IMG/VR virus record: IMGVR_UViG_3300047319_000106
Coordinates: 1,483-65,482 of that record
Length of the DNA: 64,000 nucleotides
Reading direction: 5' to 3' (one strand)
From: a virus
Taxonomy: Duplodnaviria > Caudoviricetes
This document shows positions 1 through 64,000 of this stretch, piece after piece. A program made the position numbers and the translations under genes. The first letter of the stretch is position 1. Each line of letters starts with the position of its first letter. Under the pieces are notes generated by a model, which was not told the DNA's origin, ran no database searches, and saw nothing but the letters and a program-made list of their open reading frames with translations.

Positions 1-776
1 ACCGTTTTGACGCCGCTATTGATCTGCCCGATGTTCGAACCCATGCGACCGAGCACGCTGTCGAGTTGCACGAGCGCCGCCTGATTCTGCATGGCGTTGA
101 TCTGGGTGCTCAGTTTCGAAACCTGCGTCGAGAGCGGGTTATTCGGCAGGATGCCGCCGAGCGTCGTCACGCTTTGCAGCGTGTTCTCGGTCGATGCGAT
201 CAGCACTTTCACTTGCGAGCGCGCGGCGTTCAGCGGTTGCAGGACGCTATTGAGCGTGCTCTTTGCGGCGGTCGCGAACGACGAGACGGTGCCGATCGCC
301 GAACTCAGCGACGCCATCGGCGCGGCGAGAGACGGGAAGCTAGACGAGAGCGTTGTCGCCGTCGAGAGGTCCGTATTGATCAACTCGTCGACGCCCGGCA
401 CCGCGCCCGCGCTGTCGTCGTTCAGATAGTCACGAACGACGGTGCAGGAGATGCGGTAGGGAATCTGATACTCGCGCTCGAACTGCGCTTCGAACTCGGT
501 GATGACGACCGTGTAAATGAACTCGGACCACGACAGCGTTAGCGGCAGGCCGTCATCGTGCATCGACTTCAGCGTAAGCGCGCGTTCGAGCGCGTTCGAG
601 CCGACGAACCAGCCCGACCAGTGAATCGGCGCGTGATCGGCGCCGAGCATGTCGACGACGCGCGCCCCGCCGACGAGCCGGTGAACGACGGCGCGGTGCT
701 CGGTGCGAACGGCGATGTATTCAGGAATCTCGGTATCCTGAAACGTCACATCGCCCAATGTGAGAACGGTCGCCAT
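1..776 (-). CDS. Tail tube initiator/baseplate hub-like protein (3' end outside window)
   Basis: Manually read open frame MATVLTLGDVTFQDTEIPEYI... from the ATG overlapping the tape measure stop; position after tape measure. Confidence 0.65.
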   Translation of the reverse strand, partial: MATVLTLGDVTFQDTEIPEYIAVRTEHRAVVHRLVGGARVVDMLGADHAPIHWSGWFVGSNALERALTLKSMHDDGLPLTLSWSEFIYTVVITEFEAQFEREYQIPYRISCTVVRDYLNDDSAGAVPGVDELINTDLSTATTLSSSFPSLAAPMASLSSAIGTVSSFATAAKSTLNSVLQPLNAARSQVKVLIASTENTLQSVTTLGGILPNNPLSTQVSKLSTQINAMQNQAALVQLDSVLGRMGSNIGQINSGVKT

Positions 777-2617
777 TAGTAAGCCATCCCTGCGGTTAGC
801 TGACCCATCGAAGGATCAAACGTGTTCGAATTGCCGGGATTCGCCGCGCTCTTCGCGAGATGCTTGTCGAGCACCGCGCCGACCTTCTTGCCGTCGAGAT
901 AGACGTCGCCGGATTTACCGCCTGCTGACGATTGGGCGCCGGTCTTGACGTTCGGGCCAAGCGCGCCAGCATCAACGCGCGCCTTTGCGCCGGGCGTCAG
1001 CTTTGCGCCGCCCTGATCCTTCACATCGTCGATTTCCTTCTGCGTGAGCGGGCTAAACGCATATGCCGCCGCCGCAAGCGTGCCGAGCGCGAGAACCGCA
1101 ATGCCGATCGGGGATGCGATCGCGCCGAGCGCACCGATGAGCGATGTTCCGCCCATTGCGCCGGCGACACCTATCGCGAGAGACACCCCCCTCATTGATG
1201 CCGCCAGAAGGTTGACTGTCCCACCGAACGCCATTGCGCCGGCCAGAATGATCAAGCCATCGGCCAGCAACTTGAACGGCAGAGGGTGCTTTTCGATAGT
1301 CTGCGCAAGCCAATCAAGACCGCCCGCGATTTTCAGCAAGCCCTTGGTGATCGTCGGCAGGTACACCGAGCCGAACACCGCGAGGAAGTTTTTCCACGCC
1401 GCATCAGCCGCCACTTCGGCGCCTTCTGGCGACTTGATGTATTGCTGATATGCGCCGCTGAAACCCTTCGCGCGACCGAAAATGCCCGCGTCCTTCTCGA
1501 ACTTGTGCGCGCCAGTGATGAACGAGCCGATGAAATCCGATGTGCCGCGATTCAGGTTTTGCATGACGATGCCGGCGACTTGCTCATCCGTCATGTTCAG
1601 GCCGTACCGCTCGCGGATGCGTGGCGCGACGACCTTCTGAATGAATTCGTCGGGGCGGTGCGTTGCCATCTCGATAAATTCAGGAGCCAAGCCGCCAATG
1701 ATCGGCGTGAGCATGTGCTGCTTCTTCAGCGCAGCCTTCATCTCCGGGTCTTTTTGAACGGCGGCATTGACTGCCTGCTGCATCAGCTTTGCTTGCGGGC
1801 TTACCTTCAAATCCCAAAGGCCGAGGCTAGTCAGGAAGCCCTTGCCCTTGTTGTCCATGTGACCGCCGAGAATGCTGCTGATGTACGTCATCGCAGCGGT
1901 GCCGGCCGTCGGGCCGGTCTTCGCCTGCATGAACGCAGCAAACTGACCGTACAGAAACTTCGGGTCGAACAGCGTGTACGCCATCTTTCCCGTTTGCGAC
2001 GCGTGGAAATAGTCGTTCGGACTGACCTTGCCGCGCGTGCCGAAATACACTTGCGACATCATGCCGAGTTCGCGGCGCATTTCTTCCGGGTTCTGCGACA
2101 CGCGATCGCCGCGGTGTTCGAGCGACTTCACGGCGTTATAAACGAGGCCGTCGACCGGCTTGCCGTCGTTCTGAATGCGCGCGGCGATGCTGAACTTCTG
2201 AAAATCCTCGCTCATGCGAAGTGCGCCGGGCAAGTCGCCGAGCGCAGTGTGAAGGTCGGCGATAAGCGCGATATTGTCGCCAATCGTCGACCCGAGATTC
2301 TTGTGCGCGAGTTCTTGCGCCTTTGCGAAAGCGAGCGCGTTGTCGGACGCCGACAGATTCAACGCCTGAAACTTTTGTCGCTCCTGCTCGAGCTTCTTCG
2401 CCTGCTCATACGGCAACTTGAGTGCGCCGCCGATCGCCGCACCGAACGCGAACATCGCGACACCCTTGGCCGCTTGTTTTTGGATGCTTTCGATCCGTTT
2501 TTGCAATAAACTTGCTTCGGCTTCGGTTTTCAGGAAATCACGACCGAGAGCCGCTAGACCTAAAGACGCCTTGTTGATCAGGCTGATCTTTACGCCGATT
2601 GAAAATGCCTCAAAAAT
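776..2617 (-). CDS. Tail tape measure protein
   Basis: Ala/Gly-rich helical protein with hydrophobic C-terminal third after the tail chaperone; frame extends 37 codons past the track start (2506) to ATT at 2617 behind GGGAGG. Confidence 0.8.
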   Translation of the reverse strand: MFEAFSIGVKISLINKASLGLAALGRDFLKTEAEASLLQKRIESIQKQAAKGVAMFAFGAAIGGALKLPYEQAKKLEQERQKFQALNLSASDNALAFAKAQELAHKNLGSTIGDNIALIADLHTALGDLPGALRMSEDFQKFSIAARIQNDGKPVDGLVYNAVKSLEHRGDRVSQNPEEMRRELGMMSQVYFGTRGKVSPNDYFHASQTGKMAYTLFDPKFLYGQFAAFMQAKTGPTAGTAAMTYISSILGGHMDNKGKGFLTSLGLWDLKVSPQAKLMQQAVNAAVQKDPEMKAALKKQHMLTPIIGGLAPEFIEMATHRPDEFIQKVVAPRIRERYGLNMTDEQVAGIVMQNLNRGTSDFIGSFITGAHKFEKDAGIFGRAKGFSGAYQQYIKSPEGAEVAADAAWKNFLAVFGSVYLPTITKGLLKIAGGLDWLAQTIEKHPLPFKLLADGLIILAGAMAFGGTVNLLAASMRGVSLAIGVAGAMGGTSLIGALGAIASPIGIAVLALGTLAAAAYAFSPLTQKEIDDVKDQGGAKLTPGAKARVDAGALGPNVKTGAQSSAGGKSGDVYLDGKKVGAVLDKHLAKSAANPGNSNTFDPSMGQLTAGMAY

Positions 2618-2631
2618 GATAGCCTCCCGCT

Positions 2632-2877
2632 ATGAAAACACGACAAAAAATGCAGGAATGGGCCGCTGACCGTTTCCAATGGGTTCAATATCCGCACGTC
2701 AAGCCGCTCAACGCGGCAGCGCAGACAGAATCGCCGGTCAGGTTTGAGCATCGAATGAATCCGCTCGCGCGCGTCTCTCTGTTGCTGATTAGCGTCAGCG
2801 GGGCGGTCGTCAGCCTGGCGCTGATGGCCGCATTGCTGTTCGTCTTTGGCGCGCTGATTTTGGCCGCGTTTAGCTGA
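2632..2877 (+). CDS. Small membrane protein (moron, opposite strand)
   Basis: 81 aa with long C-terminal hydrophobic segment, fills the gap between two tail genes. Confidence 0.55.
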   Translation: MKTRQKMQEWAADRFQWVQYPHVKPLNAAAQTESPVRFEHRMNPLARVSLLLISVSGAVVSLALMAALLFVFGALILAAFS

Positions 2878-3349
2878 TCTTCGTCTTCGCGATTTCCGAG
2901 CCGACCAAGCCCGCGACGAGCGCGGCACCGAGAACGCGCTTGATTTCGTGCTCGTTGTGCAGCACAGCCGGACCGAGGAAGGGGCGCGGCGGAATCTTTT
3001 CTGTGCCGAGTTCTTGATACTTGGCGATGTCGGATTCGGAGCCGATCACCGCGTCGAATGCGTGCACCTCGTTTTTTATCGAGTCGCGCAGATCGCCGGA
3101 GCGCAAGAGCGGGTCGTTCTCAGTGAAGCCTTTCGCGACGCGATCGGCTTTCGTCGAGTCTGCCAGTTCAGGCCACGCGCCGAACTGCCCGATTGCCGGC
3201 TGATAATGGCCGACTTCGCTTTTCGCCGTGTCGCGCACGGCGTTTGCCACGGTTTGAAGCCCCGCTCGCATGGCAAGCACGACCGCAGCTTCGCGTGCTA
3301 CCAGGTGAGCGACGAAGCCGCCGATGCTTGTGAATTCTTTCGCGTTCAC
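2870..3349 (-). CDS. Virion morphogenesis/tail completion protein (HK97 gp10-like)
   Basis: Motifs LLRSGDLRDSI and YQELGTEKIPPRPFLGP. Confidence 0.75.
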   Translation of the reverse strand: MNAKEFTSIGGFVAHLVAREAAVVLAMRAGLQTVANAVRDTAKSEVGHYQPAIGQFGAWPELADSTKADRVAKGFTENDPLLRSGDLRDSIKNEVHAFDAVIGSESDIAKYQELGTEKIPPRPFLGPAVLHNEHEIKRVLGAALVAGLVGSEIAKTKIS

Positions 3350-3350
3350 G

Positions 3351-3527
3351 TCACTCCTTCACGAATTCCATTCGGTTGTAATCGAACTTGTTGCCTTCGA
3401 ACTCGGAGAACTTGATACAGAACGCGGCGCGCGTGACGTCATCGAGCGAGAACGCCAAATCGAACGGCACGCCGTTTTTCACAAGCCATAGCGCCTCGCT
3501 GATCGGAACGGAGCGCGCTAGTTTTTT
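3351..3527 (-). CDS. Tail assembly chaperone frameshift extension (gpT-like)
   Basis: -1 frame after A AAA AAC reads KLARSVPISEALWLVKNGVPFDLAFSL...VKE*, has no evident start of its own. Confidence 0.7.
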   Translation of the reverse strand, partial: KKLARSVPISEALWLVKNGVPFDLAFSLDDVTRAAFCIKFSEFEGNKFDYNRMEFVKE

Positions 3528-3910
3528 ACTTCAGCCTGCGCTTCTTCCGGGTCTTGCTGCGCGCCGAAGTTCTCCGACACCGCATTCATCACCGCCGCAA
3601 CGCCTTCTTCGTCGAGGCGCGTAATCAGCGCTTCGATTTCGCGCTCGGTGTTCGGCGCGGCAACTGCCCGGCCGTCGATCGCGGTGATGTAGGTGAACGG
3701 CAGCACCATGTTCATATAGACCACGTTGCGCGCGGCGTCGCCTAGCATCTTCACGAGACGAAACGACGACAGAACGCCCGGCCGTTTCAGCGTCACCGCG
3801 AAGCCGTTCGGCGTTTGAATCGTGACTTCGGCGGCGGCTTTCTTCACGAGCGCGTCGCTCGGCGTTTCGGTTCCTGCTGCGGCTTTCTTGCGGACGTTCA
3901 CAGTCGTCAT
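3518..3910 (-). CDS. Tail assembly chaperone (gpG-like)
   Basis: 130 aa immediately after the tube gene, ends in a slippery heptamer. Confidence 0.75.
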   Translation of the reverse strand: MTTVNVRKKAAAGTETPSDALVKKAAAEVTIQTPNGFAVTLKRPGVLSSFRLVKMLGDAARNVVYMNMVLPFTYITAIDGRAVAAPNTEREIEALITRLDEEGVAAVMNAVSENFGAQQDPEEAQAEVKN

Positions 3911-3926
3911 TTCGTTTCCTTATGGT

Positions 3927-4355
3927 TTAGAGCTTGATGCGTTGTTCGGCGACGAACGAAAGTTTCTGCTTCACGGTGGCGTCGCCCGCCCAATCGCCGG
4001 CGTCGTCGAGCTTGAAAATCACGCCGACGAACTGGTATTGCGACACCGAGCCGTCGACTTCCGTGATCGTCTCGGTGATCGTCGAGCCGGTCAGATTCAT
4101 GCCGGCGTAATAGTTCGCCTCCTGACTCGCAAAGAAGTCATCGAGCGTCGAATCGGTGCGCTCGATTTCGAACGAACCGGACCAGCCGTCCGGGAAAATC
4201 AGGTGACGCGTGCGACCGTCCAAGCCTTTCACTTTGACGTCGGTCGTGTCGGGCTTGGCGGTGAACTTGGTGATCAGCGAGAGCGACAGCGCGCCGTTCG
4301 GCGTCTGGATATTCGCAGAGAGGTCGCGACCGATGGTAAAGCCGTTGAGCGGCAT
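3927..4355 (-). CDS. Tail tube protein
   Basis: 142 aa beta-rich protein directly after the sheath. Confidence 0.8.
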   Translation of the reverse strand: MPLNGFTIGRDLSANIQTPNGALSLSLITKFTAKPDTTDVKVKGLDGRTRHLIFPDGWSGSFEIERTDSTLDDFFASQEANYYAGMNLTGSTITETITEVDGSVSQYQFVGVIFKLDDAGDWAGDATVKQKLSFVAEQRIKL

Positions 4356-4370
4356 GTATGCACCTCAAAA

Positions 4371-4393
4371 GAAAAGCCCGCGCGATGCGGGCC
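4371..4393 (-). terminator. Intrinsic terminator-like hairpin between sheath and tube
   Basis: GCCCGC stem followed by a T tract on the minus strand. Confidence 0.5.
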
Positions 4394-4399
4394 GGGGTT

Positions 4400-5950
4400 T
4401 TACTGAACGCTCGACTGAACTTGCACGGTCTGACCGCCTTGCAGGTTGACGACGAAGTACAGCACGACCGACAGGTATTTCACCTTCACGTCGGCCTGCA
4501 TGTACCCGTTCGCAACCGCGCTGTCGGGGTTGTTGTTCTTGTCGATTTGCACCGAGAAGGGCGCGACCGTCGGGTTGTTGACGTCGCCGATCATGTCGAG
4601 GCGCCAGAGGTTCGACAGGAACGCTTGCATCGCCGACTTGACTTCGTTGCGCAGATCGACCGTCTGATTGCGACCGATCACCGTGCCGAACGCCGCCGCG
4701 AGGGTGATCGCGAGGTAGTTCGTCATGCGGGTGTAGTTGTCGCCATCCTGCCCCGCTGCGCTCGAAGCGTTGCCGCCCGTCTGCGTCGCGTAGTAGTTGC
4801 CGCCCGGCGACGGGTTGCCGATGACGTCGAGACGCGCCTGATTGATCGCGCCGATTTCCGCGCTCGTGTACGGCAGGTTTTGCGCGGTGCGCTGCGTGCC
4901 GACGATTCCGTACAGCGGCTTGTTCAAGCTCGACTGTTCCGGCGAGAGCGCCGCTTGCTTGCCCGCCCAGAACGTCGCGGGGCCGAGCAGACGGTTTTGG
5001 TTGTTCGTCGCGTCGAAATACGTGATCCAGTCGCCGACGAACACTTTCAAGCCGTAGCCGTCCGCGCCGGCCGTATTCAGCGCGGTCGAGACGGTCGTGT
5101 AATTCGCGCTCGGTGCGCCTTGCATGCCGAAATAGATGCCTTCCGACAAGCCAAACGCGAGCACCGTCGATGCGGCGGTCAGGTCCGAGTGATCGACCAG
5201 GCAACCGACTTGCGCGCCCGTACCGCGCAGGCAATACATGCCCTTGCGCGTGCCGGCGTTGCCATCGACGCCGACGAGCAATGCGTCGGTGAGCGTCGTC
5301 GTGCCATCGGTGCCGCTTGCGAAGGTCGCGGGCGTCGTGACGTTCGGCGCGGCGGTTGCCGGGCCAGCGGTTGCGACGACGAGTGCCGACGGGCCGCGCA
5401 CGTTGCTTTGGCCGTTGTTGATCGCGTTGACGATGCTCGTCCAGAGCGCCGCGCCAGTGCCGCCGATGTTGTCGAACACTTCGGCTTGCGTGCCGGGCAG
5501 CGCAATCGTCACCTTGAACGTGCTCGCCTTCGTGCCGGCCGTCACCGCTGCGGTGATCGAGTTGCCGCGCGTGCCGGTGTAGAACGCCGTCAGGTTCGCG
5601 CCGATTGCGGGCGTCGCCGCCGTATCCATCAGCTTGCCGGTCGCCGCGACGTCGGTGCCGTCGGTGACGCGCACGTATTGGATCGCGGTCGCGCCTTGCA
5701 GGAAGAACACGTTCATCGCGGTCGCGAGGTCGTACTTGCGCACGACAGGCGAGCCGAGCCATTGCGCCACGTCAGCGGGCGAGCCGACGAGCACCGGCGC
5801 ATTCACCGGCCCCCACGAGCCGACGCCGACAGCGCCGAGCACGTTCGACGGCACGCCGTTGATGATGAGCGGAGGCGCCTGAATCGAGAGATAGACGCCA
5901 GGCGCGGAGAGCGCCGATAAATTAAGTGCCCCTGCTTGATAGATCGGCAT
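4400..5950 (-). CDS. Tail sheath protein
   Basis: 516 aa; N-terminal APGVY and WGPVNAP motifs, sheath-like C-terminus. Confidence 0.88.
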   Translation of the reverse strand: MPIYQAGALNLSALSAPGVYLSIQAPPLIINGVPSNVLGAVGVGSWGPVNAPVLVGSPADVAQWLGSPVVRKYDLATAMNVFFLQGATAIQYVRVTDGTDVAATGKLMDTAATPAIGANLTAFYTGTRGNSITAAVTAGTKASTFKVTIALPGTQAEVFDNIGGTGAALWTSIVNAINNGQSNVRGPSALVVATAGPATAAPNVTTPATFASGTDGTTTLTDALLVGVDGNAGTRKGMYCLRGTGAQVGCLVDHSDLTAASTVLAFGLSEGIYFGMQGAPSANYTTVSTALNTAGADGYGLKVFVGDWITYFDATNNQNRLLGPATFWAGKQAALSPEQSSLNKPLYGIVGTQRTAQNLPYTSAEIGAINQARLDVIGNPSPGGNYYATQTGGNASSAAGQDGDNYTRMTNYLAITLAAAFGTVIGRNQTVDLRNEVKSAMQAFLSNLWRLDMIGDVNNPTVAPFSVQIDKNNNPDSAVANGYMQADVKVKYLSVVLYFVVNLQGGQTVQVQSSVQ

Positions 5951-6117
5951 TAGTTAGCCTCCTTTGCGACCTTCACGCACTTGTCGGCGTGACCTTCGTC
6001 GATGACCGCTTGAATCGCGGCCGGGTCACTGATGCGCGTGCCGCGCTCGGTGAAGCCGAACTGATGCAGCACGACGAGTTCGTAATCGAACGTCGGCGCG
6101 TCGTCTTGCTTTGCCAT
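5950..6117 (-). CDS. Small hypothetical virion protein (55 aa)
   Basis: MAKQDDAPTFDYELVV...; stop overlaps the sheath ATG. Confidence 0.6.
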   Translation of the reverse strand: MAKQDDAPTFDYELVVLHQFGFTERGTRISDPAAIQAVIDEGHADKCVKVAKEAN

Positions 6118-6131
6118 GTGGAAGAGGGTTC

Positions 6132-6968
6132 CTAGACGGGTTTTAAAACGGCTCTGGCATCGGTGATGATGTTCAGGTCGCCGACAATGACTTGCGGCGC
6201 GTTCGTGACCTTCGTCGTCGCGTAATCGACGCGATAACGGAAGTCCCGACGAAACAGCCGCGCTTTCTCGCCGCTGTCCTGCTGCGGGCTATCCATGTAG
6301 ACGATTCGCGCGTTGAAGCCATCGGGCATCGCGAGAAAAGTTAGGTCGGCGAGATTCGGATCGATCACGTTAGCGAGCGCCGTGCGTTGCGCCGGCGTGC
6401 TGCACCAAAGCGTGATTTGGAATGCGCGGTCTTGGTTTTTGATGACCTTGATCGCGGTTCCGGTGCCGCCCGTTCGAAGCGCGCCGATAGCGGCGTTCGC
6501 GGGCAGGGTGATGTTTGCGCCTGCGCTCGTCGTGCCGGGATAGTCCTGCGCGATGATTGCGGCGAGCGCCGCGGCGATGCTCGCAAGCGTGTCGGTCGGC
6601 TGCACCGAATACGAATACGGCGAGTTGCCGACGAACACCGCGAGGTTTTGCGCGGAGAACGGAACAGGCATTGCGCCGCCGACTGTGACGACGTTGCCCG
6701 CCTTCGAAAGCGTGATCGTCGGGGCGAACGTCGCGAGCGGTTGCCAGCCTTGCATGTAGCGGGTCGTTTTGCGCTCGATCGCCGTTGCGTAGACCGAGAC
6801 GTGCGCGATCCCTTGCGCGAGGTCCGTGTCGAGATTCGCTTGTGTCGGCCATCCGGCGCCGACGCGCACGTTGAAGCCGGTCGCCGACGGTTGATTGGTG
6901 CCGTTCGGATAGAGCCAGCCGGCGATTAGGCCGACGAGCACGTTCTGCACATCGGATAAATCCGCCAT
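6132..6968 (-). CDS. Tail terminator/neck protein
   Basis: Start MADLSDVQ overlaps the upstream stop; position before sheath. Confidence 0.65.
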   Translation of the reverse strand: MADLSDVQNVLVGLIAGWLYPNGTNQPSATGFNVRVGAGWPTQANLDTDLAQGIAHVSVYATAIERKTTRYMQGWQPLATFAPTITLSKAGNVVTVGGAMPVPFSAQNLAVFVGNSPYSYSVQPTDTLASIAAALAAIIAQDYPGTTSAGANITLPANAAIGALRTGGTGTAIKVIKNQDRAFQITLWCSTPAQRTALANVIDPNLADLTFLAMPDGFNARIVYMDSPQQDSGEKARLFRRDFRYRVDYATTKVTNAPQVIVGDLNIITDARAVLKPV

Positions 6969-7612
6969 TACGTTTGCCCCTGTTGCGCGGTGAGCCGCCA
7001 TCCGAGGTCTGTGAGTTCCGCGCTCGAAATGATGTAGCGGCGCGAGAGGTCGTCGGTGATGATGTCGCCTGATCGCAGCACGACGCCCGGCGCTTGCGGC
7101 AGCAGGATCGCCCACCACGCATCACGCACGTCACCCGGCAGCGCAACGCCGCCTTTCTCGCCCTTGGTGCCTTGCAGCACACTCGCAGGCCATCCGGTCA
7201 TCAGCGGCGTCTCATTCGCCGCTGTCGTGCCCTCGTAGTCCGTCACCGCGCCGAATTGCGTCTGCGTATGCGGGCGGCTGACGTTGATCGTGCGATTGCA
7301 CTCGACAACGAGGATCGGAAGAAGCGGCTGCTGTGCTGCGACGAAGAACTTGCCGGTGTCGCCGATCAGATAGTCGCCGACCTGCGTTTGCGAGCCATCC
7401 ATGACCGCGTACCAAGTCGGTTTGCCGTACTTGTTCGGCCGGCGATAGGTCATATCCTCCGCGTTCAGACTGGCGAGCAAGTTCGTCGCGACGATCTGCG
7501 CTGCGCTCATATCCGCCGACGTCGGCCGGTAGAGGGTGAAGGCGTTGCCGATGCGTTTTGCGACCTGCGCATAACCCTTGTAGAGCCTGCTTTGAAGTGT
7601 CGCGCCGTCCAT
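6968..7612 (-). CDS. Head closure/neck protein
   Basis: 214 aa, synteny, translational coupling on both sides. Confidence 0.6.
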   Translation of the reverse strand: MDGATLQSRLYKGYAQVAKRIGNAFTLYRPTSADMSAAQIVATNLLASLNAEDMTYRRPNKYGKPTWYAVMDGSQTQVGDYLIGDTGKFFVAAQQPLLPILVVECNRTINVSRPHTQTQFGAVTDYEGTTAANETPLMTGWPASVLQGTKGEKGGVALPGDVRDAWWAILLPQAPGVVLRSGDIITDDLSRRYIISSAELTDLGWRLTAQQGQT

Positions 7613-7998
7613 CAGACCACCAGTGCGATAGAGCCGCCGCTACCCGATACGTCAAACGCCGGGCCGGGCGGAATGCCTAAGAATCCGCACAGGCGGCGCC
7701 GCGTCGAGTCGAACAGAGCTTCGCGATCGCGCTGCTCGTTCTTGTTGTGCGTCCACACGGCGGCTTGATCGGTGTCGAGGTTGTCGCTCGTGCCGTAGAT
7801 CGCCGTTTCGAGCGCGCCGAGTTGCGTGAGGTAGTTCACGACAACCGTCTCTTCGGCCGCTTGCATGTTGGATATGCGAAATTCGAGCGTGCCGTATTGC
7901 TGAAAGAATCGATACCCGAACGCCTGAACGGGTTGCCCGCCGTAGAGCGGATACCCGCAGAAGCGTCGAACGTCGACCCGTTGTGCGTCGGTGAGCAT
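7612..7998 (-). CDS. Head-tail adaptor
   Basis: MLTDAQRVDVRRFCGYP..., position after capsid. Confidence 0.6.
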   Translation of the reverse strand: MLTDAQRVDVRRFCGYPLYGGQPVQAFGYRFFQQYGTLEFRISNMQAAEETVVVNYLTQLGALETAIYGTSDNLDTDQAAVWTHNKNEQRDREALFDSTRRRLCGFLGIPPGPAFDVSGSGGSIALVV

Positions 7999-8261
7999 CA
8001 GCCTTGCTCTCCATTGATGCCGAGCAAGCGCGCGCCGCGCTCGATCAACAGTTTGATGTCCGCTTTCGCCGTCACCACTTCGCCCGCAAGCCATGCCTGC
8101 AAGTCGCCGGCTTCGTCATAGAAGCCATGCGGAGCGGCGAGCGTTACGGAATCGGGCAGCGATGCGGTTTTTGCGGCCCTGGCGGGCTTCGCGACCTTCG
8201 GTGCAACGGTCGGTGCATCCGAGGTTGAGCGAGCGCCCTCAGGCGCGTTTTCGTCACTCAT
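7998..8261 (-). CDS. Small head-associated hypothetical protein
   Basis: 87 aa ORF with GAGG SD after the capsid gene. Confidence 0.55.
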   Translation of the reverse strand: MSDENAPEGARSTSDAPTVAPKVAKPARAAKTASLPDSVTLAAPHGFYDEAGDLQAWLAGEVVTAKADIKLLIERGARLLGINGEQG

Positions 8262-8314
8262 GTGTGCCTCGAAAGAAAAGGGCGAGCACCTTTTGAGCGC
8301 CCGCCCTAGACCGA

Positions 8315-9625
8315 TTACGCCGATTCGATGATCACAGCGCGCTTGTAGACGCTGTTCGTCGCCGTCGGGATGATGTTTTGGTTCGCGGTGACGTCGGTCG
8401 GAACAGCGAAGCCGCCGATCCAGTACCAGCTTTGCGCGATGATCTGTTGCAGGCGGTCGAGCGGCTCACGCGTAACCATCGCGATACCGTCGATCATCTC
8501 GATCAGGGCGTTGTCCTGGCCGATTTCGTTCTGCGTGATCGCCTCGAAGTCGCCTTCGATCAGCGCGCCTTGGCCGCACATGATGCCGCGGTGAACGTTG
8601 ACGCCGCCGAGTGCTTGCTGCGGCGCTTCGGTCGTCGGGATGATGCGCAGGCCCATCAACTCCATCACCTGACCCGACTTGTACTCTTGCGAGCCGTACT
8701 GACCTTGATACAGCAGCTTGAAGTCTTGATCCTTGAACAGACCCTTCAACTGCGCGTTGTCGGCGTAGAAGTTATACAGGCCGCCGATGGTCGGGACGCG
8801 GTTGTTACGCAGCACCGTCACGCCGGCGAGCAGGTCTTGCATCGTGAGCAGGTCGGTTGCGACGAGCGCCGACGTTGCCGCCTTGCTGTTCGGACGCAGC
8901 ACCGAAGCGGCGTTTGCAGCGACGACCGAGTTGCCGGCCGTGCCGTCGCCGACGCTGACGTTCGACGAGAACGTGAGCGTGCCGGATACGCCATTCGGAG
9001 CGGTCGAGACGTTCGTGCCGTCGACAGCGACGCCGGTCAGCGAGTACACGTTGCCGTTCGCGAACACGACGTTCAGCGGGTTCGAGCCGGAAACCGGCAC
9101 CATCACGCCGTTCGAGGTCACGTACTGGAAGCCGCGCACGTCGTCGACGGCGACGGTTGCAGCGGGAGCGCCGAGGGTCGTGCGAACGCGGGTGTTGCCC
9201 GACAGGTATGCGCCGAAGAGCTTGTTGCGCGCGATGCGATCGAGCGATTGCAGGGCTTGCACGCCGTTCACGTAGGCGTTTTGCAGGAATTGCGACGCGA
9301 TACCGACGCGGGTCGTCACCATATTCAAATCCATGGTGTCACCGTACATATCGATGCCGAGCGTGTACTGCTCGATCGTCCAGCCCGACGGCGTGAGGCC
9401 GTTGTCGAGGTTGGTATTCGATGCCGGCGTGAGCGGCGACGTAACCGGCGCCTTCAAGCCGCGACGGGTCTTCGTGATCGTCTCACCGACCGCGTTCGCG
9501 AACTTTTCGCGATCTGCGACAGCGCGATACGTCAGTTGCGATTCCAAGCCGCTCTGAAACTCGCGAGCCAGGAAACCTTGTTGGATTGCCGGTTGGAGAG
9601 CGGCGGGGAAATTGCTGATCGGCAT
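8315..9625 (-). CDS. Major capsid protein
   Basis: 436 aa after scaffold; C-terminal DRLQQIIAQSWYWIGGF typical of HK97-fold capsids. Confidence 0.85.
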   Translation of the reverse strand: MPISNFPAALQPAIQQGFLAREFQSGLESQLTYRAVADREKFANAVGETITKTRRGLKAPVTSPLTPASNTNLDNGLTPSGWTIEQYTLGIDMYGDTMDLNMVTTRVGIASQFLQNAYVNGVQALQSLDRIARNKLFGAYLSGNTRVRTTLGAPAATVAVDDVRGFQYVTSNGVMVPVSGSNPLNVVFANGNVYSLTGVAVDGTNVSTAPNGVSGTLTFSSNVSVGDGTAGNSVVAANAASVLRPNSKAATSALVATDLLTMQDLLAGVTVLRNNRVPTIGGLYNFYADNAQLKGLFKDQDFKLLYQGQYGSQEYKSGQVMELMGLRIIPTTEAPQQALGGVNVHRGIMCGQGALIEGDFEAITQNEIGQDNALIEMIDGIAMVTREPLDRLQQIIAQSWYWIGGFAVPTDVTANQNIIPTATNSVYKRAVIIESA

Positions 9626-9701
9626 GTGATGCGGTCCTTAAAAGCAAAAAGCCCGCGATGTGCGGGCTTCGGTTTAGTGGGTGCTGCTCGGTTCGGGCGG
9701 G

Positions 9702-10286
9702 TTAGCGCGCAGACTTCAGGAATGCGGCTTTTGCTGCCTCGTAATCCTTCGGGTCAGCGGTGCGGACGTCGACCGGCTTCGGGTCGCCTGCGGGCGGCGC
9801 CTTCTGCGTGCTCGATGTGCTCACCGCGGCGAACAGATACGGCTTCGCTTTCTTCGCGGCTTCGAAAAGCTCGTCGGCACCGACGACATCGCCGTTTTCG
9901 TCGAGCTTCACGCCGGAGAGGTCGAGCACCTTCAGCGCGTCGCTCACGTCGACAACGCCGTGTTTCGCTGCGACTGCCTTCAGTTCGGCGCGCAGCACGC
10001 GATCATTCGCGGCTTGTTCGGCCTTCGTGAGCGCGTCTTTCGTGCCGGCTTCGAGTTCGGCGATTCGCGCTTGCGCGGTGGCAAGTGCGGTGTCTTTTTC
10101 TGCCGCCTTCAGGCGGTAGGATTTCGCCTCATCGCGCAGTTCGCTCACGTACTCGCGCGAGAACGTCTCTTTCGATGCGGTCGGTGCGGGCGGCGTCGAG
10201 TTGCCGCCAGTGTCGCCACCGTCCACGCCGAGGCGGAACGTTGCGGAGAAGCCGAGCAGGAAGGAAAGCAGGTTCGAGATTCGCAT
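9702..10286 (-). CDS. Capsid scaffolding protein
   Basis: Coiled-coil with YVSELRDEAKSYR and KAKPYLF motifs. Confidence 0.82.
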   Translation of the reverse strand: MRISNLLSFLLGFSATFRLGVDGGDTGGNSTPPAPTASKETFSREYVSELRDEAKSYRLKAAEKDTALATAQARIAELEAGTKDALTKAEQAANDRVLRAELKAVAAKHGVVDVSDALKVLDLSGVKLDENGDVVGADELFEAAKKAKPYLFAAVSTSSTQKAPPAGDPKPVDVRTADPKDYEAAKAAFLKSAR

Positions 10287-10320
10287 GTGTCAGATTCGGG
10301 CATCAGCCCGCCCTAGAAAT

Positions 10321-10345
10321 GAAAAAAGCCCGCATCGAGCGGGCC
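10321..10345 (-). terminator. Intrinsic terminator after HNH gene
   Basis: GCCCGC-TCGAT-GCGGGC-TTTTTT on minus strand; similar hairpin at 9646-9669. Confidence 0.55.
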
Positions 10346-10387
10346 GGTTCGGTTTTGCGCATCTGCGCGGTATTTGCTGCGAGTGGA

Positions 10388-11527
10388 TCAGAACAAGCGC
10401 CCGACACTCGCCGCGAATTCGTAAGGGTCTTTTGCGCTCTTGCGGAGATTGCAAGGAGGGCAGGCGATAACGAGATTCGAAACCTCGTGCCGCCCGCCTT
10501 TGGATAGCGGCCTGTAGTGGTCAACGTGATATTTCGCCTTGCACTTTGTGCCGCACCAGTGGCAGACCTTTTTGGCTGACTGAACCCAAGCGAAAATCAC
10601 CGATGTCGGATCACCGTCTTTTTCAATGGCGCGGCGCTTGGCCTTGTTCGCCATTTTGATTGCCTTGACCTTCTCAGGATTGCGGCGAATCCAGTCCTTA
10701 GCTTGTTTGGCGACCTTCTCCGGATTATTCCGGTAGTACTCGCGGGAGCGAGCCAGAATCCGGGTAAGGTTGCGCTGCACGTATGCCGCGTCATATTCCT
10801 TCTTGGCCTGCGACTTCGCCAGTATCGAAGCGCACTCGACGCAACCTCCGCCAATCGTGTACCGCAAACCGTTGTGGCCGCTCTGGCAAATCTTGCCCAG
10901 ATATGTTTTATCGCCGCCAGCAAATGCCGCCTGCCGAGCAAATCGCGCGGCGTGCCAGACCTTAGCCCTTTCTTTCTGTCGAGCACGGTCTTCGTCACGA
11001 ACCCGCTTGCGCTCTGCCCTGGCTTCACGCATCGCCGCTTTGACGCTAGCAATCTCGGGGTTCCTATCAGCAAATCGGCCTAGAAAACCGAAGCGCAATC
11101 GGCAATTGATCTTGTTACACTCGACGCAATGACCGTCATTCACAAACCGAGTGCCGATGTGCCCCTTGCCACATGGGCGAGGCGATTCGTATTGTCCGAG
11201 TCCAATCCGCCTAGCATTCTCGCGTGCCGCTAGATCCTTCTCTCGAAGCGCAACCTTGGCGGCTAGCGCCGGATCTTTGCGATGCCGGTAGGCTTTTCGC
11301 TTCTCGTAATAGCCCGGCTTCTCGCGGGCGATCTTCTGCTTGAGAAGATTTCCTTCGCGGTCGGCGTGGTAGTTACGGAGTTGCTTGAGTCGGCTGCATT
11401 CGTGACACAGGCCATTTACTGTCGCGCGTTCGGCAACGTGACCGTGCTTGCAGGGTTTTCCAGTGAAATAGCGCTTCAGGCCTGAGGCCTTCGCCTCGGC
11501 GCGCGAGATGATTTGCATTGTGCTCAC
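10388..11527 (-). CDS. HNH endonuclease with three CxxGH...CxxC repeats
   Basis: C-terminal CHWC...HVDH..PLSKGG.H...NLVIAC..CN; three N-terminal Cys/His repeats. Confidence 0.85.
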   Translation of the reverse strand: MSTMQIISRAEAKASGLKRYFTGKPCKHGHVAERATVNGLCHECSRLKQLRNYHADREGNLLKQKIAREKPGYYEKRKAYRHRKDPALAAKVALREKDLAARENARRIGLGQYESPRPCGKGHIGTRFVNDGHCVECNKINCRLRFGFLGRFADRNPEIASVKAAMREARAERKRVRDEDRARQKERAKVWHAARFARQAAFAGGDKTYLGKICQSGHNGLRYTIGGGCVECASILAKSQAKKEYDAAYVQRNLTRILARSREYYRNNPEKVAKQAKDWIRRNPEKVKAIKMANKAKRRAIEKDGDPTSVIFAWVQSAKKVCHWCGTKCKAKYHVDHYRPLSKGGRHEVSNLVIACPPCNLRKSAKDPYEFAASVGRLF

Positions 11528-11557
11528 CTTGACTAGGGGTGATAGACCGTTTCGGAG

Positions 11558-11612
11558 GGCGCGGAAGGTTGGCGGTCAAACCAACCTTGTCGGGAGCTAC
11601 CCTATCCGCGCC
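11558..11612 (-). ncRNA. Putative c4-like three-way-junction RNA
   Basis: Stems GGCGCGGA/TCCGCGCC, GGG-TAGCT-CCC and AAGGTTGG/CCAACCTT; TATAAT just upstream. Confidence 0.5.
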
Positions 11613-11618
11613 ATTGCA

Positions 11619-12809
11619 TTATACCGCCCTGAACATCTCCGGCACCACTGTGTTGCGCGCTACTTGCCCGTATTCAGCGTGGTATGTGATCGCGGTCGCA
11701 GAACGCTCGGACAGCCAACCGCCACGAGCAGCGTAAGCGTCGCGCGCGGAGAGCGTCGGGTGCTGAATCACGGTCATGCCAGAATGCTCCTTCTCTTCCA
11801 AGTGGTGCCTATGCCCGACCGTGCAATACCGCTTGGTCGTGTTGCCCCACACCTTCGGGAACAGGCTCGCGAAGAGAAGCGGCAGATCGGCGTTTCGCTT
11901 CAAATGGCCGTGATGGAACGCGAGCATCGTCTGACCGTGCTGATAGACGTAGTAGGGCAGTTCGGAGTCGATCACCTCGACGCGCGGCTCGTTCTCGTAT
12001 AGCGCCTTGAACATCGCGCGAAGCCATATTGACGAAGCCATGTCGTGATTCCCCTCTGCGAGAAGAACGACAACGCGCTCATGCTTTTGGAGGGCGAAAT
12101 CCACCATGCGCCGCAGGATACGAACCGCAGCCGCAACAATCTTCGAGAACCGTCCATCCTGGTCGACGATGTGACCATGCATAGGCGTCACCGGCAGAAG
12201 GCCACCGCTACCATCGGAATGCAGATAGTCGCCGCACTGCGCAACGAGGCCAACTTTGGCCGTTGGCGATGCGTTGACCATATGGAAAAACGCGGACGTC
12301 AGCGTGTCCTCCGCGATCTTCAAATCCCAGTCGGCGTTAAGCGTTTCCTTCGCGCTCGCCAACATGCCTACGTGAGCATCCGTGATCGTATAAACGTTGC
12401 ACAGCGCTGCATCGGTGCTATCGGGAGGCGGAACATGATCGACGCGTGGCAACTCTTGCGCCATTGCCGCGAATGCCTCTTGCATTAGCGCGGCCTGGCG
12501 CTCGTTATCCACGCTCGATTTCACCCATTGCGCGCGCGGCTTGCCTTCCGCGTCGAAGTACGTCGAGACGCCCTTGACGAGATACCCGTCGGGAACCGTG
12601 CGAGTCATCGCATGATCCGGCGAGTATCCCGACCGCGCCGCGCGCCTCTTCAGCGCGAGCAGTGAATTGCTGATCGTGCCGCGACTGACGCCGAGCGCCG
12701 CAGCCGCTTTGCGCTCCGAGCCGTACTTGTCGACGGCTTGGATGAACTCGATTTGCCGCGGAGTCGCCCATTCAATGAGACGTTGATCTGTCAAGCAGCC
12801 TCCGTTCAA
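11619..12809 (-). CDS. HTH + calcineurin-like metallophosphoesterase
   Basis: DAH, GDYLHSD, GNHD, HHGH and GHRHH motifs; N-terminal SERKAAAALGVSRGTI helix-turn-helix. Confidence 0.8.
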   Translation of the reverse strand: MNGGCLTDQRLIEWATPRQIEFIQAVDKYGSERKAAAALGVSRGTISNSLLALKRRAARSGYSPDHAMTRTVPDGYLVKGVSTYFDAEGKPRAQWVKSSVDNERQAALMQEAFAAMAQELPRVDHVPPPDSTDAALCNVYTITDAHVGMLASAKETLNADWDLKIAEDTLTSAFFHMVNASPTAKVGLVAQCGDYLHSDGSGGLLPVTPMHGHIVDQDGRFSKIVAAAVRILRRMVDFALQKHERVVVLLAEGNHDMASSIWLRAMFKALYENEPRVEVIDSELPYYVYQHGQTMLAFHHGHLKRNADLPLLFASLFPKVWGNTTKRYCTVGHRHHLEEKEHSGMTVIQHPTLSARDAYAARGGWLSERSATAITYHAEYGQVARNTVVPEMFRAV

Positions 12810-14284
12810 TCCCCGACGTTATCGGGAGCGGGTTTGAGTTGCTTCGCCTTCGCGACTTCTGCGGCGTCCGCTGCTGCGGATTCGTTGGCGATGCGGGCGA
12901 GTTCTTCCGGCAGGTCTTCGACGTCGTATTGCTCGATGAGCGATGCCGTCGCCGTCTCTTTCGAGAGCATGTTTCCTTGCGTGAGCGCCGTCAGCGCGTT
13001 CGCCTCGTTGAGCTTGTCGCTCCACGTCGGCGAATACCAGGCGGGCCATTTGAGCGCGAAAGGCTTGTCGGTGGCGATCGGCGCGATCTTTTGCCCCTCC
13101 GAGTCGACGAGTTGCGCTTTCTGCGACGCCTTCGCGATCATGCGATAGAGTTGCAGCAAGCCTTTCTCGCCGTAGGAGATGCGCAGTTTGTCGGCAAGCC
13201 AGATAAGCGCCTGATTCATCAACTCCATCGCGCGCCCTGACTGAGCCGCCGCGATCTTGTCGGCGTCGGCCTTGTTGCCGTGGATCGATTCGAGCGCCAC
13301 TTGCCGCGCGAGCCGCACGTATTCGAGCAGCGCATTCGTGCCGTCGCCGCTCATTTCGAGCAACTTGGCGTCACCGTCCGGGCCGACCGTGATTGCGTTG
13401 CCCGCGCCCTTCGTGAGCGTGCCGCCTTGCCCGGTTGCCGGCTCTTTGATGAGTAGCGTCGGATCGCTCTGATACTTCAGCGCGCGCCCACCTTGCGAGA
13501 GCAGGTAATCAATCTCGATGTTCGTGTCGATCGCCTTCGCGAACGTACACTTGCCGTCGATGTCGTCGCCGCCCGGCAGGTTCTTCATCCAGACGATCGG
13601 GACGAATCCGAGCTTGTGCGCGACCGAACGCGAGTCGTCGCGCGTCATTTTCTCCGGGTCGTTGTCTTTCGACACCGGCATCGGCACGAACAACGATTCG
13701 GCGGCAGCATCCCATTCGCGGCGAAACCAGTGCCACTGACTGAGCATGTCGTCGGCGATCGGGTAGCCGACCGACTTCAGCGCGCGGCCCTTCGTCTTGT
13801 AGAGTTCGACGACCTTTTCGAGCGTGTCGGGCGCGTCGTCCTTCCAGATCGGCGTGAGGAATTGCGTGTTCCGCACGTTGAAGAACAGACGGTTGTTCAG
13901 CACGCGCATCTGCACGGCAACCGAGCCGACCGAGCCGCGCGTTGCGGCGTCGATCATCACTTCGTTGAGATAGCAGTCTTTCGCGATCGCTTCGAGCGAT
14001 TCGGCGGCTTGCGCGTTCTCGCTCGTCACCGTCGGAAAGTGCTCTTCGCTGAACAGCAGGCCGACCGAATCATCGACGACTTCGGAGCACAGCGCGAAGC
14101 GCACAGACGGGCGGCGCTCGCGCAGCGGTATGTATTCGTCGGCTTCCGATTTCTCGGTGTGGAACGAGTGAGGCAGCACGTCGTATTGCGTGCCGTCGAG
14201 AACAGCCGTTAAGCAGCCGACTGTGTGCGCTCGATCGGGAAGGTCGTTATCCTTCGGGTGTTTGTCGCGGAGCGTTTTCCACAT
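12806..14284 (-). CDS. Portal protein (SPP1 gp6-like)
   Basis: 492 aa after terL; HKLGFVPIV and SGRAMEL motifs. Confidence 0.85.
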   Translation of the reverse strand: MWKTLRDKHPKDNDLPDRAHTVGCLTAVLDGTQYDVLPHSFHTEKSEADEYIPLRERRPSVRFALCSEVVDDSVGLLFSEEHFPTVTSENAQAAESLEAIAKDCYLNEVMIDAATRGSVGSVAVQMRVLNNRLFFNVRNTQFLTPIWKDDAPDTLEKVVELYKTKGRALKSVGYPIADDMLSQWHWFRREWDAAAESLFVPMPVSKDNDPEKMTRDDSRSVAHKLGFVPIVWMKNLPGGDDIDGKCTFAKAIDTNIEIDYLLSQGGRALKYQSDPTLLIKEPATGQGGTLTKGAGNAITVGPDGDAKLLEMSGDGTNALLEYVRLARQVALESIHGNKADADKIAAAQSGRAMELMNQALIWLADKLRISYGEKGLLQLYRMIAKASQKAQLVDSEGQKIAPIATDKPFALKWPAWYSPTWSDKLNEANALTALTQGNMLSKETATASLIEQYDVEDLPEELARIANESAAADAAEVAKAKQLKPAPDNVGD

Positions 14285-14467
14285 TCAATGAATCCGGTAT
14301 TTGGTGAGGTGCGTTGAGTCGATCAGCCCGCCGTCGGGTTTGCGAGTGAGCACCGCGGAAACCGTGTCGACGTCCGTCTCTTCGAACATGGCTTCGATGT
14401 TTGCCTGCGCGTACTCCGGCGCGATGTCATGCAGTGCATGCAGCGTCGAATAGGGGATGACTTTCAT
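14285..14467 (-). CDS. Hypothetical protein (60 aa)
   Basis: Fills the terL-portal gap with GAGG SD. Confidence 0.5.
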   Translation of the reverse strand: MKVIPYSTLHALHDIAPEYAQANIEAMFEETDVDTVSAVLTRKPDGGLIDSTHLTKYRIH

Positions 14468-14474
14468 GCGCGCC

Positions 14475-15833
14475 TCATCGGTGAAGGTGATCGGACTGGA
14501 TGCGTTTAGCCGGGATATGCACGAATTTCGTGAACAGGTAGTAGCCGATCGCGTCGGGAACGTGATCAAAGCCGAGTTCCTTGTCCGGGTCGTTCGTGCC
14601 TTCCTTGTAGACAAGCTGTTCGAGGCACTTGACCGTCTCTTTGCACGACGGGTCGACGAAGTAATGACGTTTGCCGTCTGCCGACTTGATGCGCCCGTTG
14701 ACGTAATTGATCCGGTCGCGCACCAGCGGGTGAGCGTCCATCGCGATGACCTTGAAGCCATACGAGCGAAGGATCGAAATATCCGTTTTGCCCTGCGCGC
14801 TCGTCTTGCGTTGTGCGCCGGCCGGGTCCGGATAGATCGTGATGTGATCGAGCTTCGGTTGCGTCGGGTCGAACGACGGCAGGCCGTAGGCATCGCGCAG
14901 CACGCCCGCCATTTCGTCGGTGTTCGACGTCGGGATTACGTGCTCGGCGATGCACCATATTTCGCCGTTCGCTTGCTCCTGATGCACAACAGCCGACATC
15001 GGATTAACGTTGAAGTCCATCCCAATGTGAAGCGGGAGCGCCGGGTTATACGCGCACGGCTTGACCGATTCCTTACGATGGAAATCGTAATAGACGCGGC
15101 CCGAATAATTCTCGAATGAACCCTCATACTCTTGACGGAACGTTCGAGGGTCGAGGGTCCGGCGCGCAGCCTCAACTTCTTCTGGCGGGACGTTTCCGCC
15201 TTGAACCGAGGTGTAGAGCCATGATTTATGGTCCGGTTCACCGCCTTCTTGACCAGCGACGTATGAGTCATAGCAATGGTTGAAGCCCTTCGGCGTGCCG
15301 ATGCGCAGGCAATGCCCGCCGACATACTTCACGCCGTCGATTTCGTATTTGCACGTCGAGAGCATCGGGCGCAGAACTTCCTTCCACGCCTCATAAGGGC
15401 AATCCGCCCATTCGTCGACGAGCGCGAAGAACAGGCCGGAGCCGCGCAGGTTGTCGTATTCGTTCAGCCCGACAATCCGGATGATGTGGCCGGTCTTGAG
15501 CAGGATGAAACATTCCGATTCGTTCGGCTTGCTGTCCATCCATGCGCGCGGTATAGCTCGCTTCAGGCGGCGCCAGAACACGCGCTTGGCCTGCTTGAAC
15601 GTCGGCGCGGCGTACCAGATTTCGTCGTCGGGGCTAACCTTCCAGCGTGCCGCCAATTGAGCCGCGCGCCGCATCTCTTTCGCGCCGAGGAACGTCTTGC
15701 CGAAGCGTCGGCCGCACACAGCATCGCGGAAGCGGGCTTTCGGTTGCCATCCCCACGCGTAAATGTTCGCTTGCTTCGCCGTAAGCTGGATCGACTCGAA
15801 TACGCTCGTCGGTCCCGTTGGTCGTTTCGCCAT
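14475..15833 (-). CDS. terL: Terminase large subunit
   Basis: Walker A GRRFGKT, Walker B LVDE, GTPKG, nuclease GMDFN and DHVPDA. Confidence 0.95.
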   Translation of the reverse strand: MAKRPTGPTSVFESIQLTAKQANIYAWGWQPKARFRDAVCGRRFGKTFLGAKEMRRAAQLAARWKVSPDDEIWYAAPTFKQAKRVFWRRLKRAIPRAWMDSKPNESECFILLKTGHIIRIVGLNEYDNLRGSGLFFALVDEWADCPYEAWKEVLRPMLSTCKYEIDGVKYVGGHCLRIGTPKGFNHCYDSYVAGQEGGEPDHKSWLYTSVQGGNVPPEEVEAARRTLDPRTFRQEYEGSFENYSGRVYYDFHRKESVKPCAYNPALPLHIGMDFNVNPMSAVVHQEQANGEIWCIAEHVIPTSNTDEMAGVLRDAYGLPSFDPTQPKLDHITIYPDPAGAQRKTSAQGKTDISILRSYGFKVIAMDAHPLVRDRINYVNGRIKSADGKRHYFVDPSCKETVKCLEQLVYKEGTNDPDKELGFDHVPDAIGYYLFTKFVHIPAKRIQSDHLHR

Positions 15834-15834
15834 G

Positions 15835-16380
15835 TCAGAGAATCGGCCTTTCGGGGATCGGCTCATCCGGAGAGATGAACGTGTCCGTCGCGGTCATATC
15901 GCTGTCGTCGCCGCCGCCAGAGTCGCGCAGCATGTCCGCGCGCGTCTTTTCTAGCGACTCAATGCGCCGCGCCAGGCGTTCGACGTGCTCGCCATAGTCG
16001 ACGCGTTTGCGCACCGTCTCGTCGCCCGGCCCAAACTCCGACGCCTCTCGGTCGTGCTTCTGGATGACTTCGAGGCCGTGTTTCGGGTCGTCTTTCCACG
16101 CCTTCGCTTCAGCATCGAGCGCGCGCTGCATCCGGAAGCGGAGCAGGGTAATTTCGTCGTCAAGCGAGCCAAGCCGCGCGCTCACGTCGTCGAAATCCGC
16201 CTTTTCCTCGTCGGTGAGGTGCCGGCCGTAGATGCCGTGTTTCCTCGCATTCTGGTTGCCTTCCGGCGCTCCGTCCGACAGCCCGCCATGCACGCGACAG
16301 ACTTCCTTACCCGGAACCGCCTTTGCTGCGCACTGCGCGCCAGTGGAGCGCGCGAACGCTTTGCATTGCACGCGCTGCAT
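15835..16380 (-). CDS. terS: Terminase small subunit (HGGxSTG-type)
   Basis: CRVHGGLSDGAPEGNQNARKHGIY motif; AGGAG SD before ATG 16380. Confidence 0.8.
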   Translation of the reverse strand: MQRVQCKAFARSTGAQCAAKAVPGKEVCRVHGGLSDGAPEGNQNARKHGIYGRHLTDEEKADFDDVSARLGSLDDEITLLRFRMQRALDAEAKAWKDDPKHGLEVIQKHDREASEFGPGDETVRKRVDYGEHVERLARRIESLEKTRADMLRDSGGGDDSDMTATDTFISPDEPIPERPIL

Positions 16381-16392
16381 TGAAATCTCCTG

Positions 16393-16420
16393 TTGACATA
16401 CGATCTCCTTCGGGTAGTAT
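16393..16420 (+). promoter_or_regulatory. Sigma70-like promoter divergent from terS
   Basis: TTGACA-16 nt-TAGTAT. Confidence 0.6.
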
Positions 16421-16455
16421 TTCAGGACATCACAACCCGAAAGAGAGAGCACGAA

Positions 16456-16797
16456 ATGAAACCGTTTGATTTGGAAGCCGCGAAAGCGGGGAAGAGACTG
16501 GTTACGCGCGACGGATCGCCGGTCGACGCATTCTCGAACGTCTCGTCTGGCTGCGACTTTCCGAGTAGCGCGCACATCGAGGGCTACGGGTGGGAGACAT
16601 TCACGCGCAACGGCCGCGCCCGCAACGACGGCAGCCTGTCGTGCAACGATCTATTCATGGCGCCCGAGAGCTTCACGCGCTACGTGAACCTGTTTCCCGA
16701 TGGCGTCGCGTACTGGTTCGACACCGAAGCCGAAGCCCGCGCGGGATTGAACGCTCGCGCGCTGAAAATTGCTGTGCCGGTTACTTGGGAGGTTTGA
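16456..16797 (+). CDS. Hypothetical phage protein
   Basis: MKPFDLEAAKAGKRLVTRDG, an N-terminal motif I recognise from phage early proteins. Confidence 0.7.
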   Translation: MKPFDLEAAKAGKRLVTRDGSPVDAFSNVSSGCDFPSSAHIEGYGWETFTRNGRARNDGSLSCNDLFMAPESFTRYVNLFPDGVAYWFDTEAEARAGLNARALKIAVPVTWEV

Positions 16798-16799
16798 GC

Positions 16800-17225
16800 A
16801 TGGACGCGCAACAGGTAGCAAAAGCGATTGCCGCCGCTGATTGGAGCGGCGTGTCCATCGGAAACAAGGCGATTCTCTGCAAAGCCGTCGAGCTTCTCGC
16901 CGCCCCTCTCGCCAATCCGAGCGACACGCAGGAGGCGGCGCTAGCCGAGCGAAGAATTGGCTACATGGCAGGCGTCAAAGCAGAACGCGAACACTGTGCC
17001 GCTCTCGCCCAGTCCGCAGAGCAAGACAGGATTGATGCGGAGAGGTATCGCTTCCTCCGCGACAAGATGCGCTTTTCCTCGCCTCCCGGCGATATTCCGA
17101 CCATGACGCTGAGCGCTCCGCTCGAAGCGCCGACGCATGACACGCATAAGGATTGGATCAGCGATCGCTTTGATGCCAGCGTGGACCGCACCATCGACGC
17201 AGCAATGGAGCGAGAAAATGACTGA
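16800..17225 (+). CDS. Mosaic early protein (DAERYR-type)
   Basis: GGAGG SD; C-terminal half identical to the ORF starting at 63450. Confidence 0.7.
   Translation: MDAQQVAKAIAAADWSGVSIGNKAILCKAVELLAAPLANPSDTQEAALAERRIGYMAGVKAEREHCAALAQSAEQDRIDAERYRFLRDKMRFSSPPGDIPTMTLSAPLEAPTHDTHKDWISDRFDASVDRTIDAAMEREND
17002..17170 (+). repeat. Direct repeat copy 1 (copy 2 at 63832-64000)
   Basis: 168/169 nt identical; single mismatch 17043 A vs 63873 C. Confidence 0.95.
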
Positions 17226-17904
17226 CGACGAACGTTTGGCGCTTGCCGAGCGCGCGTGGATGGAGAACCGGCACGATGAACGCGCGTATCTGCTTGCATT
17301 CGCCCGCGCCCTCGAATCCCGCGTATTGGCGGAGAGGCAGCCGAGCGCGAAAGATCAGGCGCGCCGCTTCGTGAGCGACTTCACGAGAGAAATGGGCTTC
17401 GCGATGAGCGACCATGCGCAAGAAGTGATGCTCAATCTGTTCCTGCGGAACGTCGCCCACCCCACGCCGGATGATGCAAGCCAAAGCGCGAATTCGAGTT
17501 CTGTCGCGGAATCAGTCACTTGCGCTGCGCCGGATGATGCACTGAATAAGCTAACGGCCGAAATGCATCGCCTGCGCGGGGAGATTGAAAAGTATCAGGG
17601 CGTTTGCGCCGCCGCTTATCAATTCGTCGGAGCTGTAGATGGCCCCGTGCGTTTCCTCGATGCGCTGTCGAATGCGGCCAATGGCGAGCCTGCTTCGGTA
17701 GAGGATTCGCTTGCTCTGCTTCCGGCTGAACCGAGCGAGCGGATCGCGGGGATGGAGAAGGATGCGGAGCGGTATCGGCACATCCGCGCAACGACGCGAG
17801 CCATCCGCGACGACAACGGCGAGAACCGAACGGAAGTCACGCCGGAGCAATTCGACGCCGCCATCGATGCCACCATCGCAAAGGAGCCGAAATGCGCAAG
17901 CTGA
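17218..17904 (+). CDS. Mosaic early hypothetical protein
   Basis: 228 aa, includes a second KDAERYR...DAAID module. Confidence 0.65.
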   Translation: MTDDERLALAERAWMENRHDERAYLLAFARALESRVLAERQPSAKDQARRFVSDFTREMGFAMSDHAQEVMLNLFLRNVAHPTPDDASQSANSSSVAESVTCAAPDDALNKLTAEMHRLRGEIEKYQGVCAAAYQFVGAVDGPVRFLDALSNAANGEPASVEDSLALLPAEPSERIAGMEKDAERYRHIRATTRAIRDDNGENRTEVTPEQFDAAIDATIAKEPKCAS

Positions 17905-18041
17905 CCACGTTCGACTGGGCCTGCCTGGCGGTTCCAGTCGCGGCGGGAATTGCGTACCTGATCTCCGAGATTTTTTGAAGTGACCAGCAACATCGAAGAA
18001 TTCATGCGCGCTTCGGCGCGCTATTTTTTTGGGGCATCGGT

Positions 18042-18320
18042 ATGATCCGCTGGCTGACAATATCCAAATTCGCCTCCGAGAGCGGCTACAGTGAGAAAGC
18101 GATCCGGCGCAAAATCGAAGATCGCATCTGGCAGGAAGGGAGCATCTGGCGCAAGGCGCCGGACGGCCGCATCATGATCAACACAGAAGGATATGAAGAA
18201 TGGGTCGAGCGGGGCGGGGTGTTAAGGCAGGTTCAGCCACGAGTATCGAAATCACGTTCCAGTACAACGGAAAGCGCTGCCGCGAGCGCATCCCGTTGCC
18301 TCCTACAGCCGCTAACCTAA
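18042..18320 (+). CDS. xis: Excisionase
   Basis: Winged-helix Xis-like SGYSEKAIRRKI...W.EG..WRKAPDGRIMIN, overlaps int start. Confidence 0.8.
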   Translation: MIRWLTISKFASESGYSEKAIRRKIEDRIWQEGSIWRKAPDGRIMINTEGYEEWVERGGVLRQVQPRVSKSRSSTTESAAASASRCLLQPLT

Positions 18321-19405
18321 AGCGCGCCGAGCAGCACCGCGCAAACATCCTCTACGAGATCTCGCGCGGCACCTTCGACTATGCCCAAGTCTTCCCGAAG
18401 TCGGATCGCGCGCGCGAGCATGCGCGGCTCCCAGGCGACGTGTTGCTCACAGGGAAGTACCTAGAGGAATGGTTTGACAGGAAGAAACCGAAGCTGGCGG
18501 CAAGCACGCGCCGCGACTGGAACGGAATCGTCCTGAATCTGCTGATCCCGAAGTTCAAGGAAACAGCCCTCTCCGCGCTCACGCGCCGCGACATCAAGAA
18601 GTGGCTTGAGGATCTCGACCTGACGCGCACCAAGGCGCTCTCGAACAAGCGCCTGGCGAACATCCAGACGGTCATTCGGGTGGCGCTCGGCGATGCCGTC
18701 GAAGACGGTCTAGTCGAGGCGAATGTGCTGGGCGGCTACACGTACTCGCGAGAGTTGCCGCAGCACATCGAGGAGCATGACGAGGACACCGTCGATCCGT
18801 TCTCGATTGAGGAGCAGTCGGCAATTCTCAAGGAGCTTGCACCTCAGACCGCGAACTTCATCAAATTCGCGATCTGGTCTGGGCTTCGAACGAGCGAACT
18901 CATTGCACTGAACTGGCGAGATGTCGATTGGCGAAAGGGATTTGTGCGCGTCAGAAAAGCGATGACGAAGGCGGCTAAGGGCGACGTCGAGACGACGAAG
19001 ACGCGCGCGGGCCGACGAGATGTGAAGCTTCTCGCGCCGGCGCTGGAGGCATTAAACGCTCAGAAGGCATTCACCTATCTGCAGAACGATGCCATCTTCC
19101 ATAATCCGAGAACAGGCACGCGGTGGACGGGCGACAACCAGATATGGGACGTCTGGCAGACGGCGATCCGCAAGGCGAAGGTCCGCTACCGGAAGCCGTA
19201 CAACACGCGGCACACGTATGCCTCGATGATGCTGTCCGCTGGCGAGCATCCGATGTGGGTAGCGAAGCAGATGGGGCACGCCGACACGGCGATGATCATG
19301 CGAGTCTACGGGCACTGGATGCCCGATGCCGACGCCTCTGCCGGCTCGAAGGCGGTCGCCATCTTCGCGGCGGTCCAGAAAAACGAGAATACCGGCACTG
19401 ACTGA
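18200..19405 (+). CDS. int: Tyrosine integrase with N-terminal arm-binding domain
   Basis: SGLRTSEL, YNTRHTYAS, QMGH...YGHW catalytic motifs. Confidence 0.95.
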   Translation: MGRAGRGVKAGSATSIEITFQYNGKRCRERIPLPPTAANLKRAEQHRANILYEISRGTFDYAQVFPKSDRAREHARLPGDVLLTGKYLEEWFDRKKPKLAASTRRDWNGIVLNLLIPKFKETALSALTRRDIKKWLEDLDLTRTKALSNKRLANIQTVIRVALGDAVEDGLVEANVLGGYTYSRELPQHIEEHDEDTVDPFSIEEQSAILKELAPQTANFIKFAIWSGLRTSELIALNWRDVDWRKGFVRVRKAMTKAAKGDVETTKTRAGRRDVKLLAPALEALNAQKAFTYLQNDAIFHNPRTGTRWTGDNQIWDVWQTAIRKAKVRYRKPYNTRHTYASMMLSAGEHPMWVAKQMGHADTAMIMRVYGHWMPDADASAGSKAVAIFAAVQKNENTGTD

Positions 19406-19587
19406 AATGACAACATAAGGACAACGAGAAGCCGGAGAGCCTTGCTGGCTATCAAGACGAGCGGGTTCGAGTCCCGCCCTGGGCACCATAAGGCCATTGA
19501 TTTAATTGGCTTTTTTCTCCGGCGTTGTCAAAAAATGCCCCTCGATTTCCCTGTTTTTCCCACCGAAATGACAGCGTAGCGCCAACA
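19404..19587 (+). other. att site: tRNA-Leu-like 3' core (19461-19488) flanked by arm-type repeats
   Basis: GCGGGTTCGAGTCCCGCCCTGGGCACCA (T arm plus acceptor half and CCA); GAAATGACA(A/G)C at 19404 and 19565. Confidence 0.8.
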
Positions 19588-19616
19588 TCGAATAGGGCGA
19601 GATACACGGCGCGGAT

Positions 19617-20000
19617 TCACGCCGCGGCTGACTCATCGGGCTGCCAGTGGCTGGCACCGCCGATGCGCACGCCGGCCCACATCAGCCATGCTCGCCACGA
19701 CGGAACACCAGTCAGCAGCGACGCTTCCTTCAGCACTGCGTCAGCCACTTCACGCGTCACCCAATGAAAGGTGTAGATCGCGTCATGAATGACGGACGCG
19801 AGCGTGCTGGTGTCGCCGCACAACCAGTAGACGAGCGGAGCGCGCGGGACGGACGCATAGTCCGTGATGAAGCCAGCCGGCACGGTGAAGGTCTGGTCGG
19901 CGATGTCCGACTGATAGACGAGCGGCGCGGTCAAGCGCCACTTCCCGTCATCCATCCAGCTGGCGTTCTCGACCTGAAGCTCGGTCAGGAACGCGCTCAT
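19617..20000 (-). CDS. DUF1353-like protein
   Basis: VPAGFITDYASVPR...ASVIHDAIY...ADAVLKEA...VRIGG signature. Confidence 0.8.
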   Translation of the reverse strand: MSAFLTELQVENASWMDDGKWRLTAPLVYQSDIADQTFTVPAGFITDYASVPRAPLVYWLCGDTSTLASVIHDAIYTFHWVTREVADAVLKEASLLTGVPSWRAWLMWAGVRIGGASHWQPDESAAA

Positions 20001-20485
20001 TGAATCGGCGCGCCAGAAAGCGGAGTCGAACCGGAAGCAGCTGCGGCCGCGCTTGCCTTCGAAGCAGCTACGGCGTTCGTTACGACAGCCTGGACGATCG
20101 GCTGTGCCAGCTGCAGGCCGAGAAGCACGGCGGGCTGATTCGGAATGGCCGGAATCGCCGCAACGATCGCGATCAGCGCAGGAAACGCATCGGCATTGAA
20201 CGACTGCAGATCGGCGAGATCGACGGCCGCGGCTGTCGAGCAAGCGGCGGCGAATTTCGGCTGAATGGAAGTGACGACCGTGCTCTGCTGCGCCGGCGAA
20301 AGGAGCGCGAGACCGACTGCACTCGTCAGCACGTCGAGATCTGCCTTAACGATCGGGCAGACCTGCTGCGCGAGCTGCGCTGGCGGGATGACTGGAATCG
20401 AGACCGGCTTGACTTGTATTGCGCCGCATGCGGAGAGTGCGAGCGCAACGAGGCCAGCCGCAAAAGCGGCGAGAATCTTCTTCAT
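19997..20485 (-). CDS. Lipoprotein, possibly lysis accessory
   Basis: Signal peptide with LSAC lipobox; hydrophobic C-terminal helices. Confidence 0.65.
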   Translation of the reverse strand: MKKILAAFAAGLVALALSACGAIQVKPVSIPVIPPAQLAQQVCPIVKADLDVLTSAVGLALLSPAQQSTVVTSIQPKFAAACSTAAAVDLADLQSFNADAFPALIAIVAAIPAIPNQPAVLLGLQLAQPIVQAVVTNAVAASKASAAAAASGSTPLSGAPIQ

Positions 20486-20524
20486 GGTGATTTCCTTCGA
20501 TGAATGCCGCGCGCGGCGGAGGGG

Positions 20525-20746
20525 TTATTGCTGAACGGCTTGTTGCGGCGCCTTCGCTTCGGATCGAGCGAGAACGTAGTTGTATGCGGCGTGCACGGCG
20601 GACCCGAGCAGGCCCGTCACCAAGACGGCAACGCTTTCCGGAACCGGCGCATGGAAGATTATCGACAGCGCCCAGCTAACGGCAGGCTCCAGCGTCGCCG
20701 CCGAGACGGCAATTCCGCCAGTTGGCAGGCTTGAGAGTTTGTTCAT
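20525..20746 (-). CDS. Small holin-like membrane protein
   Basis: 73 aa with two hydrophobic segments. Confidence 0.5.
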   Translation of the reverse strand: MNKLSSLPTGGIAVSAATLEPAVSWALSIIFHAPVPESVAVLVTGLLGSAVHAAYNYVLARSEAKAPQQAVQQ

Positions 20747-20748
20747 CG

Positions 20749-21108
20749 TCACTCCGTATCGGCCATAGGCCGGTGAGAAATCTTGTCGCTCCAGCGCGCA
20801 GCATCGGCCACGACGTCGACGTTGAAACTCTTGAAGTTGCCCAGGTGCCCGGTGAAGAGGTGGCAGTTGACGCCGCCCTTGTTCGCCTCACAGAGAGTCA
20901 CGAGATTGTTCGGGTCGAGCTCGAGATCCGGGTGCAAATGGAATGGCCGGATGTGATGCACTTCCAGCTTTTCGGTGCCGCCGCACACTGCGCACGCGGG
21001 CTGCAGCGTCAGGTGATGTTTTCGGATCGTCGGCCAATGCGACGACCGTTTAGCGGCGACTGGGTGCTTCCCCTTTGCCACATCGACGAGGTGCTTGATG
21101 ATTGCCAT
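20749..21108 (-). CDS. HNH endonuclease
   Basis: CAVC...EVHHIRP...NLVTLC...CH. Confidence 0.85.
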   Translation of the reverse strand: MAIIKHLVDVAKGKHPVAAKRSSHWPTIRKHHLTLQPACAVCGGTEKLEVHHIRPFHLHPDLELDPNNLVTLCEANKGGVNCHLFTGHLGNFKSFNVDVVADAARWSDKISHRPMADTE

Positions 21109-21118
21109 GTCGTAAATG

Positions 21119-21141
21119 AAAAAACCGCCCGAAGGCGGTTG
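21119..21141 (-). terminator. Intrinsic terminator
   Basis: AACCGCC-TTCG-GGCGGTTTTTT on minus strand. Confidence 0.7.
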
Positions 21142-21162
21142 TCAGGTGGAGAGAAGCGGTTC

Positions 21163-21474
21163 CTACGCGACGCTGAGAAGCATGCGTGTGCCGACTGAAA
21201 CGGCGAGCGTGCGGCTGTCGGTTGCGCCGCTGCTCGTGGTGATCGTGATTGTCACCATGTAGGTCGCTCCGCTCGTGCCACCGCCGAGCCAGAACGTGAC
21301 GACGCCACCGGACGTCGATGTCACCTTTCCGGACGGATTGACCGTGATCCCGACATCGGACGTGACTGTGGCGTCCGCGATCGTCTCGCCGGACGAGAGC
21401 CATGCAGACCAGTCGATGTCGTACGGAAGAATCGCGGCCGGCGCTTTCGGCGGCAGCTGCTGAGAAAGACTCAT
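21163..21474 (-). CDS. Fibre adaptor-like virion protein
   Basis: KAPAAILPYDIDWSAWL...VTFWLGGG pattern seen in phage fibre adaptors. Confidence 0.55.
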   Translation of the reverse strand: MSLSQQLPPKAPAAILPYDIDWSAWLSSGETIADATVTSDVGITVNPSGKVTSTSGGVVTFWLGGGTSGATYMVTITITTSSGATDSRTLAVSVGTRMLLSVA

Positions 21475-21482
21475 GACGCTCC

Positions 21483-22952
21483 TTATGCTTTAACGCGCCG
21501 CGACTCTGCCGGCACGACGAACCTGCGCGATTCTGCCGCGACTGCAATGCGCCGCGGATCAGAGGCGACGACGATGCGCCGCGATTCCGCCTCGACGCCA
21601 AGCGCTCGGCTCTCTTCCGGCACCACAAGACGTGTCCCGGCGTGCACAACCTCGACGACCATCCACGCACGTATTTCACCGGTCATGCCATCGAGCACGC
21701 CCGAGATGGTCGCCGTCACGCCAGGCGCTTCCTGCACCTGCGCGACGAATGCGCCCGACACGCCTACGAGCTCACCTGAGAGCGCCGCGCTGAGACTCTC
21801 CCCTGCTGAGATGGAGCCCGACGCACCATCAAGCACCCCCGCCAACGCGCCCGTAAGCGTCACTGACGCCGAAATCGAGCCGCCTACACCCGCCAGCACG
21901 CCAAATATCTCCGCGCCTACGCTGTCGATCACGCGCACCGCGATGCTGCCTGTCACGCCCGTCAGTGCACCTGCCACAGCGCTGTCGATCGACTCACTCG
22001 CCGCAACTGCACCCGCGACGCCTGCGAGCGCCCCGCTGATTGATGCCGGGATCACTTCGCCGGCCTGGACTGCACCGCTCACGCCGGACAGCGCGCCACT
22101 CACAGCCGCAACGACGGTTTCGCCCGCTGAGATCGCGCCCGATACTCCGGCCAGTGATCCCGACAGCGCAGCGCTGATCGCCTCGCTCGCCGAGATCGAT
22201 CCGTTGACGCCCGAGAGCGCGCCCGAGATCGACGCCGCTATGGTCTGCGAGGCGGACAGCGCGCCGGTCACGCCTGATAGACCGCCGGCCATCGCAGCAG
22301 AGAGACGCTCAGACGCCGAGATCGAACCCGTTACACCTGCGAGCGTGCCCGCGAGTGTCGCGCTCAGGCTCGCCGCTGCCGCGAGGTACTTCACCGCGTG
22401 CAGCATCACGTTGAACGAAGACCCAACGTTCGTCGTGATCGTCGCTTTAATCGTCAGCGTCTGAGATGCCGAATTGGCCGCCCAGGTGATCGTCGTCGAG
22501 TAAAACTTCTGGTTGCCGCTGCCGGTCGTGCCGGGCGAGACGGTGTAGGCGGTCGCACTGCCGTCAGATAAGGTCGCGGTGAGCGTGCACGCGCTCGAAT
22601 ACGCCGCCCAATAGATCGTCGCCGTTCGGCTCGTCGTATCGGCGGGAAGGACGATTTGATAGCCCTGCCCCGTCGCGGTCGTGTTGTCGACGTAGATGCC
22701 GCCAGCCAGCGCCGTCGCCGATGCCGTGGGCGCGCCATCCGTCCACGTCATTTTTGGGCCGTCTGTGTAGCCCGTCCACGTCACACCTGAACCGATCAAC
22801 GTCGGCAAGCCGATCGTCGAGCCGCCGCCGGACTTCCGGTTGACGGACGTCGCCGACTGTGGAAACTGAATCCAATCCGTCTGAGCCGGCGATGAGAGGT
22901 TGAAGGTCTCAGTGCCGGCGAGGACGGTATTAGAGCCGGTCAGAGTGCCCAC
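21483..22952 (-). CDS. Repeat-rich fibre-like protein
   Basis: N-terminal beta-rich domain, about 11 copies of a 21-aa repeat, five 9-aa xVxAESRRx repeats. Confidence 0.65.
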   Translation of the reverse strand: MGTLTGSNTVLAGTETFNLSSPAQTDWIQFPQSATSVNRKSGGGSTIGLPTLIGSGVTWTGYTDGPKMTWTDGAPTASATALAGGIYVDNTTATGQGYQIVLPADTTSRTATIYWAAYSSACTLTATLSDGSATAYTVSPGTTGSGNQKFYSTTITWAANSASQTLTIKATITTNVGSSFNVMLHAVKYLAAAASLSATLAGTLAGVTGSISASERLSAAMAGGLSGVTGALSASQTIAASISGALSGVNGSISASEAISAALSGSLAGVSGAISAGETVVAAVSGALSGVSGAVQAGEVIPASISGALAGVAGAVAASESIDSAVAGALTGVTGSIAVRVIDSVGAEIFGVLAGVGGSISASVTLTGALAGVLDGASGSISAGESLSAALSGELVGVSGAFVAQVQEAPGVTATISGVLDGMTGEIRAWMVVEVVHAGTRLVVPEESRALGVEAESRRIVVASDPRRIAVAAESRRFVVPAESRRVKA

Positions 22953-22961
22953 GGTTCGCCC

Positions 22962-23357
22962 TTATACGTTGCCTTCGGTGAGCGTGCCCGAGCTCACGGT
23001 AACGGTCGCGTTCGCGACGATACTCGTCGTCGGCATTTGCACAACACCCGTTCCCGCCGCCGTCGTGCTCACGTCGAAGTCGGCAACGAACGTGCCGCCC
23101 GACGTGGTGAGCCGCGCCCATGTCGCCGTTCCGGTTGCCGACGCGGTCGCGTTCGCGATTGCATTGAAAGTCAGCACGCCATTCGAGACCGTGCCGAGCG
23201 TCGAGGAACAGGTATGCGCTGAGAGCGCGGTCGTCGCAGTGCCGCCGGTTGCCGGCTGCGTGCCGTTGTAGAGCGTGAGAATTGCGGAAGCGCCTGCGGC
23301 CGTGACGATGGCGGTCGAGCGCGTAGTGCGCAACGTGGAGGCAAGACCGATTTGCAT
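22962..23357 (-). CDS. Thr/Ala-rich virion structural protein
   Basis: 131 aa with YNGTQP and ATGTATWARL motifs. Confidence 0.6.
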   Translation of the reverse strand: MQIGLASTLRTTRSTAIVTAAGASAILTLYNGTQPATGGTATTALSAHTCSSTLGTVSNGVLTFNAIANATASATGTATWARLTTSGGTFVADFDVSTTAAGTGVVQMPTTSIVANATVTVSSGTLTEGNV

Positions 23358-23371
23358 GAAGATCCTTTGGC

Positions 23372-23908
23372 TCAGATGCCGATTGCTTTCTTCGCGGCTC
23401 CGTACAGCGCGAGCCGGTCGGCCGCACCATTCGTCCCGCCGTTGATGATCTTGGTGATGCGATCGAACTGCTCGAGATCGGCGTATCCGTTCAAGCCGTG
23501 ATTGGCCCACCACCAGCCGGCCGAGCTCGCCGCGTTCGCAGGCTGCTCGAGAAACTCGGGATGAGTGATCAGGTCGAGATCGAGTCCGATGCTCGCGAGC
23601 TGGTAATTTCGACGTCCAGTCACTTGGATTAAGCCGCGGCCCATGAAGCGTTTGCCGTCGCCTGGCTGGCTGTTGCCGAGATCCACCCGGCCTTCGTAGC
23701 GCGTCTGCGCGGGCGTCGGTCCCCAGATCTCGCGCACGTAGACAAGGCCGCCGCTCTCGTGGCCGATCTGCGCAAGGAACGCGGCCACGCGGCGCGGCGT
23801 GTTTATCGCGAAACGGTCGCACGTCGCCTGCAGATGCGGCAGCCATTGCGCGGCACGAAGCTGCGTCGCGCCGGTGCCGGCGGACACGATCGTCGAGTTC
23901 AGTTTCAT
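23372..23908 (-). CDS. Endolysin, glycoside hydrolase family 19
   Basis: AFLAQIGHES, GRGLIQVTGRRNY, ITKIINGGTNG. Confidence 0.92.
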   Translation of the reverse strand: MKLNSTIVSAGTGATQLRAAQWLPHLQATCDRFAINTPRRVAAFLAQIGHESGGLVYVREIWGPTPAQTRYEGRVDLGNSQPGDGKRFMGRGLIQVTGRRNYQLASIGLDLDLITHPEFLEQPANAASSAGWWWANHGLNGYADLEQFDRITKIINGGTNGAADRLALYGAAKKAIGI

Positions 23909-23909
23909 G

Positions 23910-24260
23910 TCAGTCCAGATTCGGCCACTTGCCGTGAGCGAGCGCCCAGACAAGTCCGGCGAACGTCAGGAACGGCGCTAGATAGATGGTCGCGCTGCGA
24001 AGGAATCGAGCCGTGCGCGCGAAGAACGTCGCGCTTTGCCCCGCCCGATTGAAGATGTCGACCAGCGCTTGCGTGTTCGTCTCGATGCGCAGAGAGCGCT
24101 CATCGGCCGCTTTCGTCAGCGCTGTGTTCTCCTCGATCGATTCGTGAACCGCAGCGAATCGACGATCGATCTGCGCCTGCATGTCTCTGAACTGTTGGTC
24201 GATCACGGCAAACCGTTCCTCATGACTGAGTCGGCGCTCTGCATGCGCTGGAGGATTCAA
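23910..24260 (-). CDS. Holin/antiholin-like protein
   Basis: Coiled-coil plus single C-terminal transmembrane helix directly upstream of the endolysin. Confidence 0.55.
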   Translation of the reverse strand: MNPPAHAERRLSHEERFAVIDQQFRDMQAQIDRRFAAVHESIEENTALTKAADERSLRIETNTQALVDIFNRAGQSATFFARTARFLRSATIYLAPFLTFAGLVWALAHGKWPNLD

Positions 24261-24279
24261 AAGATGGCCCCGAAAAAGA

Positions 24280-24309
24280 AAAAGCCACCCGAAGGTGGCC
24301 TTGGTTTTT
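24280..24309. terminator. Terminator hairpin
   Basis: AAAAGCCACC-CGAA-GGTGGC with A and T tracts on the flanks. Confidence 0.6.
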
Positions 24310-24313
24310 GGTC

Positions 24314-24342
24314 TTGACTGTTAGCCCCTTTGGGGCTAATGT
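24314..24342 (+). promoter_or_regulatory. Sigma70 promoter with palindromic operator in the spacer
   Basis: TTGACT-17 nt-TAATGT; TTAGCCCC-TTT-GGGGCTAA at 24321-24339. Confidence 0.7.
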
Positions 24343-24444
24343 AATTCTCACTGGGTAGCGCACATCGCGCGGCCCGTCATCCCGAAAGGACGAACATGAA
24401 ACTCGCGTTTCCTGCGCTCGCGCGCGCCTTTGAGAGAACCTCGA

Positions 24445-24708
24445 ATGAAATACACTCCACCGTCGACGAGCGACTTGAATCGTTTGAAAGCGGATCTCGG
24501 CCTGACCGGCAAGCAAATGGCCGAACTGTTCGGGCTTTCTGGCGATCAGCAGTGGCGCAAGTACACGGGCGGGGCCGAGCCGCGCCAGATGAGCGCGCAG
24601 ATGTTGTTCTTTGCGATGGCAAGGCTGGAATTCGATCCGAAAACAATCGAGCGCGTGCTGGCGCGAATGCGCGCAGCCGGTGCGTCGGTGGACTTATCCG
24701 GGGAATAA
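24445..24708 (+). CDS. XRE/KorC-like HTH regulator
   Basis: PPSTSDLNRLKADLGLTGKQMAELFGLSGDQQWRKY. Confidence 0.75.
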   Translation: MKYTPPSTSDLNRLKADLGLTGKQMAELFGLSGDQQWRKYTGGAEPRQMSAQMLFFAMARLEFDPKTIERVLARMRAAGASVDLSGE

Positions 24709-24806
24709 AAGCCCATATCGCCCTCTTTTCTGATCACGCTGCAATAACCGCCTACCGTACAATCCGTTCCTCTGACAAAAACAATTCTGGCACGGAGTCT
24801 ACAAGG

Positions 24807-25532
24807 ATGAGAGAGAAGACCCTGGGTGCATCGGTCCTAGCCGCTGCGATTCTGAGTCTTGCAGCGTGCGGCGGCGGTGGCGACGGACCGAGCAAATCGG
24901 CGCCCAATCAAGCTGAGGCAGCGCCCACTCCAGTCGCAGTAACGGTATATGGCGACTCCACAATGATCGGTTATACGTATCCTGACGGACCAGGCCAACC
25001 CTCGATCATCACACCGCTCAATGCCGCCTTCTATATGACGTCGACGCTGCAGCAAATGGGAAAACCGGTCGTCGTAACAAATAATGCCGTCAACGGGACT
25101 GAAGTAGGCGAACTGCTGAGCGGTTCGAACGGCTACGCCGCCCCCTGGTCCCAAGCTGTTTATGGCGTCTCAGGAAAAGTCGTGATCGCCAACTATGGCA
25201 TCAACGACTCGTTTCGCGGCGATGAGACTCCAGAGCAATACGGCCGGAATCTGGTGACATGGGTCACCGTTGCAAGAGACGCTGGAAAAACGCCAGTGCT
25301 CGAAGAGCCCAACCCAGTGTGCCGAAGCGACATTTCGAATCTTGATGCGTACGTTGCGCAGATAGGTGCCGTTGCGACACAGATGAACGTACCGCTGATC
25401 AAGCAGTATGACTACATCAAGTCGTTGCCAACCTGGCAATCGCTGTTGAGCGATTGCATTCATCCAACCCCGAGTCTGTACCAAATCAAAGGCCAGAGAG
25501 AGGCTCAGGTTCTAGCCTCCCTCATTGGGTAG
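24807..25532 (+). CDS. SGNH/GDSL hydrolase lipoprotein (moron)
   Basis: LAAC lipobox; GDS, GIND and DCIHP blocks; lower GC. Confidence 0.88.
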   Translation: MREKTLGASVLAAAILSLAACGGGGDGPSKSAPNQAEAAPTPVAVTVYGDSTMIGYTYPDGPGQPSIITPLNAAFYMTSTLQQMGKPVVVTNNAVNGTEVGELLSGSNGYAAPWSQAVYGVSGKVVIANYGINDSFRGDETPEQYGRNLVTWVTVARDAGKTPVLEEPNPVCRSDISNLDAYVAQIGAVATQMNVPLIKQYDYIKSLPTWQSLLSDCIHPTPSLYQIKGQREAQVLASLIG

Positions 25533-25563
25533 GGTCACGCTACTGAATGTGTCCGGAAGGATG

Positions 25564-25755
25564 TCACTCTCCCGGTGCCGTCAGCCCAGATCGCATGCTA
25601 GCGGGAATTGAATCGTAGTATGCAGCATAGCGCGTATCGGTTGACGGCACTTGCATAGCAAGCGGATGATTTTCCGCATCACCCAGGCCGGATGGATAAA
25701 CCGTAACAACGGTTGTCTTCGCGCCGTCTGAAAACTCAACCCAGATGTCACTCAT
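25564..25755 (-). CDS. Tail fibre assembly-like small protein
   Basis: 63 aa after the fibre gene, GGGAG SD. Confidence 0.6.
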   Translation of the reverse strand: MSDIWVEFSDGAKTTVVTVYPSGLGDAENHPLAMQVPSTDTRYAAYYDSIPASMRSGLTAPGE

Positions 25756-25767
25756 TGGGATCTCCCT

Positions 25768-26769
25768 TCAAAATTCATAGGCTGAAAGCGTAATGATGAA
25801 ACCTGGCGTACCGGTCGTAGCTGACGCGCCGTAGCGAATCAGCTGAGGCGTCAAGACCGCGATTTTTGCAAAAGTTCCATTTTGGGAAGTGCCCGCCGAA
25901 ATCACGCCGCCGACACTTTGGCCGCCGGTGGGAGAGTCTGAATCGAGTATCGATAGTTGGGTGGTGGACGTAGCGGTATTCGTTACACCTAGCGCGCCAT
26001 AAATGAATTTAGCGTTTCTCGGCATACCCGCAGCCGTAAATGTACTTCCCGCCGTAGTTGCCGACGTGTTCAGCAAAGATACGTTAGGTACTCCAACTTT
26101 CCGATCGATCTGCGTGAGAGGCGTGAACTGTCCGCTTGCGTTAGTTGGCGCGATGCTAATAAGTGCGCTAGCTGTGTAACCGGACGGCATATTAGCGCCG
26201 CCATATACACTCGGCTGAACTGCGCTAGTCGCGTTCGTCGCCAGGATTGCGCTCGCCCCCGTAGTCGGGTTATAGATCGCATAGAGGGCGACGTATCCTG
26301 ATGTCGGCGCGGTCCCTGCGTCCATCCCACCCGCACCTGTCGTCGCAAGGTTGATTGTCTTGCTGAAGCTCGAAAGCGTGTATTTCAAGCCGCCGAGCGC
26401 AGAACCGACTATGATCTCGTCGGCCAACATCGTCGCCGAAGCGGAAGCCGCCGGCACGCTCATCGAAAGATTGCGGACGTTCCCGATCGGAGCCTCCGAT
26501 TGTGCGCTCACGGCCGCGATGAGGTTGGCCAGCAGCGTCGCCGTCGTGCCGTCGTCGGTGGCGTTCTGTCCAGTCGTGTTCGCGATGAACTGGCCCAGCA
26601 CGGCAGCCATGATCGACGACTGACGCCATACCTTGTTCAGTTGCGCCGAAGTTGCGACGCCCGACGAGAAGCCGTTCTGAAGCGTAGACGCTAGCGCGAG
26701 GTATGCACTCTGCGAGACGACGTTTGCCGAACCGCCATAGGCGAACGGCTGGAAATCATTCGTTGCCAT
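25768..26769 (-). CDS. Tail fibre protein
   Basis: N-terminal MATNDF.PFA...SAQLNKVWRQ baseplate anchor; variable C-terminus. Confidence 0.85.
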   Translation of the reverse strand: MATNDFQPFAYGGSANVVSQSAYLALASTLQNGFSSGVATSAQLNKVWRQSSIMAAVLGQFIANTTGQNATDDGTTATLLANLIAAVSAQSEAPIGNVRNLSMSVPAASASATMLADEIIVGSALGGLKYTLSSFSKTINLATTGAGGMDAGTAPTSGYVALYAIYNPTTGASAILATNATSAVQPSVYGGANMPSGYTASALISIAPTNASGQFTPLTQIDRKVGVPNVSLLNTSATTAGSTFTAAGMPRNAKFIYGALGVTNTATSTTQLSILDSDSPTGGQSVGGVISAGTSQNGTFAKIAVLTPQLIRYGASATTGTPGFIITLSAYEF

Positions 26770-26784
26770 TTATGCTCCGTATGT

Positions 26785-27447
26785 TCAGGCCGCGACGCCC
26801 CATGCGCCGACGTCGAAACCAGAAATCAGATTGTTCTCGACGTCGAATCCGAACAGCGGGCCGCCGGGATTCGATGTCACGAAATAAACGTTGATGTGCA
26901 CGGCTTCGGGCTTCAGCGGTATGTATCCGCCGCGCAGCAGCGCCATAAAGATCGCGCTCGGCACGTTTCCAGCGATGCCATACGTAATGGACATGTCGCC
27001 GTTGTCTTGGATGAAGACGTACGTGCCGCCGTTAAAGATACTGTTGAGGATCGCGGCAGAAGTGCCGAGCGTTCCGTCCCAACTGTTCGCGCCGATCTTG
27101 GCGCGAATCAGCAACCGGTAGGTTTCGTCATCAAGCGAGACGACGCCAGTCGATGGATCGAACGGCCCTTGCCATACGCCCTGATCAAAGCCGAGTCCCG
27201 ATGTATCAAGCGAGAAGTAGACGCCTGTCAGCGGCGTATTGACGTTGCGCGTCACGCCAACCCACAGGCCGACCGCATCGAGCTGCACACCCACTGCCGA
27301 ATCGAGATCGAAGGCTGGCGGTGTTGCGGCGAGTTGGTTCTGAATGTCGACGAACGCCTGCGCGACGCCGCCGACCATCGCCATGAACTTGGGTGCGGCA
27401 GCGTGTTCCGAAGTAATTAGTCCGGTGTAGTCAGAGACGTCAGCCAT
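26785..27447 (-). CDS. Baseplate wedge protein (DUF2612-like)
   Basis: FDLDSAVGVQLD...LDDETYRLLIRAKI...WDGT. Confidence 0.85.
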   Translation of the reverse strand: MADVSDYTGLITSEHAAAPKFMAMVGGVAQAFVDIQNQLAATPPAFDLDSAVGVQLDAVGLWVGVTRNVNTPLTGVYFSLDTSGLGFDQGVWQGPFDPSTGVVSLDDETYRLLIRAKIGANSWDGTLGTSAAILNSIFNGGTYVFIQDNGDMSITYGIAGNVPSAIFMALLRGGYIPLKPEAVHINVYFVTSNPGGPLFGFDVENNLISGFDVGAWGVAA

Positions 27448-28225
27448 CAGCCGATCCTTCGGTCATCGCCTTGCGGCGGTCCCACACGAGTTTCATGGAG
27501 GCGGAGCGCTTTGCCAGTGTTTCCGGGCTAGCCTTCTTGCCGGTATGCCACGCGCGATTCTTCTCAATCGCCTCTGGCGTCCGATTCTTGCCCTTCGCGG
27601 CGTTCAACAAAGCCTGCAACTGCTCCGGGTCCTGCATCCGACGCTTCGCAGTTGCGCTGAGTTTCGCTCGATGCTCTTCCGACATAACGCGCCCCTTCAT
27701 CGCCCTACTAAGTGCCTCGCGCGTTTCCTGAGATATGGTCACTTTTGCGCGAGCTGCCGAAAGGTTCGCTTTGTGTTGGTCAGAGAACACGGCGCCTCGT
27801 CTTGCCGCACTGACGTTCTCCCGATGCGCCTCTGACAACTGCTTTCCGCGACGGGCATCTCCGGATCGCTTGCCCATGAGGATCCGAGTATCCACAGATA
27901 GCGCGGGAACCCCATCTCCGCCGTCAGTAAGGTTCGCCAAGGGGCCGTTTGGATACCGGCCGAACTGAGCTATCAACTCAGTTTCCAAGTTGAATGCTGC
28001 CTGCTCAGTCAGATTCTCAGCGACTTTCTTGACGGGAACGCGGATTCCGCGCTCCCTCATTTCGCAGATGATGTTGTCCTTGTAGGAGCGGCCATTTTTT
28101 GCCCACCGTTCGTGATGGGTCAACCTCGACCCCTTCCCCTTACCCACATAGAAAGGTGTCACGCCATCATCCCTATATAAGATGTAGACGTAAAAGATAG
28201 ATTGTTCTTTTGGTTCGATGTCCAT
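27440..28225 (-). CDS. GIY-YIG homing endonuclease with NUMOD3 repeats
   Basis: YVY...FYVGKG..R, NLTDGG, repeated SEEHRAKLS motifs. Confidence 0.85.
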   Translation of the reverse strand: MDIEPKEQSIFYVYILYRDDGVTPFYVGKGKGSRLTHHERWAKNGRSYKDNIICEMRERGIRVPVKKVAENLTEQAAFNLETELIAQFGRYPNGPLANLTDGGDGVPALSVDTRILMGKRSGDARRGKQLSEAHRENVSAARRGAVFSDQHKANLSAARAKVTISQETREALSRAMKGRVMSEEHRAKLSATAKRRMQDPEQLQALLNAAKGKNRTPEAIEKNRAWHTGKKASPETLAKRSASMKLVWDRRKAMTEGSADG

Positions 28226-28274
28226 ATCAGAATTTTAGCTTCTGTCGGCATAACAAGGAACCAAGATCGCCATA

Positions 28275-29465
28275 TCAAGTAACCGTGAGAGTGACGCTTG
28301 CCGGCGTGCACGTTGCAGACTGGTTGAAGGCAAGCGGCACGTCCGGTGTCCCTGCGCCGCCCGGACCCGTCAGAGTCAGCGACGTGATCTTGAACGTGTT
28401 GCCCCCGCTCACGCCTTTCGCCGCAGCGATGCACGAGTCCCATTCCACAGCGCCCGCAGCCCCGCCACCGATAGCGACAGAATTCACGTAGTCGGAGATC
28501 GCCTGCTGGACGGCCGCGCCTGTGACCGACGAATACCCCGCCAGCGCCTTCACCGAGACTGCGACCGTGATCGCCTGCGTCGTCGGCCGAAAGAAGTTGA
28601 TCGGGTGCGGGATGCCGTAGACGTCCGTCACCGTGACAGTCGTCGTGCCGTACGTCCCGCCTCCGGGCGTCTTCTTTGCTGCGATGGCGTTTGCGATAGC
28701 GGTGGAGTCGCCGCCTTCGACCACCAGAGCGATCGTGTGCGGCGGCAACGTGTTCGAATCCGTCGAGTTCGTGTCGTTCTCGTATGCCGCGTAGCGCGTC
28801 ACGCCCGAGACTCCTGCGACGGCGCCGATGATGCCGGCGAGCACGGTCAGCGACGGGATAGCAACAGACGTCGCTTGACGCTTGCGCAGCGCTGCGTCCG
28901 CCTCGACGGGTGCGCCCGGATCTGCGTCGCTCGCGGCCGTTGCCGACTGCCAGCCGCGCGTCGGCGTCGAGATCTGCAGCGTCGTGCCCGATGCGAGCGT
29001 CACAGCGCCGTCCGTTTGGCACGTTGCTGTCGCCACGACAGAGCCGCCGGATGGGATCAGCACATTCGCCGGGAGCGCCCACTGATTCTGGTTCGCGTCC
29101 GTCACTATGCCGTTCGTGATCGTCGTGCCGGCCTGCCCGACCAGCGTCACATCGACCGTCGATTGCGAAGACACGTTGCGCGCGATGCCGTTGATCTTGA
29201 CGACGCTCGACAGATTCGCACCCTGAGCCGTTGCAGGCGAATACGCGTTGTAGCAGGCGACGGCGCCGTTGTTGCAGTCGTTGATCGCAGACGCAATCGT
29301 CGCGATCCACTGACCGTCCTGGCTGTCTGCCGTCACGACGACATCGGAGCCGTAGATGCTCTGGAACGTCGCGATCAGGCTCTGATAGACATCGTTGAAC
29401 GAGGGGATCGAGATCCCCGCGCTCGTAATCGTCGGGCCGAGCGTTGCGAGAGGGTAAGTCGCCAT
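28275..29465 (-). CDS. Baseplate J-like protein
   Basis: DSQDGQ, EADAALRKR, YENDT...PHTIALVVEGG. Confidence 0.9.
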   Translation of the reverse strand: MATYPLATLGPTITSAGISIPSFNDVYQSLIATFQSIYGSDVVVTADSQDGQWIATIASAINDCNNGAVACYNAYSPATAQGANLSSVVKINGIARNVSSQSTVDVTLVGQAGTTITNGIVTDANQNQWALPANVLIPSGGSVVATATCQTDGAVTLASGTTLQISTPTRGWQSATAASDADPGAPVEADAALRKRQATSVAIPSLTVLAGIIGAVAGVSGVTRYAAYENDTNSTDSNTLPPHTIALVVEGGDSTAIANAIAAKKTPGGGTYGTTTVTVTDVYGIPHPINFFRPTTQAITVAVSVKALAGYSSVTGAAVQQAISDYVNSVAIGGGAAGAVEWDSCIAAAKGVSGGNTFKITSLTLTGPGGAGTPDVPLAFNQSATCTPASVTLTVT

Positions 29466-29818
29466 CAGAGAGCCGCCGTGATTGTCGTTTGGCCGTAGAT
29501 CGTGTCGATGGTCGCCGCGACCGTGAACGAGCGCGTTGCAGGGTCGACGACGCTTGCGTAATCGGCGATGCCGGTCACACCCTGCGTTTCGAGGATGCGT
29601 TCCTGCACTGCGAGGTCGCGCGTCGCCGCGGTTCCCGTGCCGAGGATCTCAGTCGCGTAAGGCGTGCCCTCGGTCGTGTCGAGGAACCATTCGCCGGTCG
29701 AGAGCCGCAGCCGCGTCAGCACGAGCTGCGCGACAGCCGCGGGCGAGTCGACGAGGAAGTTCGCCGAGCCTTGTCCGAATGAGTAGTCGCCGTTTTCGTC
29801 GAGTGTTCGATAGCGCAT
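29465..29818 (-). CDS. Baseplate sheath initiator (gp25/gp46-like)
   Basis: TRLRL..GEWFLDTTEGTPY. Confidence 0.8.
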   Translation of the reverse strand: MRYRTLDENGDYSFGQGSANFLVDSPAAVAQLVLTRLRLSTGEWFLDTTEGTPYATEILGTGTAATRDLAVQERILETQGVTGIADYASVVDPATRSFTVAATIDTIYGQTTITAAL

Positions 29819-29820
29819 GA

Positions 29821-30528
29821 TCAGTTCGGCGGGTTCGTATTGCTGCCTGCACCGTTTTCATGGTGCGTGTGTGTGCTAACGCTCTTGCCGGCCGCGGTGA
29901 CGTCGTTGACGACCGTGATCGGACCTTGCAGCGTCGCGGGGTATTTCGTCGAGCCGGTACCCTGAGCCAGTTGGCCGTTCAGAGTGATCGTCGGAGCGTC
30001 GACTTCGAAGCCGCCGGGAGCGACGACCTTCACCGCCTTAGAGGAAGGGTTCAGTTCGATGTACGCACTGCCGTCGTTGCTGCGAAGCTGAACCGCGCTC
30101 GTGCTGACTCCGCCGATCTTCGTTGCCTGCGAGAACGGCCCGAGAATCGCGAAGCCGTCCGACAGGTCATGCATCCGAAGCTCGGCCTGCACCTGAACAC
30201 CGCCTGACTGCCACCACGCATCAATGCAGCGCGACGAGAACACCATCAGCGCCTCGTCGCCGGCCGTGACCGGAAACGTCATCGTGCAGCCGCCGCCGCG
30301 CGGAAAGCAGACCGGAACGTCGACAAGCAACGGAAGCGTCACCCACGAAGTGCTACCATCCTGCGCGCGCACCTGCGCCTGAATGGCGGGTTGCGCAGTG
30401 CAGGTCAATGCGCTAGCGTCGAAGCTCTGGATGATCGCGGGGAGCGCCGTCCAGAGTCCCGCCTGGTTGCCGCCGAGCGCGGCGCGCAGCGCGTCTTCGA
30501 TACTGGCGGAGCGTTCGGTTTGAAGCAT
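29821..30528 (-). CDS. Baseplate spike (Gp138-like)
   Basis: RMHDLSDG motif and C-terminal THTH metal-binding tip. Confidence 0.88.
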   Translation of the reverse strand: MLQTERSASIEDALRAALGGNQAGLWTALPAIIQSFDASALTCTAQPAIQAQVRAQDGSTSWVTLPLLVDVPVCFPRGGGCTMTFPVTAGDEALMVFSSRCIDAWWQSGGVQVQAELRMHDLSDGFAILGPFSQATKIGGVSTSAVQLRSNDGSAYIELNPSSKAVKVVAPGGFEVDAPTITLNGQLAQGTGSTKYPATLQGPITVVNDVTAAGKSVSTHTHHENGAGSNTNPPN

Positions 30529-30540
30529 AGGAACCTGATA

Positions 30541-30984
30541 ATGAAAATAACGACTTTGCTCTTCGTCATCCCGGTCACGGCCGCAGCCGCTTCGACTGAC
30601 GTGCCCGAGATCACGATCGCCCCAGCCACCGTCGCGGAACAGCCTGCGAGAACTGCTCGAGTTCCGACCGCACGCGGCATCGATCTCGTGGACGGCGCGA
30701 TAGTGTGCAGCTCGTACGACCTTGCAGAATTCATGTACGGGCAGATCAACTCAGCGCGGCACGCGCGCCGGTCATTGCCTCAAGAACTTAGGCGACAGGC
30801 CACACTGGTCAATGGCTACGACTACGGCGCAGAGCCGAGGCCGGCTGACTACGGATGCGTAATGGTCCCGGCCGGAACGAAGCTCTCTGTAGAGAAAGGC
30901 AACTTCGTGCCCGTCGTTTCTGGGAAGCTCCCGGACGGACGAAAATTCACTGGCGTCACGCTGCCGCAGATGATCGAGCGCTAG
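30541..30984 (+). CDS. Secreted hypothetical protein (moron, opposite strand)
   Basis: Signal-peptide-like N-terminus, two Cys, AGGA SD. Confidence 0.65.
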   Translation: MKITTLLFVIPVTAAAASTDVPEITIAPATVAEQPARTARVPTARGIDLVDGAIVCSSYDLAEFMYGQINSARHARRSLPQELRRQATLVNGYDYGAEPRPADYGCVMVPAGTKLSVEKGNFVPVVSGKLPDGRKFTGVTLPQMIER

Positions 30985-31922
30985 CCAGCCGACTGCACAG
31001 AACTGCCCACTGGCGCGGACGTGTCCACCGCGAGACAAGTCAGGTCGCAATACCACTCCTGCCCGCGCGTATCGCCGATGAACTCGGAGACCAGCACGCG
31101 GTAGAAGCCGGCGGCGGTCGTCTGCGCCGCGGCGGACAGGCCGGTGTACGAAAGCCCCTGCTGCTTGATTGTCAGCGTGTTGATGTCAGCCTGCGCGATC
31201 TGCACCAGGCATCCGATCCGCACTAGCGGGTTTAGCAGGATGCGCGCGTGCACGCCATCTTCAGTCGCCTCCGGCACGCCAATCAGTCCGGTCGTCGAAG
31301 AGAGCACCACCGCCTCTCCGGGCCGATAACCGGTGACCGGCACGACCACCGCCTGCCCGTTCTGAATGCTCCAGCGGAATCCGTTTTTCGCGGCCCAGTC
31401 TCGCGCATAGTCGCGCGACATCCCGAAGAGCACCTTGCCGCGCGCGAGCGCTTGCGCGGGGATGCCGCCGACAAGGCCGTTCACATCCGTCGCGTACGGG
31501 AGATTCCCAGCATCGGCGTTCTGCTTCGTGATCGAATCGAGGATCTGCTTCGGCGTGCTGCCGGCCGCCAGCGTCTGATTGACCATCCCGAAGTTGTAGA
31601 ACTCGTCCCCGTCCGCCGCCCAAATGTCGAGGAATGAATCGACGTTTCGCTCCTTTCCGCGCATGAACTGCTTGATCGTGCCTTGGAAGATGATGCCGAA
31701 GTTGCCGTTCTCGTATCCTGCCTGCAACGTGATCGTCGTGAACTCGCCTTGGATCGCCTTGACCGTGGCCGGCGCGAGATTGTAGATGCGCACGTAGAGC
31801 GTGTTTGGCGCTTGCGTGTCCGCCTGGCGCACCTCGAACTTGAAGCGGAGCTGAGACAGATCGAGCCCGTTCGATCCGGTCGAAACGATCAGCGTCGCCT
31901 TCCGGCCGAACTGGTTACTCAT
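30981..31922 (-). CDS. Baseplate hub protein
   Basis: IYNL, LQAGY, IFQG, WSIQNG, TGLIGVP motifs. Confidence 0.8.
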   Translation of the reverse strand: MSNQFGRKATLIVSTGSNGLDLSQLRFKFEVRQADTQAPNTLYVRIYNLAPATVKAIQGEFTTITLQAGYENGNFGIIFQGTIKQFMRGKERNVDSFLDIWAADGDEFYNFGMVNQTLAAGSTPKQILDSITKQNADAGNLPYATDVNGLVGGIPAQALARGKVLFGMSRDYARDWAAKNGFRWSIQNGQAVVVPVTGYRPGEAVVLSSTTGLIGVPEATEDGVHARILLNPLVRIGCLVQIAQADINTLTIKQQGLSYTGLSAAAQTTAAGFYRVLVSEFIGDTRGQEWYCDLTCLAVDTSAPVGSSVQSAG

Positions 31923-32227
31923 GACGTGATGAAGTAAAGGTGCCCGGTCGAGCCGAGGTTATCGAACGTCGGGACGGCGTCCGGGTCATTGTCCGTCTGC
32001 ACCACCAGTTGCCCGGTGAAGCCGAGATATGCGTATTGCCCAAGCAGATCGACGCCCGTCACGAGCGGGATACTCCCGACCATCAGGTTGCCCGTCGCAT
32101 CGGCGATGTCGAGCATCCATGCGGCAGCCGGAACGTTCCAGCGGAGTGTCATCTTGTAAGTGACGCCGCCGAGCGCGATGCTGAACGCCTGCGGCTTGGC
32201 CGACAGCGGAATCTCGTATGCGGTCAT
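31919..32227 (-). CDS. Baseplate plug-like small protein
   Basis: IPLVTGVDLLGQY motif, synteny. Confidence 0.7.
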   Translation of the reverse strand: MTAYEIPLSAKPQAFSIALGGVTYKMTLRWNVPAAAWMLDIADATGNLMVGSIPLVTGVDLLGQYAYLGFTGQLVVQTDNDPDAVPTFDNLGSTGHLYFITS

Positions 32228-32907
32228 GAAAGTGCTGTCACGTTGATGTTCGGCGCCGGCACTGGCGATGTCACGCCTGCATCTTCGGGCGACGCGGTGC
32301 TCGCCGGGTTCGACATGTTGCTGGAGTCAGGAACCGTCACCGTCTGGGTCTGTGCCATCAGGATCTGACGGCAGACGATCCTGACGATGACAGAGTTCTC
32401 TGTCTCCGCTGTCGTCGTCGTCGACAGCGCCTTGATGATCATGTTCCGATACTGCCTCTTCCCCGTGTAGATGTTGAAGAGGAATCGGTTGTGGTACATA
32501 TCGATCAGCTTCATGTACGCCTTCTTAGAAGGCGTCCAGCCGGTTCCGAGCATGTTCATCACGCCGCTTGCCAGTTCGACGGCGCCGATGAGTGCGCGCG
32601 CGGCGCTGCTTTGCGCAGCAATGGCGCCCGCGACGCCACCTATGAGACTGGTCGAATTTGGGCTGTTCGACCAGGCCGCAGTGATGATCACTTCCGCCGG
32701 TCGCACGAATGCGTGATCCGCGATCACCGTGCCCTGCTCGACCGGATGCTCTGTGACTTCGAGCTCGTCGTTATGCACTTCCTCGAGAGTCGCATCAGGC
32801 ACCGTGAAGGTGCCGTCAGTCGGGTCCAAGAAGCCTCGCTTCGGCTTGATGGTAAGAAGCTGAAGCCCGAGCTGCGCGCCAGATTCAATGAAGCCGAGAA
32901 CGCTCAC
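32224..32907 (-). CDS. Distal tail (Dit-like) baseplate protein
   Basis: EVTEHPVEQG..IADHA, TGKRQYRNM. Confidence 0.8.
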   Translation of the reverse strand: MSVLGFIESGAQLGLQLLTIKPKRGFLDPTDGTFTVPDATLEEVHNDELEVTEHPVEQGTVIADHAFVRPAEVIITAAWSNSPNSTSLIGGVAGAIAAQSSAARALIGAVELASGVMNMLGTGWTPSKKAYMKLIDMYHNRFLFNIYTGKRQYRNMIIKALSTTTTAETENSVIVRIVCRQILMAQTQTVTVPDSSNMSNPASTASPEDAGVTSPVPAPNINVTALS

Positions 32908-34520
32908 ACGTATGCTCCTGTCATGTTACGCACAAGGTCGGCGTTGACGCGCGCTTGCTCGCCCGCGACCGCGCGCCCGGTGCCGCCCGGGTCGGGCGAG
33001 CCATGCACGTGGACGTCGGTCTTCTGGCTGATGGTCACAGACTTTGACGCGGCCTGCGCGGAGTTCGTGCCGAGCTTGCCGTATGCCGAGCCGTTCTCGT
33101 GCTGGAAAATCGATCCGGCCACGCCCTGCAACTGATCGCCCGACAGCACGGTGTCAGCGGAAACGCCCAGTTGCTTCGCGACCGCAGCGATGTATGCCTG
33201 CGTGTCGTTCTCATTCGCTGGCGCCCAGCGCGAGACGATCTTTCGAATCGTGTTGAAGCCGCGCGCGGTGTAGCTTCGGAGAAGCTTCGCAGTCGCCTCG
33301 ATGCCGGTTTGCATGTCGGAGAAGACCGCGAAGCCGCCGCTGTCTGCGCCAATTGCACCGGCGCTGCGCGCGAACTCGCCGTAGCGGATGTTGCCCGGAT
33401 TGTTGTTCCGGATGCCGCGCGGAGCGTCCCAGTTCTTACTTCCGTTCCCGAGGTCAAGCGGAGCAGATCCGGCTTGCTGGCCACCGGACGGAGCAGCGCC
33501 AGCCCATTGCTGGAATGCGTGCCGCTTGCGCTTCACCCATGCGATGAAGGCGCTGTCATTCGGATCTGCGTCCGGCGGCGCATCTCCTTGCGTGGATTGG
33601 TCTGCTTGCGACCCGCCGCCTTCGCCACCGCCGAACCAACTCGCGACGCGCGCGAAGCTGCCGATGATGTTGCCGATCACCTCTGCGACTTTCCCGGCCT
33701 TATCGAGGAAGACATCGACGTCCTTCCCGACCTTCTGCCAGTCGATGTCGCGCACCCACTTCGCAACTGCTTCCAGCGCGGTCGCGATCTTGCGTGCTGT
33801 CTCGTCGGCGTGACCGGCCGCCCACTTCTCGAACTCAGTCGAGATCTCCGCCAGAACGGGCGCGAGATGCTCCTGCAACAGCACCCAGAACAGGTGAATG
33901 TCGTTCGTGAGGTCGCGCACCGAGTTGTCGAACTCGACGCCGGCCTGCGCCGCGCGCTCGGGATTGATGCCGAACGAGCCGAGCTTCTGGCGATACTTGT
34001 CCTGCGCGGCCTGAATCTTCGGCAGGCCGTTTTCGAGCATCAGCAGCGTGTCGGGATCGATGCCGAACAGACCCGCATACTGCGCCGCGATGTACGGCTG
34101 CATCTGCTTCATCTTGCCGATGAAGCTCTCGAATTGCTCGAGCGGACCGTTCCCGGTCACGCCGAGCTGCGTGAGCAACCCATTCATGCCAGGGTTCAGA
34201 CGCAGCGTGCGGGTGAATCCTTCGAGCGACGCCTGAGCCTGGTCAGCCGTCAGACCAATCTGGCCGGCGGCATACCGCAGCGCCATGATGTTGCCGACCG
34301 TCTCGCCTGTGCGCTGCGAGGCGTAATACAGGCGCTCCATCTCTACCGAGATGATCTTCACGCCTGCGACAACAGCGGCTGCCGTTGCGACGACCGCCGT
34401 GCCGAGCTTCATCACCGTCTTGGTGACGCTCTGGAGAGACAGCGTGAACTTGCGCAGGCTCGTCTCGTCGGTCTTATAGCCGATCGAGACCAGAAACTCC
34501 TTGATGACCTCTTCGTTCAT
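32904..34520 (-). CDS. Tape measure protein with C-terminal lysozyme-like domain
   Basis: IKEFLVSIG start; RGIRNNNPGNIR...RWAPANENDT...HENG. Confidence 0.85.
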   Translation of the reverse strand: MNEEVIKEFLVSIGYKTDETSLRKFTLSLQSVTKTVMKLGTAVVATAAAVVAGVKIISVEMERLYYASQRTGETVGNIMALRYAAGQIGLTADQAQASLEGFTRTLRLNPGMNGLLTQLGVTGNGPLEQFESFIGKMKQMQPYIAAQYAGLFGIDPDTLLMLENGLPKIQAAQDKYRQKLGSFGINPERAAQAGVEFDNSVRDLTNDIHLFWVLLQEHLAPVLAEISTEFEKWAAGHADETARKIATALEAVAKWVRDIDWQKVGKDVDVFLDKAGKVAEVIGNIIGSFARVASWFGGGEGGGSQADQSTQGDAPPDADPNDSAFIAWVKRKRHAFQQWAGAAPSGGQQAGSAPLDLGNGSKNWDAPRGIRNNNPGNIRYGEFARSAGAIGADSGGFAVFSDMQTGIEATAKLLRSYTARGFNTIRKIVSRWAPANENDTQAYIAAVAKQLGVSADTVLSGDQLQGVAGSIFQHENGSAYGKLGTNSAQAASKSVTISQKTDVHVHGSPDPGGTGRAVAGEQARVNADLVRNMTGAYV

Positions 34521-34756
34521 CGCTTCGTCCGTTCCATGTGTTCCTGCACGCGGGCTTCGTTCTCGCGCTTGACCGAGAGCGCGTCATTCAGCAGCGCGAC
34601 GTCGCAGAGATCCAGCGTGCCGTCGATCAGGGACTCGTACTTGATGAGCCCCTCCATGACCGGCAGCAGCAGCCAGTCTTCGCCATCAGGAAGGGAGACG
34701 AAGCTGATCCCGCTCAGGCCGCCGCGGTCAAAGTCGACGGCCCGCCGGGAAAAAAA
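34517..34756 (-). CDS. Tail assembly chaperone frameshift extension
   Basis: -1 frame from T TTT TTT reads ...LPDGEDWLLLPV...YESLIDGTLDL. Confidence 0.7.
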   Translation of the reverse strand, partial: FFSRRAVDFDRGGLSGISFVSLPDGEDWLLLPVMEGLIKYESLIDGTLDLCDVALLNDALSVKRENEARVQEHMERTKR

Positions 34757-35112
34757 CTGCCGAGGTTTTGCTGGATGACCGCGACCGCGAGACGAAGCAT
34801 CGTCGGCAGGTCGATGTCCTGAAACACCAGGCCGCCGCCCTTGACCATGACGTTCTGGAAGCCTTCGCCCTGCTGGCGCGCGACAACCATTAGACACGTG
34901 TCGAGCACGTAGTCGGTGTCCTCGTCGGACATCTTTGCGAGCGCTTCTGCGATTGGGCTGACGAGTTCCGCGAAACCCTTCGCCTCTGCTTTCAGCGCAC
35001 CACCGAGGCCCGCGAGCAGCGGCGCGAGCCGCCGCGCGACGTGGAATTGCTTCTTCGCATCGAGGCGGCCGATCCGGTACGACTGGCCGTTAATTTCGAC
35101 GATTCCGCTCAT
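34714..35112 (-). CDS. Tail assembly chaperone
   Basis: LDAKKQFHVARRLAP motif; follows tube. Confidence 0.8.
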   Translation of the reverse strand: MSGIVEINGQSYRIGRLDAKKQFHVARRLAPLLAGLGGALKAEAKGFAELVSPIAEALAKMSDEDTDYVLDTCLMVVARQQGEGFQNVMVKGGGLVFQDIDLPTMLRLAVAVIQQNLGSFFPGGPSTLTAAA

Positions 35113-35114
35113 GA

Positions 35115-35561
35115 TCAGACGCCCGCGGCGAGTGCCGGATCGATGATGCCGGCGTTGAATTCCCATTCGATCATGCCCGCTTCCTTGGCGAAATCGTTCT
35201 TCGGGAACTTGGCGAACGCGACGCCCTGGCACGTGTACACATCACCGCGCACCGTGTCGGTCGCCGTGAAGATGTTCTGCGCCCAGTTCGCCGAGCTCGT
35301 GCGCTGGAAGTTGTACATCGCCGACAGGAGAGCGTTCGTCGGCGAGGTCTTCTGCAGCCGCACGGTCAGCTTGCCGGCCTTGCTCGGGTTCAGGCTGTGC
35401 ATCGGCGTACCATCGGCGCCGATCTTCATGTTGTCGGCGTCCTCGGAGAACTCGACCGTGAAGCCTTCCTCCGAAATGCCGCAGCCTGCGCCGAGCGAGA
35501 TTGCGCCGCCGGGGCCGATCAGCGACGCATTGAAATTCAGAAACGAGTACGTTGCGCTCAT
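35115..35561 (-). CDS. Tail tube protein (DUF3277-like)
   Basis: IGADG...LQKTSPTNALL. Confidence 0.85.
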   Translation of the reverse strand: MSATYSFLNFNASLIGPGGAISLGAGCGISEEGFTVEFSEDADNMKIGADGTPMHSLNPSKAGKLTVRLQKTSPTNALLSAMYNFQRTSSANWAQNIFTATDTVRGDVYTCQGVAFAKFPKNDFAKEAGMIEWEFNAGIIDPALAAGV

Positions 35562-35570
35562 CTAAACCCC

Positions 35571-37055
35571 TTACTGGTTGACGGTGACAGCGATGTCCGC
35601 GCTGTGGATTGCGCCGGCTTCCTTCGCTGCGATCTGGAACTTGACCGACTTGCGCGCGGCGCGATCCGCCTGGCTCTGGTTTGCGATCGGCGGCGCAAAC
35701 ACGTAGAAGCCCTTCGGCATGTAATCGCCTTGGCTCAGCGTGCCGAAGCCGCCGGAATTCCACGTGCCGGGCGCGAGGAAGCCGTTCGTGACGTACTGCG
35801 CGCAGACTTGCTCGAGCGTCGTCGCGATCAGGTGATTGCCCGCGTCGGTCTGCGGGATCTTCGTCGTGCTCGTGTAGAGCAGGTTGAAAACAGCGTTCTG
35901 CAGGTCGATTGCGAAGTTGTCCGCGCCGATCACCGAGTCGATGAAATCGCCCGAGCAGCAGACGCCCTGCTCGATGATCGCGGTGTTGTTGTCGTACGCC
36001 ACGAACACGTTGCAGTTGAACGCTTCGAGCGCGTTCGCCTGCGTGCTGTTCAGGTTCTCCGCGGTGATGCCGGGTTGCTGCTTGAACTTCAGCGTGATGA
36101 CCGTGTTGTTGCCGGTGTAGTCGGTCGTCAGGATGCGCGCGAGCAGCGACGCGACCGCGTACGCGTTCGAGCTCGAATACTGCACGGCCGTCTTCTTGTA
36201 GCCGAGGCCCTTAAGCTGATACGCAATGTTCGTCGTATCGCTTCCGACGAGAACGCCGGCTTCTTGCGTCGTGACGCCGTAGAAGTGCTTCGTCGAGGCA
36301 GCCTCGATGTAGGCAGCGATGGCGAGGTGATCGGCATCGACCGCGCTCGGCACGGTCAGCGCGTACCACTGCTGCCCGAAGTTCGCGTCGAACAGCGTCA
36401 CCGCCGAGACAGCGGATTCGGCAGCCGCGCCCGCGGCGACGTAAGCACCCGACGTCGTCGACGTGAGGCCCATGAGTGCGGAAATGTCCGTGCCCGACGT
36501 CGGCGCCTGCGCGAAGCTCACCGACGACGTAGCGCCAGTCGTCGCGCTCGTGATCTCGAAGCGGCCGAACGTCGAGTTCCAGACGCAGGTGCCCGCGCTT
36601 GCGAGTGCGGTCGTCACCGCCGAGGCCACGCCGTTCAGGTTCGTGACGCCGGTGAGGCTGATGCCCGACAGCGTCTTGAGCGTGCCGTCGATCGTGATCT
36701 TCATGCCGCCAGACGAAACCGCGGTGAAGTTCGCCAGCGCCTGCTGCGCGGCCGACAGCGTGCCGCCGAGCAACTGGCCGGCGGCGGCCGTCTTCGCCCA
36801 CCGGCCGACCATGACGGTCGTCGGCTGCGGAGCCTGCTCGAACCAGAGCGCAGCCGCTTTGTATTCTTCGGCGGACGTGCCGAAGTCGGTCGCCAAGTCG
36901 TCGATGCTTTCGTATGTGCGGAAGCGCGACACAAGGTCGATGACGTTGGACGTGCCGAGGATCAGCAGCGTCGAGGTGTTTTGAGCCTGCGCAGCGGACT
37001 GCGTGAGCGTGATCGCGACCTTGACCAGTCGGCTGATCGGCAGAGTGTTCGCCAT
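35571..37055 (-). CDS. Tail sheath protein (DUF3383-like)
   Basis: KIPQTDAG, ADRAARKS...AGAIHS. Confidence 0.9.
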   Translation of the reverse strand: MANTLPISRLVKVAITLTQSAAQAQNTSTLLILGTSNVIDLVSRFRTYESIDDLATDFGTSAEEYKAAALWFEQAPQPTTVMVGRWAKTAAAGQLLGGTLSAAQQALANFTAVSSGGMKITIDGTLKTLSGISLTGVTNLNGVASAVTTALASAGTCVWNSTFGRFEITSATTGATSSVSFAQAPTSGTDISALMGLTSTTSGAYVAAGAAAESAVSAVTLFDANFGQQWYALTVPSAVDADHLAIAAYIEAASTKHFYGVTTQEAGVLVGSDTTNIAYQLKGLGYKKTAVQYSSSNAYAVASLLARILTTDYTGNNTVITLKFKQQPGITAENLNSTQANALEAFNCNVFVAYDNNTAIIEQGVCCSGDFIDSVIGADNFAIDLQNAVFNLLYTSTTKIPQTDAGNHLIATTLEQVCAQYVTNGFLAPGTWNSGGFGTLSQGDYMPKGFYVFAPPIANQSQADRAARKSVKFQIAAKEAGAIHSADIAVTVNQ

Positions 37056-37072
37056 GTGTGCGTCCCGAAAAG

Positions 37073-37094
37073 AAAAAGCCCGCACGCGGCGGGC
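37073..37094 (-). terminator. Intrinsic terminator-like hairpin upstream of sheath
   Basis: GCCCGC stem followed by TTTTT on minus strand. Confidence 0.5.
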
Positions 37095-37117
37095 CGATGA
37101 ATCCGATGTGAATGGGC

Positions 37118-37702
37118 TTACTGCTCGACGACGAAGTCTGTCGTGTCAGGGTCGCGGTCGATCGTGCCGTGCGCCGACAGAAGATTGAGCACGCTGTACG
37201 TGCGCTCGACCTGACGACGCACGCGGAACGGAAGATCAAAGCGCCGCAGCCACTGCTGATTGAGCAGCTCTGGCGCGGCGGTCACGCGACCGACGTCGAC
37301 GAGGCCCATGCCGTCCAGCACGAGCATGCCGTGGTTCTGTGCAACGAAAATCCCGTCTCGCGCCTGCGCGGCGTATTGCATCGCGCTCGGCCCGTAGAAG
37401 CTGGCGAGCAGCGTGAGGATCTCGTTCCGGTAAAGCTTGTCAGTGCCGTCCGTATCAGGCACGTGGACAATCGTCGGTGCGAAATCCTGATCGATGTCCG
37501 TGATGCCGATGGCGCACCAGTTCTGGTTCGGCTCCGGCATCTTCGGCACGGTCGGCTGCCATCGCGGCCGCACCATCGCGCCGGGCAAACCGGTCAGCCC
37601 GACAACCAACTGCTGAAAGACTGCGTCGAGCGCGGCATCTTCGAGCGGCGGCGACGGCGCGTCCGGCTGGAGATAGCCGACGGTGCTGGAATCGTTCGCC
37701 AT
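37118..37702 (-). CDS. Tail terminator/neck protein
   Basis: GLTGLPGAMVRPRWQ motif; position before sheath. Confidence 0.75.
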   Translation of the reverse strand: MANDSSTVGYLQPDAPSPPLEDAALDAVFQQLVVGLTGLPGAMVRPRWQPTVPKMPEPNQNWCAIGITDIDQDFAPTIVHVPDTDGTDKLYRNEILTLLASFYGPSAMQYAAQARDGIFVAQNHGMLVLDGMGLVDVGRVTAAPELLNQQWLRRFDLPFRVRRQVERTYSVLNLLSAHGTIDRDPDTTDFVVEQ

Positions 37703-37703
37703 G

Positions 37704-38078
37704 TCAGCCTCCCGAGAACGGGATCAGCGCGCACTGCGCGGCCACGAATCCCTGCCCATACGTCGACCAGTCGCGCACGTTGACGACGGTGTATTGCCTG
37801 CCCTGCCACGTCACGACGTCGGCGTCGAAGCCGATCTTTCCGTCGATCAGTTGGAAGCGCGTGTGGATCGTGATCGATCCGTCGATGCGCGCGCCGTCCG
37901 GGCCGCGCATCAATTGATCGCCGGTGTCGTTCGTGACGACGCCGGAGAACGCCGAAACTGTCGGCGTGTTGACCGCCATGCCATCGTCGCCTACCGTCTG
38001 CGCGCTCCGCGTGCATGTCAGCGAGTTATCGACGAAATCCGGATCAGTCAGGAGGTCGGAGACGTCGAGTAGAGGCAT
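37704..38078 (-). CDS. Head closure protein
   Basis: MPLLDVSDLLTDPDF...ADVVTWQGRQY. Confidence 0.7.
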   Translation of the reverse strand: MPLLDVSDLLTDPDFVDNSLTCTRSAQTVGDDGMAVNTPTVSAFSGVVTNDTGDQLMRGPDGARIDGSITIHTRFQLIDGKIGFDADVVTWQGRQYTVVNVRDWSTYGQGFVAAQCALIPFSGG

Positions 38079-38080
38079 GG

Positions 38081-38563
38081 TCAGGTCTTTTTGCGGACCA
38101 CGTACGTTACGGAGTTCCGCAACTGTCCGGTGTCCACTAGGGTGTTGGTTCGAGTGACGCCGCGCGCGCGCCGCGCCGCAAGCGTCGAGTCAGCCAGTTT
38201 CGGCTGGATGTTGCTGTTGATCTTCGCGCGCGCCGCGTTCTGCCCGATGAGGCCCGCGGAGTGCAGCGTTTGATCCGCCTGATCTTGACCGTTCAGCGCA
38301 GCCTTCGCGCCCTTGCCGAGCCGGTCGGCGATGCGGTCCTGCGCGTCCCGCACGCCCGGGACGAGCCAGGGTCGCGCGGGGATATTCGCCCCTGGCGCGC
38401 CGTTCTCTTGGATGTAACCGATCTGCGCGTTGCTGATCGGCTCGTCATCCTTGCGCTCGGGCGCGCTGTCGGGGATGCCGACGAGCACGTCCTTCGTCGC
38501 TAGATCGCTCACTGCCTTGATGACGGACGCGATACGGTCGCGAGTGACCTTGACGCCGCTCAC
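38081..38563 (-). CDS. Neck/tail completion protein
   Basis: NIPARPWL and LVDTGQLRNSVTY. Confidence 0.75.
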   Translation of the reverse strand: MSGVKVTRDRIASVIKAVSDLATKDVLVGIPDSAPERKDDEPISNAQIGYIQENGAPGANIPARPWLVPGVRDAQDRIADRLGKGAKAALNGQDQADQTLHSAGLIGQNAARAKINSNIQPKLADSTLAARRARGVTRTNTLVDTGQLRNSVTYVVRKKT

Positions 38564-38949
38564 AATTGCATCCCGCCTGCGCCCATGAGGCGCGCCATGC
38601 CGAGGAAACGCGTGCCGTAGGAAGTGAGATTCCAGAAGCCCGCGTCGGCGAGGCTGGCCGCGCCAGTGTCGTAACTGGCGCTGACCTTGTCGACGGCCTT
38701 CGACGACATCGGCCCGGAGGATTGCCCCGGAATGCCGCCGCCGGCCGCCGCCTGCTGATCGCGCGCGGCGATCGCGAGATGATGCGCCGTGACGAGCTCA
38801 ATCCCGATGTTGGTCAACTCGCCCCAGCGGCACTCGTTCACGAGCGACGATCCAACCGTCAGCCACAGCGTGACCAGCGAATCGGGGTATCGCGTCGTGT
38901 CGGAGAACTCGGGGAAGTCGGATCGGAATTGATTGGCGTCCACGGTCAA
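38560..38949 (-). CDS. Head-tail adaptor (DUF4054-like)
   Basis: FRSDFPEF...VTAHHL...WNLTSYG. Confidence 0.85.
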   Translation of the reverse strand: MTVDANQFRSDFPEFSDTTRYPDSLVTLWLTVGSSLVNECRWGELTNIGIELVTAHHLAIAARDQQAAAGGGIPGQSSGPMSSKAVDKVSASYDTGAASLADAGFWNLTSYGTRFLGMARLMGAGGMQL

Positions 38950-39119
38950 GCCTTCGTCTTGGCGGTCTTCGTCTCGGGCTTCGCGACTTGCGCGTGCGCC
39001 TGGACGAACCAGTGATTGGCAGTCGAGTCGTCCACTTCATGCTCGCCGGCCGCGAACTCGCGTTGTTGGCCGGCGGCATCGGTGAGAACGAACGGCTTCT
39101 CAACGATGATCTTCGCCAT
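38946..39119 (-). CDS. Small head-associated protein (57 aa)
   Basis: MAKIIVEKPF...HWFVQAH, fills the gap after capsid. Confidence 0.65.
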   Translation of the reverse strand: MAKIIVEKPFVLTDAAGQQREFAAGEHEVDDSTANHWFVQAHAQVAKPETKTAKTKA

Positions 39120-39121
39120 CG

Positions 39122-40153
39122 TCAGATACCGTCACGGTAGCCGATCGTCTCCGGATACACCACTTCCACCACGCCCAGACGGCCGAAATAGGTCGTCATT
39201 TGGCGGATGTCGCGGTATTCCAGCGGCGTGCGCTGCAGCGGCACGAGCGGGAAGCGAACGCGCTCCGGATCCTTCGTGTACGCGACCATTCGGTTCGTGC
39301 TCGAAGTGCCGCGGCTCGTCAGCCACTTCGACGGCAGAATCTCCAGCGGACGGCCGTTGATGCTGTTCGACAACGAGTTCATCTTCAGGAACTCGAGCAC
39401 GCTGATATTGCCGGCCGAACTCACGAGCGTCGAGACGAGGCGCGAGTAGTTCAGCGGGTCGATCAGCAGACGATCCGGGCAAACGGCGTAAGCCGAGGCC
39501 GCCCACACGCTGTTCAAGAGTTCGTTGACGTCAGCGAGCTGCTGCGCCGCGGTCGCCGTGCCCCAGCCGCCCGTGACTGCGTTCGAGACGTTCGTCACAG
39601 CAGCGTTGTTGACGAGGCCCGTCACGCCGAGCACGGTGTCGCCGATGTAGACCTGCTCATCGACGTCCATGTTGTGCTTCAGGTTCATGCCGGCGAACTT
39701 CTGCTGATCCACCGGGCGGCCGAGCTTCTGAGCCGATTCCAGTTCCGGAATCGTCCAGCCGATCTGCATTGCCCAGAGGGTCAACGGGTTCGGCGTCTTG
39801 CCGATGTCCAGCGCGATGCCGGCGATTGCCGATGCATCCTTGCCGACCCACGACTTGCCGTTCGGCGATGCGCCACCGGCCGCCGCGAACGAGGAGTTCG
39901 TGAACGACGACGTTTCGTCGGCGATCGACACGTCTTCACGCAGGTCGATGTCGCGCGACCAGGTGACCGACGACAGCGGCATGTGCAGACGCTGATCGAG
40001 GCGTTCGAGTTCGCCGATCAGGAATGCGCCAGTGCTGTCGATCGTGTGGGAGTCGAACGTCAGCATGCTGTCGCGCGTGCGCGAGCGGGTGATGATCGAC
40101 GGCGCGCCAGCGATTGCCATTGCCATCGCCAGCGGTTTGATGATTTTGCTCAT
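39122..40153 (-). CDS. Major capsid protein (DUF2184/encapsulin-like)
   Basis: GAFLIGELERLD, NRMVAYTKD, GVVEVVYP. Confidence 0.9.
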   Translation of the reverse strand: MSKIIKPLAMAMAIAGAPSIITRSRTRDSMLTFDSHTIDSTGAFLIGELERLDQRLHMPLSSVTWSRDIDLREDVSIADETSSFTNSSFAAAGGASPNGKSWVGKDASAIAGIALDIGKTPNPLTLWAMQIGWTIPELESAQKLGRPVDQQKFAGMNLKHNMDVDEQVYIGDTVLGVTGLVNNAAVTNVSNAVTGGWGTATAAQQLADVNELLNSVWAASAYAVCPDRLLIDPLNYSRLVSTLVSSAGNISVLEFLKMNSLSNSINGRPLEILPSKWLTSRGTSSTNRMVAYTKDPERVRFPLVPLQRTPLEYRDIRQMTTYFGRLGVVEVVYPETIGYRDGI

Positions 40154-40167
40154 GTGGTGATGGCCCC

Positions 40168-40656
40168 TTAGATGTTGAAGGCGATTTCGACGTTGCCGTT
40201 CGCGTCGCCCGCGTTCATGAACGTCGCGCCGGTGATGGCGATCGTGTTGGTGGAGTCGGCCGCAGCTTCGATACCGCCGATCGGCTTTCCAGCACCCGCC
40301 GTTGCGACGCGCACATAGACCTGACTGCCGAGCGCCGGCGTGCCTGCGTTGTTCTTCACGGTCATGTAGCCGCGGCGCAGGATGTCGGCCATGCCGGTCG
40401 TCGGCGGCGTCGACGTGCCGAGCGGGTCTTGCGACGACACGGTCGGATACGGCCGCACGAGCAGGCCGTAGACGACGGCAGCCGTATCACCCGCGCCCAC
40501 CGGAACGAACTTGCCGCTCGACACCTTGCCGAACAGGCCGTAGCCGGGGAAAGCCGAAGCCGAGTTCAGTACGCCCGGCTCGACGGTTGCTTGCGACTGG
40601 CGCGAGATGTCGCCAGGGATGCCCGAAGGCATGCGGAACAGAATTGCGTTGCCCAT
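40168..40656 (-). CDS. Capsid cement/decoration protein
   Basis: 162 aa between protease and capsid, GLLVRPYP. Confidence 0.75.
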   Translation of the reverse strand: MGNAILFRMPSGIPGDISRQSQATVEPGVLNSASAFPGYGLFGKVSSGKFVPVGAGDTAAVVYGLLVRPYPTVSSQDPLGTSTPPTTGMADILRRGYMTVKNNAGTPALGSQVYVRVATAGAGKPIGGIEAAADSTNTIAITGATFMNAGDANGNVEIAFNI

Positions 40657-40667
40657 TAGGCTTCTCC

Positions 40668-41927
40668 TTACTTGGCGGACCGATCGGCCCAGTATTCGCG
40701 GTTGCGTTGGTTGATGTCGGCGACGGTCGAGCGCTTGCCGAAGTCCTTCGTCGGCGCAGCCGATGCGTGCGCACCGCCGTTGTTCTGCGCTTTCATGAGC
40801 TCAGAAGCACCCATGAACGTGGCGTTGACCAATGCGACGGGCATCGCCTCGAAGTCGGCCGTCTTGCCACCGATGAACGGGGCGATCGCCGCGCGACCTG
40901 CATCGGTCTGGTACGCCAGATCGAGCGCCTTGCGTTGGCACTTGCAGAGCGATGCAGCCTGGTCGGCGGTGCTCGCCTTCGAGTCGAGCGTCGGCAGTTT
41001 GATGCCGGGCGACAGGATCTCGGCGCGCGAGAGGATCGTCTTCGCGGAGTCGCCGGTATAGAGATCGACTTCCGACTGGTTCAGCTTGCCAGCCTGTTCA
41101 GCCTCGAGGACGTCGTCGCCGGTCTCAGCCGTCTCTTCTTCCTCGTCTTCGTCGTCGCCGTCTGCGTCCTTGGCTTGCGCCTTTACGAGCGTCGCGAGCG
41201 AGGCGAGGAGCGCGTCTTGCGCTTCCATGCGCTTCATCAGCGTCTTGAGCAGAGCGGCGTCGCCGGTCTTTTCCTTCTTCTCTTCGAGCTCCTCCGACTC
41301 TTCGTCGTCGGTCTCTTTCTTCTCTTCCATCTCGGCTTCCGCGTCCTTCATCAGAGCGCGAAGCTTGTCGAGAAAGGTGGGTTTCTTCTTCATGTCGAGT
41401 TCCTTATCGCCTATGGCGCAGCGGCTGCCGCACCGACCGCGCTCAACGAGCGCAACGTGATTGCCAACAATTTCGCGCTGCACTCCGCGCCCTGGCTCTA
41501 CCTGCTCATACCCCGCGTCGTATCCGCACGAAACCTCGCGCAGACCGGCGCGCACATCATCGATTGCTTTCTGGTTCGTCAGCATCAGATCCGCGAGCAG
41601 CAGATCGTTCTCGATACCAGTGCCGCGGCGCACGTTCATCACGGTGCCGACAGCGAGTTGATTCCAGTTCGACGGGTTCACAAAGTCGTCGGGGTGATCC
41701 ATCGTCACCGCCGCGCCTTCGAAACTGGCGATGGTCTCAGGCCGGAAGACTTCGGCAGCATCGCGCGAGACGCGGATCAGGCCGTCGCGGCTCGGCTCGA
41801 CCGGCACTTCACCGGCGCCGTAGAGCATTTCTCCAGTCCGCGCGATCGGGACGTCATGGCACACGAGGAATCCGGACGGCGTCACGGACTGCTTCGGGCC
41901 GAGTGTTTCGACGGTGTAAAAGCGCAT
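40668..41927 (-). CDS. Prohead protease/scaffold (DUF2213-like)
   Basis: PIARTG, EVSCGY, NHVALVERGRCG; acidic scaffold tail. Confidence 0.9.
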   Translation of the reverse strand: MRFYTVETLGPKQSVTPSGFLVCHDVPIARTGEMLYGAGEVPVEPSRDGLIRVSRDAAEVFRPETIASFEGAAVTMDHPDDFVNPSNWNQLAVGTVMNVRRGTGIENDLLLADLMLTNQKAIDDVRAGLREVSCGYDAGYEQVEPGRGVQREIVGNHVALVERGRCGSRCAIGDKELDMKKKPTFLDKLRALMKDAEAEMEEKKETDDEESEELEEKKEKTGDAALLKTLMKRMEAQDALLASLATLVKAQAKDADGDDEDEEEETAETGDDVLEAEQAGKLNQSEVDLYTGDSAKTILSRAEILSPGIKLPTLDSKASTADQAASLCKCQRKALDLAYQTDAGRAAIAPFIGGKTADFEAMPVALVNATFMGASELMKAQNNGGAHASAAPTKDFGKRSTVADINQRNREYWADRSAK

Positions 41928-41928
41928 A

Positions 41929-42687
41929 TCAGTCAGGAATGACCGGTTCCGGATAGCACCGGCAGTTGTAGATCTGGCCGGCGTGCGTGACCGTGCCATC
42001 GGATAGCCGCGGTGGCGTATCCCATCGCACGTACTTGCCGTTCATCTCGCGGTGCGAGTGGCGCACGTCCGAGTCGTTCGACGTCCGCCAGATGTAGCCT
42101 TCAGAGCCGATGTGCTCGGCGCGCGCCTGCGTCAGCACTGAGGCGGTGCGGGCGACCTCGGTCCGCGCGATCAGGTTGGCGCGGTTCTTCGAGACCAGGC
42201 CAGAGCGCTGGATCTCTTTCGAGATCTCCTTCGCGCGCGTGCTGTCCTCGATGCCTTTCAGCGTCAGGTCGTGCACGCGTTGCGCGGCGTCGAGCGGCAG
42301 GCTCTTAATCAGCGTCACCTGCTCGGCGAGCAGCGCGCGCATGATCTCGCCAGTCGGCGCCGTGCGCAGTTCTTCGCGCAGCGCGCGCGACATTTCTTTC
42401 GCCTGCTCAGCCCACGCAGCCTCATCGCGCCGGTTGACGTCGAACAGCATGCGCGCGGCGGTCGCCTCGGCCCACGGCGTGAGCGCTTCGGCGTAGCGCC
42501 GCAGCATGTCGGTCATCGTCGGCACGACGGACGGATCGCCCGGCGGGAACCCGTTGATCAGATCGCCGACTTGTTGCGCGACGCGGCGCAGCTTTAGCGC
42601 GTATTGCGTTTCCGCTCTACGCGTTTGCGGCTGGCTGCTCCGGCTCCGGCTGCGTTTCTTGTCCTGCGTTCGGAGCATTGGGGTCAA
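41929..42687 (-). CDS. Minor head protein (MuF/gp7-like)
   Basis: RANLIARTE, YIWRT..D..VRHSH, NCRC. Confidence 0.9.
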   Translation of the reverse strand: MTPMLRTQDKKRSRSRSSQPQTRRAETQYALKLRRVAQQVGDLINGFPPGDPSVVPTMTDMLRRYAEALTPWAEATAARMLFDVNRRDEAAWAEQAKEMSRALREELRTAPTGEIMRALLAEQVTLIKSLPLDAAQRVHDLTLKGIEDSTRAKEISKEIQRSGLVSKNRANLIARTEVARTASVLTQARAEHIGSEGYIWRTSNDSDVRHSHREMNGKYVRWDTPPRLSDGTVTHAGQIYNCRCYPEPVIPD

Positions 42688-44065
42688 TCTCGGTCAGGTC
42701 CGGCAGTTCGTCGTCGGCCTCGTTGATCATCTCGTCGGTGATGTTCGACCAGACGCCGGTGATGTGGCTCGACTGGCGCAACTCCTTCAGCGCGGTCTGC
42801 TGACTGATCAGGCCGTCGTCGTACGCGCCGGTGACTGTCTGCGTCGTCTTCTGCGCGATGTCCGCCTTCTCGCTGTCGGACAGTTGCCACAGCGGGTTGA
42901 ACCCGAACTGGAAACCTTCCGGCGGCTCGATGCCTAGCTCAGAGCGCACGATCACCTCAAGCAGGCGCGTCAGCGGAAGGCGAAGCCTGCGCTCTTGCTG
43001 CTGCTTGATGTTGTCGTAGTAGTTGCGGACGTCCGACTCGCCGGTGCTGTTGAGGCCGGCCGGCGACTGACCGAACAGACGAACTAGCGGAATTCCGGTC
43101 GCGCCGGAAAGCTGCTGCCCGAACTGCAGAAGCACGTTGTCGAGGCCAGAAAACGAATACTGGTGAGACTCGAACTTGTCCTTCGCGTCGATGAGGGTGA
43201 TCCCCTCGTTCGACTGGAAGCGCCGAATCATCTCGACGTTCTTCAGCAGAGCCTCGAGCGCAGGGCCGCCCATGCCGATCACTTCGCGCAGGCCATCGAC
43301 AGCGAGCGTGCGCAGATGCGCCTTGTAGACGAGCTGCGCCGCGCCGGCCGTTGTGCTGTCGAAGGCGATCAGCCGATCGAACAAGCGCTCAACGACCGAT
43401 TGGCCCCACAGGTTTTCGCTGATCTTCTGCCAGTACGGTAATTCGACGCCGTCGAGCCGGATCACGCGGCTGTAGTGGATGCGCTGACGCGCGAGCGCCA
43501 TCGAATCCGCGACGATGTCGTAAAACTTCGGCTGCCCGAGATCGGGGCCGAAATCGGTCACGAGATCGTTGAGCGACGGCTGAACAAGCCACCGGTCGAG
43601 CACGAGAATGCCCTTGAACTGATCCTGTGCGATCGAATCCAGCTTCAGCGGCGTACGCATGTTCTGGCCGTCGATCATCATCACGCCGATGGCGCCACCG
43701 TAGAGGCGCGACCACTTGACCGTGTCGTTGATGCGATCCCAGATCGCCATGCGCTCGAACGCCGCATGAATCTGGTCCATCTGATCCGGCGGCAGGTCCG
43801 ATTCGATCTCGATGCCCGCGCGCGTCATGTCGTCGGCGACACAGTCCACGACCGCGCCCACAACCCACGACGAGCGATACATCGCTTCGAGTTGGATGCG
43901 ATTCCGACTGATGAAGTCGAATCCGTATCCCGAGCCGGACGTTTGGTTGTTCGTGCCGTAGCCGACGCGCGCTTCGAAGTTCTGGAAGCTGTCGCCGGCC
44001 ACCCATCGCTTGGCAGTCTCTGCCTTTGCGACGCGCGCGACCGTATTTCCTCGTTTGCGTGTCAT
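42617..44065 (-). CDS. Portal protein (DUF1073-like)
   Basis: WSRLYGG, IPLVRLFGQSPAGLNSTGESD..NYYD. Confidence 0.9.
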   Translation of the reverse strand: MTRKRGNTVARVAKAETAKRWVAGDSFQNFEARVGYGTNNQTSGSGYGFDFISRNRIQLEAMYRSSWVVGAVVDCVADDMTRAGIEIESDLPPDQMDQIHAAFERMAIWDRINDTVKWSRLYGGAIGVMMIDGQNMRTPLKLDSIAQDQFKGILVLDRWLVQPSLNDLVTDFGPDLGQPKFYDIVADSMALARQRIHYSRVIRLDGVELPYWQKISENLWGQSVVERLFDRLIAFDSTTAGAAQLVYKAHLRTLAVDGLREVIGMGGPALEALLKNVEMIRRFQSNEGITLIDAKDKFESHQYSFSGLDNVLLQFGQQLSGATGIPLVRLFGQSPAGLNSTGESDVRNYYDNIKQQQERRLRLPLTRLLEVIVRSELGIEPPEGFQFGFNPLWQLSDSEKADIAQKTTQTVTGAYDDGLISQQTALKELRQSSHITGVWSNITDEMINEADDELPDLTEIDPNAPNAGQETQPEPEQPAANA

Positions 44066-44108
44066 GTAAGAAAAATCCTTGCTTGCCACGCGGGAGGCGT
44101 CAGCATGT

Positions 44109-45518
44109 TTAACCAGCCAGCCTCGACCAGACGTCGAGCGCACCGGCGTTCGGCGGGAAGCACATCACGAAGGCGTCAGCCAAGTTCGGAGACGGCACCG
44201 GGCCGCCCTCGCGGTTCGCCTTGGCGAGATCCTTTTTGCTTTCCACCTTCACGCGCCCGTTCTGGTCGTAGTCGCGCTTCGGCGTTGCGAGCTCATCAAT
44301 CAGGCGGTCGAGGAACGGCGTCTCGCTGGAGATGCTGATAAGTTGGTCGTCCGAGAACTTCTCGCCGTTGCGCACCGCGTTGAATGTGTTGCGGAAGCGG
44401 TCAGCGACCAGCCACCACGCCTGCGCCTTGATGTTCGAGAACATGTCGCCGTTCTTGATGCCAGGCTGATAGTTCCGATCTGGCTCCCACACGGCGCCGC
44501 CGGCGTTGAACTTGTCGTAGCGCACCATGAAGGTTTCGCCTTCCGCGCGCCGCGCCTCGTTGATCTCAGCGAACTTGGAGCCGGCAGTTGCACCGACGCC
44601 GATCGAGTCGTAGGTGACGGCGGCCTCGCGCTCCTTCGCAGCGTTGTACGTCCGCTTGCACGACTTCATCAACTCATCTTCGCCAGCCTTCCATTCGTCG
44701 ACCCAGTCGACTACGGAGCCGTGTGCATAGACGTTTGCGCACTTGTCCGAGCCGCTGTCTGCGACGTCGAAGCCAATGCGCTTGATGCCGCGCGCCTCGA
44801 AACCGAGCACCTTGTGCGCGTCGATCGCGGCCATGATCCAAGAGCGCTTGATGATCGATCCTTCGTCGTCATCGCGCGGCACACCCAGATAGATGTGCTC
44901 GAAGTCCTCGTAATCCTCAGCCTTGGCCGCCTCGATCAGCTCGAGCATCGTGCCGGAGAGGAACGGGTTCTCCGTATAGTTGATTTGCCGGACGATCGTC
45001 TTCGGCGGCGGATTCTTGACGAACCGCTTGTAGACAAAGTCCGTAGAGAGCTTCGGGTTGAAGATGATCCAGAACTGCGAGCCGGATTTCCGCAGCGTCG
45101 GGTTCAGGATTTCCCACTGTTCCTCGGTGAGGTTGTGAGCCTCCTCGATCCAGCAAACGTCGATGCCTTCGAGCGATTTGATTTCATCGATCGAACGCCA
45201 CAGACCGTAGAACAGGAATTCGCTTCCCGTAACCCGGTTGATGATCTTGTCACGCTGGATGTCGAAGCGATCCAACATGCCGAACCGCTCGATCTGCACC
45301 TTCAGCAGCGAATAGACCGACTCCGCGATCTTGTTCTGGAACTGCCGCGCGCAGAGGAAACGGATCTTGTACGTGTTCGTCAGGAACACGGCGAAGCCCG
45401 CCGCATCCCATGACTTTGAACTCGCCCGCCCGCCGTGCAGCACGCGGTTACGCGCCGGAGCCAACCAGAACTTGCGTAGCGCCGGGTTAAGCGTCGCCCT
45501 CTTCGTCTGAGCCTGCAT
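44109..45518 (-). CDS. terL: Terminase large subunit (PBSX-like)
   Basis: GGRASSKS, WIEEA, FNP, GFDVAD, SPNLADA. Confidence 0.95.
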   Translation of the reverse strand: MQAQTKRATLNPALRKFWLAPARNRVLHGGRASSKSWDAAGFAVFLTNTYKIRFLCARQFQNKIAESVYSLLKVQIERFGMLDRFDIQRDKIINRVTGSEFLFYGLWRSIDEIKSLEGIDVCWIEEAHNLTEEQWEILNPTLRKSGSQFWIIFNPKLSTDFVYKRFVKNPPPKTIVRQINYTENPFLSGTMLELIEAAKAEDYEDFEHIYLGVPRDDDEGSIIKRSWIMAAIDAHKVLGFEARGIKRIGFDVADSGSDKCANVYAHGSVVDWVDEWKAGEDELMKSCKRTYNAAKEREAAVTYDSIGVGATAGSKFAEINEARRAEGETFMVRYDKFNAGGAVWEPDRNYQPGIKNGDMFSNIKAQAWWLVADRFRNTFNAVRNGEKFSDDQLISISSETPFLDRLIDELATPKRDYDQNGRVKVESKKDLAKANREGGPVPSPNLADAFVMCFPPNAGALDVWSRLAG

Positions 45519-46119
45519 AGAAGTGATCCAGCCCCGCGGGCGCTTCGGTTCCGCCGCCGTCGTGCGCGCCGGTGATGCCGTACGCCTCACGCTCCAGGCC
45601 GATCAAGGTTTTGAGCGTCTCCGAAAGCTGCTTCATGCTGCTCACGCGGCCAGTGCTAGAGATGACCTTCTGATAGAGGTCGTTCCGCTTGTCGTTGCCA
45701 CGCTCATCTGGCGAGCGGAGCATTTCGCCGAGCTGCTCGAACAGTTCGCGGTTCTCGGTGACGCTCTCCAGTTCTCCGAGCAGCGCCATCGCCAGGCGGC
45801 GAGAGCGCGCGATGTCGGAGCGATGAGCCAGCCGAATATTCGCGATGACCTCGGCATTACCCTCGACGATCACCCTGTCGGTTACCGCCTGTTCGTTGGT
45901 AACCTCAGTGGTAACCGTGCGCGTGGTAACCAGCGCCTCAGCCTTTGCCTGTATGCGTTTGGCGAGATCGCGGTCCCATCCGTCACGCTTGGCGCGCTTC
46001 GAGATGGCAGCGTGCGAAATACCTTGGGAGGCGGCGATCTCCCGCACCGACAGGACGCCGGCCCGGTAATCCGCTTCAATGCGCTCCCAGTCCGGCGCGG
46101 CCTTCTTTTGCTGCGCCAT
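45487..46119 (-). CDS. terS: Terminase small subunit
   Basis: PDWERIEADYRAG..SVREIA HTH, directly before terL. Confidence 0.85.
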   Translation of the reverse strand: MAQQKKAAPDWERIEADYRAGVLSVREIAASQGISHAAISKRAKRDGWDRDLAKRIQAKAEALVTTRTVTTEVTNEQAVTDRVIVEGNAEVIANIRLAHRSDIARSRRLAMALLGELESVTENRELFEQLGEMLRSPDERGNDKRNDLYQKVISSTGRVSSMKQLSETLKTLIGLEREAYGITGAHDGGGTEAPAGLDHFYAGSDEEGDA

Positions 46120-46206
46120 TGCGAATTCTCAAAAAGAAACGCCCGCCCGGAGTTACCCGGCGCGGGCGCAAACCCTCTGACGAGGACTGGAGGAGACTAC
46201 GAGGAT

Positions 46207-46416
46207 TCAGATTTCCGGCAGCAGCTTGCGCAGTCGATCGAATTTCGCATCGAGATGAGCGCGGGCGTCTGCCGACAAGACGCGGATGTTGCCTACGAAC
46301 CGCTCCAGGCTGTCGACGATCGCATGCATCTCAATCGCATCTTCGCCCGGCGCTTCAGCATAGCCCTTTGGGTCGTACCACTCGGTGCTGCTGGGTTCTG
46401 CGGACATGACTATCAT
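46207..46416 (-). CDS. Hypothetical protein
   Basis: ATGA-coupled to the upstream ORF. Confidence 0.45.
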   Translation of the reverse strand: MIVMSAEPSSTEWYDPKGYAEAPGEDAIEMHAIVDSLERFVGNIRVLSADARAHLDAKFDRLRKLLPEI

Positions 46417-46676
46417 CCCTGGAAAACTGCACAGATTGCGCCGCCGAGGCCAGTCGGGCACCCAGCGTTCGGGCAGACGTAGCCCATAACCTCGCCGAGC
46501 TTCAGCCCGCACTTCACGCACCAGGGGAGCGGAAGCTGGTACGGCTCGGGATATGGCAGCGGCTGCGTCGCCGGCTTTGCCTCAAACGGCCCGAGCACGC
46601 GGCGTGTCGCGTCTCTCCTCTCAAGCTCCGAGACGCGGCGTTCGAGATCGGCGATACGCTGTTCTGCGTCAGACAT
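46413..46676 (-). CDS. Small Cys-containing protein
   Basis: AGGAG SD; CVKC...CPNAGC. Confidence 0.6.
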   Translation of the reverse strand: MSDAEQRIADLERRVSELERRDATRRVLGPFEAKPATQPLPYPEPYQLPLPWCVKCGLKLGEVMGYVCPNAGCPTGLGGAICAVFQG

Positions 46677-47125
46677 GCGTTGCTCCTACTTCACTGCGAA
46701 GAACGCCGACGCGTCGTCGAGCGCCCGAGTCCAAGCGTGCGTCATGCGCGCGCAGGCGTTGAGCCAGATGCTGATGCCTTCGAGCACGTCTTCGACGTCT
46801 AACATGGCGCGCCTCGCAACTTGCATCAAAGGGAAATGCGACCTAGGCTCGAAGAGCCTACCGCGCGCCACATAGCCACATCACAGATGAGCCATCTCGT
46901 CCGGGTCGTGACACTTCCTGCCATCGTAGATCGGCTGATCGCACCAGAAGCATCGATTGGGCGAGATACGCGAGAAGTATCGATTCGACATTGGGCGAGA
47001 GCTTGAACCGCGTCTTCCGGAGTTGGATTCGCGGGGCGAGCGGAAGGGGTTGCGCTCTCATGCGCGCTCACTGCCCCGTATGTGATCCGGGTTCCTGCCC
47101 TGAGCAGAAAGCGCACATCAGAACG

Positions 47126-47151
47126 CAAAAAGCCCGCTCAGTGGCGGGCTT
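47126..47151 (-). terminator. tR'-like terminator
   Basis: AAGCCCGC-CACTGA-GCGGGCTTTTT about 85 nt after the late promoter. Confidence 0.7.
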
Positions 47152-47235
47152 CTCTATCGACGACTATGCCTCCCATTCCGGGAAGCTAAGATCACGCACA
47201 AGGCGGCAGATAGTCATCTCGAACAACGGTAGATC

Positions 47236-47676
47236 TCATTCTACCGCCGTTTCTTCTCGTTTACAACGCATATCAGACACATTCTTGAACAGCGCATCAG
47301 CAGTCTTCAGCGCAGAGATATTCCGGCTCAGCGCCGTGCGCGCGTCGGCCAGTATCAATTCCAACTTTCGTCCTCGGATGTTTGCCTTATGCGTCTTGAA
47401 CATGCGGGTCTGCACCTGCTGAGGGCTCATGTTCCAGACCCACGTGTATTTGAGCACCCACTTGAAGATGTGATTCGGCAGCATCGCCCACGCGCGCTCG
47501 ACGAGCCATCCATCCGCCTCGTCCTTAGTCATCGCGGGCGTGTCGAGCGTCTTGCCCGAGTCTCGGATCGCGACGTAGAGCTTCGCCCACGCTGCGCATT
47601 CGCCAGACTGGAAACGCGGCGAACGCACCACGCGGCCCCAATTCGCCAACCGCTCGTCCATCGTCTTAAATTCCAT
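47236..47676 (-). CDS. Antiterminator Q-like protein
   Basis: ERLANWG...VERAW pattern; last early gene before promoter plus terminator. Confidence 0.6.
   Translation of the reverse strand: MEFKTMDERLANWGRVVRSPRFQSGECAAWAKLYVAIRDSGKTLDTPAMTKDEADGWLVERAWAMLPNHIFKWVLKYTWVWNMSPQQVQTRMFKTHKANIRGRKLELILADARTALSRNISALKTADALFKNVSDMRCKREETAVE
47238..47266 (-). promoter_or_regulatory. pR'-like late promoter
   Basis: TTGTAA-17 nt-TAGAAT at the 3' end of the Q-like gene. Confidence 0.65.
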
Positions 47677-47870
47677 CAAGCCCCCGTATCGTATTGCCTG
47701 CACCTGCGGCTTTTCCACTCGTCCCGCCAATGCTTGTCGCGGAAGCGTTTGCACGCCATGTAAGAGACGTCGAACACCCGCTGTTCAACGAAGTGGCGAC
47801 AGCCGCGACACGTGCGCGACTCACGTTCTTCAATGATCACAGCCGGGTCTCGATAGTCACCGCGCCGCAT
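47676..47870 (-). CDS. Small Cys-rich protein
   Basis: YRDPA...TCRGC...C...RC. Confidence 0.6.
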   Translation of the reverse strand: MRRGDYRDPAVIIEERESRTCRGCRHFVEQRVFDVSYMACKRFRDKHWRDEWKSRRCRQYDTGA

Positions 47871-47932
47871 GCTTTTCTCTCATTTAGGACGCCTACATTT
47901 TACTTGAATTATCGTATGTAATCAATTGATTC

Positions 47933-48466
47933 TTATGAATTTACGACCTCAATTCGCTTCCAGTTTTGCCCAAGCCGAACGGCTCGTATTGTCGAACTAG
48001 CGACGCCGTATTCTTTCGCGAGAAGTATTGAGTTCTCCGGCCGCACGCGTATCGCATCTACCTGAGCCTGGGTGAGCCGAGCCTTTCCTGATCGCTCTCC
48101 ATGCGACGACGTGCCATGCTGGATTCTGTCCGCGCTGTTTGCAGCCACAGTGTCCCAGCGCAGGTTTCCGATAACAGGATTGAGGCGGTTTCCATCGTTG
48201 TGGCATGCCTGCAAGCCATCCGGACGAGGTCCTACAAACGCAGATAGCACTAGCACGTGAACGGCTATCTTTCTCGCGGTCTTACCAGCACTGAGGTTCA
48301 CGTAGAGGTATCCGTTCCTGTCAACGAACGGCGAAAGTTCACGTCCCTTCCACGTTTTCAGGCCCTGCGTTGTCAGCCTAGAACGCGTGAATGAGCGCAC
48401 GCGTCCGCGGTTCGACACCTCGTAAAGTGCCTCATACTCGGGCACCGGCCTCCATACTTCATCCAT
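47933..48466 (-). CDS. NUMOD4-HNH homing endonuclease
   Basis: EVWRPV..YE..YEVSNRGRVRS; VHVLV..AF; CHNDGN..N....NLRW. Confidence 0.9.
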   Translation of the reverse strand: MDEVWRPVPEYEALYEVSNRGRVRSFTRSRLTTQGLKTWKGRELSPFVDRNGYLYVNLSAGKTARKIAVHVLVLSAFVGPRPDGLQACHNDGNRLNPVIGNLRWDTVAANSADRIQHGTSSHGERSGKARLTQAQVDAIRVRPENSILLAKEYGVASSTIRAVRLGQNWKRIEVVNS

Positions 48467-48734
48467 TGAGTTCCCCGATAGTCAGTGCCAACAGATCCAT
48501 TTCATCGACACGCGCCCGTTTGAGCGCTTCGCGGTCGCCATGCACACCATGCTTGCCGCGGTGATGTTCTGGACAAAGAGGGACGGCCAACCAGTTTTCC
48601 GCGCGCTGCGCCATTCCCTGCCCCTCGCGCACGTGGTGGATTTCGGCCGGCGTTTCCCCGTATCCGATGACCTTGCAGAGCACGCAACCGATGCGCGCCA
48701 CGCGATCTAGGTATCGCTTTTCGCTTTTCGTCAC
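48459..48734 (-). CDS. Ref-like HNH nuclease
   Basis: GCVLC...PAEIHH...PLCPEHH.G..GVH. Confidence 0.75.
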   Translation of the reverse strand: MTKSEKRYLDRVARIGCVLCKVIGYGETPAEIHHVREGQGMAQRAENWLAVPLCPEHHRGKHGVHGDREALKRARVDEMDLLALTIGELNG

Positions 48735-49150
48735 CGATCGAACTCCACACCGAGCTCGCCTGATCCATATGCTTGCACCTGCTCGATGAATTCCGAGAAC
48801 TCGCCGACGCTCATCTGCGTCGTGGACTTACGCCGGGTGACGATCTCGCCATCGGGCAGCACCAGCTCGTCGAGCACGCCGAACTTGCGCGCGAAGAACT
48901 CGTGCCACGCGTCCTTATCGAACTGGCGGCCGTCGACCCATGCCTTCTCGGCGATTTGCTTCAGGATGCCGCCCCAGTAGAAGCGGTTCTGCTGCGCGTT
49001 GCGCTGCTTCTCTTCGGCAGTGACAATCACGCGGAGCGGCTCGCCGCGCTCGGCGTACGCGCCGCAGTTAGCCTTCAGGAACGCGACGAGGTGATGCCCG
49101 ACGCCTGGCGTGTGCATCAGGAACTCGCGGTATAGGATTGGCGTGCTCAC
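48731..49150 (-). CDS. ninB: NinB/Orf-family recombination protein
   Basis: RNAQQNRFYW...WHEFF...STTQMSVGEFSEFIE. Confidence 0.8.
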   Translation of the reverse strand: MSTPILYREFLMHTPGVGHHLVAFLKANCGAYAERGEPLRVIVTAEEKQRNAQQNRFYWGGILKQIAEKAWVDGRQFDKDAWHEFFARKFGVLDELVLPDGEIVTRRKSTTQMSVGEFSEFIEQVQAYGSGELGVEFDR

Positions 49151-49353
49151 CCTTTTCTCCTCAGTCGATCCCATGCTTCAGCGTCGATCGGCCCCTGCTC
49201 GTGCAGATACCGCATCTCGACGACCGGACCCTTCGCCGCGAGAAGCGCCGCCTGCGCGGCCTGCCACGTCTGCCAGTGCTTCTCTTTCACCGTAGCGAGG
49301 AGGCAGCCACCGGCCGCCTCGTAGAACGCGTCGAATTGCTCGCGCTCGGTCAT
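49147..49353 (-). CDS. Hypothetical nin-region protein
   Basis: MTEREQF...WQTWQAA motif. Confidence 0.55.
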   Translation of the reverse strand: MTEREQFDAFYEAAGGCLLATVKEKHWQTWQAAQAALLAAKGPVVEMRYLHEQGPIDAEAWDRLRRKG

Positions 49354-49542
49354 TGCTCGCTCCCATGCTGAGAAAGAGCCGCCATCGCGGCGATGCAGAG
49401 AACGCCCCACAGGACGGGAAAGAAGAGGCTCATGGCGTCTGCGTTCGCGGCGATCATTGCGTCACCTTCGATTGAGCGAGAGCGGACCAATCCTTGCGCT
49501 TGATTCCCAGCGCAATCCAGAGAGGGTCGAAGTTGTCGGCGA

Positions 49543-50124
49543 TCATGCGGCCTCCTGCACGTAGATGCGGCTCTGATAGCGGCCCTTGCTCGGCTTCGGC
49601 GTCTCTTGGCCCATGACCTGCGCCATTGCGACGGCAAATACGTTGCCGATCCGCTTCCCTTCCTTGATGCGCTTGTTGACGTAGCGAGTGCGGTTGTATT
49701 CCTGCTTCGTCTTGGCGCTCGGACGCTCGGCATCGGGCAAGTTTCCGAGCCCGTAGACGGCGATGTAGCAGCCACCCGGACGGCTGCGGCGCCAATCCTG
49801 AATGTGGATTTTTCCGGCCTTCTTCGCATCGGCGATAAGATCGCTAGCGTGCTTGAGCGTGCAGGCGTACTTGTTCGAGATGTCGCGCGAGCTGAAGGTG
49901 TAGCCTCGATCCATCTCGGCGAGAACCATCTTCAGAATCACTGACTTTGCACGCCGGTTCATTTCCGGACGCGGCCCGAGCTTCAGAGCCCACACGCGCG
50001 TCAGGATTGCCCGCTCGCTGCGCCCCGGCAAAAGATCGATGCATTCCTTGATCAGTCGCTCGCTCGACCACATGTCGCGGACGATTTTGTCCTCCGCTTT
50101 CGACCACACTTTTCCGCCCGCCAT
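49543..50124 (-). CDS. Putative DNA-binding protein
   Basis: WSKAED...LPGRSERAI Myb-like start plus winged-helix-like segment. Confidence 0.55.
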   Translation of the reverse strand: MAGGKVWSKAEDKIVRDMWSSERLIKECIDLLPGRSERAILTRVWALKLGPRPEMNRRAKSVILKMVLAEMDRGYTFSSRDISNKYACTLKHASDLIADAKKAGKIHIQDWRRSRPGGCYIAVYGLGNLPDAERPSAKTKQEYNRTRYVNKRIKEGKRIGNVFAVAMAQVMGQETPKPSKGRYQSRIYVQEAA

Positions 50125-50125
50125 T

Positions 50126-50413
50126 TCATCTGCTCCTCGTAAGACACTCAATCGCTTCGGTCGCCGTCTCAACCACGTACGCTTCGCCCTTCCATGCCCC
50201 GAACCACACTGCCTCGTCATCCGTGAGCTTTCGCTTGCTTGGCGGCTGCTTCGGGTCTTTCACCTCCAGCAGGACGTTTCGCCCTGCCAGCGCCGCCAAC
50301 AGATCCGGACATCCCTGCCCGACTGCATGCAGGTGTTGAACGCTCGCCCCGATTGCCCGGAGCGCCTTTACGATCTCTGCCTGATTCCCATCGACTCGTG
50401 CCGCTCGCCTCAA
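50126..50413 (-). CDS. VRR-NUC/PD-(D/E)xK nuclease
   Basis: VDGNQAEIV..LR..G...GCPDLL...LLEVK. Confidence 0.8.
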   Translation of the reverse strand: MRRAARVDGNQAEIVKALRAIGASVQHLHAVGQGCPDLLAALAGRNVLLEVKDPKQPPSKRKLTDDEAVWFGAWKGEAYVVETATEAIECLTRSR

Positions 50414-51780
50414 TCAAAACCCCTCGTGCGTGAAGACTTCGTTACCGTTGCAGTCGGCCATGCGCCCGAGTGGTTCTCGAACCGCATGAACTCGCCGCGA
50501 TAGGTCAGCGGAATGTCGCCGGTGCGGCCGTGGCGGAACTTCGCGACGCGCAGTTGCGCGAAGCCGAAGAACTGCTCGCCGCAGTCAGGATTCGAGATTT
50601 CCTCGCGGTGGATGAACATCACGGCGTCGGCGTCCTGCTCGATGGAGCCGGAATCACGCAGGTCCGAGAGCATCGGCTGGCGGTTGCTTCGTTCCTCGAC
50701 CTTCCGGTTGAGCTGCGCGAGCGCGATGATCGCGACGTTCAGTTCCTTGGCAAGCGCCTTCAGGCCGCGCGAGATCCCTTCGATCTCGGCATTGCGGTTT
50801 GCGCCGTCGCCCGTCATCAGTTGCAGGTAGTCGACGATGATCACGTCGAGCCCGGCCTTGCGCTTCACGAGACGCGCCTTGGAACGCACGTCGAGCATGC
50901 GCAGCGCAGCCTGGTCGTCGATGTAGAGATTCAGATCCTTGATCTTCATCGTCGCGGCCGTGACGCGGTTCCAGAACTCGTTGTCGTCTTCCGGAGCCTG
51001 CATCACGGTGTCGAGCGGCACGCGGCCGAGCGAAGCGATGTTCCGGTCGTGGATCTCCGACTCGGGCATTTCCATCGACAGGAAGAGCGCGCTGTGATCG
51101 ACGGCGACGTGAGTCGCGATGTTCAAAGCCAGTGCCGTTTTTCCCATGCCCGGACGCGCGGCGAGGATCACAAGCCAGCCGGGACGCAGCCCGCCGTTTA
51201 GTTGACGGTCGATGTCGTCGAGTCCAGTCGAGATGACGCGGTCGGAACCAGTCGAGCGGCGCTCGAGCGCGCTGATGTGATCGACCAGCCCTTGCGCGGC
51301 CAGCTTCGGCTCGCGCTTAATCGTTGCCTCGCCGAGCGCCTCGAGCTTTGCCGCCGCGCGGTCGATCAGCACGCCAGCGCTATCCGGCGTCGCACCGACC
51401 GAATCCTGAATTTCGGCAGCCACCGAAAGCAGGCCGCGCTTCTGCGCGCGGTCGCGGACGATCTCGGCATAGCGCGCGATGTTGGCGGAGCTCGGCGTCG
51501 ACTGAGCCAAGTCGTTCAGATACTTGAGGCCGCCGACGTCTGCCGCGCGCCCTTCTGCGTTAAGCCGCTCGAACACGGTGATGACGTCGGCGCCGATTCC
51601 CGACTCGATCATCTTCACGATCTGGACGAAGATCGCGCGGTGGTCGCCGCGGTAGAAGTGCTCGGCGCGCAGATCGCCCATGCGATCGATCGCGTCGTTG
51701 TCGATCAGCAGCGCGCCGATGACGCTCTGCTCGTGCTCGATGCTGTGCGGGGTGGCCCGCTGAATGTCGTTGGCGCTCAT
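50410..51780 (-). CDS. dnaB: Replicative DNA helicase
   Basis: AARPGMGKT, SMEM, VDYLQL, LRDSGSIEQDAD. Confidence 0.95.
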   Translation of the reverse strand: MSANDIQRATPHSIEHEQSVIGALLIDNDAIDRMGDLRAEHFYRGDHRAIFVQIVKMIESGIGADVITVFERLNAEGRAADVGGLKYLNDLAQSTPSSANIARYAEIVRDRAQKRGLLSVAAEIQDSVGATPDSAGVLIDRAAAKLEALGEATIKREPKLAAQGLVDHISALERRSTGSDRVISTGLDDIDRQLNGGLRPGWLVILAARPGMGKTALALNIATHVAVDHSALFLSMEMPESEIHDRNIASLGRVPLDTVMQAPEDDNEFWNRVTAATMKIKDLNLYIDDQAALRMLDVRSKARLVKRKAGLDVIIVDYLQLMTGDGANRNAEIEGISRGLKALAKELNVAIIALAQLNRKVEERSNRQPMLSDLRDSGSIEQDADAVMFIHREEISNPDCGEQFFGFAQLRVAKFRHGRTGDIPLTYRGEFMRFENHSGAWPTATVTKSSRTRGFD

Positions 51781-52625
51781 GCGGCCTCCGCGTCGTGGAA
51801 TCGGCCTTCACGGATCTTCGCGAAGTTCTCAGCCTTGCAAATCCAGTCGAGGCCAGGCGTGAACGGCTTGCGATCGCCGGACGTTGCGCGGCCAGTCAGA
51901 AACTCAGACTTGGCGATGTAGCCGAAGAACCGGCGCCACCATTCGAGGCTTTGGCGCTTCTGGTCTTCGTTCCAGCGGCAGCGGAGATGCTCAGCGCGCG
52001 CAGCGGTCCAATCGCGGATCATCGGGCTTGCAGGCAGAAGCTCGTGATACAGGGCGATGATTTCCTGATGCGGGCAGGAAGGCTTGGACGACTTCGAGCG
52101 CTGCTCGGGCTGGTCGTCAGCCGGGCTGGCGACAACCAACCCGATAGGGTTGGTAAGGTTTATCTCTTCTCTAATCTCCTCTTCTCTGTCGTTGCATTGC
52201 GTTGCATCGCGTTGCATGTCGTCCCCGATCGTCTCGACGTGTTTCTTTCGTTCACGATGGATGCGACTGCGTTCGGTGCTGGAAAGCGCGCCAGTATTGG
52301 GATTGCCGGAATCTTCACGTTTCGGCTGACGGTTCTCCCAGCCAGCAATGCGACCGTCGATGAGCAGCTTTTTCTCGACCATCGCATCCCAAACCTTCTG
52401 AGCAGAGCCGTCATCGAGGCCGAGCAGGACGTCGTAGTCGTTGCAGTCGAACGATGCAACGTTGCCGCGCGTTGCATCTGCGTTGCATTGCGTTGCATTG
52501 CTGCCGCATTCGAGAAGGCACGCCCAAACCGAGATCACGATCGGGAGAGACTGACCACTGCGGCGCGCCACCCACTGGAACTTCGGGTCTGTGACGGTGC
52601 CATGCCACCAACGGAACCAATCCAT
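51777..52625 (-). CDS. Replication initiator (O-like)
   Basis: WFRWWHG..TDPK N-terminus; C-terminal DWI....NFAKIREG; upstream of helicase. Confidence 0.75.
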   Translation of the reverse strand: MDWFRWWHGTVTDPKFQWVARRSGQSLPIVISVWACLLECGSNATQCNADATRGNVASFDCNDYDVLLGLDDGSAQKVWDAMVEKKLLIDGRIAGWENRQPKREDSGNPNTGALSSTERSRIHRERKKHVETIGDDMQRDATQCNDREEEIREEINLTNPIGLVVASPADDQPEQRSKSSKPSCPHQEIIALYHELLPASPMIRDWTAARAEHLRCRWNEDQKRQSLEWWRRFFGYIAKSEFLTGRATSGDRKPFTPGLDWICKAENFAKIREGRFHDAEAA

Positions 52626-52626
52626 G

Positions 52627-52809
52627 TCAGGCTCCGACCGCGACGAGCGCTTCATTCAGGCGAGCCAGGCGCTCGTCATTGAGCGCCTTGATCTCGCGCT
52701 TCAGTTCTTCGCAGAGCCGCACGCGGGCATCGCGCGCGTCGCACACAGTCATGCGGTGGCAGAGTTCGCGGATGTGCGCTTCGCGCTGGGAGTCGCGGTT
52801 CGGCGTCAT
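52627..52809 (-). CDS. Hypothetical protein (60 aa)
   Basis: Fills the gap with SD. Confidence 0.5.
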   Translation of the reverse strand: MTPNRDSQREAHIRELCHRMTVCDARDARVRLCEELKREIKALNDERLARLNEALVAVGA

Positions 52810-52811
52810 GG

Positions 52812-53144
52812 TTAAGCCTTCGAGCGTTCGAAGAGCTCGCGCTGCGCCTTCGTGGGCAGTCCGAGCAGTTGTTGGTCGTGGCCGGTGTAGATGCACTCGA
52901 CCGAGCCGCGCACGGCCAGACGGCCGGCGTCCTGCAGCTCGCGAGCGACGCGGCAAACGCTGGAAAGAGGAATGTGAGCTTGGCGCTCGATCTCGTGACG
53001 CGTGAGAAGCGTCTCTTCGTTTTCGAAGAGCGCCATCACGATCTCGTTCTGCGTCGAGCGCTTGGCGACGCTGATGCGGTGGAAAGCGACGTGCTGAGTT
53101 TCGGCAACACGTCGGCCGCTGCGTCCGCTGTACAACTGGTTCAT
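52812..53144 (-). CDS. Winged-helix protein
   Basis: LTRHEI.....IPLSSVCRV..EL...G. Confidence 0.65.
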   Translation of the reverse strand: MNQLYSGRSGRRVAETQHVAFHRISVAKRSTQNEIVMALFENEETLLTRHEIERQAHIPLSSVCRVARELQDAGRLAVRGSVECIYTGHDQQLLGLPTKAQRELFERSKA

Positions 53145-53260
53145 GGGCCAACTCCAAGCGGCACTGCCGCGTAGGACAACTAAAAGGAGAAAATAGAAGG
53201 CGCCCCGTTGGCGACTTTTATTTGCTTCTTTCTCGCGTCTTCGTATTGAGACGCTTAGTT

Positions 53261-53455
53261 TTAGGCCCCGCCGTTCCCCGCTCTATTTCTTTCAAAAGCC
53301 ACTACAACCGGGTGAGACACACCAAATGCTGAGCGAAGCACGTGGTACCCGATGAATTCCTGAATCGACACACCCATCCGAACGGCGTCGAGCGCAAGCT
53401 TTTCCAGTTCTGCAACAGGAATCTGTGCCGGAAGGACGGTATTGCCGACAGTCAT
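53261..53455 (-). CDS. Small hypothetical protein
   Basis: ATGA-coupled to the upstream ORF. Confidence 0.55.
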   Translation of the reverse strand: MTVGNTVLPAQIPVAELEKLALDAVRMGVSIQEFIGYHVLRSAFGVSHPVVVAFERNRAGNGGA

Positions 53456-53670
53456 GCGTGCTCCGCGATCCCCATTACGGACTCTTGGGAAGCGACAGAG
53501 ACGAGGTTCTTCGGCAAAGTGCCAACTGTGCCAAAGAGAAACAGCCGGGTTACCCGTTCGAGCGCGCCAGAAACGTGCTCGATGCCGTTTAACGCCATGT
53601 AGGCCAGAAGACCCTCGTAGGTGTCATCGTCAAGACGCGTCTTGACTTCGTTCGGTGCTCGGCGCGACAT
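53452..53670 (-). CDS. CII-position small regulator (ribbon-helix-helix-like)
   Basis: GAGGAGG SD; NEVKTRLDDDTY; follows cro. Confidence 0.55.
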   Translation of the reverse strand: MSRRAPNEVKTRLDDDTYEGLLAYMALNGIEHVSGALERVTRLFLFGTVGTLPKNLVSVASQESVMGIAEHA

Positions 53671-53760
53671 GCTTTACCTCCTCAGTTAAGAAAAAGAACA
53701 ACGATGAAACTCACTCAGAAGCGCGTGCGCTCCATGATGAGAACCCGCAGACAAAATCAG

Positions 53761-53964
53761 TCAGGCAGCGACTTTGGCCCGATCTCGCATAAGGCGACGG
53801 TGCAAGGCGACGAGCTTCCGCCCCTTCTCGTACCCGAAGGTCTTTTGTCTGGTTTGCCTCAGAACGTGGTTGACGGATGCCTGAGAAGCGCCGATGTTGA
53901 CGGCGATCTCGGTTTGCGTCAGGCCCGCGTCGAGGCAGTCGCGGATGAGTTGGCTCCAGTTCAT
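53761..53964 (-). CDS. cro: Cro-like repressor
   Basis: GLTQTEIAVNIGASQASV HTH, divergent from cI. Confidence 0.85.
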   Translation of the reverse strand: MNWSQLIRDCLDAGLTQTEIAVNIGASQASVNHVLRQTRQKTFGYEKGRKLVALHRRLMRDRAKVAA

Positions 53965-53971
53965 GAGCGTC

Positions 53972-54029
53972 ATATTAGCACGCTAATAGGCGGTGTCAAT
54001 AGCTATCTACTTGAGAAAACTAATATGAT
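53972..54029. promoter_or_regulatory. oR region: pR, pRM and operators
   Basis: Minus TTGACA-16-TAATAT; plus -10 TATGAT; palindrome TATTAG-CACG-CTAATA 53973-53988 and degenerate copies. Confidence 0.75.
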
Positions 54030-54036
54030 TCGCGCC

Positions 54037-54699
54037 ATGAGCATAGGTGACCGAATCCGTCAATTAAGGGAAAAGGCCGGACTTTCCCAGTCAGATCTCG
54101 CAATGAAAGCGGGCGTATCGCAAGGTACGATCAGCCAACTCGAGAAAAACCCCAATCAGAAGACGAAACACCTAGTCGCCATCGCGCGCGTCCTAGATTG
54201 TTCCGTCGATTGGCTCGAGAAAGGAACCGGCCCGATCGAGCGCCCCAAGAAGGTAGCAATCGTCCCGGACGAATCGGACGAGTTCATTGCAATAAGAAAA
54301 GTCGTGTTCAGAATCAGCGCTGGTGTAGCAGGCTTCGCCGTCGATTTCCTCGACGATGGTGACGGAGCGCCCCTTTTCTTCCAGAAGGCGTGGTTCGACG
54401 CTCGCGGTTACAGCCCGGACGAGCTGTACGCGATCAAGGTCCGTGGCGCCAGCATGGAACCCTCTCTGACTGACAGCGACACGGTTGTCGTGAACACCGC
54501 TGACAAAGAGCCGACCGACGGCGACGTCTTCGCCGTCAACTACGATGGCGAGCTCGTAATAAAGCGGCTAGTGCGCGACGCCGGTGACTGGTGGCTGTCT
54601 TCCGACAACCTGGACGCTCGGCGGTATCCGCGAAAGCGGTGCGACGACAACACGTTCGTTCTAGGCCGGATCGTCCACAAGCAGAGCGAACGCATTTGA
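54037..54699 (+). CDS. cI: CI-like repressor (XRE HTH + S24 peptidase)
   Basis: HTH LSQSDLAMKAGVSQGTISQLE; AG cleavage site, GASMEP, IKRL. Confidence 0.93.
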   Translation: MSIGDRIRQLREKAGLSQSDLAMKAGVSQGTISQLEKNPNQKTKHLVAIARVLDCSVDWLEKGTGPIERPKKVAIVPDESDEFIAIRKVVFRISAGVAGFAVDFLDDGDGAPLFFQKAWFDARGYSPDELYAIKVRGASMEPSLTDSDTVVVNTADKEPTDGDVFAVNYDGELVIKRLVRDAGDWWLSSDNLDARRYPRKRCDDNTFVLGRIVHKQSERI

Positions 54700-54792
54700 T
54701 TGGCACGGCAGCAGCGCGGCGGGGCCAATCCACATAACAACCAAATCTAAGATCGCGCGGACGCGAAAGCGCGACCAGCACACCTCCCTTCC

Positions 54793-54817
54793 AAGCCCGC
54801 CCTGCGCGGGCTTTTTG
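54793..54817 (+). terminator. cI terminator
   Basis: AAGCCCGC-CCTGC-GCGGGCTTTTT. Confidence 0.75.
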
Positions 54818-54995
54818 TCGCTTTCGTACGACGGTAGGCAAAAGTTAGACGTTTGTTTGTATCCATCCGTAAATTCTTCGCTTCGAAAGAAGCCCTGCCG
54901 GTGGCATTTTTCTGGCGCCCCTCTGTTTCGCTGGATTCGCTAAACGCGGCGAATTGTTGCGCTCAGCACAAAGTTCAGCAGCCGCTAAAATCAAT

Positions 54996-55037
54996 TATTA
55001 GTTTGCTATTGACGCGTTCCTATTAGCCGTCTAATAT
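54996..55037 (+). promoter_or_regulatory. pL promoter with two operators
   Basis: TTGACG-17-TAATAT; TATTAG-N4-CTATTG and TATTAG-N4-CTAATA match the oR palindrome. Confidence 0.8.
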
Positions 55038-55080
55038 TCGTTCATGCGCCGAACGAACAGCGCAACGCCACAAGTGGCGA

Positions 55081-55092
55081 CGCTCTTTAACA
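55081..55092 (+). promoter_or_regulatory. boxA antitermination element
   Basis: CGCTCTTTAACA consensus about 40 nt after pL. Confidence 0.8.
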
Positions 55093-55290
55093 CGACTGGA
55101 AACGATAGAACACGCCGATGGCTCTTCGGAGCGGCTAGGCGCAGGACGTAACCCTCGACTCCTGATGAAAGACCCGAGGCTATTCACGCGGCGCCTGGCT
55201 GACAGATTCAGCTATAGAACGCCGCGTGAATTGAACTGTTTTACCAGTGTGCGTTCATCGAGCGTGCACCGATAAAACACGGAGGACGAC

Positions 55291-55431
55291 ATGTCCACAT
55301 TGGCGAAGGATCTGATCGAACTGGTGAGGCTCTCGCAAGGCGGCGCCGGCGCGCTCACGCAGCATCTGTTGCGCGAGATCGCGATCAACATCATCGCACC
55401 AGGCGTGCGAGACCAACGGGAAGGAGGTTGA
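55291..55431 (+). CDS. Small first pL gene (46 aa)
   Basis: GGAGG SD; MSTLAKDLIELVRL... Confidence 0.6.
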   Translation: MSTLAKDLIELVRLSQGGAGALTQHLLREIAINIIAPGVRDQREGG

Positions 55432-55432
55432 G

Positions 55433-55774
55433 ATGGGAGCAGTAACCCCTTTCCTTGCGACGCGAGCCGGCGAGTTCGTGATCGACAAGGAGCTTGCAGC
55501 ACTTGACCGCGACGAGACCGCAAGCCTGAACCGCGGCGAGTACGTGAACAAGCGGTCCGATGAGATCTACCAGAAGCGGATCTCGAACCTGAGCGACGAG
55601 GATTTCATCATCGCGCTCGAGCGAATCACGACGCTTCGAACTGAAGTCGCGCTGCTGAAATACAAGGTCTTCTCAGACGAAACGAAACTCGGCTCCGAGC
55701 TGCGCGGAATGATCAAAGCCGCCCTTCTCGGCGACAGCATCGACATCGCGATCACCGAGTCGAACGCACTCTGA
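55433..55774 (+). CDS. Hypothetical protein
   Basis: AGGAGG SD, 113 aa. Confidence 0.7.
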   Translation: MGAVTPFLATRAGEFVIDKELAALDRDETASLNRGEYVNKRSDEIYQKRISNLSDEDFIIALERITTLRTEVALLKYKVFSDETKLGSELRGMIKAALLGDSIDIAITESNAL

Positions 55775-55897
55775 ATTTGCAGTAGCGAGCGACAGTGCAT
55801 TGACTGATGAGCATTCAAAGAGTGCTTATTTTTCAGTGTATTGCGATTAGTACTACTAAAACCTAACGCCCTGCTCAGTCTGGGGCTGGAGAACAAG

Positions 55898-57031
55898 ATG
55901 GAAGCGAATCAACTGACAGTGATTCAGCGCGCGGCTGTCGCGCTGGGCGCAGCCGAGCACGAACGGAACATGATCGCGCTGTCGACGAAATACGCCGATC
56001 TGGTCGAGATCAAAAACGCGCCGGCACGCGATCAGGTTCATTCGGCCTATATGGAACTGAAGAACACGCGCGTCGCGATTCAGAAGGCAGCGAAGGACGC
56101 TCGCGAGGATGCGAACCAGTTCTCGAAGGCAGTGATTGCCGAGGCAGAGCGACTGACGTCCATCACTACGGCCGAGGAAGTTCGTTTGCAGGCTCTGAGA
56201 GACGAATGGGACGAAGCGCGCGAGGCTGAGAAGCGCGAGAAGGCAGAAGCAGAGGCCAATCGCGTCGCGGAGATCAAGGCGAAGATCGAAGCCTTCATGC
56301 TGAATGCGGTCACGGTGGCGTCGAAGTCGGCCGCAGAAATCGCCGCGCACGCCGACAGCCTCGACAAGATGGAGATCTCCATCGACGAGTTCGCTGAGTT
56401 CACCGGCGAGGCGCAGGCTAAGCAATACCAGACGGTCAAGTGGCTGCGTGAGCGGCACGCCGACGCGGTCGCGAAGGAGGCTGAAGCCAAGCGTCTTGAA
56501 GACGAACGCGCTGAACTCGCCCGACTGCGCGCCGAGCAGGAAGAGCGCGAGCGCAAGGCTGCAATCGCCCGCGCCGAAGAGGAGCGCCGAGCACGCGAGA
56601 TCCGCGAGCAGGAGGAAGCCGATCGACGCGAAGCGCAGCGCCGTGCTGACGAAGCGCTCCGCGCAGAACGCGAAGCGGCAGAAGCGAAGCTCCGCGCCGA
56701 GCGCGAGGCACACGAAGCCGAGATGCAGGCGCAGCGCGACGAGATTGCGCGGCAGCAGGCAGAGATCGCAGCAGAGCGGCGCAAGCAGGAAGAGGAATCC
56801 GCGGCTAAGCGTCGGGCCGAAGAGGCAGCAGCGCGCGCAGAAGCCGATCGAATCCGTGCCGAGCAAGACGCCAAGATCGCCGAGCAGAATCGCCGAGAGC
56901 TCGAACAGTTCATCGAGAACGGCCCGAGCGCAGACGACATCGTCGACGTGCTCGCCGCGCATTACGACGTCGAGCGAAAGCATGTCTTCCGCTGGCTACT
57001 GAATCTCACCACTGAAAGCATCCCCGCGTAA
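55898..57031 (+). CDS. Long coiled-coil recombination-module protein
   Basis: E/A/R-rich helix directly upstream of the RecT-like gene. Confidence 0.7.
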   Translation: MEANQLTVIQRAAVALGAAEHERNMIALSTKYADLVEIKNAPARDQVHSAYMELKNTRVAIQKAAKDAREDANQFSKAVIAEAERLTSITTAEEVRLQALRDEWDEAREAEKREKAEAEANRVAEIKAKIEAFMLNAVTVASKSAAEIAAHADSLDKMEISIDEFAEFTGEAQAKQYQTVKWLRERHADAVAKEAEAKRLEDERAELARLRAEQEERERKAAIARAEEERRAREIREQEEADRREAQRRADEALRAEREAAEAKLRAEREAHEAEMQAQRDEIARQQAEIAAERRKQEEESAAKRRAEEAAARAEADRIRAEQDAKIAEQNRRELEQFIENGPSADDIVDVLAAHYDVERKHVFRWLLNLTTESIPA

Positions 57032-57070
57032 ATCTACGACGCCCGACAGAGTCTCGGGCAAGGAGAAATC

Positions 57071-57880
57071 ATGTCTGACCTGATCCCGGCACAGTCCTTT
57101 GACCTGTCGCCCAAGTCGCTCGATGAAGCGCTGAAGTTCGCCGATTACCTCGCCGACTCCAGCATCGTGCCGAAGGACTTCATCGGCAAGCCCGGAAACA
57201 TCCTCGTCGCCATCCAGTGGGGTATGGAGCTCGGCCTGAAGCCGATGCAGGCGATGCAGAACATCGCCGTCATCAACGGCCGCCCGTCGCTCTGGGGCGA
57301 TGCCGTGCTCGCGCTGGTCCGTGCGTCGCCGCTCTGTGAATACGTCTACGAGACGTTCGAGAACGGCACCGCGACCTGCCGCGTGAAACGACGCGGCGAG
57401 GAAGAGCAGCTCCGGACGTTCGGCGAGGCTGATGCCAAGCAAGCCGGTCTGATCGGTAAGCAAGGGCCATGGGCGCAATACCCGAACCGCATGAAGCAGA
57501 TGCGCGCGCGTGCGTTTGCGCTGCGCGACGTCTTTCCTGACGTGTTGAAGGGCATGCCGATCGCCGAGGAAGTCGGCGACTACATGGAAGAGAAGGACAT
57601 CACGCCGCGCGGAAAGCCGTCACCTACGCAGATCGCTCAGAACGCCGCGCAGTCGTCGCGCCCGGAACGCACCGAACACCACGAGAAGATCATCAAGCAG
57701 CTCGAGGCGGTCGCGAAACAGTTTGGCTTCGAACCGTTTAAGGAAGAGTGGTCGAAGCTGCCGCGCGAAGATCGCGCCGCGATCGGCCTCGAAGAGCGCA
57801 ACCGCATTGGCAACCTCGCGAATGCGACGCCGGTCGAGCCGATGCAAACGCAGCGCGAACCGGGAGTGGACGATGAGTGA
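57071..57880 (+). CDS. recT: RecT-like single-strand annealing protein
   Basis: GMELGLKPMQAMQNIAVINGRP; W..YP.RM...RA..F..RD.FPD. Confidence 0.8.
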   Translation: MSDLIPAQSFDLSPKSLDEALKFADYLADSSIVPKDFIGKPGNILVAIQWGMELGLKPMQAMQNIAVINGRPSLWGDAVLALVRASPLCEYVYETFENGTATCRVKRRGEEEQLRTFGEADAKQAGLIGKQGPWAQYPNRMKQMRARAFALRDVFPDVLKGMPIAEEVGDYMEEKDITPRGKPSPTQIAQNAAQSSRPERTEHHEKIIKQLEAVAKQFGFEPFKEEWSKLPREDRAAIGLEERNRIGNLANATPVEPMQTQREPGVDDE

Positions 57881-58502
57881 GCAAATAGAACAGCGGACCG
57901 AGCAATGGTTCGCGCAACGCGCGGGGAAGGCTACGGCCTCTCGCTTCATCGACGTGGTCAGCCTGACAAAGGCTGGCAAGCCAACGGCAGGCCGCGAGCG
58001 CTACATGCGCGAGATCGTGTTCGAACGACTGAGCGGAACGCCGAAGCACTCGGTCGGCGCGCTGTCGCTGAAGTGGGGAACGGACGTCGAGCAGTTCGCT
58101 CGCGAGGCATACGAAGTTGAGTCGGGCGACGTCGTGAGCGAAACCGGCTTCGTGACGCATCCAGACTATCCGTTCATCGGCGGATCGTGCGATGGACTGA
58201 TCGGCGACGACGGGATCATCGAAATCAAGTGTCCGCACGACGAGCAGGTTCACATCGAAACGTGGCTGAACGGCATGTCGCCGGATCACCGTCCGCAAGT
58301 GCAAGGAAACCTCCTCGTGACGGGCCGCAAGTATGCGGTCTTCATCAGCTACGACCCGCGGCAGAACGAACGCTTCCGCCTCTACCACCAGCGCATCGAA
58401 CGCGATGACGCATATATCGATGGCGTGCTGCTGCCCGGCCTCCTGCAATTCAATGCCGAGGTCGAGCAGATGATCGCCGAACTGAACCGCCGAGCAGCTT
58501 GA
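57873..58502 (+). CDS. YqaJ/lambda-type exonuclease
   Basis: QRTEQWF..R.G..TAS, DGLI, EIKCP, QVQG. Confidence 0.9.
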   Translation: MSEQIEQRTEQWFAQRAGKATASRFIDVVSLTKAGKPTAGRERYMREIVFERLSGTPKHSVGALSLKWGTDVEQFAREAYEVESGDVVSETGFVTHPDYPFIGGSCDGLIGDDGIIEIKCPHDEQVHIETWLNGMSPDHRPQVQGNLLVTGRKYAVFISYDPRQNERFRLYHQRIERDDAYIDGVLLPGLLQFNAEVEQMIAELNRRAA

Positions 58503-58509
58503 GGTCGAC

Positions 58510-58719
58510 ATGAGCGAGATCGCCAACAAACGCGCGCTTCTGGAAAGCGCGAACGCACTGGTCAAGACGAATCAACCGACGATTGAGCACCTGAGCGCAG
58601 TTGCGGACGCTCTCGCTCGTGTCGCCAGCGACCTTATCGGCGCGGATTGCACGGCACTCCTGCGCGTGCGCCGTGGCGCCGTCGAGGCAGCAATCGAACG
58701 ACTCGGGAGCGCATCGTGA
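58510..58719 (+). CDS. Hypothetical protein
   Basis: GAGG SD, 69 aa. Confidence 0.55.
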   Translation: MSEIANKRALLESANALVKTNQPTIEHLSAVADALARVASDLIGADCTALLRVRRGAVEAAIERLGSAS

Positions 58720-58828
58720 GCGCCGTGGAAATCAGAAAGGCAGCCGCGCTTCAGAGCGCCGTGCTCGTCGTCTCCGTCGTCGGCTTCACGACGAGCGTCA
58801 TCGTCTTCCTCTCTCCGGGGATTCTGCA

Positions 58829-59029
58829 ATGAAAACGCCCGCACGAAACATGGATCTGCGCCACGTCGACACGTCCGCTCTGCTCTCGCCGTCCGAACGC
58901 CTCGCCGCGCGCAACGCCGGACGTCTGCAGAAGCTTCCGCGCCAGCCGATCAAGGTCGCAATCGGAAAGCTCTGGGTTCCCCCGAGCGTCGCCCGCCAGT
59001 TCGCCTACTTAAACGTCGGCGCCAAGTAA
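58829..59029 (+). CDS. Hypothetical protein
   Basis: ATGA-coupled to a small hydrophobic ORF at 58716-58832. Confidence 0.5.
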   Translation: MKTPARNMDLRHVDTSALLSPSERLAARNAGRLQKLPRQPIKVAIGKLWVPPSVARQFAYLNVGAK

Positions 59030-59048
59030 CTCCCGAAGGCTCTCACCT

Positions 59049-59201
59049 ATGACCGGCTATCTCGCCATCGCAGCGATGTGGATCTTCTTCGCCACCCTAG
59101 TCTGCTTGTTCATACACGGCGCGAAGAAAACGAAGCGCTCCATGAAGGCGATCGACGAGGCTCGCCGGGGCATTAAGTGGCCCGCGCCGCATAACGAATA
59201 A
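59049..59201 (+). CDS. Small membrane protein (50 aa)
   Basis: N-terminal transmembrane helix followed by a basic tail. Confidence 0.55.
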   Translation: MTGYLAIAAMWIFFATLVCLFIHGAKKTKRSMKAIDEARRGIKWPAPHNE

Positions 59202-59212
59202 ACGAGGAACAC

Positions 59213-59575
59213 ATGAAATTCATGAAAAACACGATCCGCGCGGCGCTCGTCGCGCTTGCCGCGTCCGCAGCAGTTCAGGCAGCTCACGCGGACATCATCA
59301 TGTACGCGAACAACGAGGCCGGCGGCCTCATTCAACTCTCGGATATGCCGTGCAGCAAGATCACCGGCTATCCCTCGCTGTCGAGCATGAGCGGATACGC
59401 CGCTTCGATCATCGATTCTGCTGGTGTTGCGCGCTTCATCGGCTGCTACCACTACGCCGAGCCGAACTTCTACGTCACCTGGAGCAATGGCAGTCAGCGC
59501 TTCTACCGCGCTGAAGGAATGACGCTCACGGCCGCCGGCAAGCGACTGCTGAGCCAGTTGAACTCTGGAAGCTGA
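59213..59575 (+). CDS. Secreted hypothetical protein
   Basis: Signal peptide ending AHA, two Cys, GAGGA SD. Confidence 0.7.
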   Translation: MKFMKNTIRAALVALAASAAVQAAHADIIMYANNEAGGLIQLSDMPCSKITGYPSLSSMSGYAASIIDSAGVARFIGCYHYAEPNFYVTWSNGSQRFYRAEGMTLTAAGKRLLSQLNSGS

Positions 59576-59582
59576 GGGAGCC

Positions 59583-60050
59583 ATGCAGCGCGAATTAGAG
59601 GTTCTCCGTCATGCGATCGGCTCCGACATCTACGGTCGAACACGCAGCGACCGGAACTACTTCATCACCGGACCAGGCTCGACCGATTACACGACGTGCG
59701 TCGCACTGGTCCAGCGCGGCCTGATGAACCGCACACCGGGCAATGCGATCACCGGCGGCGGCGATGTCTTCCGCGTGACCGACACGGGCCGACTCTTCGT
59801 ACGCGAGAACAGCGAGGTCGATCCGAATCGCGACTGGCTGGTGCTCGCACCGTGGAATGAGCCTTGGCAATACGACATGTGGTTCACGATTCGAGCGACC
59901 ACACGAGGCAAGGCGCGGTATCAGGCGTTTCTATACCTCAGAGAGGTCAACGACATGCCGAAGAGCGATCTGATCCGCATCCGCGTGAAAGCGGTGCCGC
60001 GCCCAAAAGCAACCGCCGACGACGCGGCGGACGACGACATGCCGTTTTGA
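59583..60050 (+). CDS. Hypothetical protein with SSB-like acidic tail
   Basis: RHAIG...RNYF motif; ends DDDMPF. Confidence 0.65.
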   Translation: MQRELEVLRHAIGSDIYGRTRSDRNYFITGPGSTDYTTCVALVQRGLMNRTPGNAITGGGDVFRVTDTGRLFVRENSEVDPNRDWLVLAPWNEPWQYDMWFTIRATTRGKARYQAFLYLREVNDMPKSDLIRIRVKAVPRPKATADDAADDDMPF

Positions 60051-60091
60051 CACCCCTGGCCCTGCGCCGGATAACGATTAAAGAGGACAGC

Positions 60092-61036
60092 ATGACTAAA
60101 TCTCTCGTGCTTCGCACCTGCCGTGCAGACATGACTTCGCAGAACGGATTCGTATGGCCCAACGTCGGCGGGATTGCGGAAGCGCCTGATTGGGAGGCAA
60201 CGCCCGAATGCGGGAATGGCCTGCACGGATGGCTCTATGGACAAGGCGACCATTCATGCAGCAGCTATCTCGACAGCACAGCGAAATGGCTCGTCGTCGA
60301 GGTCGATTCAGACCGCATCGCGATGCTCGGTGGTAAGTGCAAGTTTCCGATGGCAAAGGTTCTTTTCGTCGGAGGCAAGAAGGACGCCACCGATTACCTG
60401 CGCGAACATGAGCCGCGCTCTCGTGAGGTTGCGGTGATCGGCGCTCAACTCGTCGTCGGCGATGACGAAGCAGTGACTGTCGGCGCCCTCGGCACGGCAA
60501 CGGCTGGCGACAGCGGCACGGCAACGGCTGGCGACAGCGGCACGGCAACGGCTGGCGACAGCGGCACGGCAACGGCTGGCGACAGCGGCACGGCAACGGC
60601 TGGCTACAGAGGCACGGCAACGGCTGGCAACAGCGGCACGGCAACGGCTGGCTACAGAGGCACGGCAACGGCTGGCGCCCTCGGCACGGCAACGGCTGGC
60701 GACAGCGGCACGGCAACGGCTGGCGACAGCGGCACGGCAACGGCTGGCGACAGCGGCACGGCAACGGCTGGCGACAGCGGCACGGCAACGGCTGGCTACA
60801 GAGGCACGGCAACGGCTGGCGACAGCGGCACGGCAACGGCTGGCTACAGAGGCACGGCAACGGCTGGCGCCCTCGGCACGGCAACGGCTGGCGACAGAGG
60901 CGAAATCAGAATTCGTTATTGGGATTCGAAGGCCGAACGCTATCGCACAGTCATTGGCTACATCGGCGAAGACGGTCTGCTCCCCGGCGTCAAATACCGT
61001 CTCGACGACAACCATAAGTTCGTCAAGGCCGAATGA
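60092..61036 (+). CDS. Octapeptide-repeat protein
   Basis: N-terminal CGNGLHG...KCKF domain, 17 GTATAGxx repeats, C-terminal YIGEDGL.PGV.Y. Confidence 0.85.
   Translation: MTKSLVLRTCRADMTSQNGFVWPNVGGIAEAPDWEATPECGNGLHGWLYGQGDHSCSSYLDSTAKWLVVEVDSDRIAMLGGKCKFPMAKVLFVGGKKDATDYLREHEPRSREVAVIGAQLVVGDDEAVTVGALGTATAGDSGTATAGDSGTATAGDSGTATAGDSGTATAGYRGTATAGNSGTATAGYRGTATAGALGTATAGDSGTATAGDSGTATAGDSGTATAGDSGTATAGYRGTATAGDSGTATAGYRGTATAGALGTATAGDRGEIRIRYWDSKAERYRTVIGYIGEDGLLPGVKYRLDDNHKFVKAE
60491..60898 (+). repeat. 17 x 24-bp coding tandem repeat
   Basis: Invariant GGCACGGCAACGGCTGGC plus 6 variable nt. Confidence 0.97.
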
Positions 61037-61248
61037 TCCGCCACCTTCACGCTTTCCGCGCCCTGCTCGAATCCCTCGAAGCGCTCGGGCTCGCTCGGAA
61101 GCCGACGACACAACAGACGCACGCGCTCTGTCAGAGATTCGTGGAGATGGTCGCGGAGCTGATGGGGCAGCGCGTGACGATCTGGATTGGCGAAACACCT
61201 ATTGCGAGAACACCAAATGAAATTCGGAAGCGTGTGCAGCGGTATTGA
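61033..61248 (+). CDS. Hypothetical protein
   Basis: ATGA-coupled, 71 aa. Confidence 0.5.
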   Translation: MIRHLHAFRALLESLEALGLARKPTTQQTHALCQRFVEMVAELMGQRVTIWIGETPIARTPNEIRKRVQRY

Positions 61249-62452
61249 AGCGGCGAGCTGCGCCTGGCATCCGCTCGGATGGCAAACGCAGTTCGTCAGC
61301 GAGATCGAGCCGTTTCCCTCCGCCGTGCTCGAGAACCACTACCCGACCGTGCCGAACCGCGGCGACATGACCCAATTCAAGGAATGGCCTGATGCAGCTA
61401 TCGATCTTCTCGTCGGAGGAACTCCCTGCCAAAGCCTCAGCGTCGCCGGACTCCGAAAAGGACTGGCTGACCCGCGTGGCAATCTCATGCTCACCTATCT
61501 TGCCATTGCTGCACGATTCGCTCCCCGCTGGCTGGTCTGGGAAAACGTCCCCGGTGTCCTGTCTTCAAACGGCGGACGGGATTTTGGAACCTTGCTCGGA
61601 GGGTTGGCAGAACTCGGGTATGGGTTCGCCTACCGCGTTCTTGACGCTCAATTCTTCGGAGTGGCCCAGCGACGCCGCCGTGTGTTCGTTGTCGGACATC
61701 TTGGAGACTGGCGACGTGCCGCAGCGGTACTTTTTGAGCGCGAAAGCCTGCTCGGGCATCCTGCGCCGCGCCGGGAATCGCGGCAAGGAGTTGCCCCGAC
61801 CCTTAGCGCACGCACTAAAGGCGGTGGCGGACTCGGAACCGACTTTGAGTGCGATGGCGGCTTGATTGCGCACTCGCTGCGCGGAGAAGGCTTTGATGCG
61901 AGCGAGGACGGAACCGGGCGCGGTACGCCGCTCGTGCCGTGTCAACCATACACGCTCGCGATTCGAGGCCGTGACGATGGGCACGCGCTCGAGTATCGAC
62001 AGGACGGGACTGCGAACGCGATCCTGACGCCGAACGGCGGTCGTGGCGGCATTGGCGTTGGTGCAGTTGCATTCGACCTTCAGCAGATCACCAGCGCTGA
62101 GAACCGGTCGCGCGTCGCACCAGGCCCGACGCCGACGCTGACAAAGGGAAGCGCGCTTCATGCGATCGCCGACACGCTAACGAGCTCGTGGCACAACTCG
62201 AACGGCGCGAGCGCCGGGAACAACGCGGGCGTCATCAACCCGGTCTTTCAGGGGTCGGCCGTGCGCCGCCTGACGCCCCGCGAGTGCGAGCGGCTTCAAG
62301 GCTTCCCAGACGACTACACGCTGATCAATGTGCGCGGCAAGCCTGCCGCTGACGGACCGCGATATAAGGCGCTCGGCAATAGCATGGCCGTGCCTGTGAT
62401 GCGCTGGATCGGCGAGCGTATTCAAAAGGTCGATGCGCTCAGCGCGTCTTGA
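61217..62452 (+). CDS. C5 cytosine DNA methyltransferase
   Basis: CSGIEA, GGTPCQ, WENV, QRRRRVF, RRLTPRECERLQGFPD, ALGNS. Confidence 0.95.
   Translation: MKFGSVCSGIEAASCAWHPLGWQTQFVSEIEPFPSAVLENHYPTVPNRGDMTQFKEWPDAAIDLLVGGTPCQSLSVAGLRKGLADPRGNLMLTYLAIAARFAPRWLVWENVPGVLSSNGGRDFGTLLGGLAELGYGFAYRVLDAQFFGVAQRRRRVFVVGHLGDWRRAAAVLFERESLLGHPAPRRESRQGVAPTLSARTKGGGGLGTDFECDGGLIAHSLRGEGFDASEDGTGRGTPLVPCQPYTLAIRGRDDGHALEYRQDGTANAILTPNGGRGGIGVGAVAFDLQQITSAENRSRVAPGPTPTLTKGSALHAIADTLTSSWHNSNGASAGNNAGVINPVFQGSAVRRLTPRECERLQGFPDDYTLINVRGKPAADGPRYKALGNSMAVPVMRWIGERIQKVDALSAS
61392..61865 (+). CDS. Nested +1-frame protein resembling M.EcoHK31I beta polypeptide
   Basis: AAGGA SD upstream; WQNSGM...EWPS...CSLSDILE...YFLS..AC.GILRRA..RGK.LP. 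Confidence 0.6.
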   Translation: MQLSIFSSEELPAKASASPDSEKDWLTRVAISCSPILPLLHDSLPAGWSGKTSPVSCLQTADGILEPCSEGWQNSGMGSPTAFLTLNSSEWPSDAAVCSLSDILETGDVPQRYFLSAKACSGILRRAGNRGKELPRPLAHALKAVADSEPTLSAMAA

Positions 62453-62482
62453 CGATTGGACAGACTGTTATTGCGAGAGAAC

Positions 62483-62719
62483 ATGGCAACCGTACAAATC
62501 CGAGTCGTTCAGTGGGAAGACAAGCCTGACACGATGGGCGCCAAGCTTCGCGGCCTGCGCAGAGATGCGGGCCTGACGCAGACCCAGCTTGCCGAGAAAG
62601 TCGGGCTTTCGTGGAAGACGGTTCAGAGCATCGAGCTAAACATCTATTCGCCGTGCTGGAAGAACTTCACGAAGCTCGCGCGGTTCTTCAACGTCTCTCT
62701 CGATTGGTTGGCGGAATGA
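62483..62719 (+). CDS. XRE-family HTH regulator
   Basis: GLTQTQLAEKVGLS...IE...P......LA.FF.VSLDWL. Confidence 0.85.
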   Translation: MATVQIRVVQWEDKPDTMGAKLRGLRRDAGLTQTQLAEKVGLSWKTVQSIELNIYSPCWKNFTKLARFFNVSLDWLAE

Positions 62720-63447
62720 GGTTTTTCACCGGACTCCACCAGCCATCGGACGCGAAGCACTTCGATGCCGCGTTCGTCAGTGTGAATCGGCTGCGGGATC
62801 GGAAGTCCGGGTTTGAGGTTGGCGACTGGATCATGGACAGCGGCGCGTTCACCGAGATTTCGCAGCACGGGCATTACCGGCACGAGGTCGGCGACTACGC
62901 GGCGCAGATCAAGCGCTGGAGCACGAACGGCAACATGCTAGCCGCTGTCTCGCAGGACTTCATGTGTGAGGCGTGGATCGTCGAGAAGACCGGGCTGAGC
63001 GTCGAGATTCACCAGCAGCTCACGATCGAGCGATACGACGCGCTGATGCAGTGCGACGTCGGTGGGGCCTACATCATGCCGGTGCTGCAAGGCTACGACC
63101 CGCAGGATTACGTGCGGCACATCGAGATGTACGGAGACCGCCTCGCGCACGGCGCATGGGTCGGAGTTGGATCAGTCTGCAAGCGGAACGGCGATCCGCG
63201 CGCGATCGAGAACGTGCTGTTGGCGATTCATGCGAAGCGGCCCGATCTCCGACTGCACGGTTTCGGCCTGAAGTCTACTGCGCTGTCGTCGTGGATCGTG
63301 ACGGAGCTGCTACATACCGCTGACTCGATGGCATGGAGCTTTCACGCTCGTATCAACGGACGAAACGGTAACGACTGGAAAGAGGCAAAAGCATGGACGG
63401 ACAAGATAAACAGACGCCCGATGCAATACGGGCTGTTCATGGAGTGA
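62716..63447 (+). CDS. TGT/DpdA-like base-exchange transglycosylase
   Basis: MDSGAF, QDFMCE, PVLQG, GVGS, LHGFG, ADSMAW motifs. Confidence 0.7.
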   Translation: MRFFTGLHQPSDAKHFDAAFVSVNRLRDRKSGFEVGDWIMDSGAFTEISQHGHYRHEVGDYAAQIKRWSTNGNMLAAVSQDFMCEAWIVEKTGLSVEIHQQLTIERYDALMQCDVGGAYIMPVLQGYDPQDYVRHIEMYGDRLAHGAWVGVGSVCKRNGDPRAIENVLLAIHAKRPDLRLHGFGLKSTALSSWIVTELLHTADSMAWSFHARINGRNGNDWKEAKAWTDKINRRPMQYGLFME

Positions 63448-63449
63448 AA

Positions 63450-64000
63450 ATGGAACACGCTGATGCAGTGAAACTCATCAAAGATTACGGCTTCGCCGTG
63501 CTGAAGCATCAGAACAACTGGCTTGGCGACGCATACGAGGCGCTGCTTCGCGCCCTTCTCTCCGCGAGCATCGCCGACACAGCGGGGGCGAAGCCGATCT
63601 ATCAGGTTCAAGACCCATGCGAAGCGACGTGGGAAGACACGGACTGGCTCACGTACAAAAGTACAGATGGCGCTTTCGCCCGCATCGTCTACGCCGCCCC
63701 TCCCGTCACTCCGAGCGACAAGCAAGAGGCGGTGGCGCAAGTTGACGAAGGTGACGACGGCCTGTTCGTCGAAATCCTGCATGGCCCGAACGGTTCGCCA
63801 TTGAAGCGCGGAGACAAGCTCTACGCCGCCCCTCTCGCCCAGTCCGCAGAGCAAGACAGGATTGATGCGGAGCGGTATCGCTTCCTCCGCGACAAGATGC
63901 GCTTTTCCTCGCCTCCCGGCGATATTCCGACCATGACGCTGAGCGCTCCGCTCGAAGCGCCGACGCATGACACGCATAAGGATTGGATCAGCGATCGCTT
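63450..64000 (+). CDS. Mosaic early protein (3' end outside window)
   Basis: GGAG SD; YAAP and DAERYR modules, shares C-terminal part with 16800-17225. Confidence 0.7.
   Translation, partial: MEHADAVKLIKDYGFAVLKHQNNWLGDAYEALLRALLSASIADTAGAKPIYQVQDPCEATWEDTDWLTYKSTDGAFARIVYAAPPVTPSDKQEAVAQVDEGDDGLFVEILHGPNGSPLKRGDKLYAAPLAQSAEQDRIDAERYRFLRDKMRFSSPPGDIPTMTLSAPLEAPTHDTHKDWISDR
63832..64000 (+). repeat. Direct repeat copy 2, runs off window end
   Basis: 168/169 nt identical to 17002-17170. Confidence 0.95.

Follow-up and report, generated by a model that had tools for sequence, protein, structure and literature searches.

A phage genome apparently nested within another is most probably an assembly chimera at a shared mosaic segment

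The single 65,482-nt contig of the record IMGVR_UViG_3300047319_000106 is most probably an assembly chimera formed at a mosaic segment common to co-occurring phages. The window, the whole stretch of 64,000 nt analysed here, comprises bases 1483-65482 of the contig, and its base 64000 is the final base of the contig. The part ahead of the repeat described below (the tail, contig start to about 16997, 18.4 kb) is about 38% of a myovirus, phage A, which is unrelated to the phage that follows it. The remaining 46,830 bp (the loop, 17002-63831) hold the whole genome, circular or circularly permuted, of a single temperate myovirus, phage B. The GC contents of the tail (0.607) and the loop (0.614) do not discriminate the two parts. 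The nested-phage arrangement is most likely not a real feature.

The repeat of the original prediction was recovered, with 168 of 169 positions identical between 17002-17170 and 63832-64000 and a sole mismatch of A at 17043 versus C at 63873. It reaches 4 nt further left, to 16998 and 63828, with one added difference at 17001/63831, and the DNA left of 16998 is unrelated to that left of 63828. The left, internal copy (16998-17170, plus strand) lies in the 3' half of a gene termed X', while the right copy (63828-64000, plus strand) occupies the last 173 bases and is cut by the contig end; thus, 169 nt is a lower bound, and the true length cannot be read from the contig. These copies form the only long dispersed repeat of the window, the other of the two repeat families being a 24-nt tandem array (60386-60985). 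The exact match at the contig terminus is 127 nt long (63874-64000, plus strand, identical to 17044-17170); it is broken by a mismatch at offset 127 from the terminus, and its length cannot be due to chance. It equals the largest k of the JGI workflow, which runs metaSPAdes at k values of 33, 55, 77, 99 and 127. Judging from the 127-nt figure and from the relatives being IMG/VR records, the present record was presumably made by this workflow at k = 127. The IMG/VR contig L002 starts within the same gene, X, with 127 exact bases followed by a mismatch. The 127-mer at 63874-64000 is the assembly-graph vertex where the path closed onto itself.

Gene annotation of 17002-63831 agreed with the earlier claim that the interval holds one full phage gene set. 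The excisionase (18042-18320) and the tyrosine integrase (18200-19405) of phage B lie on the plus strand. The late genes, from the tail chaperone to TerS, follow on the minus strand (19617-46119) and include the endolysin (23372-23953), fibre (25768-26769), baseplate (28275-31922), tape measure (32904-34520), sheath (35571-37085), major head (39122-40153), protease (40668-41999), portal (42617-44143), TerL (44109-45590) and TerS (45487-46119). The early genes occupy both strands (46207-63447), with HNH and NinB genes, DnaB (50410-51780), the replication initiator (51777-52655) and a cro-like gene (53761-53973) on the minus strand, and cI (53704-54699), RecT (57071-57880), an exonuclease (57723-58502), a repeat protein (59864-61036), a methyltransferase (61187-62452), an HTH protein (62456-62719) and DpdA (62611-63447) on the plus strand. 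Packaging, head, tail, lysis, integration, immunity and replication genes are thus present as one full set, and closing the circle breaks no gene. A stretch at 19461-19488 (plus strand), 56 nt past the integrase stop, probably represents a tRNA-like 3' end (T arm, acceptor strand and CCA) by our own interpretation of the sequence, and it is probably the core of the attP of B. ARAGORN found no whole tRNA in the window, and the Rfam matches at 19399-19527, which are far under the gathering scores, were used only to display the tRNA-like 3' end. The attP-like stretch occurs once, and the repeat with its junction is located 2.2 kb upstream of it, in gene X.

The size and the gene order of the loop are matched by its relatives. 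Complete B-type relatives measure 47,857 and 47,721 nt, with CheckV completeness of 97% and 100%. The order HTH-DpdA-X-orf17218, which crosses the closing point of the loop, recurs in L008 and L010 (a contig of an isolate and the corresponding provirus record); X followed by orf17218 is also found in L012 and L013, and L019 has the methyltransferase, orf17218 and the tail chaperone in this order. Searching genome contigs with gene X gave two loci, both in Burkholderia turbans. The prophage of B. turbans LMG 29316 (L008; IMG/VR provirus G007, 47,721 nt) is similar in size to B and carries HTH, DpdA (94% amino acid identity), X and an orf17218 homologue (80% amino acid identity) in the same order, but its nucleotide identity to B is only about 88-93%, in patches. 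In the 20 kb of this prophage that were examined, the B integrase had no match at an E value of 1e-5. The other of the two Burkholderia turbans loci (L009) has only a 26-residue match and was set aside. The tblastn comparison covered eight of a set of 11 loci; of the other three, L015 and L017 have no blastn match of at least 150 nt, and L018 has one (22384-22951). The loop-specific 50-mer at 17226-17275 occurs in one viral contig and in no metagenome contig. That contig (L025, identical to L011) belongs to a third phage type; of the repeat it has only the first 46 nt, and by tblastn it shows neither an A nor a B context.

The phage A fragment consists of the structural module only (1-16575, minus strand) and begins 1482 nt ahead of the window. 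It encodes a tail/baseplate protein, the tape measure (776-2506), sheath (4400-5950), major head (8315-9625), scaffold (9702-10286), an HNH protein (10388-11527), portal (12806-14284), TerL (14475-15866) and TerS (15835-16575), all on the minus strand. Relatives of the fragment are 85-95% identical to it. Among deposited phages, neither the A nor the B part has a close relative, with only 74-81% identity over single genes.

The repeat lies in the 3' parts of two versions of one gene. The A version, X' (16800-17225, plus strand), encodes 141 residues from the ATG at 16800, has a GGAGG 8 nt upstream of this codon and follows a small plus-strand gene, Y', that ends at 16797. The B version, X (63393-64000, plus strand), has no stop before the contig ends; when the circle is closed, a frame check shows it running on in frame via 17171-17225 to the stop at 17223-17225, and it encodes 220 residues. 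As the original prediction had noted, the 5' parts of these genes differ: the proteins are weakly similar there, whereas their last 44 aligned residues are identical. The identity of the left repeat copy with other phages continues as far as 17225. The first loop-specific gene, orf17218 (17218-17904, plus strand), has a start that overlaps the stop of X (ATGACTGA), and the right border of the shared segment falls exactly at this overlap. The left border differs by lineage, at 16998, 63823 or 63715. The 3' part of X is a near-identical mosaic segment common to several co-occurring phage lineages. In the model of Hendrix and Hatfull, phages reportedly exchange mosaic modules at gene boundaries, and the present case resembles it in having a near-identical segment within otherwise unrelated genomes and a right border at a gene boundary. 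Nothing here is unusual in comparison with that model; the biology is that of an ordinary short mosaic module found across several rhizosphere phage lineages, and its chief effect is to confuse the assembler.

Relatives of A show where genomes of this type lead past the segment. Six IMG/VR contigs, which represent only 2-3 sequence types, carry the exact repeat 50-mer; five have an A-type TerS context upstream, and the sixth begins inside X. In all six, the similarity to the window ceases at 17206-17228, apart from patches of 28-38 nt. Three A-type relatives (G001, G002 and G005) have 20-25 kb of their own DNA past X; in G001, repressor, replication, recombination, ParA-like and lysis genes of its own lie there. 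A right arm of their own is common to all A-type relatives examined, none of which continues into B, although those displaying the separate arm are only 85-97% identical to this A. The A-specific half of X' (16860-16909) has no match among viral or metagenome contigs; thus, the own right arm of this A strain has never been observed in another public contig.

The sequence depths of the tail and the loop differ in the best-matching run (X1), which may be the source sample and hence is not independent. With one mean word depth per Logan contig, a poor measure, zero-difference tail pieces have depths of 26.1 and 26.9 and zero-difference loop pieces have depths of 71.6, 66.6, 55.6 and 67.1, a difference of about 2.5-fold (about 26 vs. 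about 67). The X1 records touching the repeat have depths of 284-330, above both the tail and the loop. The Logan contigs break at the repeat. In X1, contigs diverge from the window behind both 16797 and 17225, with exactly the letters of the A-type relative L005, and another contig enters ahead of 17002 from a further context. Four runs were examined as contigs; the other three (X2-X4) have only tail-side patches of 95-99% identity and almost no cover on 18340-27000, and this missing cover was not counted as evidence.

Taken together, the terminal overlap of 127 nt, the complete loop, the depth step, the other exits from the repeat and the separate arms of the relatives suggest a tail-plus-loop ('rho-shaped') route of the contig through the de Bruijn graph of a metagenome. 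Phages A and B would have been present in the same sample, each carrying a version of gene X, and their common 3' segment would have formed one node that several paths enter and leave. Coming from the edge of A, the assembler would have passed through this node into the exit of B, followed B all the way round and halted on reaching the node again, so that the contig ends with the k = 127 overlap. We infer that no physical molecule corresponds to the link from A to B. Of the three readings originally offered, the assembly join at the repeat is the one favoured by the overlap, the depth step, the exits and the relatives' arms. On the other side, metaSPAdes uses read pairs and the turn from A to B may have had pair support; the depths would also fit if the entire 26x of A were joined to B alongside free B at roughly 41x. 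According to the Phables preprint, phage repeats and mosaicism yield fragmented assemblies and chimeric contigs.

Unlikely, but the best of the alternatives, is a real cointegrate, in which circular B recombined with A inside the shared ~228 bp to give the structure A-left, repeat, B, repeat and A-right, the assembler halting at the second copy. The path of the contig itself leads from A via the repeat into B, the shared stretch has sufficient length for recombination, the RecT and exonuclease encoded by B perhaps helped, the depths are compatible with a link to A in 26 of about 67 B copies, and the own right arm of this A strain is seen in no independent contig. However, the A to B depth ratio is about 1:2.5 rather than 1:1 (which an admixture of free B could still explain), and a correct contig would need every copy of this A strain to be joined to B. 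Direct repeats would be expected to make such a molecule resolve again, and at ~95 kb compared with the 47-50 kb genomes of the relatives it would be too large for either head. Furthermore, each A-type relative examined has an arm of its own, and the contig stops within the second repeat, so that the data contain the left junction only and not that between B and A-right. Entry of B into A by homologous recombination, as had been proposed, is not supported: the junction lies away from the attP of B, the depths are unequal and no relative of A continues into B. It is similarly improbable that a part of the population is cointegrate, A having taken up the whole of B within the ~228-bp segment with the attP of B unused; if this were true, it would represent an uptake promoted by RecT and the exonuclease, of which a metagenome contig would have caught the left junction. 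The ParA-like gene of the A relatives, in which no integrase was seen, suggests that A may be a phage-plasmid.

Very improbable is that A is a true hybrid with a right arm identical to that of B for some kb, the contig later slipping onto B. Mosaicism is frequent around gene X, but the exact loop pieces from 17308 on have the depth of B (66-72) rather than that of A plus B, and one unbranched X1 record spans 22677 to about 34.1 kb, including the baseplate and tape measure of B, gene types that A already has.

Tandem polylysogeny and prophage-in-prophage insertion are known arrangements, and the contig resembles them in having two adjoining phage gene sets with a direct repeat at the border; the repeat, however, is not an att core next to the integrase (16998-17225 vs. 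19461-19488), no host DNA flanks the phages, only one junction is on the contig and the depths are unequal. The proposed tandem dilysogen sharing an integrase arm, formed by site-specific integration, is the least credible reading: the xis, int and attP-like tRNA 3' end of B do lie near the repeat, but the repeat's position in gene X already contradicts it, a second att copy is absent from the contig, no integrase was found among the 42 ORFs of the A-type G001 (66% complete), which has the ParA-like gene, and a common arm would sum the depths of A and B, yet the exact loop pieces are flat at 56-72 from 17308 on, in a record extending to about 34.1 kb.

Taken at face value, the record would enter catalogues as a nested prophage or as a phage of 65 kb that has two structural gene sets. 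When split, it yields a clean, complete temperate phage genome of 46,830 bp and an 18.4-kb fragment of a second lineage. The complete genome carries DpdA, RecT and an exonuclease, and a prophage of a Burkholderia turbans isolate is among its relatives. The contig resembles the self-overlapping metaSPAdes contigs that are the basis for calling circular viral contigs, in that it has an exact k = 127 terminal overlap and its loop is a complete genome of the size of complete relatives. In contrast to those contigs, its end overlaps an internal site rather than the contig start, with 18.4 kb of another genome in front; thus, the record does not carry the end repeat that IMG/VR uses for circles. For viral catalogues, this suggests the rule that a contig whose last k bases recur internally be cut there. 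The relatives are classed as 'linear' in IMG/VR.

One contig of 65,482 nt makes up the whole record; the window takes its bases 1483-65482, and window base 64000 is the final base of the contig. Self-comparison of the window confirmed the 169-bp repeat of the original prediction: 17002-17170 and 63832-64000 are identical at 168 of 169 positions, and with one more difference included the match reaches leftward to 16998/63828, upstream of which the DNA contexts of the two copies are unrelated. No other long dispersed repeat occurs within the window. Because base 64000 ends the contig, the right copy is truncated, and the repeat is at least 169 nt long. The predicted difference between the 5' halves of the two repeat-carrying genes also holds, as the final 44 aligned residues of their proteins are identical and the portions before these show weak similarity. 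For the gene with the left copy (X'), the most likely start codon is the ATG at 16800, judging by a GGAGG 8 nt upstream, which would give 141 aa; it is preceded by a small plus-strand gene (Y') ending at 16797.

Counting backward from the contig end, the first mismatch between the copies falls at offset 127. Thus, the contig terminates in an exact 127-mer, which recurs at 17044-17170. The JGI metagenome workflow is outlined as using metaSPAdes with k-mer sizes of 33, 55, 77, 99 and 127, and the 127-nt figure, together with the relatives being IMG/VR records, suggests that the record derives from an assembly of this k = 127 type. L002, an IMG/VR contig of 17,081 nt whose name carries a different metagenome number, has the same break signature: it starts within gene X, the version carrying the right copy, and its bases 1-128 comprise 127 bases identical to window 63742-63868 followed by a mismatch. 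Gene X is evidently a branching point of k = 127 graphs. Since its terminal 127-mer recurs internally, the contig is read as a path running back onto an already-used vertex, with a tail followed by a 46,830-bp loop.

PHROG and Pfam annotation shows that the loop is one complete temperate myovirus (phage B), in line with the single full gene set predicted for this interval. Its integration module consists of xis (18042-18320), int (18200-19405) and, 56 nt past the int stop, an attP-like sequence resembling a tRNA 3' end (19461-19488), where ARAGORN detected no whole tRNA. The late genes, spanning 19617 (tail chaperone) to 46119 (TerS), and the replication genes for NinB, DnaB and an initiator lie on the minus strand. 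The cro-like and cI immunity genes are located at 53.7-54.7 kb, and the plus-strand early operon encodes RecT, an exonuclease, a repeat protein, a methyltransferase, an HTH protein, DpdA and gene X. Closure of the circle leaves gene X in frame with a stop at 17223-17225, and the gene order across the closure is found independently in relatives. HTH, DpdA (94% aa identity), X and a homologue of the first loop-specific gene, orf17218 (17218-17904; 80% aa identity), are in the same order in a prophage-bearing Burkholderia turbans LMG 29316 contig (L008) and in its provirus record (L010). In L012/L013, X is followed by an orf17218 homologue, and L019 runs from the cI region through the methyltransferase to an orf17218 homologue and the tail chaperone. 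Complete B-type relatives measure 47,857 nt (97% complete) and 47,721 nt (100%).

From the contig start to 16575, all genes of the tail are structural and on the minus strand (tail/baseplate, tape measure, sheath, head, scaffold, portal, TerL and TerS), and the same annotation gave no replication, immunity or lysis genes there. This myovirus (phage A) differs from phage B in PHROG families, with, for example, phrog_1357 vs. phrog_264 for the head and phrog_23 vs. phrog_205 for the sheath. Four relatives (G001, G002, G004 and G005) match the tail at 85-95% over 2901-16461. They are 28.9-35.4 kb long at 58-71% completeness, indicating full A-type genomes of ~46-50 kb, of which the tail is therefore ~38%. 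The head and tail-shaft modules of A-type relatives are unrelated to those of phage B. They have in common with it the tail-chaperone, 21486-22952 and endolysin region (window 19620-23278; bases 7-4382 of the relative contig L022), at 34-63% aa identity and, where alignable, 71-77% nt identity.

An exact 50-mer of the repeat is present in six IMG/VR contigs, representing two or three sequence types (L003/L004/L006 match alike, as do L005/L007, and L002 has the same exact-match blocks as L005). Five carry an A-type TerS and Y context upstream of the repeat; the sixth, L002, has its start within X. Similarity to the window stops at 17206-17228 in each of the six contigs, save for patches of 28-38 nt. 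Beyond X, G001, G002 and G005 bear 20-25 kb of their own DNA, which in G001 encodes a repressor, a replication initiator, Erf, SSB, Gam, NinB, a methyltransferase, a ParA-like protein, an endolysin and tail fibres. On its right side, the shared segment is bounded exactly by the stop/start overlap ATGACTGA (window 17218-17225; L005 2176-2183). Two quite different downstream genes use this overlap with the gene X stop, placing the mosaic border exactly at a gene boundary. The left border varies among lineages. The shared segment is ordinary phage mosaicism.

The best-matching sequencing run (X1; 0.66 of sampled words), which may be the source sample, was analysed as Logan contigs, whose depths are per-contig means. 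Tail pieces without differences have mean word depths of 26.1 (7001-7536) and 26.9 (10334-12576), whereas loop pieces without differences have 71.6 (17308-17957), 66.6 (17934-20931), 55.6 (20953-22452) and 67.1 (22677-27000), an abundance difference of about 2.5-fold between these means. A second A-type variant (15735-16359, 16 differences) has 108.7, and records touching the repeat (around 17036-17313) reach 284-330. Some contigs diverge from the window after 16797 and after 17225, with loose ends that, compared by eye, equal L005 1156-1185 and 2183-2212 letter for letter, and another, whose context matches neither A nor B, joins before 17002. Thus, several genomes run through the repeat node in this sample.

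With the terminal 127-mer and this traffic through the node, an assembly join at the repeat, the third option of the original prediction, is favoured. We consider it very probable that the contig is a chimeric path at a mosaic node shared by phages, a known failure described for short-read assembly of mosaic phages, which would need nothing beyond the facts shown. The headline prediction, phage B inserted into phage A, is most likely an assembly artefact, given the depth difference and the A-type relatives bearing their own arms. A real cointegrate appears improbable. The assembler may have had read-pair support, B encodes RecT and an exonuclease, the depths allow 26 of ~67 B copies to be linked (Logan contigs end at the repeat and cannot show linkage), and this A strain's own right arm was found in none of the independent viral and metagenome contigs searched. 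However, every copy of this A strain would have to be a ~95-kb molecule; such a molecule would be too big for a head built for 47-50 kb, and its direct repeats would cause it to resolve again. The second junction is absent from the data, as the contig ends in the right copy. The repeat lies inside gene X at a distance of 2.2 kb from the only attP-like site, and the contig carries no host DNA, both of which contradict the predicted tandem lysogen made by the integrase. A hybrid A phage sharing the arm of B is contradicted by the flat loop depth in X1 and by an unbranched 11,434-nt X1 record, covering 22677-27000 and thus extending to ~34.1 kb, that spans B's own baseplate and tape-measure genes. 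Read as a chimeric path, the contig provides a complete 46,830-bp temperate phage genome and an 18.4-kb fragment of another lineage.

The ParA-like partition gene of G001 (19113-19769 of its contig L021) was found with no integrase among 42 ORFs of this 66% complete record, and A-type phages may persist as phage-plasmids. The DpdA homologue of phage B (62611-63447; PF23859, E 3e-41; phrog_1279, 'queuine tRNA-ribosyltransferase') hints at 7-deazaguanine modification of its DNA. The repeat-protein gene (59864-61036; phrog_18079, E 1e-128; DUF7666 and DUF4774) contains ~18-25 tandem copies of a 24-nt unit, encoding 8-residue repeats, at 60386-60985. Four HNH or homing-endonuclease genes, which look like free-standing homing endonucleases, are located at 10388-11527, 20749-21108, 27440-28225 and 47933-48466; two stand between structural genes, the first between the scaffold and portal-side genes of phage A and the third within the baseplate and fibre gene region of phage B.

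What the first reader, a model, noticed from the sequence alone, without database searches (positions are those of the whole stretch)
61217..63447. Orphan TGT/DpdA-like gene clustered with a methyltransferase and XRE regulator: candidate DNA-modification module
Seen: a 243-aa protein with DSGAF, PVLQG, HGFG and DS motifs is ATGA-coupled to an XRE gene directly after the dual-coded MTase. No folE, queD, queE or queC is in the window. Known: TGT and DpdA exchange guanine for 7-deazaguanine bases in tRNA or DNA, and lytic phages usually carry the precursor genes. Inference: a temperate phage scavenging host preQ0/preQ1, or exchanging another base, to protect DNA alongside 5mC or to alter host tRNA.
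Basis: partly seen in the sequence, partly recalled or inferred. Interest (0 to 1): 0.78.

Follow-up and report, generated by a model that had tools for sequence, protein, structure and literature searches.

The report
Stand-alone DpdA gene in temperate phage
This is a real gene for a DpdA-type enzyme that swaps guanine in DNA for a modified base; the phage has none of the genes that make that base, an arrangement already described in other phages, so it is an ordinary new member of a known group.

Summary
ORF 62716-63447 (243 aa) is ATGA-coupled to an XRE gene that follows a C5 methyltransferase. It matches Pfam DpdA (PF23859, E 2e-41) and phrog_1279. The model (pLDDT 95) is a TGT-type barrel, closest to the solved DpdA 7UI4 (Z 19.8). 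The catalytic Asp residues are kept, and dN/dS is 0.01-0.07. It lacks the zinc/Ins8 subdomain.

No QueC, QueD, QueE-type radical SAM, FolE, QueF, TGT or ParB/DpdB match was found in the 65.5-kb virus record.

The protein belongs to the singleton-DpdA subfamily of Mycobacterium phage Orion and Sinorhizobium phage phiLM21. It is only marginally like the proven preQ0 insertases of CAjan and Rosebush. Salvage of host preQ0 by such phages has been proposed in print since 2016 and 2019.

A Caballeronia turbans prophage carries a 99%-identical copy. That genome has QueC, QueD, FolE, QueF and TGT.

Linkage to the C5 methyltransferase (2 of 25 virus records) and to XRE (4 of 19 loci) is not conserved. 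However, 15 of 30 long homologues are DpdA-DNA methyltransferase fusions, and 3 of 25 records put a YhhQ-type transporter beside DpdA.

Verdict: new member of a known kind. Its biochemistry is untested, and the only assayed subfamily member (Orion) showed no modification.

The parts
61187..62452 (+). Orphan C5 cytosine DNA methyltransferase (421 aa), two genes upstream of DpdA in the same operon
   Evidence: PF00145 E 1.2e-52, TIGR00675 E 6.9e-52, phrog_116 E 1.2e-91. Best PADLOC match is MTase_II, E 3.6e-59. I did not look for a restriction endonuclease gene.
62456..62719 (+). XRE-family helix-turn-helix protein (87 aa from TTG; an ATG at about 62484 would give about 78 aa). Its stop overlaps the DpdA start (ATGA).
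   Evidence: PF01381 HTH_3 E 2.4e-10. ATGA seen. Homologous XRE directly upstream of DpdA in L003/L015 and L016, and downstream of DpdA in L017. dN/dS 0.13-0.15.
62716..63447 (+). Stand-alone minimal DpdA-family DNA guanine transglycosylase (243 aa). Predicted catalytic residues: D41 (acid/base), D81 (base recognition), Q125-G126, D203 (nucleophile). No zinc/Ins8 subdomain.
   Evidence: PF23859 E 2.1e-41, 142 bits against a cut-off of 27. phrog_1279 E 7.8e-66. AF2 pLDDT 95.4, pTM 0.91. 7UI4 DpdA Z 19.8, rmsd 3.3 A over 229 residues. Residue conservation. dN/dS 0.012-0.073.
63444..63998 (+). Downstream ORF of unknown function, in frame from the ATG that overlaps the DpdA stop. It runs off the window and contig end, and its 3' part repeats at about 16.9-17.2 kb of the window.
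   Evidence: ORF 63393-63998 open at its 3' end. No Pfam, PHROG or PADLOC family. tblastn match of its residues 99-202 to 16893-17168. Homologue after DpdA in L003, L015 and L016.

Best explanation
The gene encodes a functional, stand-alone, minimal DpdA-family DNA transglycosylase of the Orion/phiLM21 'singleton' subfamily. It lies in the early-left (cI-recombination-int) operon of a temperate phage, probably of Burkholderiaceae. Shown here: family membership, the TGT/DpdA barrel fold, conservation of the catalytic Asp pair and the base-recognising Asp, strong purifying selection, absence of all precursor genes from the virus record, and presence of the preQ0 pathway in a lysogen genome that carries a 99%-identical copy. 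Inferred: after induction or infection the enzyme is made from the early operon. It then works like other DpdA enzymes. [quoted passage not shown] D41 then helps a free 7-deazaguanine base made by the host (preQ0, possibly preQ1) to take its place. This gives partial, motif-dependent substitution that blunts host restriction, alongside 5mC from the co-transcribed orphan Dcm-type methyltransferase. The XRE protein is most likely a small regulator that travels with the gene in this lineage, not a required part of the enzyme.
For: Family and fold: PF23859 E 2.1e-41. phrog_1279 E 7.8e-66. AF2 pLDDT 95.4. Top Foldseek hit is 7UI4 'DNA preQ0 insertase DpdA', E 7.9e-6. VIA Z is 19.8 for 7UI4, 19.6 for ArcTGT 1IQ8 and about 18 for bacterial and human TGTs.

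Active site: the family profile aligns SADSmAW to the 7UI4 segment with nucleophile D256, VLQG to VAHG (H181-G182) and GVGSV to MGGMV. Residue roles are taken from passages of PMC10164549. D81, G126, G152, H181 and S204 are invariant, and D41, Q125 and D203 are >=90% conserved, in 46 sequences.

Constraint: dN/dS is 0.012 against L003 (dS 0.60), 0.042 against L016 and 0.073 against L017.

No precursor genes: 0 matches in the record for QueC, QueD, FolE, QueF, TGT and Radical_SAM. QueC was found in 0 of 25 DpdA-bearing virus and phage records. Host Que-protein tblastn hits were found in 0 of 29 sequences.

Host supply: the C. turbans LMG 29316 genome, whose prophage DpdA is 99% identical, has QueC at 226 bits, QueD at 109, FolE at 249, QueF at 70.5 and TGT at 540. 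QueC was found in 99 of 121 genomes of that family, including all 4 with a DpdA-profile match.

Link to 7-deazaguanine salvage: a Vut_1/YhhQ-family gene lies next to DpdA in 3 of 25 records (phiLM21 gp26, L024, L034). PMC6884629 names YhhQ as the preQ0 transporter.

Link to DNA: 15 of 30 homologues of 427-2000 aa carry a DNA methyltransferase domain (14 PF02086, 1 PF01555). One of them also carries PF00145. D81 and D203 are kept in 15 of 15 long forms checked, and D41 in 14 of 15.

Operon: CI-like repressor, RecT-like, YqaJ and integrase genes lie on the same strand. No promoter-like site was found between 58400 and 64000.
Against: No biochemical evidence exists for this subfamily. The family profile matches Orion DpdA strongly (E 1.7e-65), but matches the proven insertases of Rosebush (17 bits) and CAjan (14.8 bits) only marginally, and Salmonella phage 7-11 not at all. 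Orion, the only assayed member, had no 7-deazaguanine in its DNA (<6 per 10^6 nt). The authors expected this because M. smegmatis lacks the pathway (PMC6884629 passages). About 400 Mycobacterium phage records keep this gene (398 of 407 tblastn hits) in a host said to lack preQ0. That is hard to explain if host preQ0 is the only substrate.

The protein lacks the zinc site and the Ins8 insertion that bacterial DpdA is thought to use on DNA. No ParB-like DpdB is present.

The window's own host is unknown, because the record comes from a metagenome. The C. turbans prophage shares only the XRE-DpdA block with it at the DNA level.

Sequence search of the PDB gave nothing with the single protein, and only E 0.22 for 7UI4 with the profile. 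The link to solved enzymes therefore rests on Pfam and on the fold.
Confidence: 0.6

Rival explanations
1. The Orion/phiLM21-type minimal DpdA has diverged in function. It exchanges or removes a base using a substrate other than host preQ0/preQ1 (another purine analogue, or an environmental 7-deazapurine such as queuine), or it acts as a glycosylase-like enzyme on DNA. In this case the host Q pathway is irrelevant.
For: The subfamily is kept in 398 Mycobacterium phage records, and that host is reported to have none of the Q genes. Orion DNA is unmodified. PMC6884629 itself says more study is needed on whether singleton DpdAs have functionally diverged. The profile is only marginally similar to proven insertases. 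The zinc/Ins8 part is missing. The pocket has Q-G where bacterial DpdA has H-G.
Against: All three active-site Asp residues and the stacking Phe are conserved as in TGT and DpdA. YhhQ-type precursor transporters sit beside the gene in 3 of 25 records. Hosts outside Mycobacterium mostly have QueC. Q-G at that position is the arrangement I recall from bacterial TGT, which binds 7-deazaguanines (recalled, not from a call).
Confidence: 0.2
2. It is a lysogenic-conversion or defence gene. Expressed from the prophage, it marks the host chromosome (or the prophage) with a 7-deazaguanine as a self-label, or to interfere with superinfecting phages, in the manner of the bacterial Dpd system.
For: Bacterial DpdA marks self DNA in the Dpd restriction-modification system (PMC10164549 passages). 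TGT homologues are reported in BREX-related defence loci (PMC12839542 passages). The gene is carried by proviruses.
Against: No PADLOC model matches the protein at E <= 0.01. No DpdB-like ParB is in the record. No promoter-like site of its own was found. The gene sits inside the early-left operon between the recombination and integrase genes, which I expect to be repressed in a lysogen (inference). No restriction partner was seen among neighbours in 19 loci.
Confidence: 0.1
3. It modifies host or phage tRNA, like TGT, to tune translation during infection.
For: The fold and catalytic residues are shared with tRNA-guanine transglycosylases. This was the early proposal for phage TGT-like genes (PMC5699537 passage).
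Against: PF01702 TGT does not match anything in the record. The protein lacks the zinc subdomain and any C-terminal RNA-binding domain. The lysogen genome already has a TGT at 540 bits. Half of the long homologues are fused to DNA methyltransferases. Every DpdA tested so far is reported to insert preQ0 into DNA (PMC10516641 passage).
Confidence: 0.05
4. It is a decaying passenger gene with no function.
For: Orion shows no modification. The protein is shorter than the Pfam model: it matches profile positions 5-225 of 291.
Against: dN/dS is 0.012-0.073 with dS up to 1.9. Catalytic residues are conserved. There are 6097 homologues at E <= 0.001 and 1723 representative clusters at 50% identity. 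The model is confident and folds completely.
Confidence: 0.03

Closest known systems
Singleton DpdA of Mycobacterium phage Orion (the 'third group' of Hutinet et al. 2019, phages with only dpdA)
   Same: Same subfamily: 38% identity over 222 aa, E 1e-36, with all motifs shared. The family profile matches it at E 1.7e-65 over the full length. No precursor genes are in the phage.
   Different: Orion's host is reported to lack the preQ0 pathway, and Orion DNA is unmodified. Here the probable host lineage has the pathway. Here the gene is flanked by an XRE gene and a C5 methyltransferase.
Sinorhizobium phage phiLM21 gp25 (annotated queuine tRNA-ribosyltransferase)
   Same: The closest phage-record homologue: 56.8% identity over 95% of the query. 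It is a temperate phage. The gene is solo, lies in the early region, and has a DNA methyltransferase two genes away.
   Different: phiLM21 has a Vut_1/YhhQ-like gene directly after DpdA, which the window lacks. Its methyltransferase is said to have CcrM-like specificity (title of a reference seen), not C5. It has no XRE neighbour.
Phage DpdA1 with a co-encoded preQ0 pathway (Escherichia phage CAjan, Mycobacterium phage Rosebush, phage 9g)
   Same: Same Pfam superfamily and presumed chemistry. These are proven to put preQ0 or G+ into about 25-32% of G in phage DNA and to protect against restriction.
   Different: Only marginal profile similarity: 14.8 and 17 bits, over the last third of the protein only. 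Those phages carry folE, queD, queE and queC, and the window has none.
Bacterial DpdA of the Dpd restriction-modification island (Salmonella Montevideo, PDB 7UI4)
   Same: Best structural match: Z 19.8, rmsd 3.3 A over 229 residues. It has equivalent catalytic Asp residues.
   Different: 14% identity. The bacterial enzyme has about 413 residues, with Ins8 and a zinc site, and needs the ParB-like ATPase DpdB. The window protein has 243 residues, no Cys after D203, no DpdB in the record and no PADLOC match.
tRNA-guanine transglycosylases (bacterial TGT, archaeal ArcTGT)
   Same: TIM-barrel fold and DSG.F / Q-G / D-nucleophile motifs. Z is 18-19.6.
   Different: PF01702 does not match. The protein has no N-terminal beta-lid, no zinc subdomain and no C-terminal/PUA domains. 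Identity is 9-12%.

Membership tests
DpdA family (Pfam PF23859, DeoxyPurine in DNA protein A) | Match to the family HMM above the curated threshold | tested here: met
   142.3 bits against a cut-off of 27, E 2.1e-41, residues 3-215 on profile positions 5-225 of 291. phrog_1279 E 7.8e-66.
DpdA family (Pfam PF23859, DeoxyPurine in DNA protein A) | TGT-type (beta/alpha)8 barrel | tested here: met
   AF2 pLDDT 95.4, pTM 0.91. The top Foldseek and VIA matches are 7UI4 DpdA, ArcTGT and TGTs: Z 19.8 to 18 over 225-231 of 243 residues. Caveat: TIM barrels in general score high (866 of 1000 chains had Z >= 8), but every top row is a TGT or DpdA.
DpdA family (Pfam PF23859, DeoxyPurine in DNA protein A) | Catalytic Asp pair (general acid/base and nucleophile) plus the base-recognising Asp | tested here: met
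   D203 aligns with the 7UI4 nucleophile segment. D41 lies in DSGAF with F45 four residues on, the same spacing as D95/F99. D81 is invariant. The equivalence of D41 and D81 is by motif and conservation, not by superposed coordinates.
DpdA family (Pfam PF23859, DeoxyPurine in DNA protein A) | Exchange of guanine in DNA for a 7-deazaguanine base | not testable with these tools
   Needs LC-MS/MS of DNA. No member of this subfamily has been shown to be active; Orion was negative.
Bacterial Dpd system DpdA (bDpdA) | Ins8 insertion with a structural zinc site | tested here: not met
   Only 40 residues follow D203, and none of them is Cys. In 7UI4 the corresponding insertion spans residues 256-383.
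Bacterial Dpd system DpdA (bDpdA) | ParB-like ATPase partner DpdB and the dpd restriction genes nearby | tested here: not met
   PF02195 gave 0 matches in the record. No PADLOC model matched the protein.
Phage DpdA1 with its own pathway (CAjan, 9g, Rosebush type) | Co-encoded folE, queD, queE and queC (or gat-queC) | tested here: not met
   0 matches in the record for PF01227, PF01242, PF04055 and PF06508.
Phage DpdA1 with its own pathway (CAjan, 9g, Rosebush type) | Close sequence relationship to the proven insertases | tested here: not met
   The family profile scores 14.8 bits on CAjan and 17 bits on Rosebush, over positions 136-213 only.
Singleton DpdA subfamily (Orion/phiLM21 type) | Full-length similarity to Orion and phiLM21 DpdA, with no Q-pathway gene in the phage | tested here: met
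   Profile E 1.7e-65 for Orion and 1.9e-100 for phiLM21. BLASTP 38% and tblastn 56.8% identity. QueC found in 0 of 25 related records.
tRNA-guanine transglycosylase (PF01702) | Match to the TGT HMM; zinc site; tRNA-binding parts | tested here: not met
   PF01702 had no match in the record at E <= 0.001. It did not appear in the Pfam scan of the protein.

The most novel reading that the evidence does not exclude
The Orion/phiLM21-type minimal DpdA (no zinc/Ins8 part, no DpdB, often fused to Dam-type or N4/N6 DNA methyltransferases) is a separate class of DNA base-exchange enzyme. On this reading its natural substrate is not host preQ0. It would install a still unidentified base, or salvage an environmental 7-deazapurine through YhhQ-type transporters. 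That would explain why hundreds of mycobacteriophages keep it in a host that makes no 7-deazaguanine. The Burkholderiaceae phage here would be a tractable member in which to find that base.
Probability: 0.15. Interest if true: 0.7.

Novelty: new member of a known kind. Interest (0 to 1): 0.3.

Why it matters
The gene adds nothing new in kind. Singleton DpdA phages were catalogued in 2019 (76 phages), the family has a Pfam model, and close homologues in Paraburkholderia and Caballeronia already carry the DpdA name in public records.

Its use is practical. The one assayed member of this subfamily (Orion) grows in a host without preQ0, so whether singleton DpdAs work by scavenging has never had a fair test. 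A temperate Burkholderiaceae phage, or the 99%-identical prophage copy in the type strain C. turbans LMG 29316, offers a host with the full pathway.

Two side observations may interest specialists. DpdA-DNA methyltransferase fusions are frequent (15 of 30 long homologues). YhhQ-type transporters recur beside the gene. Both support a DNA-modification role that uses salvaged precursors.

Tried and rejected
Sequence search of the PDB with the single protein found nothing. With the family profile, 7UI4 reached only E 0.22, and the best hit was a de novo TIM barrel. I used that result only for residue correspondence.

NCBIfam has no model that matches the protein, and PADLOC has none either.

Megablast of 56000-64000 against phage records found no phage sharing the DpdA region. 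The only hits were Burkholderia phages over the RecT-like gene and Roseobacter phages over the methyltransferase.

I considered a conserved three-gene module and rejected it:
- C5 MTase is present in 2 of 25 records.
- N6_N4 MTase is present in 1 of 25, about 5.6 kb from DpdA by my arithmetic on the coordinates.
- D12 MTase is present in 0 of 25.
- An XRE neighbour is present in 4 of 19 loci.

In a second set of 10 viral loci, an N6_N4-like segment lies just upstream of DpdA in 2 (L050, L052). MTase-like segments lie about 4-5 kb away in 2 more (L053, L057). The fused form itself was not recovered there.

The three fusion proteins looked up (P0123, P0128, P0179) are each one-member clusters seen on one contig. 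Any single one could therefore be a gene-calling artefact. The argument rests on their number and on the different sources.

The neighbour survey used only same-strand ORFs of at least 60 aa within 2.5 kb, chosen greedily by length. ORFs running off a locus end, or overlapped by a longer ORF, were dropped; L005's GPA gene is one example. The 5 ORFs of L037 and 3 of L033 were left out to fit the limit of 150. The survey is a rough tally.

The host QueE is inferred. The ORF lies between QueC and QueD, and it scores 29.3 bits on Radical_SAM against a cut-off of 29.5.

Sequencing runs: only one run, probably the source metagenome, holds the stretch. The RNA-type rows hold 5-6% of the sampled words. 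I laid no reads, so I make no statement on expression or habitat.

I sent no complex prediction for XRE with DpdA, because the report does not claim that they bind.

Supplementary files of PMC6884629 and PMC10516641 (the lists of phages with only DpdA) were not opened. I therefore cannot say whether phiLM21 or any Burkholderia phage is already listed there.

Print searches. I found no passage on DpdA-methyltransferase fusions in the passages I read from PMC6884629 (the word 'methyltransferase' occurs 0 times), PMC5699537 and PMC12839542. The other papers listed were not opened.


Full report
What is there. The window is bases 1483-65482 of a 65,482-nt virus record from a collection of uncultivated viral genomes. 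ORF 62716-63447 on the + strand gives a 243-aa protein. Its ATG overlaps the stop of an 87-aa ORF (62456-62719) as ATGA. That upstream ORF is an XRE-type helix-turn-helix protein (PF01381, E 2.4e-10). The ORF before it (61187-62452, 421 aa) is a C5 cytosine DNA methyltransferase (PF00145, E 1.2e-52). The DpdA stop also overlaps an in-frame ATG of the following ORF (63444 onward, read from the translations). That ORF has no family match and runs off the contig end.

Identity. The protein matches Pfam DpdA (PF23859) at 142 bits against a cut-off of 27 (E 2.1e-41), and phrog_1279 at E 7.8e-66. NCBIfam and PADLOC have no matching model, and the TGT model PF01702 does not match the record.

An AlphaFold2 model built on a 46-sequence alignment is very confident (mean pLDDT 95.4, pTM 0.91). 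Its best Foldseek hit in the PDB is 7UI4, the DNA preQ0 insertase DpdA (E 7.9e-6), followed by archaeosine TGT and many bacterial TGTs. With VIA-align, 7UI4 gives Z 19.8 (rmsd 3.3 A over 229 residues), 1IQ8 gives Z 19.6, and the TGTs give about Z 18.

Active site. Passages of Gedara et al. 2023 (PMC10164549) give the roles of residues in the Salmonella enzyme:
- Asp95 is the general acid/base.
- Asp130 and His181 contact the base.
- Phe99 and Leu236 stack on the base.
- Asp256 is the nucleophile.
- There is a structural zinc site, and a 128-residue insertion (Ins8) starts after Asp256.

The family profile aligns the window's SADSMAW segment (D203) with the 7UI4 segment that holds the nucleophile. 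It aligns VLQG (Q125-G126) with VAHG, and GVGSV with MGGMV. D41 in DSGAF has F45 four residues on, the same spacing as Asp95 and Phe99.

In the 46-sequence alignment D81, G126, G152, H181 and S204 are invariant, and D41, S42, Q125, D203 and W207 are at least 90% conserved. Only 40 residues follow D203, and none is Cys, so the zinc/Ins8 part is absent. A few homologues carry a Cys-rich insert at that place, which looks like a remnant. This is a minimal DpdA barrel.

Is it functional? Against three relatives with DNA in hand, dN/dS is 0.012 (L003: amino-acid identity 98.8%, nucleotide identity 90.3%, dS 0.60), 0.042 (L016) and 0.073 (L017). The family is large. There are 6097 proteins at E <= 0.001 among 6264 candidates in the 90%-clustered set, with the top 120 all at least 71% identical. 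There are 1723 representative clusters at 50% identity, of which 202 score at E <= 1e-30. Named close homologues come from Caballeronia, Paraburkholderia and Burkholderia and are labelled DpdA-family protein. This is a working gene, not a relic.

Which DpdA? tblastn against phage records found 407 records, all under 60% identity. The best is Sinorhizobium phage phiLM21 (56.8%), then a Rhizobium phage and two Microcystis phages, and then 398 Mycobacterium phage records at about 40%.

I scored the family profile on the phages that have been assayed. Orion matches over the full length (E 1.7e-65), and phiLM21 at E 1.9e-100. The proven insertases of Rosebush and CAjan reach only 17 and 14.8 bits, over the last third of the protein. 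Salmonella phage 7-11 is not matched. Pairwise, the window protein and Orion DpdA are 38% identical over 222 residues, with every motif shared.

The gene therefore belongs to the singleton subfamily that Hutinet et al. 2019 set apart. Their 'third group' of 76 phages encodes DpdA but no precursor genes. [quoted passage not shown] The 2016 review says the same of Orion (PMC5699537 passage). Orion DNA had no 7-deazaguanine, which the authors expected because M. smegmatis lacks the pathway. Phage 7-11 had 50 dADG per 10^6 nt.

Precursor supply. The virus record has no match to QueC, QueD, FolE, QueF, TGT or Radical_SAM and none to ParB_N, the fold of DpdB. QueC is found in 0 of 25 DpdA-bearing virus and phage records, 4 of which are at least 90% complete. 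tblastn with the lysogen's Que proteins hits none of 29 sequences.

A scan of species genomes found a 99%-identical copy in Burkholderia (Caballeronia) turbans LMG 29316. That genome has QueC (226 bits), QueD (109 bits) with a radical-SAM ORF between them (29.3 bits, just under the cut-off of 29.5), FolE (249 bits), QueF (70.5 bits) and TGT (540 bits).

In 121 genomes of the same family, QueC was found in 99. The DpdA profile was found in 4 of the 120 that could be scored, and all 4 have QueC. The window's own host is not known. Its RecT-like region resembles Burkholderia thailandensis phages. The C. turbans prophage shares only the XRE-DpdA block with it (window 62465-63560, 88% nucleotide identity) plus a short stretch near 17.5 kb.

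Genomic setting. On the same strand lie a CI-like repressor (53704-54699, HTH_3 plus Peptidase_S24), a RecT-like gene, a YqaJ exonuclease and, after the wrap noted below, a tyrosine integrase (18200-19405). DnaB is on the other strand. No sigma-70-like promoter was found between 58400 and 64000, and I saw no convincing + strand terminator after the gene. I read this as a lambda-like early-left operon, so the enzyme would be made on induction or infection. That is an inference.

My tblastn of the downstream ORF onto 16893-17168 and the L003 match at 17527-17723 fit with the operon continuing there.

Is there a module? Mostly not.
- A C5 methyltransferase is in 2 of 25 related records: the window and its closest fragment L016, which has the same MTase-XRE-DpdA order. 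One genome contig (L004) has C5 MTase, a 130-aa ORF, then DpdA.
- An N6_N4 MTase is in 1 of 25 records, and a D12 MTase in 0 of 25.
- An XRE homologue sits upstream in L003/L015 and L016, and downstream in L017.
- Among 150 same-strand ORFs within 2.5 kb in 19 loci, the commonest families are XRE-type HTH (4), C5 methylase (3), Vut_1 (3) and HNH (3). There are no Que genes.

The gene therefore moves as a single cassette through mosaic early regions.

Two recurrent links are still informative. First, 15 of 30 homologues of 427-2000 aa carry a DNA methyltransferase domain: 14 have D12-class PF02086 and 1 has PF01555. One 1551-aa protein combines C5 MTase, DpdA and D12 MTase. I confirmed two of these by hmmscan. 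D81 and D203 are kept in 15 of 15 long forms checked, and D41 in 14 of 15; the exception lacks that part. Second, a Vut_1/YhhQ-family gene lies beside DpdA in 3 of 25 records: phiLM21 gp26 (annotated hypothetical), L024 and L034. Hutinet et al. 2019 call YhhQ the preQ0 transporter. Together these links point to DNA as the target and to salvaged 7-deazaguanine precursors as the substrate.

Mechanism proposed. Shown: family, fold, catalytic residues, selection, lack of precursor genes, and a pathway-competent lysogen genome. Inferred: early expression; double-displacement exchange of G for host preQ0 (or preQ1) in duplex phage DNA, without DpdB; partial, motif-dependent substitution; and protection from restriction together with 5mC from the neighbouring orphan methyltransferase. 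I put this at about 0.6.

The main rival (0.2) is that this subfamily uses another substrate or has another activity. Hundreds of mycobacteriophages keep the gene in a host without 7-deazaguanine synthesis, and it is only marginally similar to the proven insertases. A lysogen-marking or defence role (0.1), a tRNA role (0.05) and decay (0.03) are less likely, for the reasons listed under the rivals.

Verdict. The gene is a new member of the known singleton-DpdA kind. What remains open is the biochemistry of the whole subfamily, and a Burkholderiaceae host with an intact Q pathway would be a fair place to test it.

Supplementary tables of the two Hutinet papers were not seen. The host is inferred. 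No reads were laid.

Noticed in passing
window 61392-61865 (+), inside the methyltransferase gene: The out-of-frame nested 157-aa ORF has no Pfam match, but it hits phrog_16143 (E 1.7e-8) and phrog_1008 (E 0.003), both labelled DNA methyltransferase. This could mean that other GC-rich phages annotate this alternative frame, or that the frame is truly conserved. It is a separate finding of this scan (e1-6233458).
   Followed up: partly
proteins P0276-P0299, P0123 and P0128 (no window coordinates): DpdA-DNA methyltransferase fusion proteins are common among long homologues: 15 of 30. One is a 1551-aa protein with C5 MTase, DpdA and D12 MTase domains. I found no mention of such fusions in the passages I read.
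   Followed up: partly
L001 8771-9298 (phiLM21 gp26); L024 8626-9210; L034 about 3106-3609: Genes annotated as hypothetical next to singleton DpdA match Pfam Vut_1, the YhhQ family of queuosine-precursor transporters: E 2e-12, 1.6e-11 and 4.1e-12.
   Followed up: partly
window 59864-61036 (+): The repeat-rich early protein matches DUF7666 (E 4.9e-10) at its N-terminal part and DUF4774 (E 4.9e-8) in the octapeptide array. It was noted earlier in the scan as an ice-nucleation-like array (e1-6233457).
   Followed up: no
window 63832-64000 and 16893-17170: The ORF after DpdA runs off the contig end. Its last 104 residues match 16893-17168 at 64% amino-acid identity.
   Followed up: partly
L018 5263-7221; protein P0274: In one lineage DpdA is followed directly by a family A DNA polymerase, and one 600-aa protein is called as a DpdA-PolA fusion. 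That may be read-through of adjacent genes rather than a true fusion.
   Followed up: no
fold search of the DpdA model (rank 22): The TGT-like Cap10 of a CBASS complex (PDB 9ntn) appears among the structural matches. This is a reminder that TGT-fold enzymes can also attach deazaguanines to proteins.
   Followed up: no
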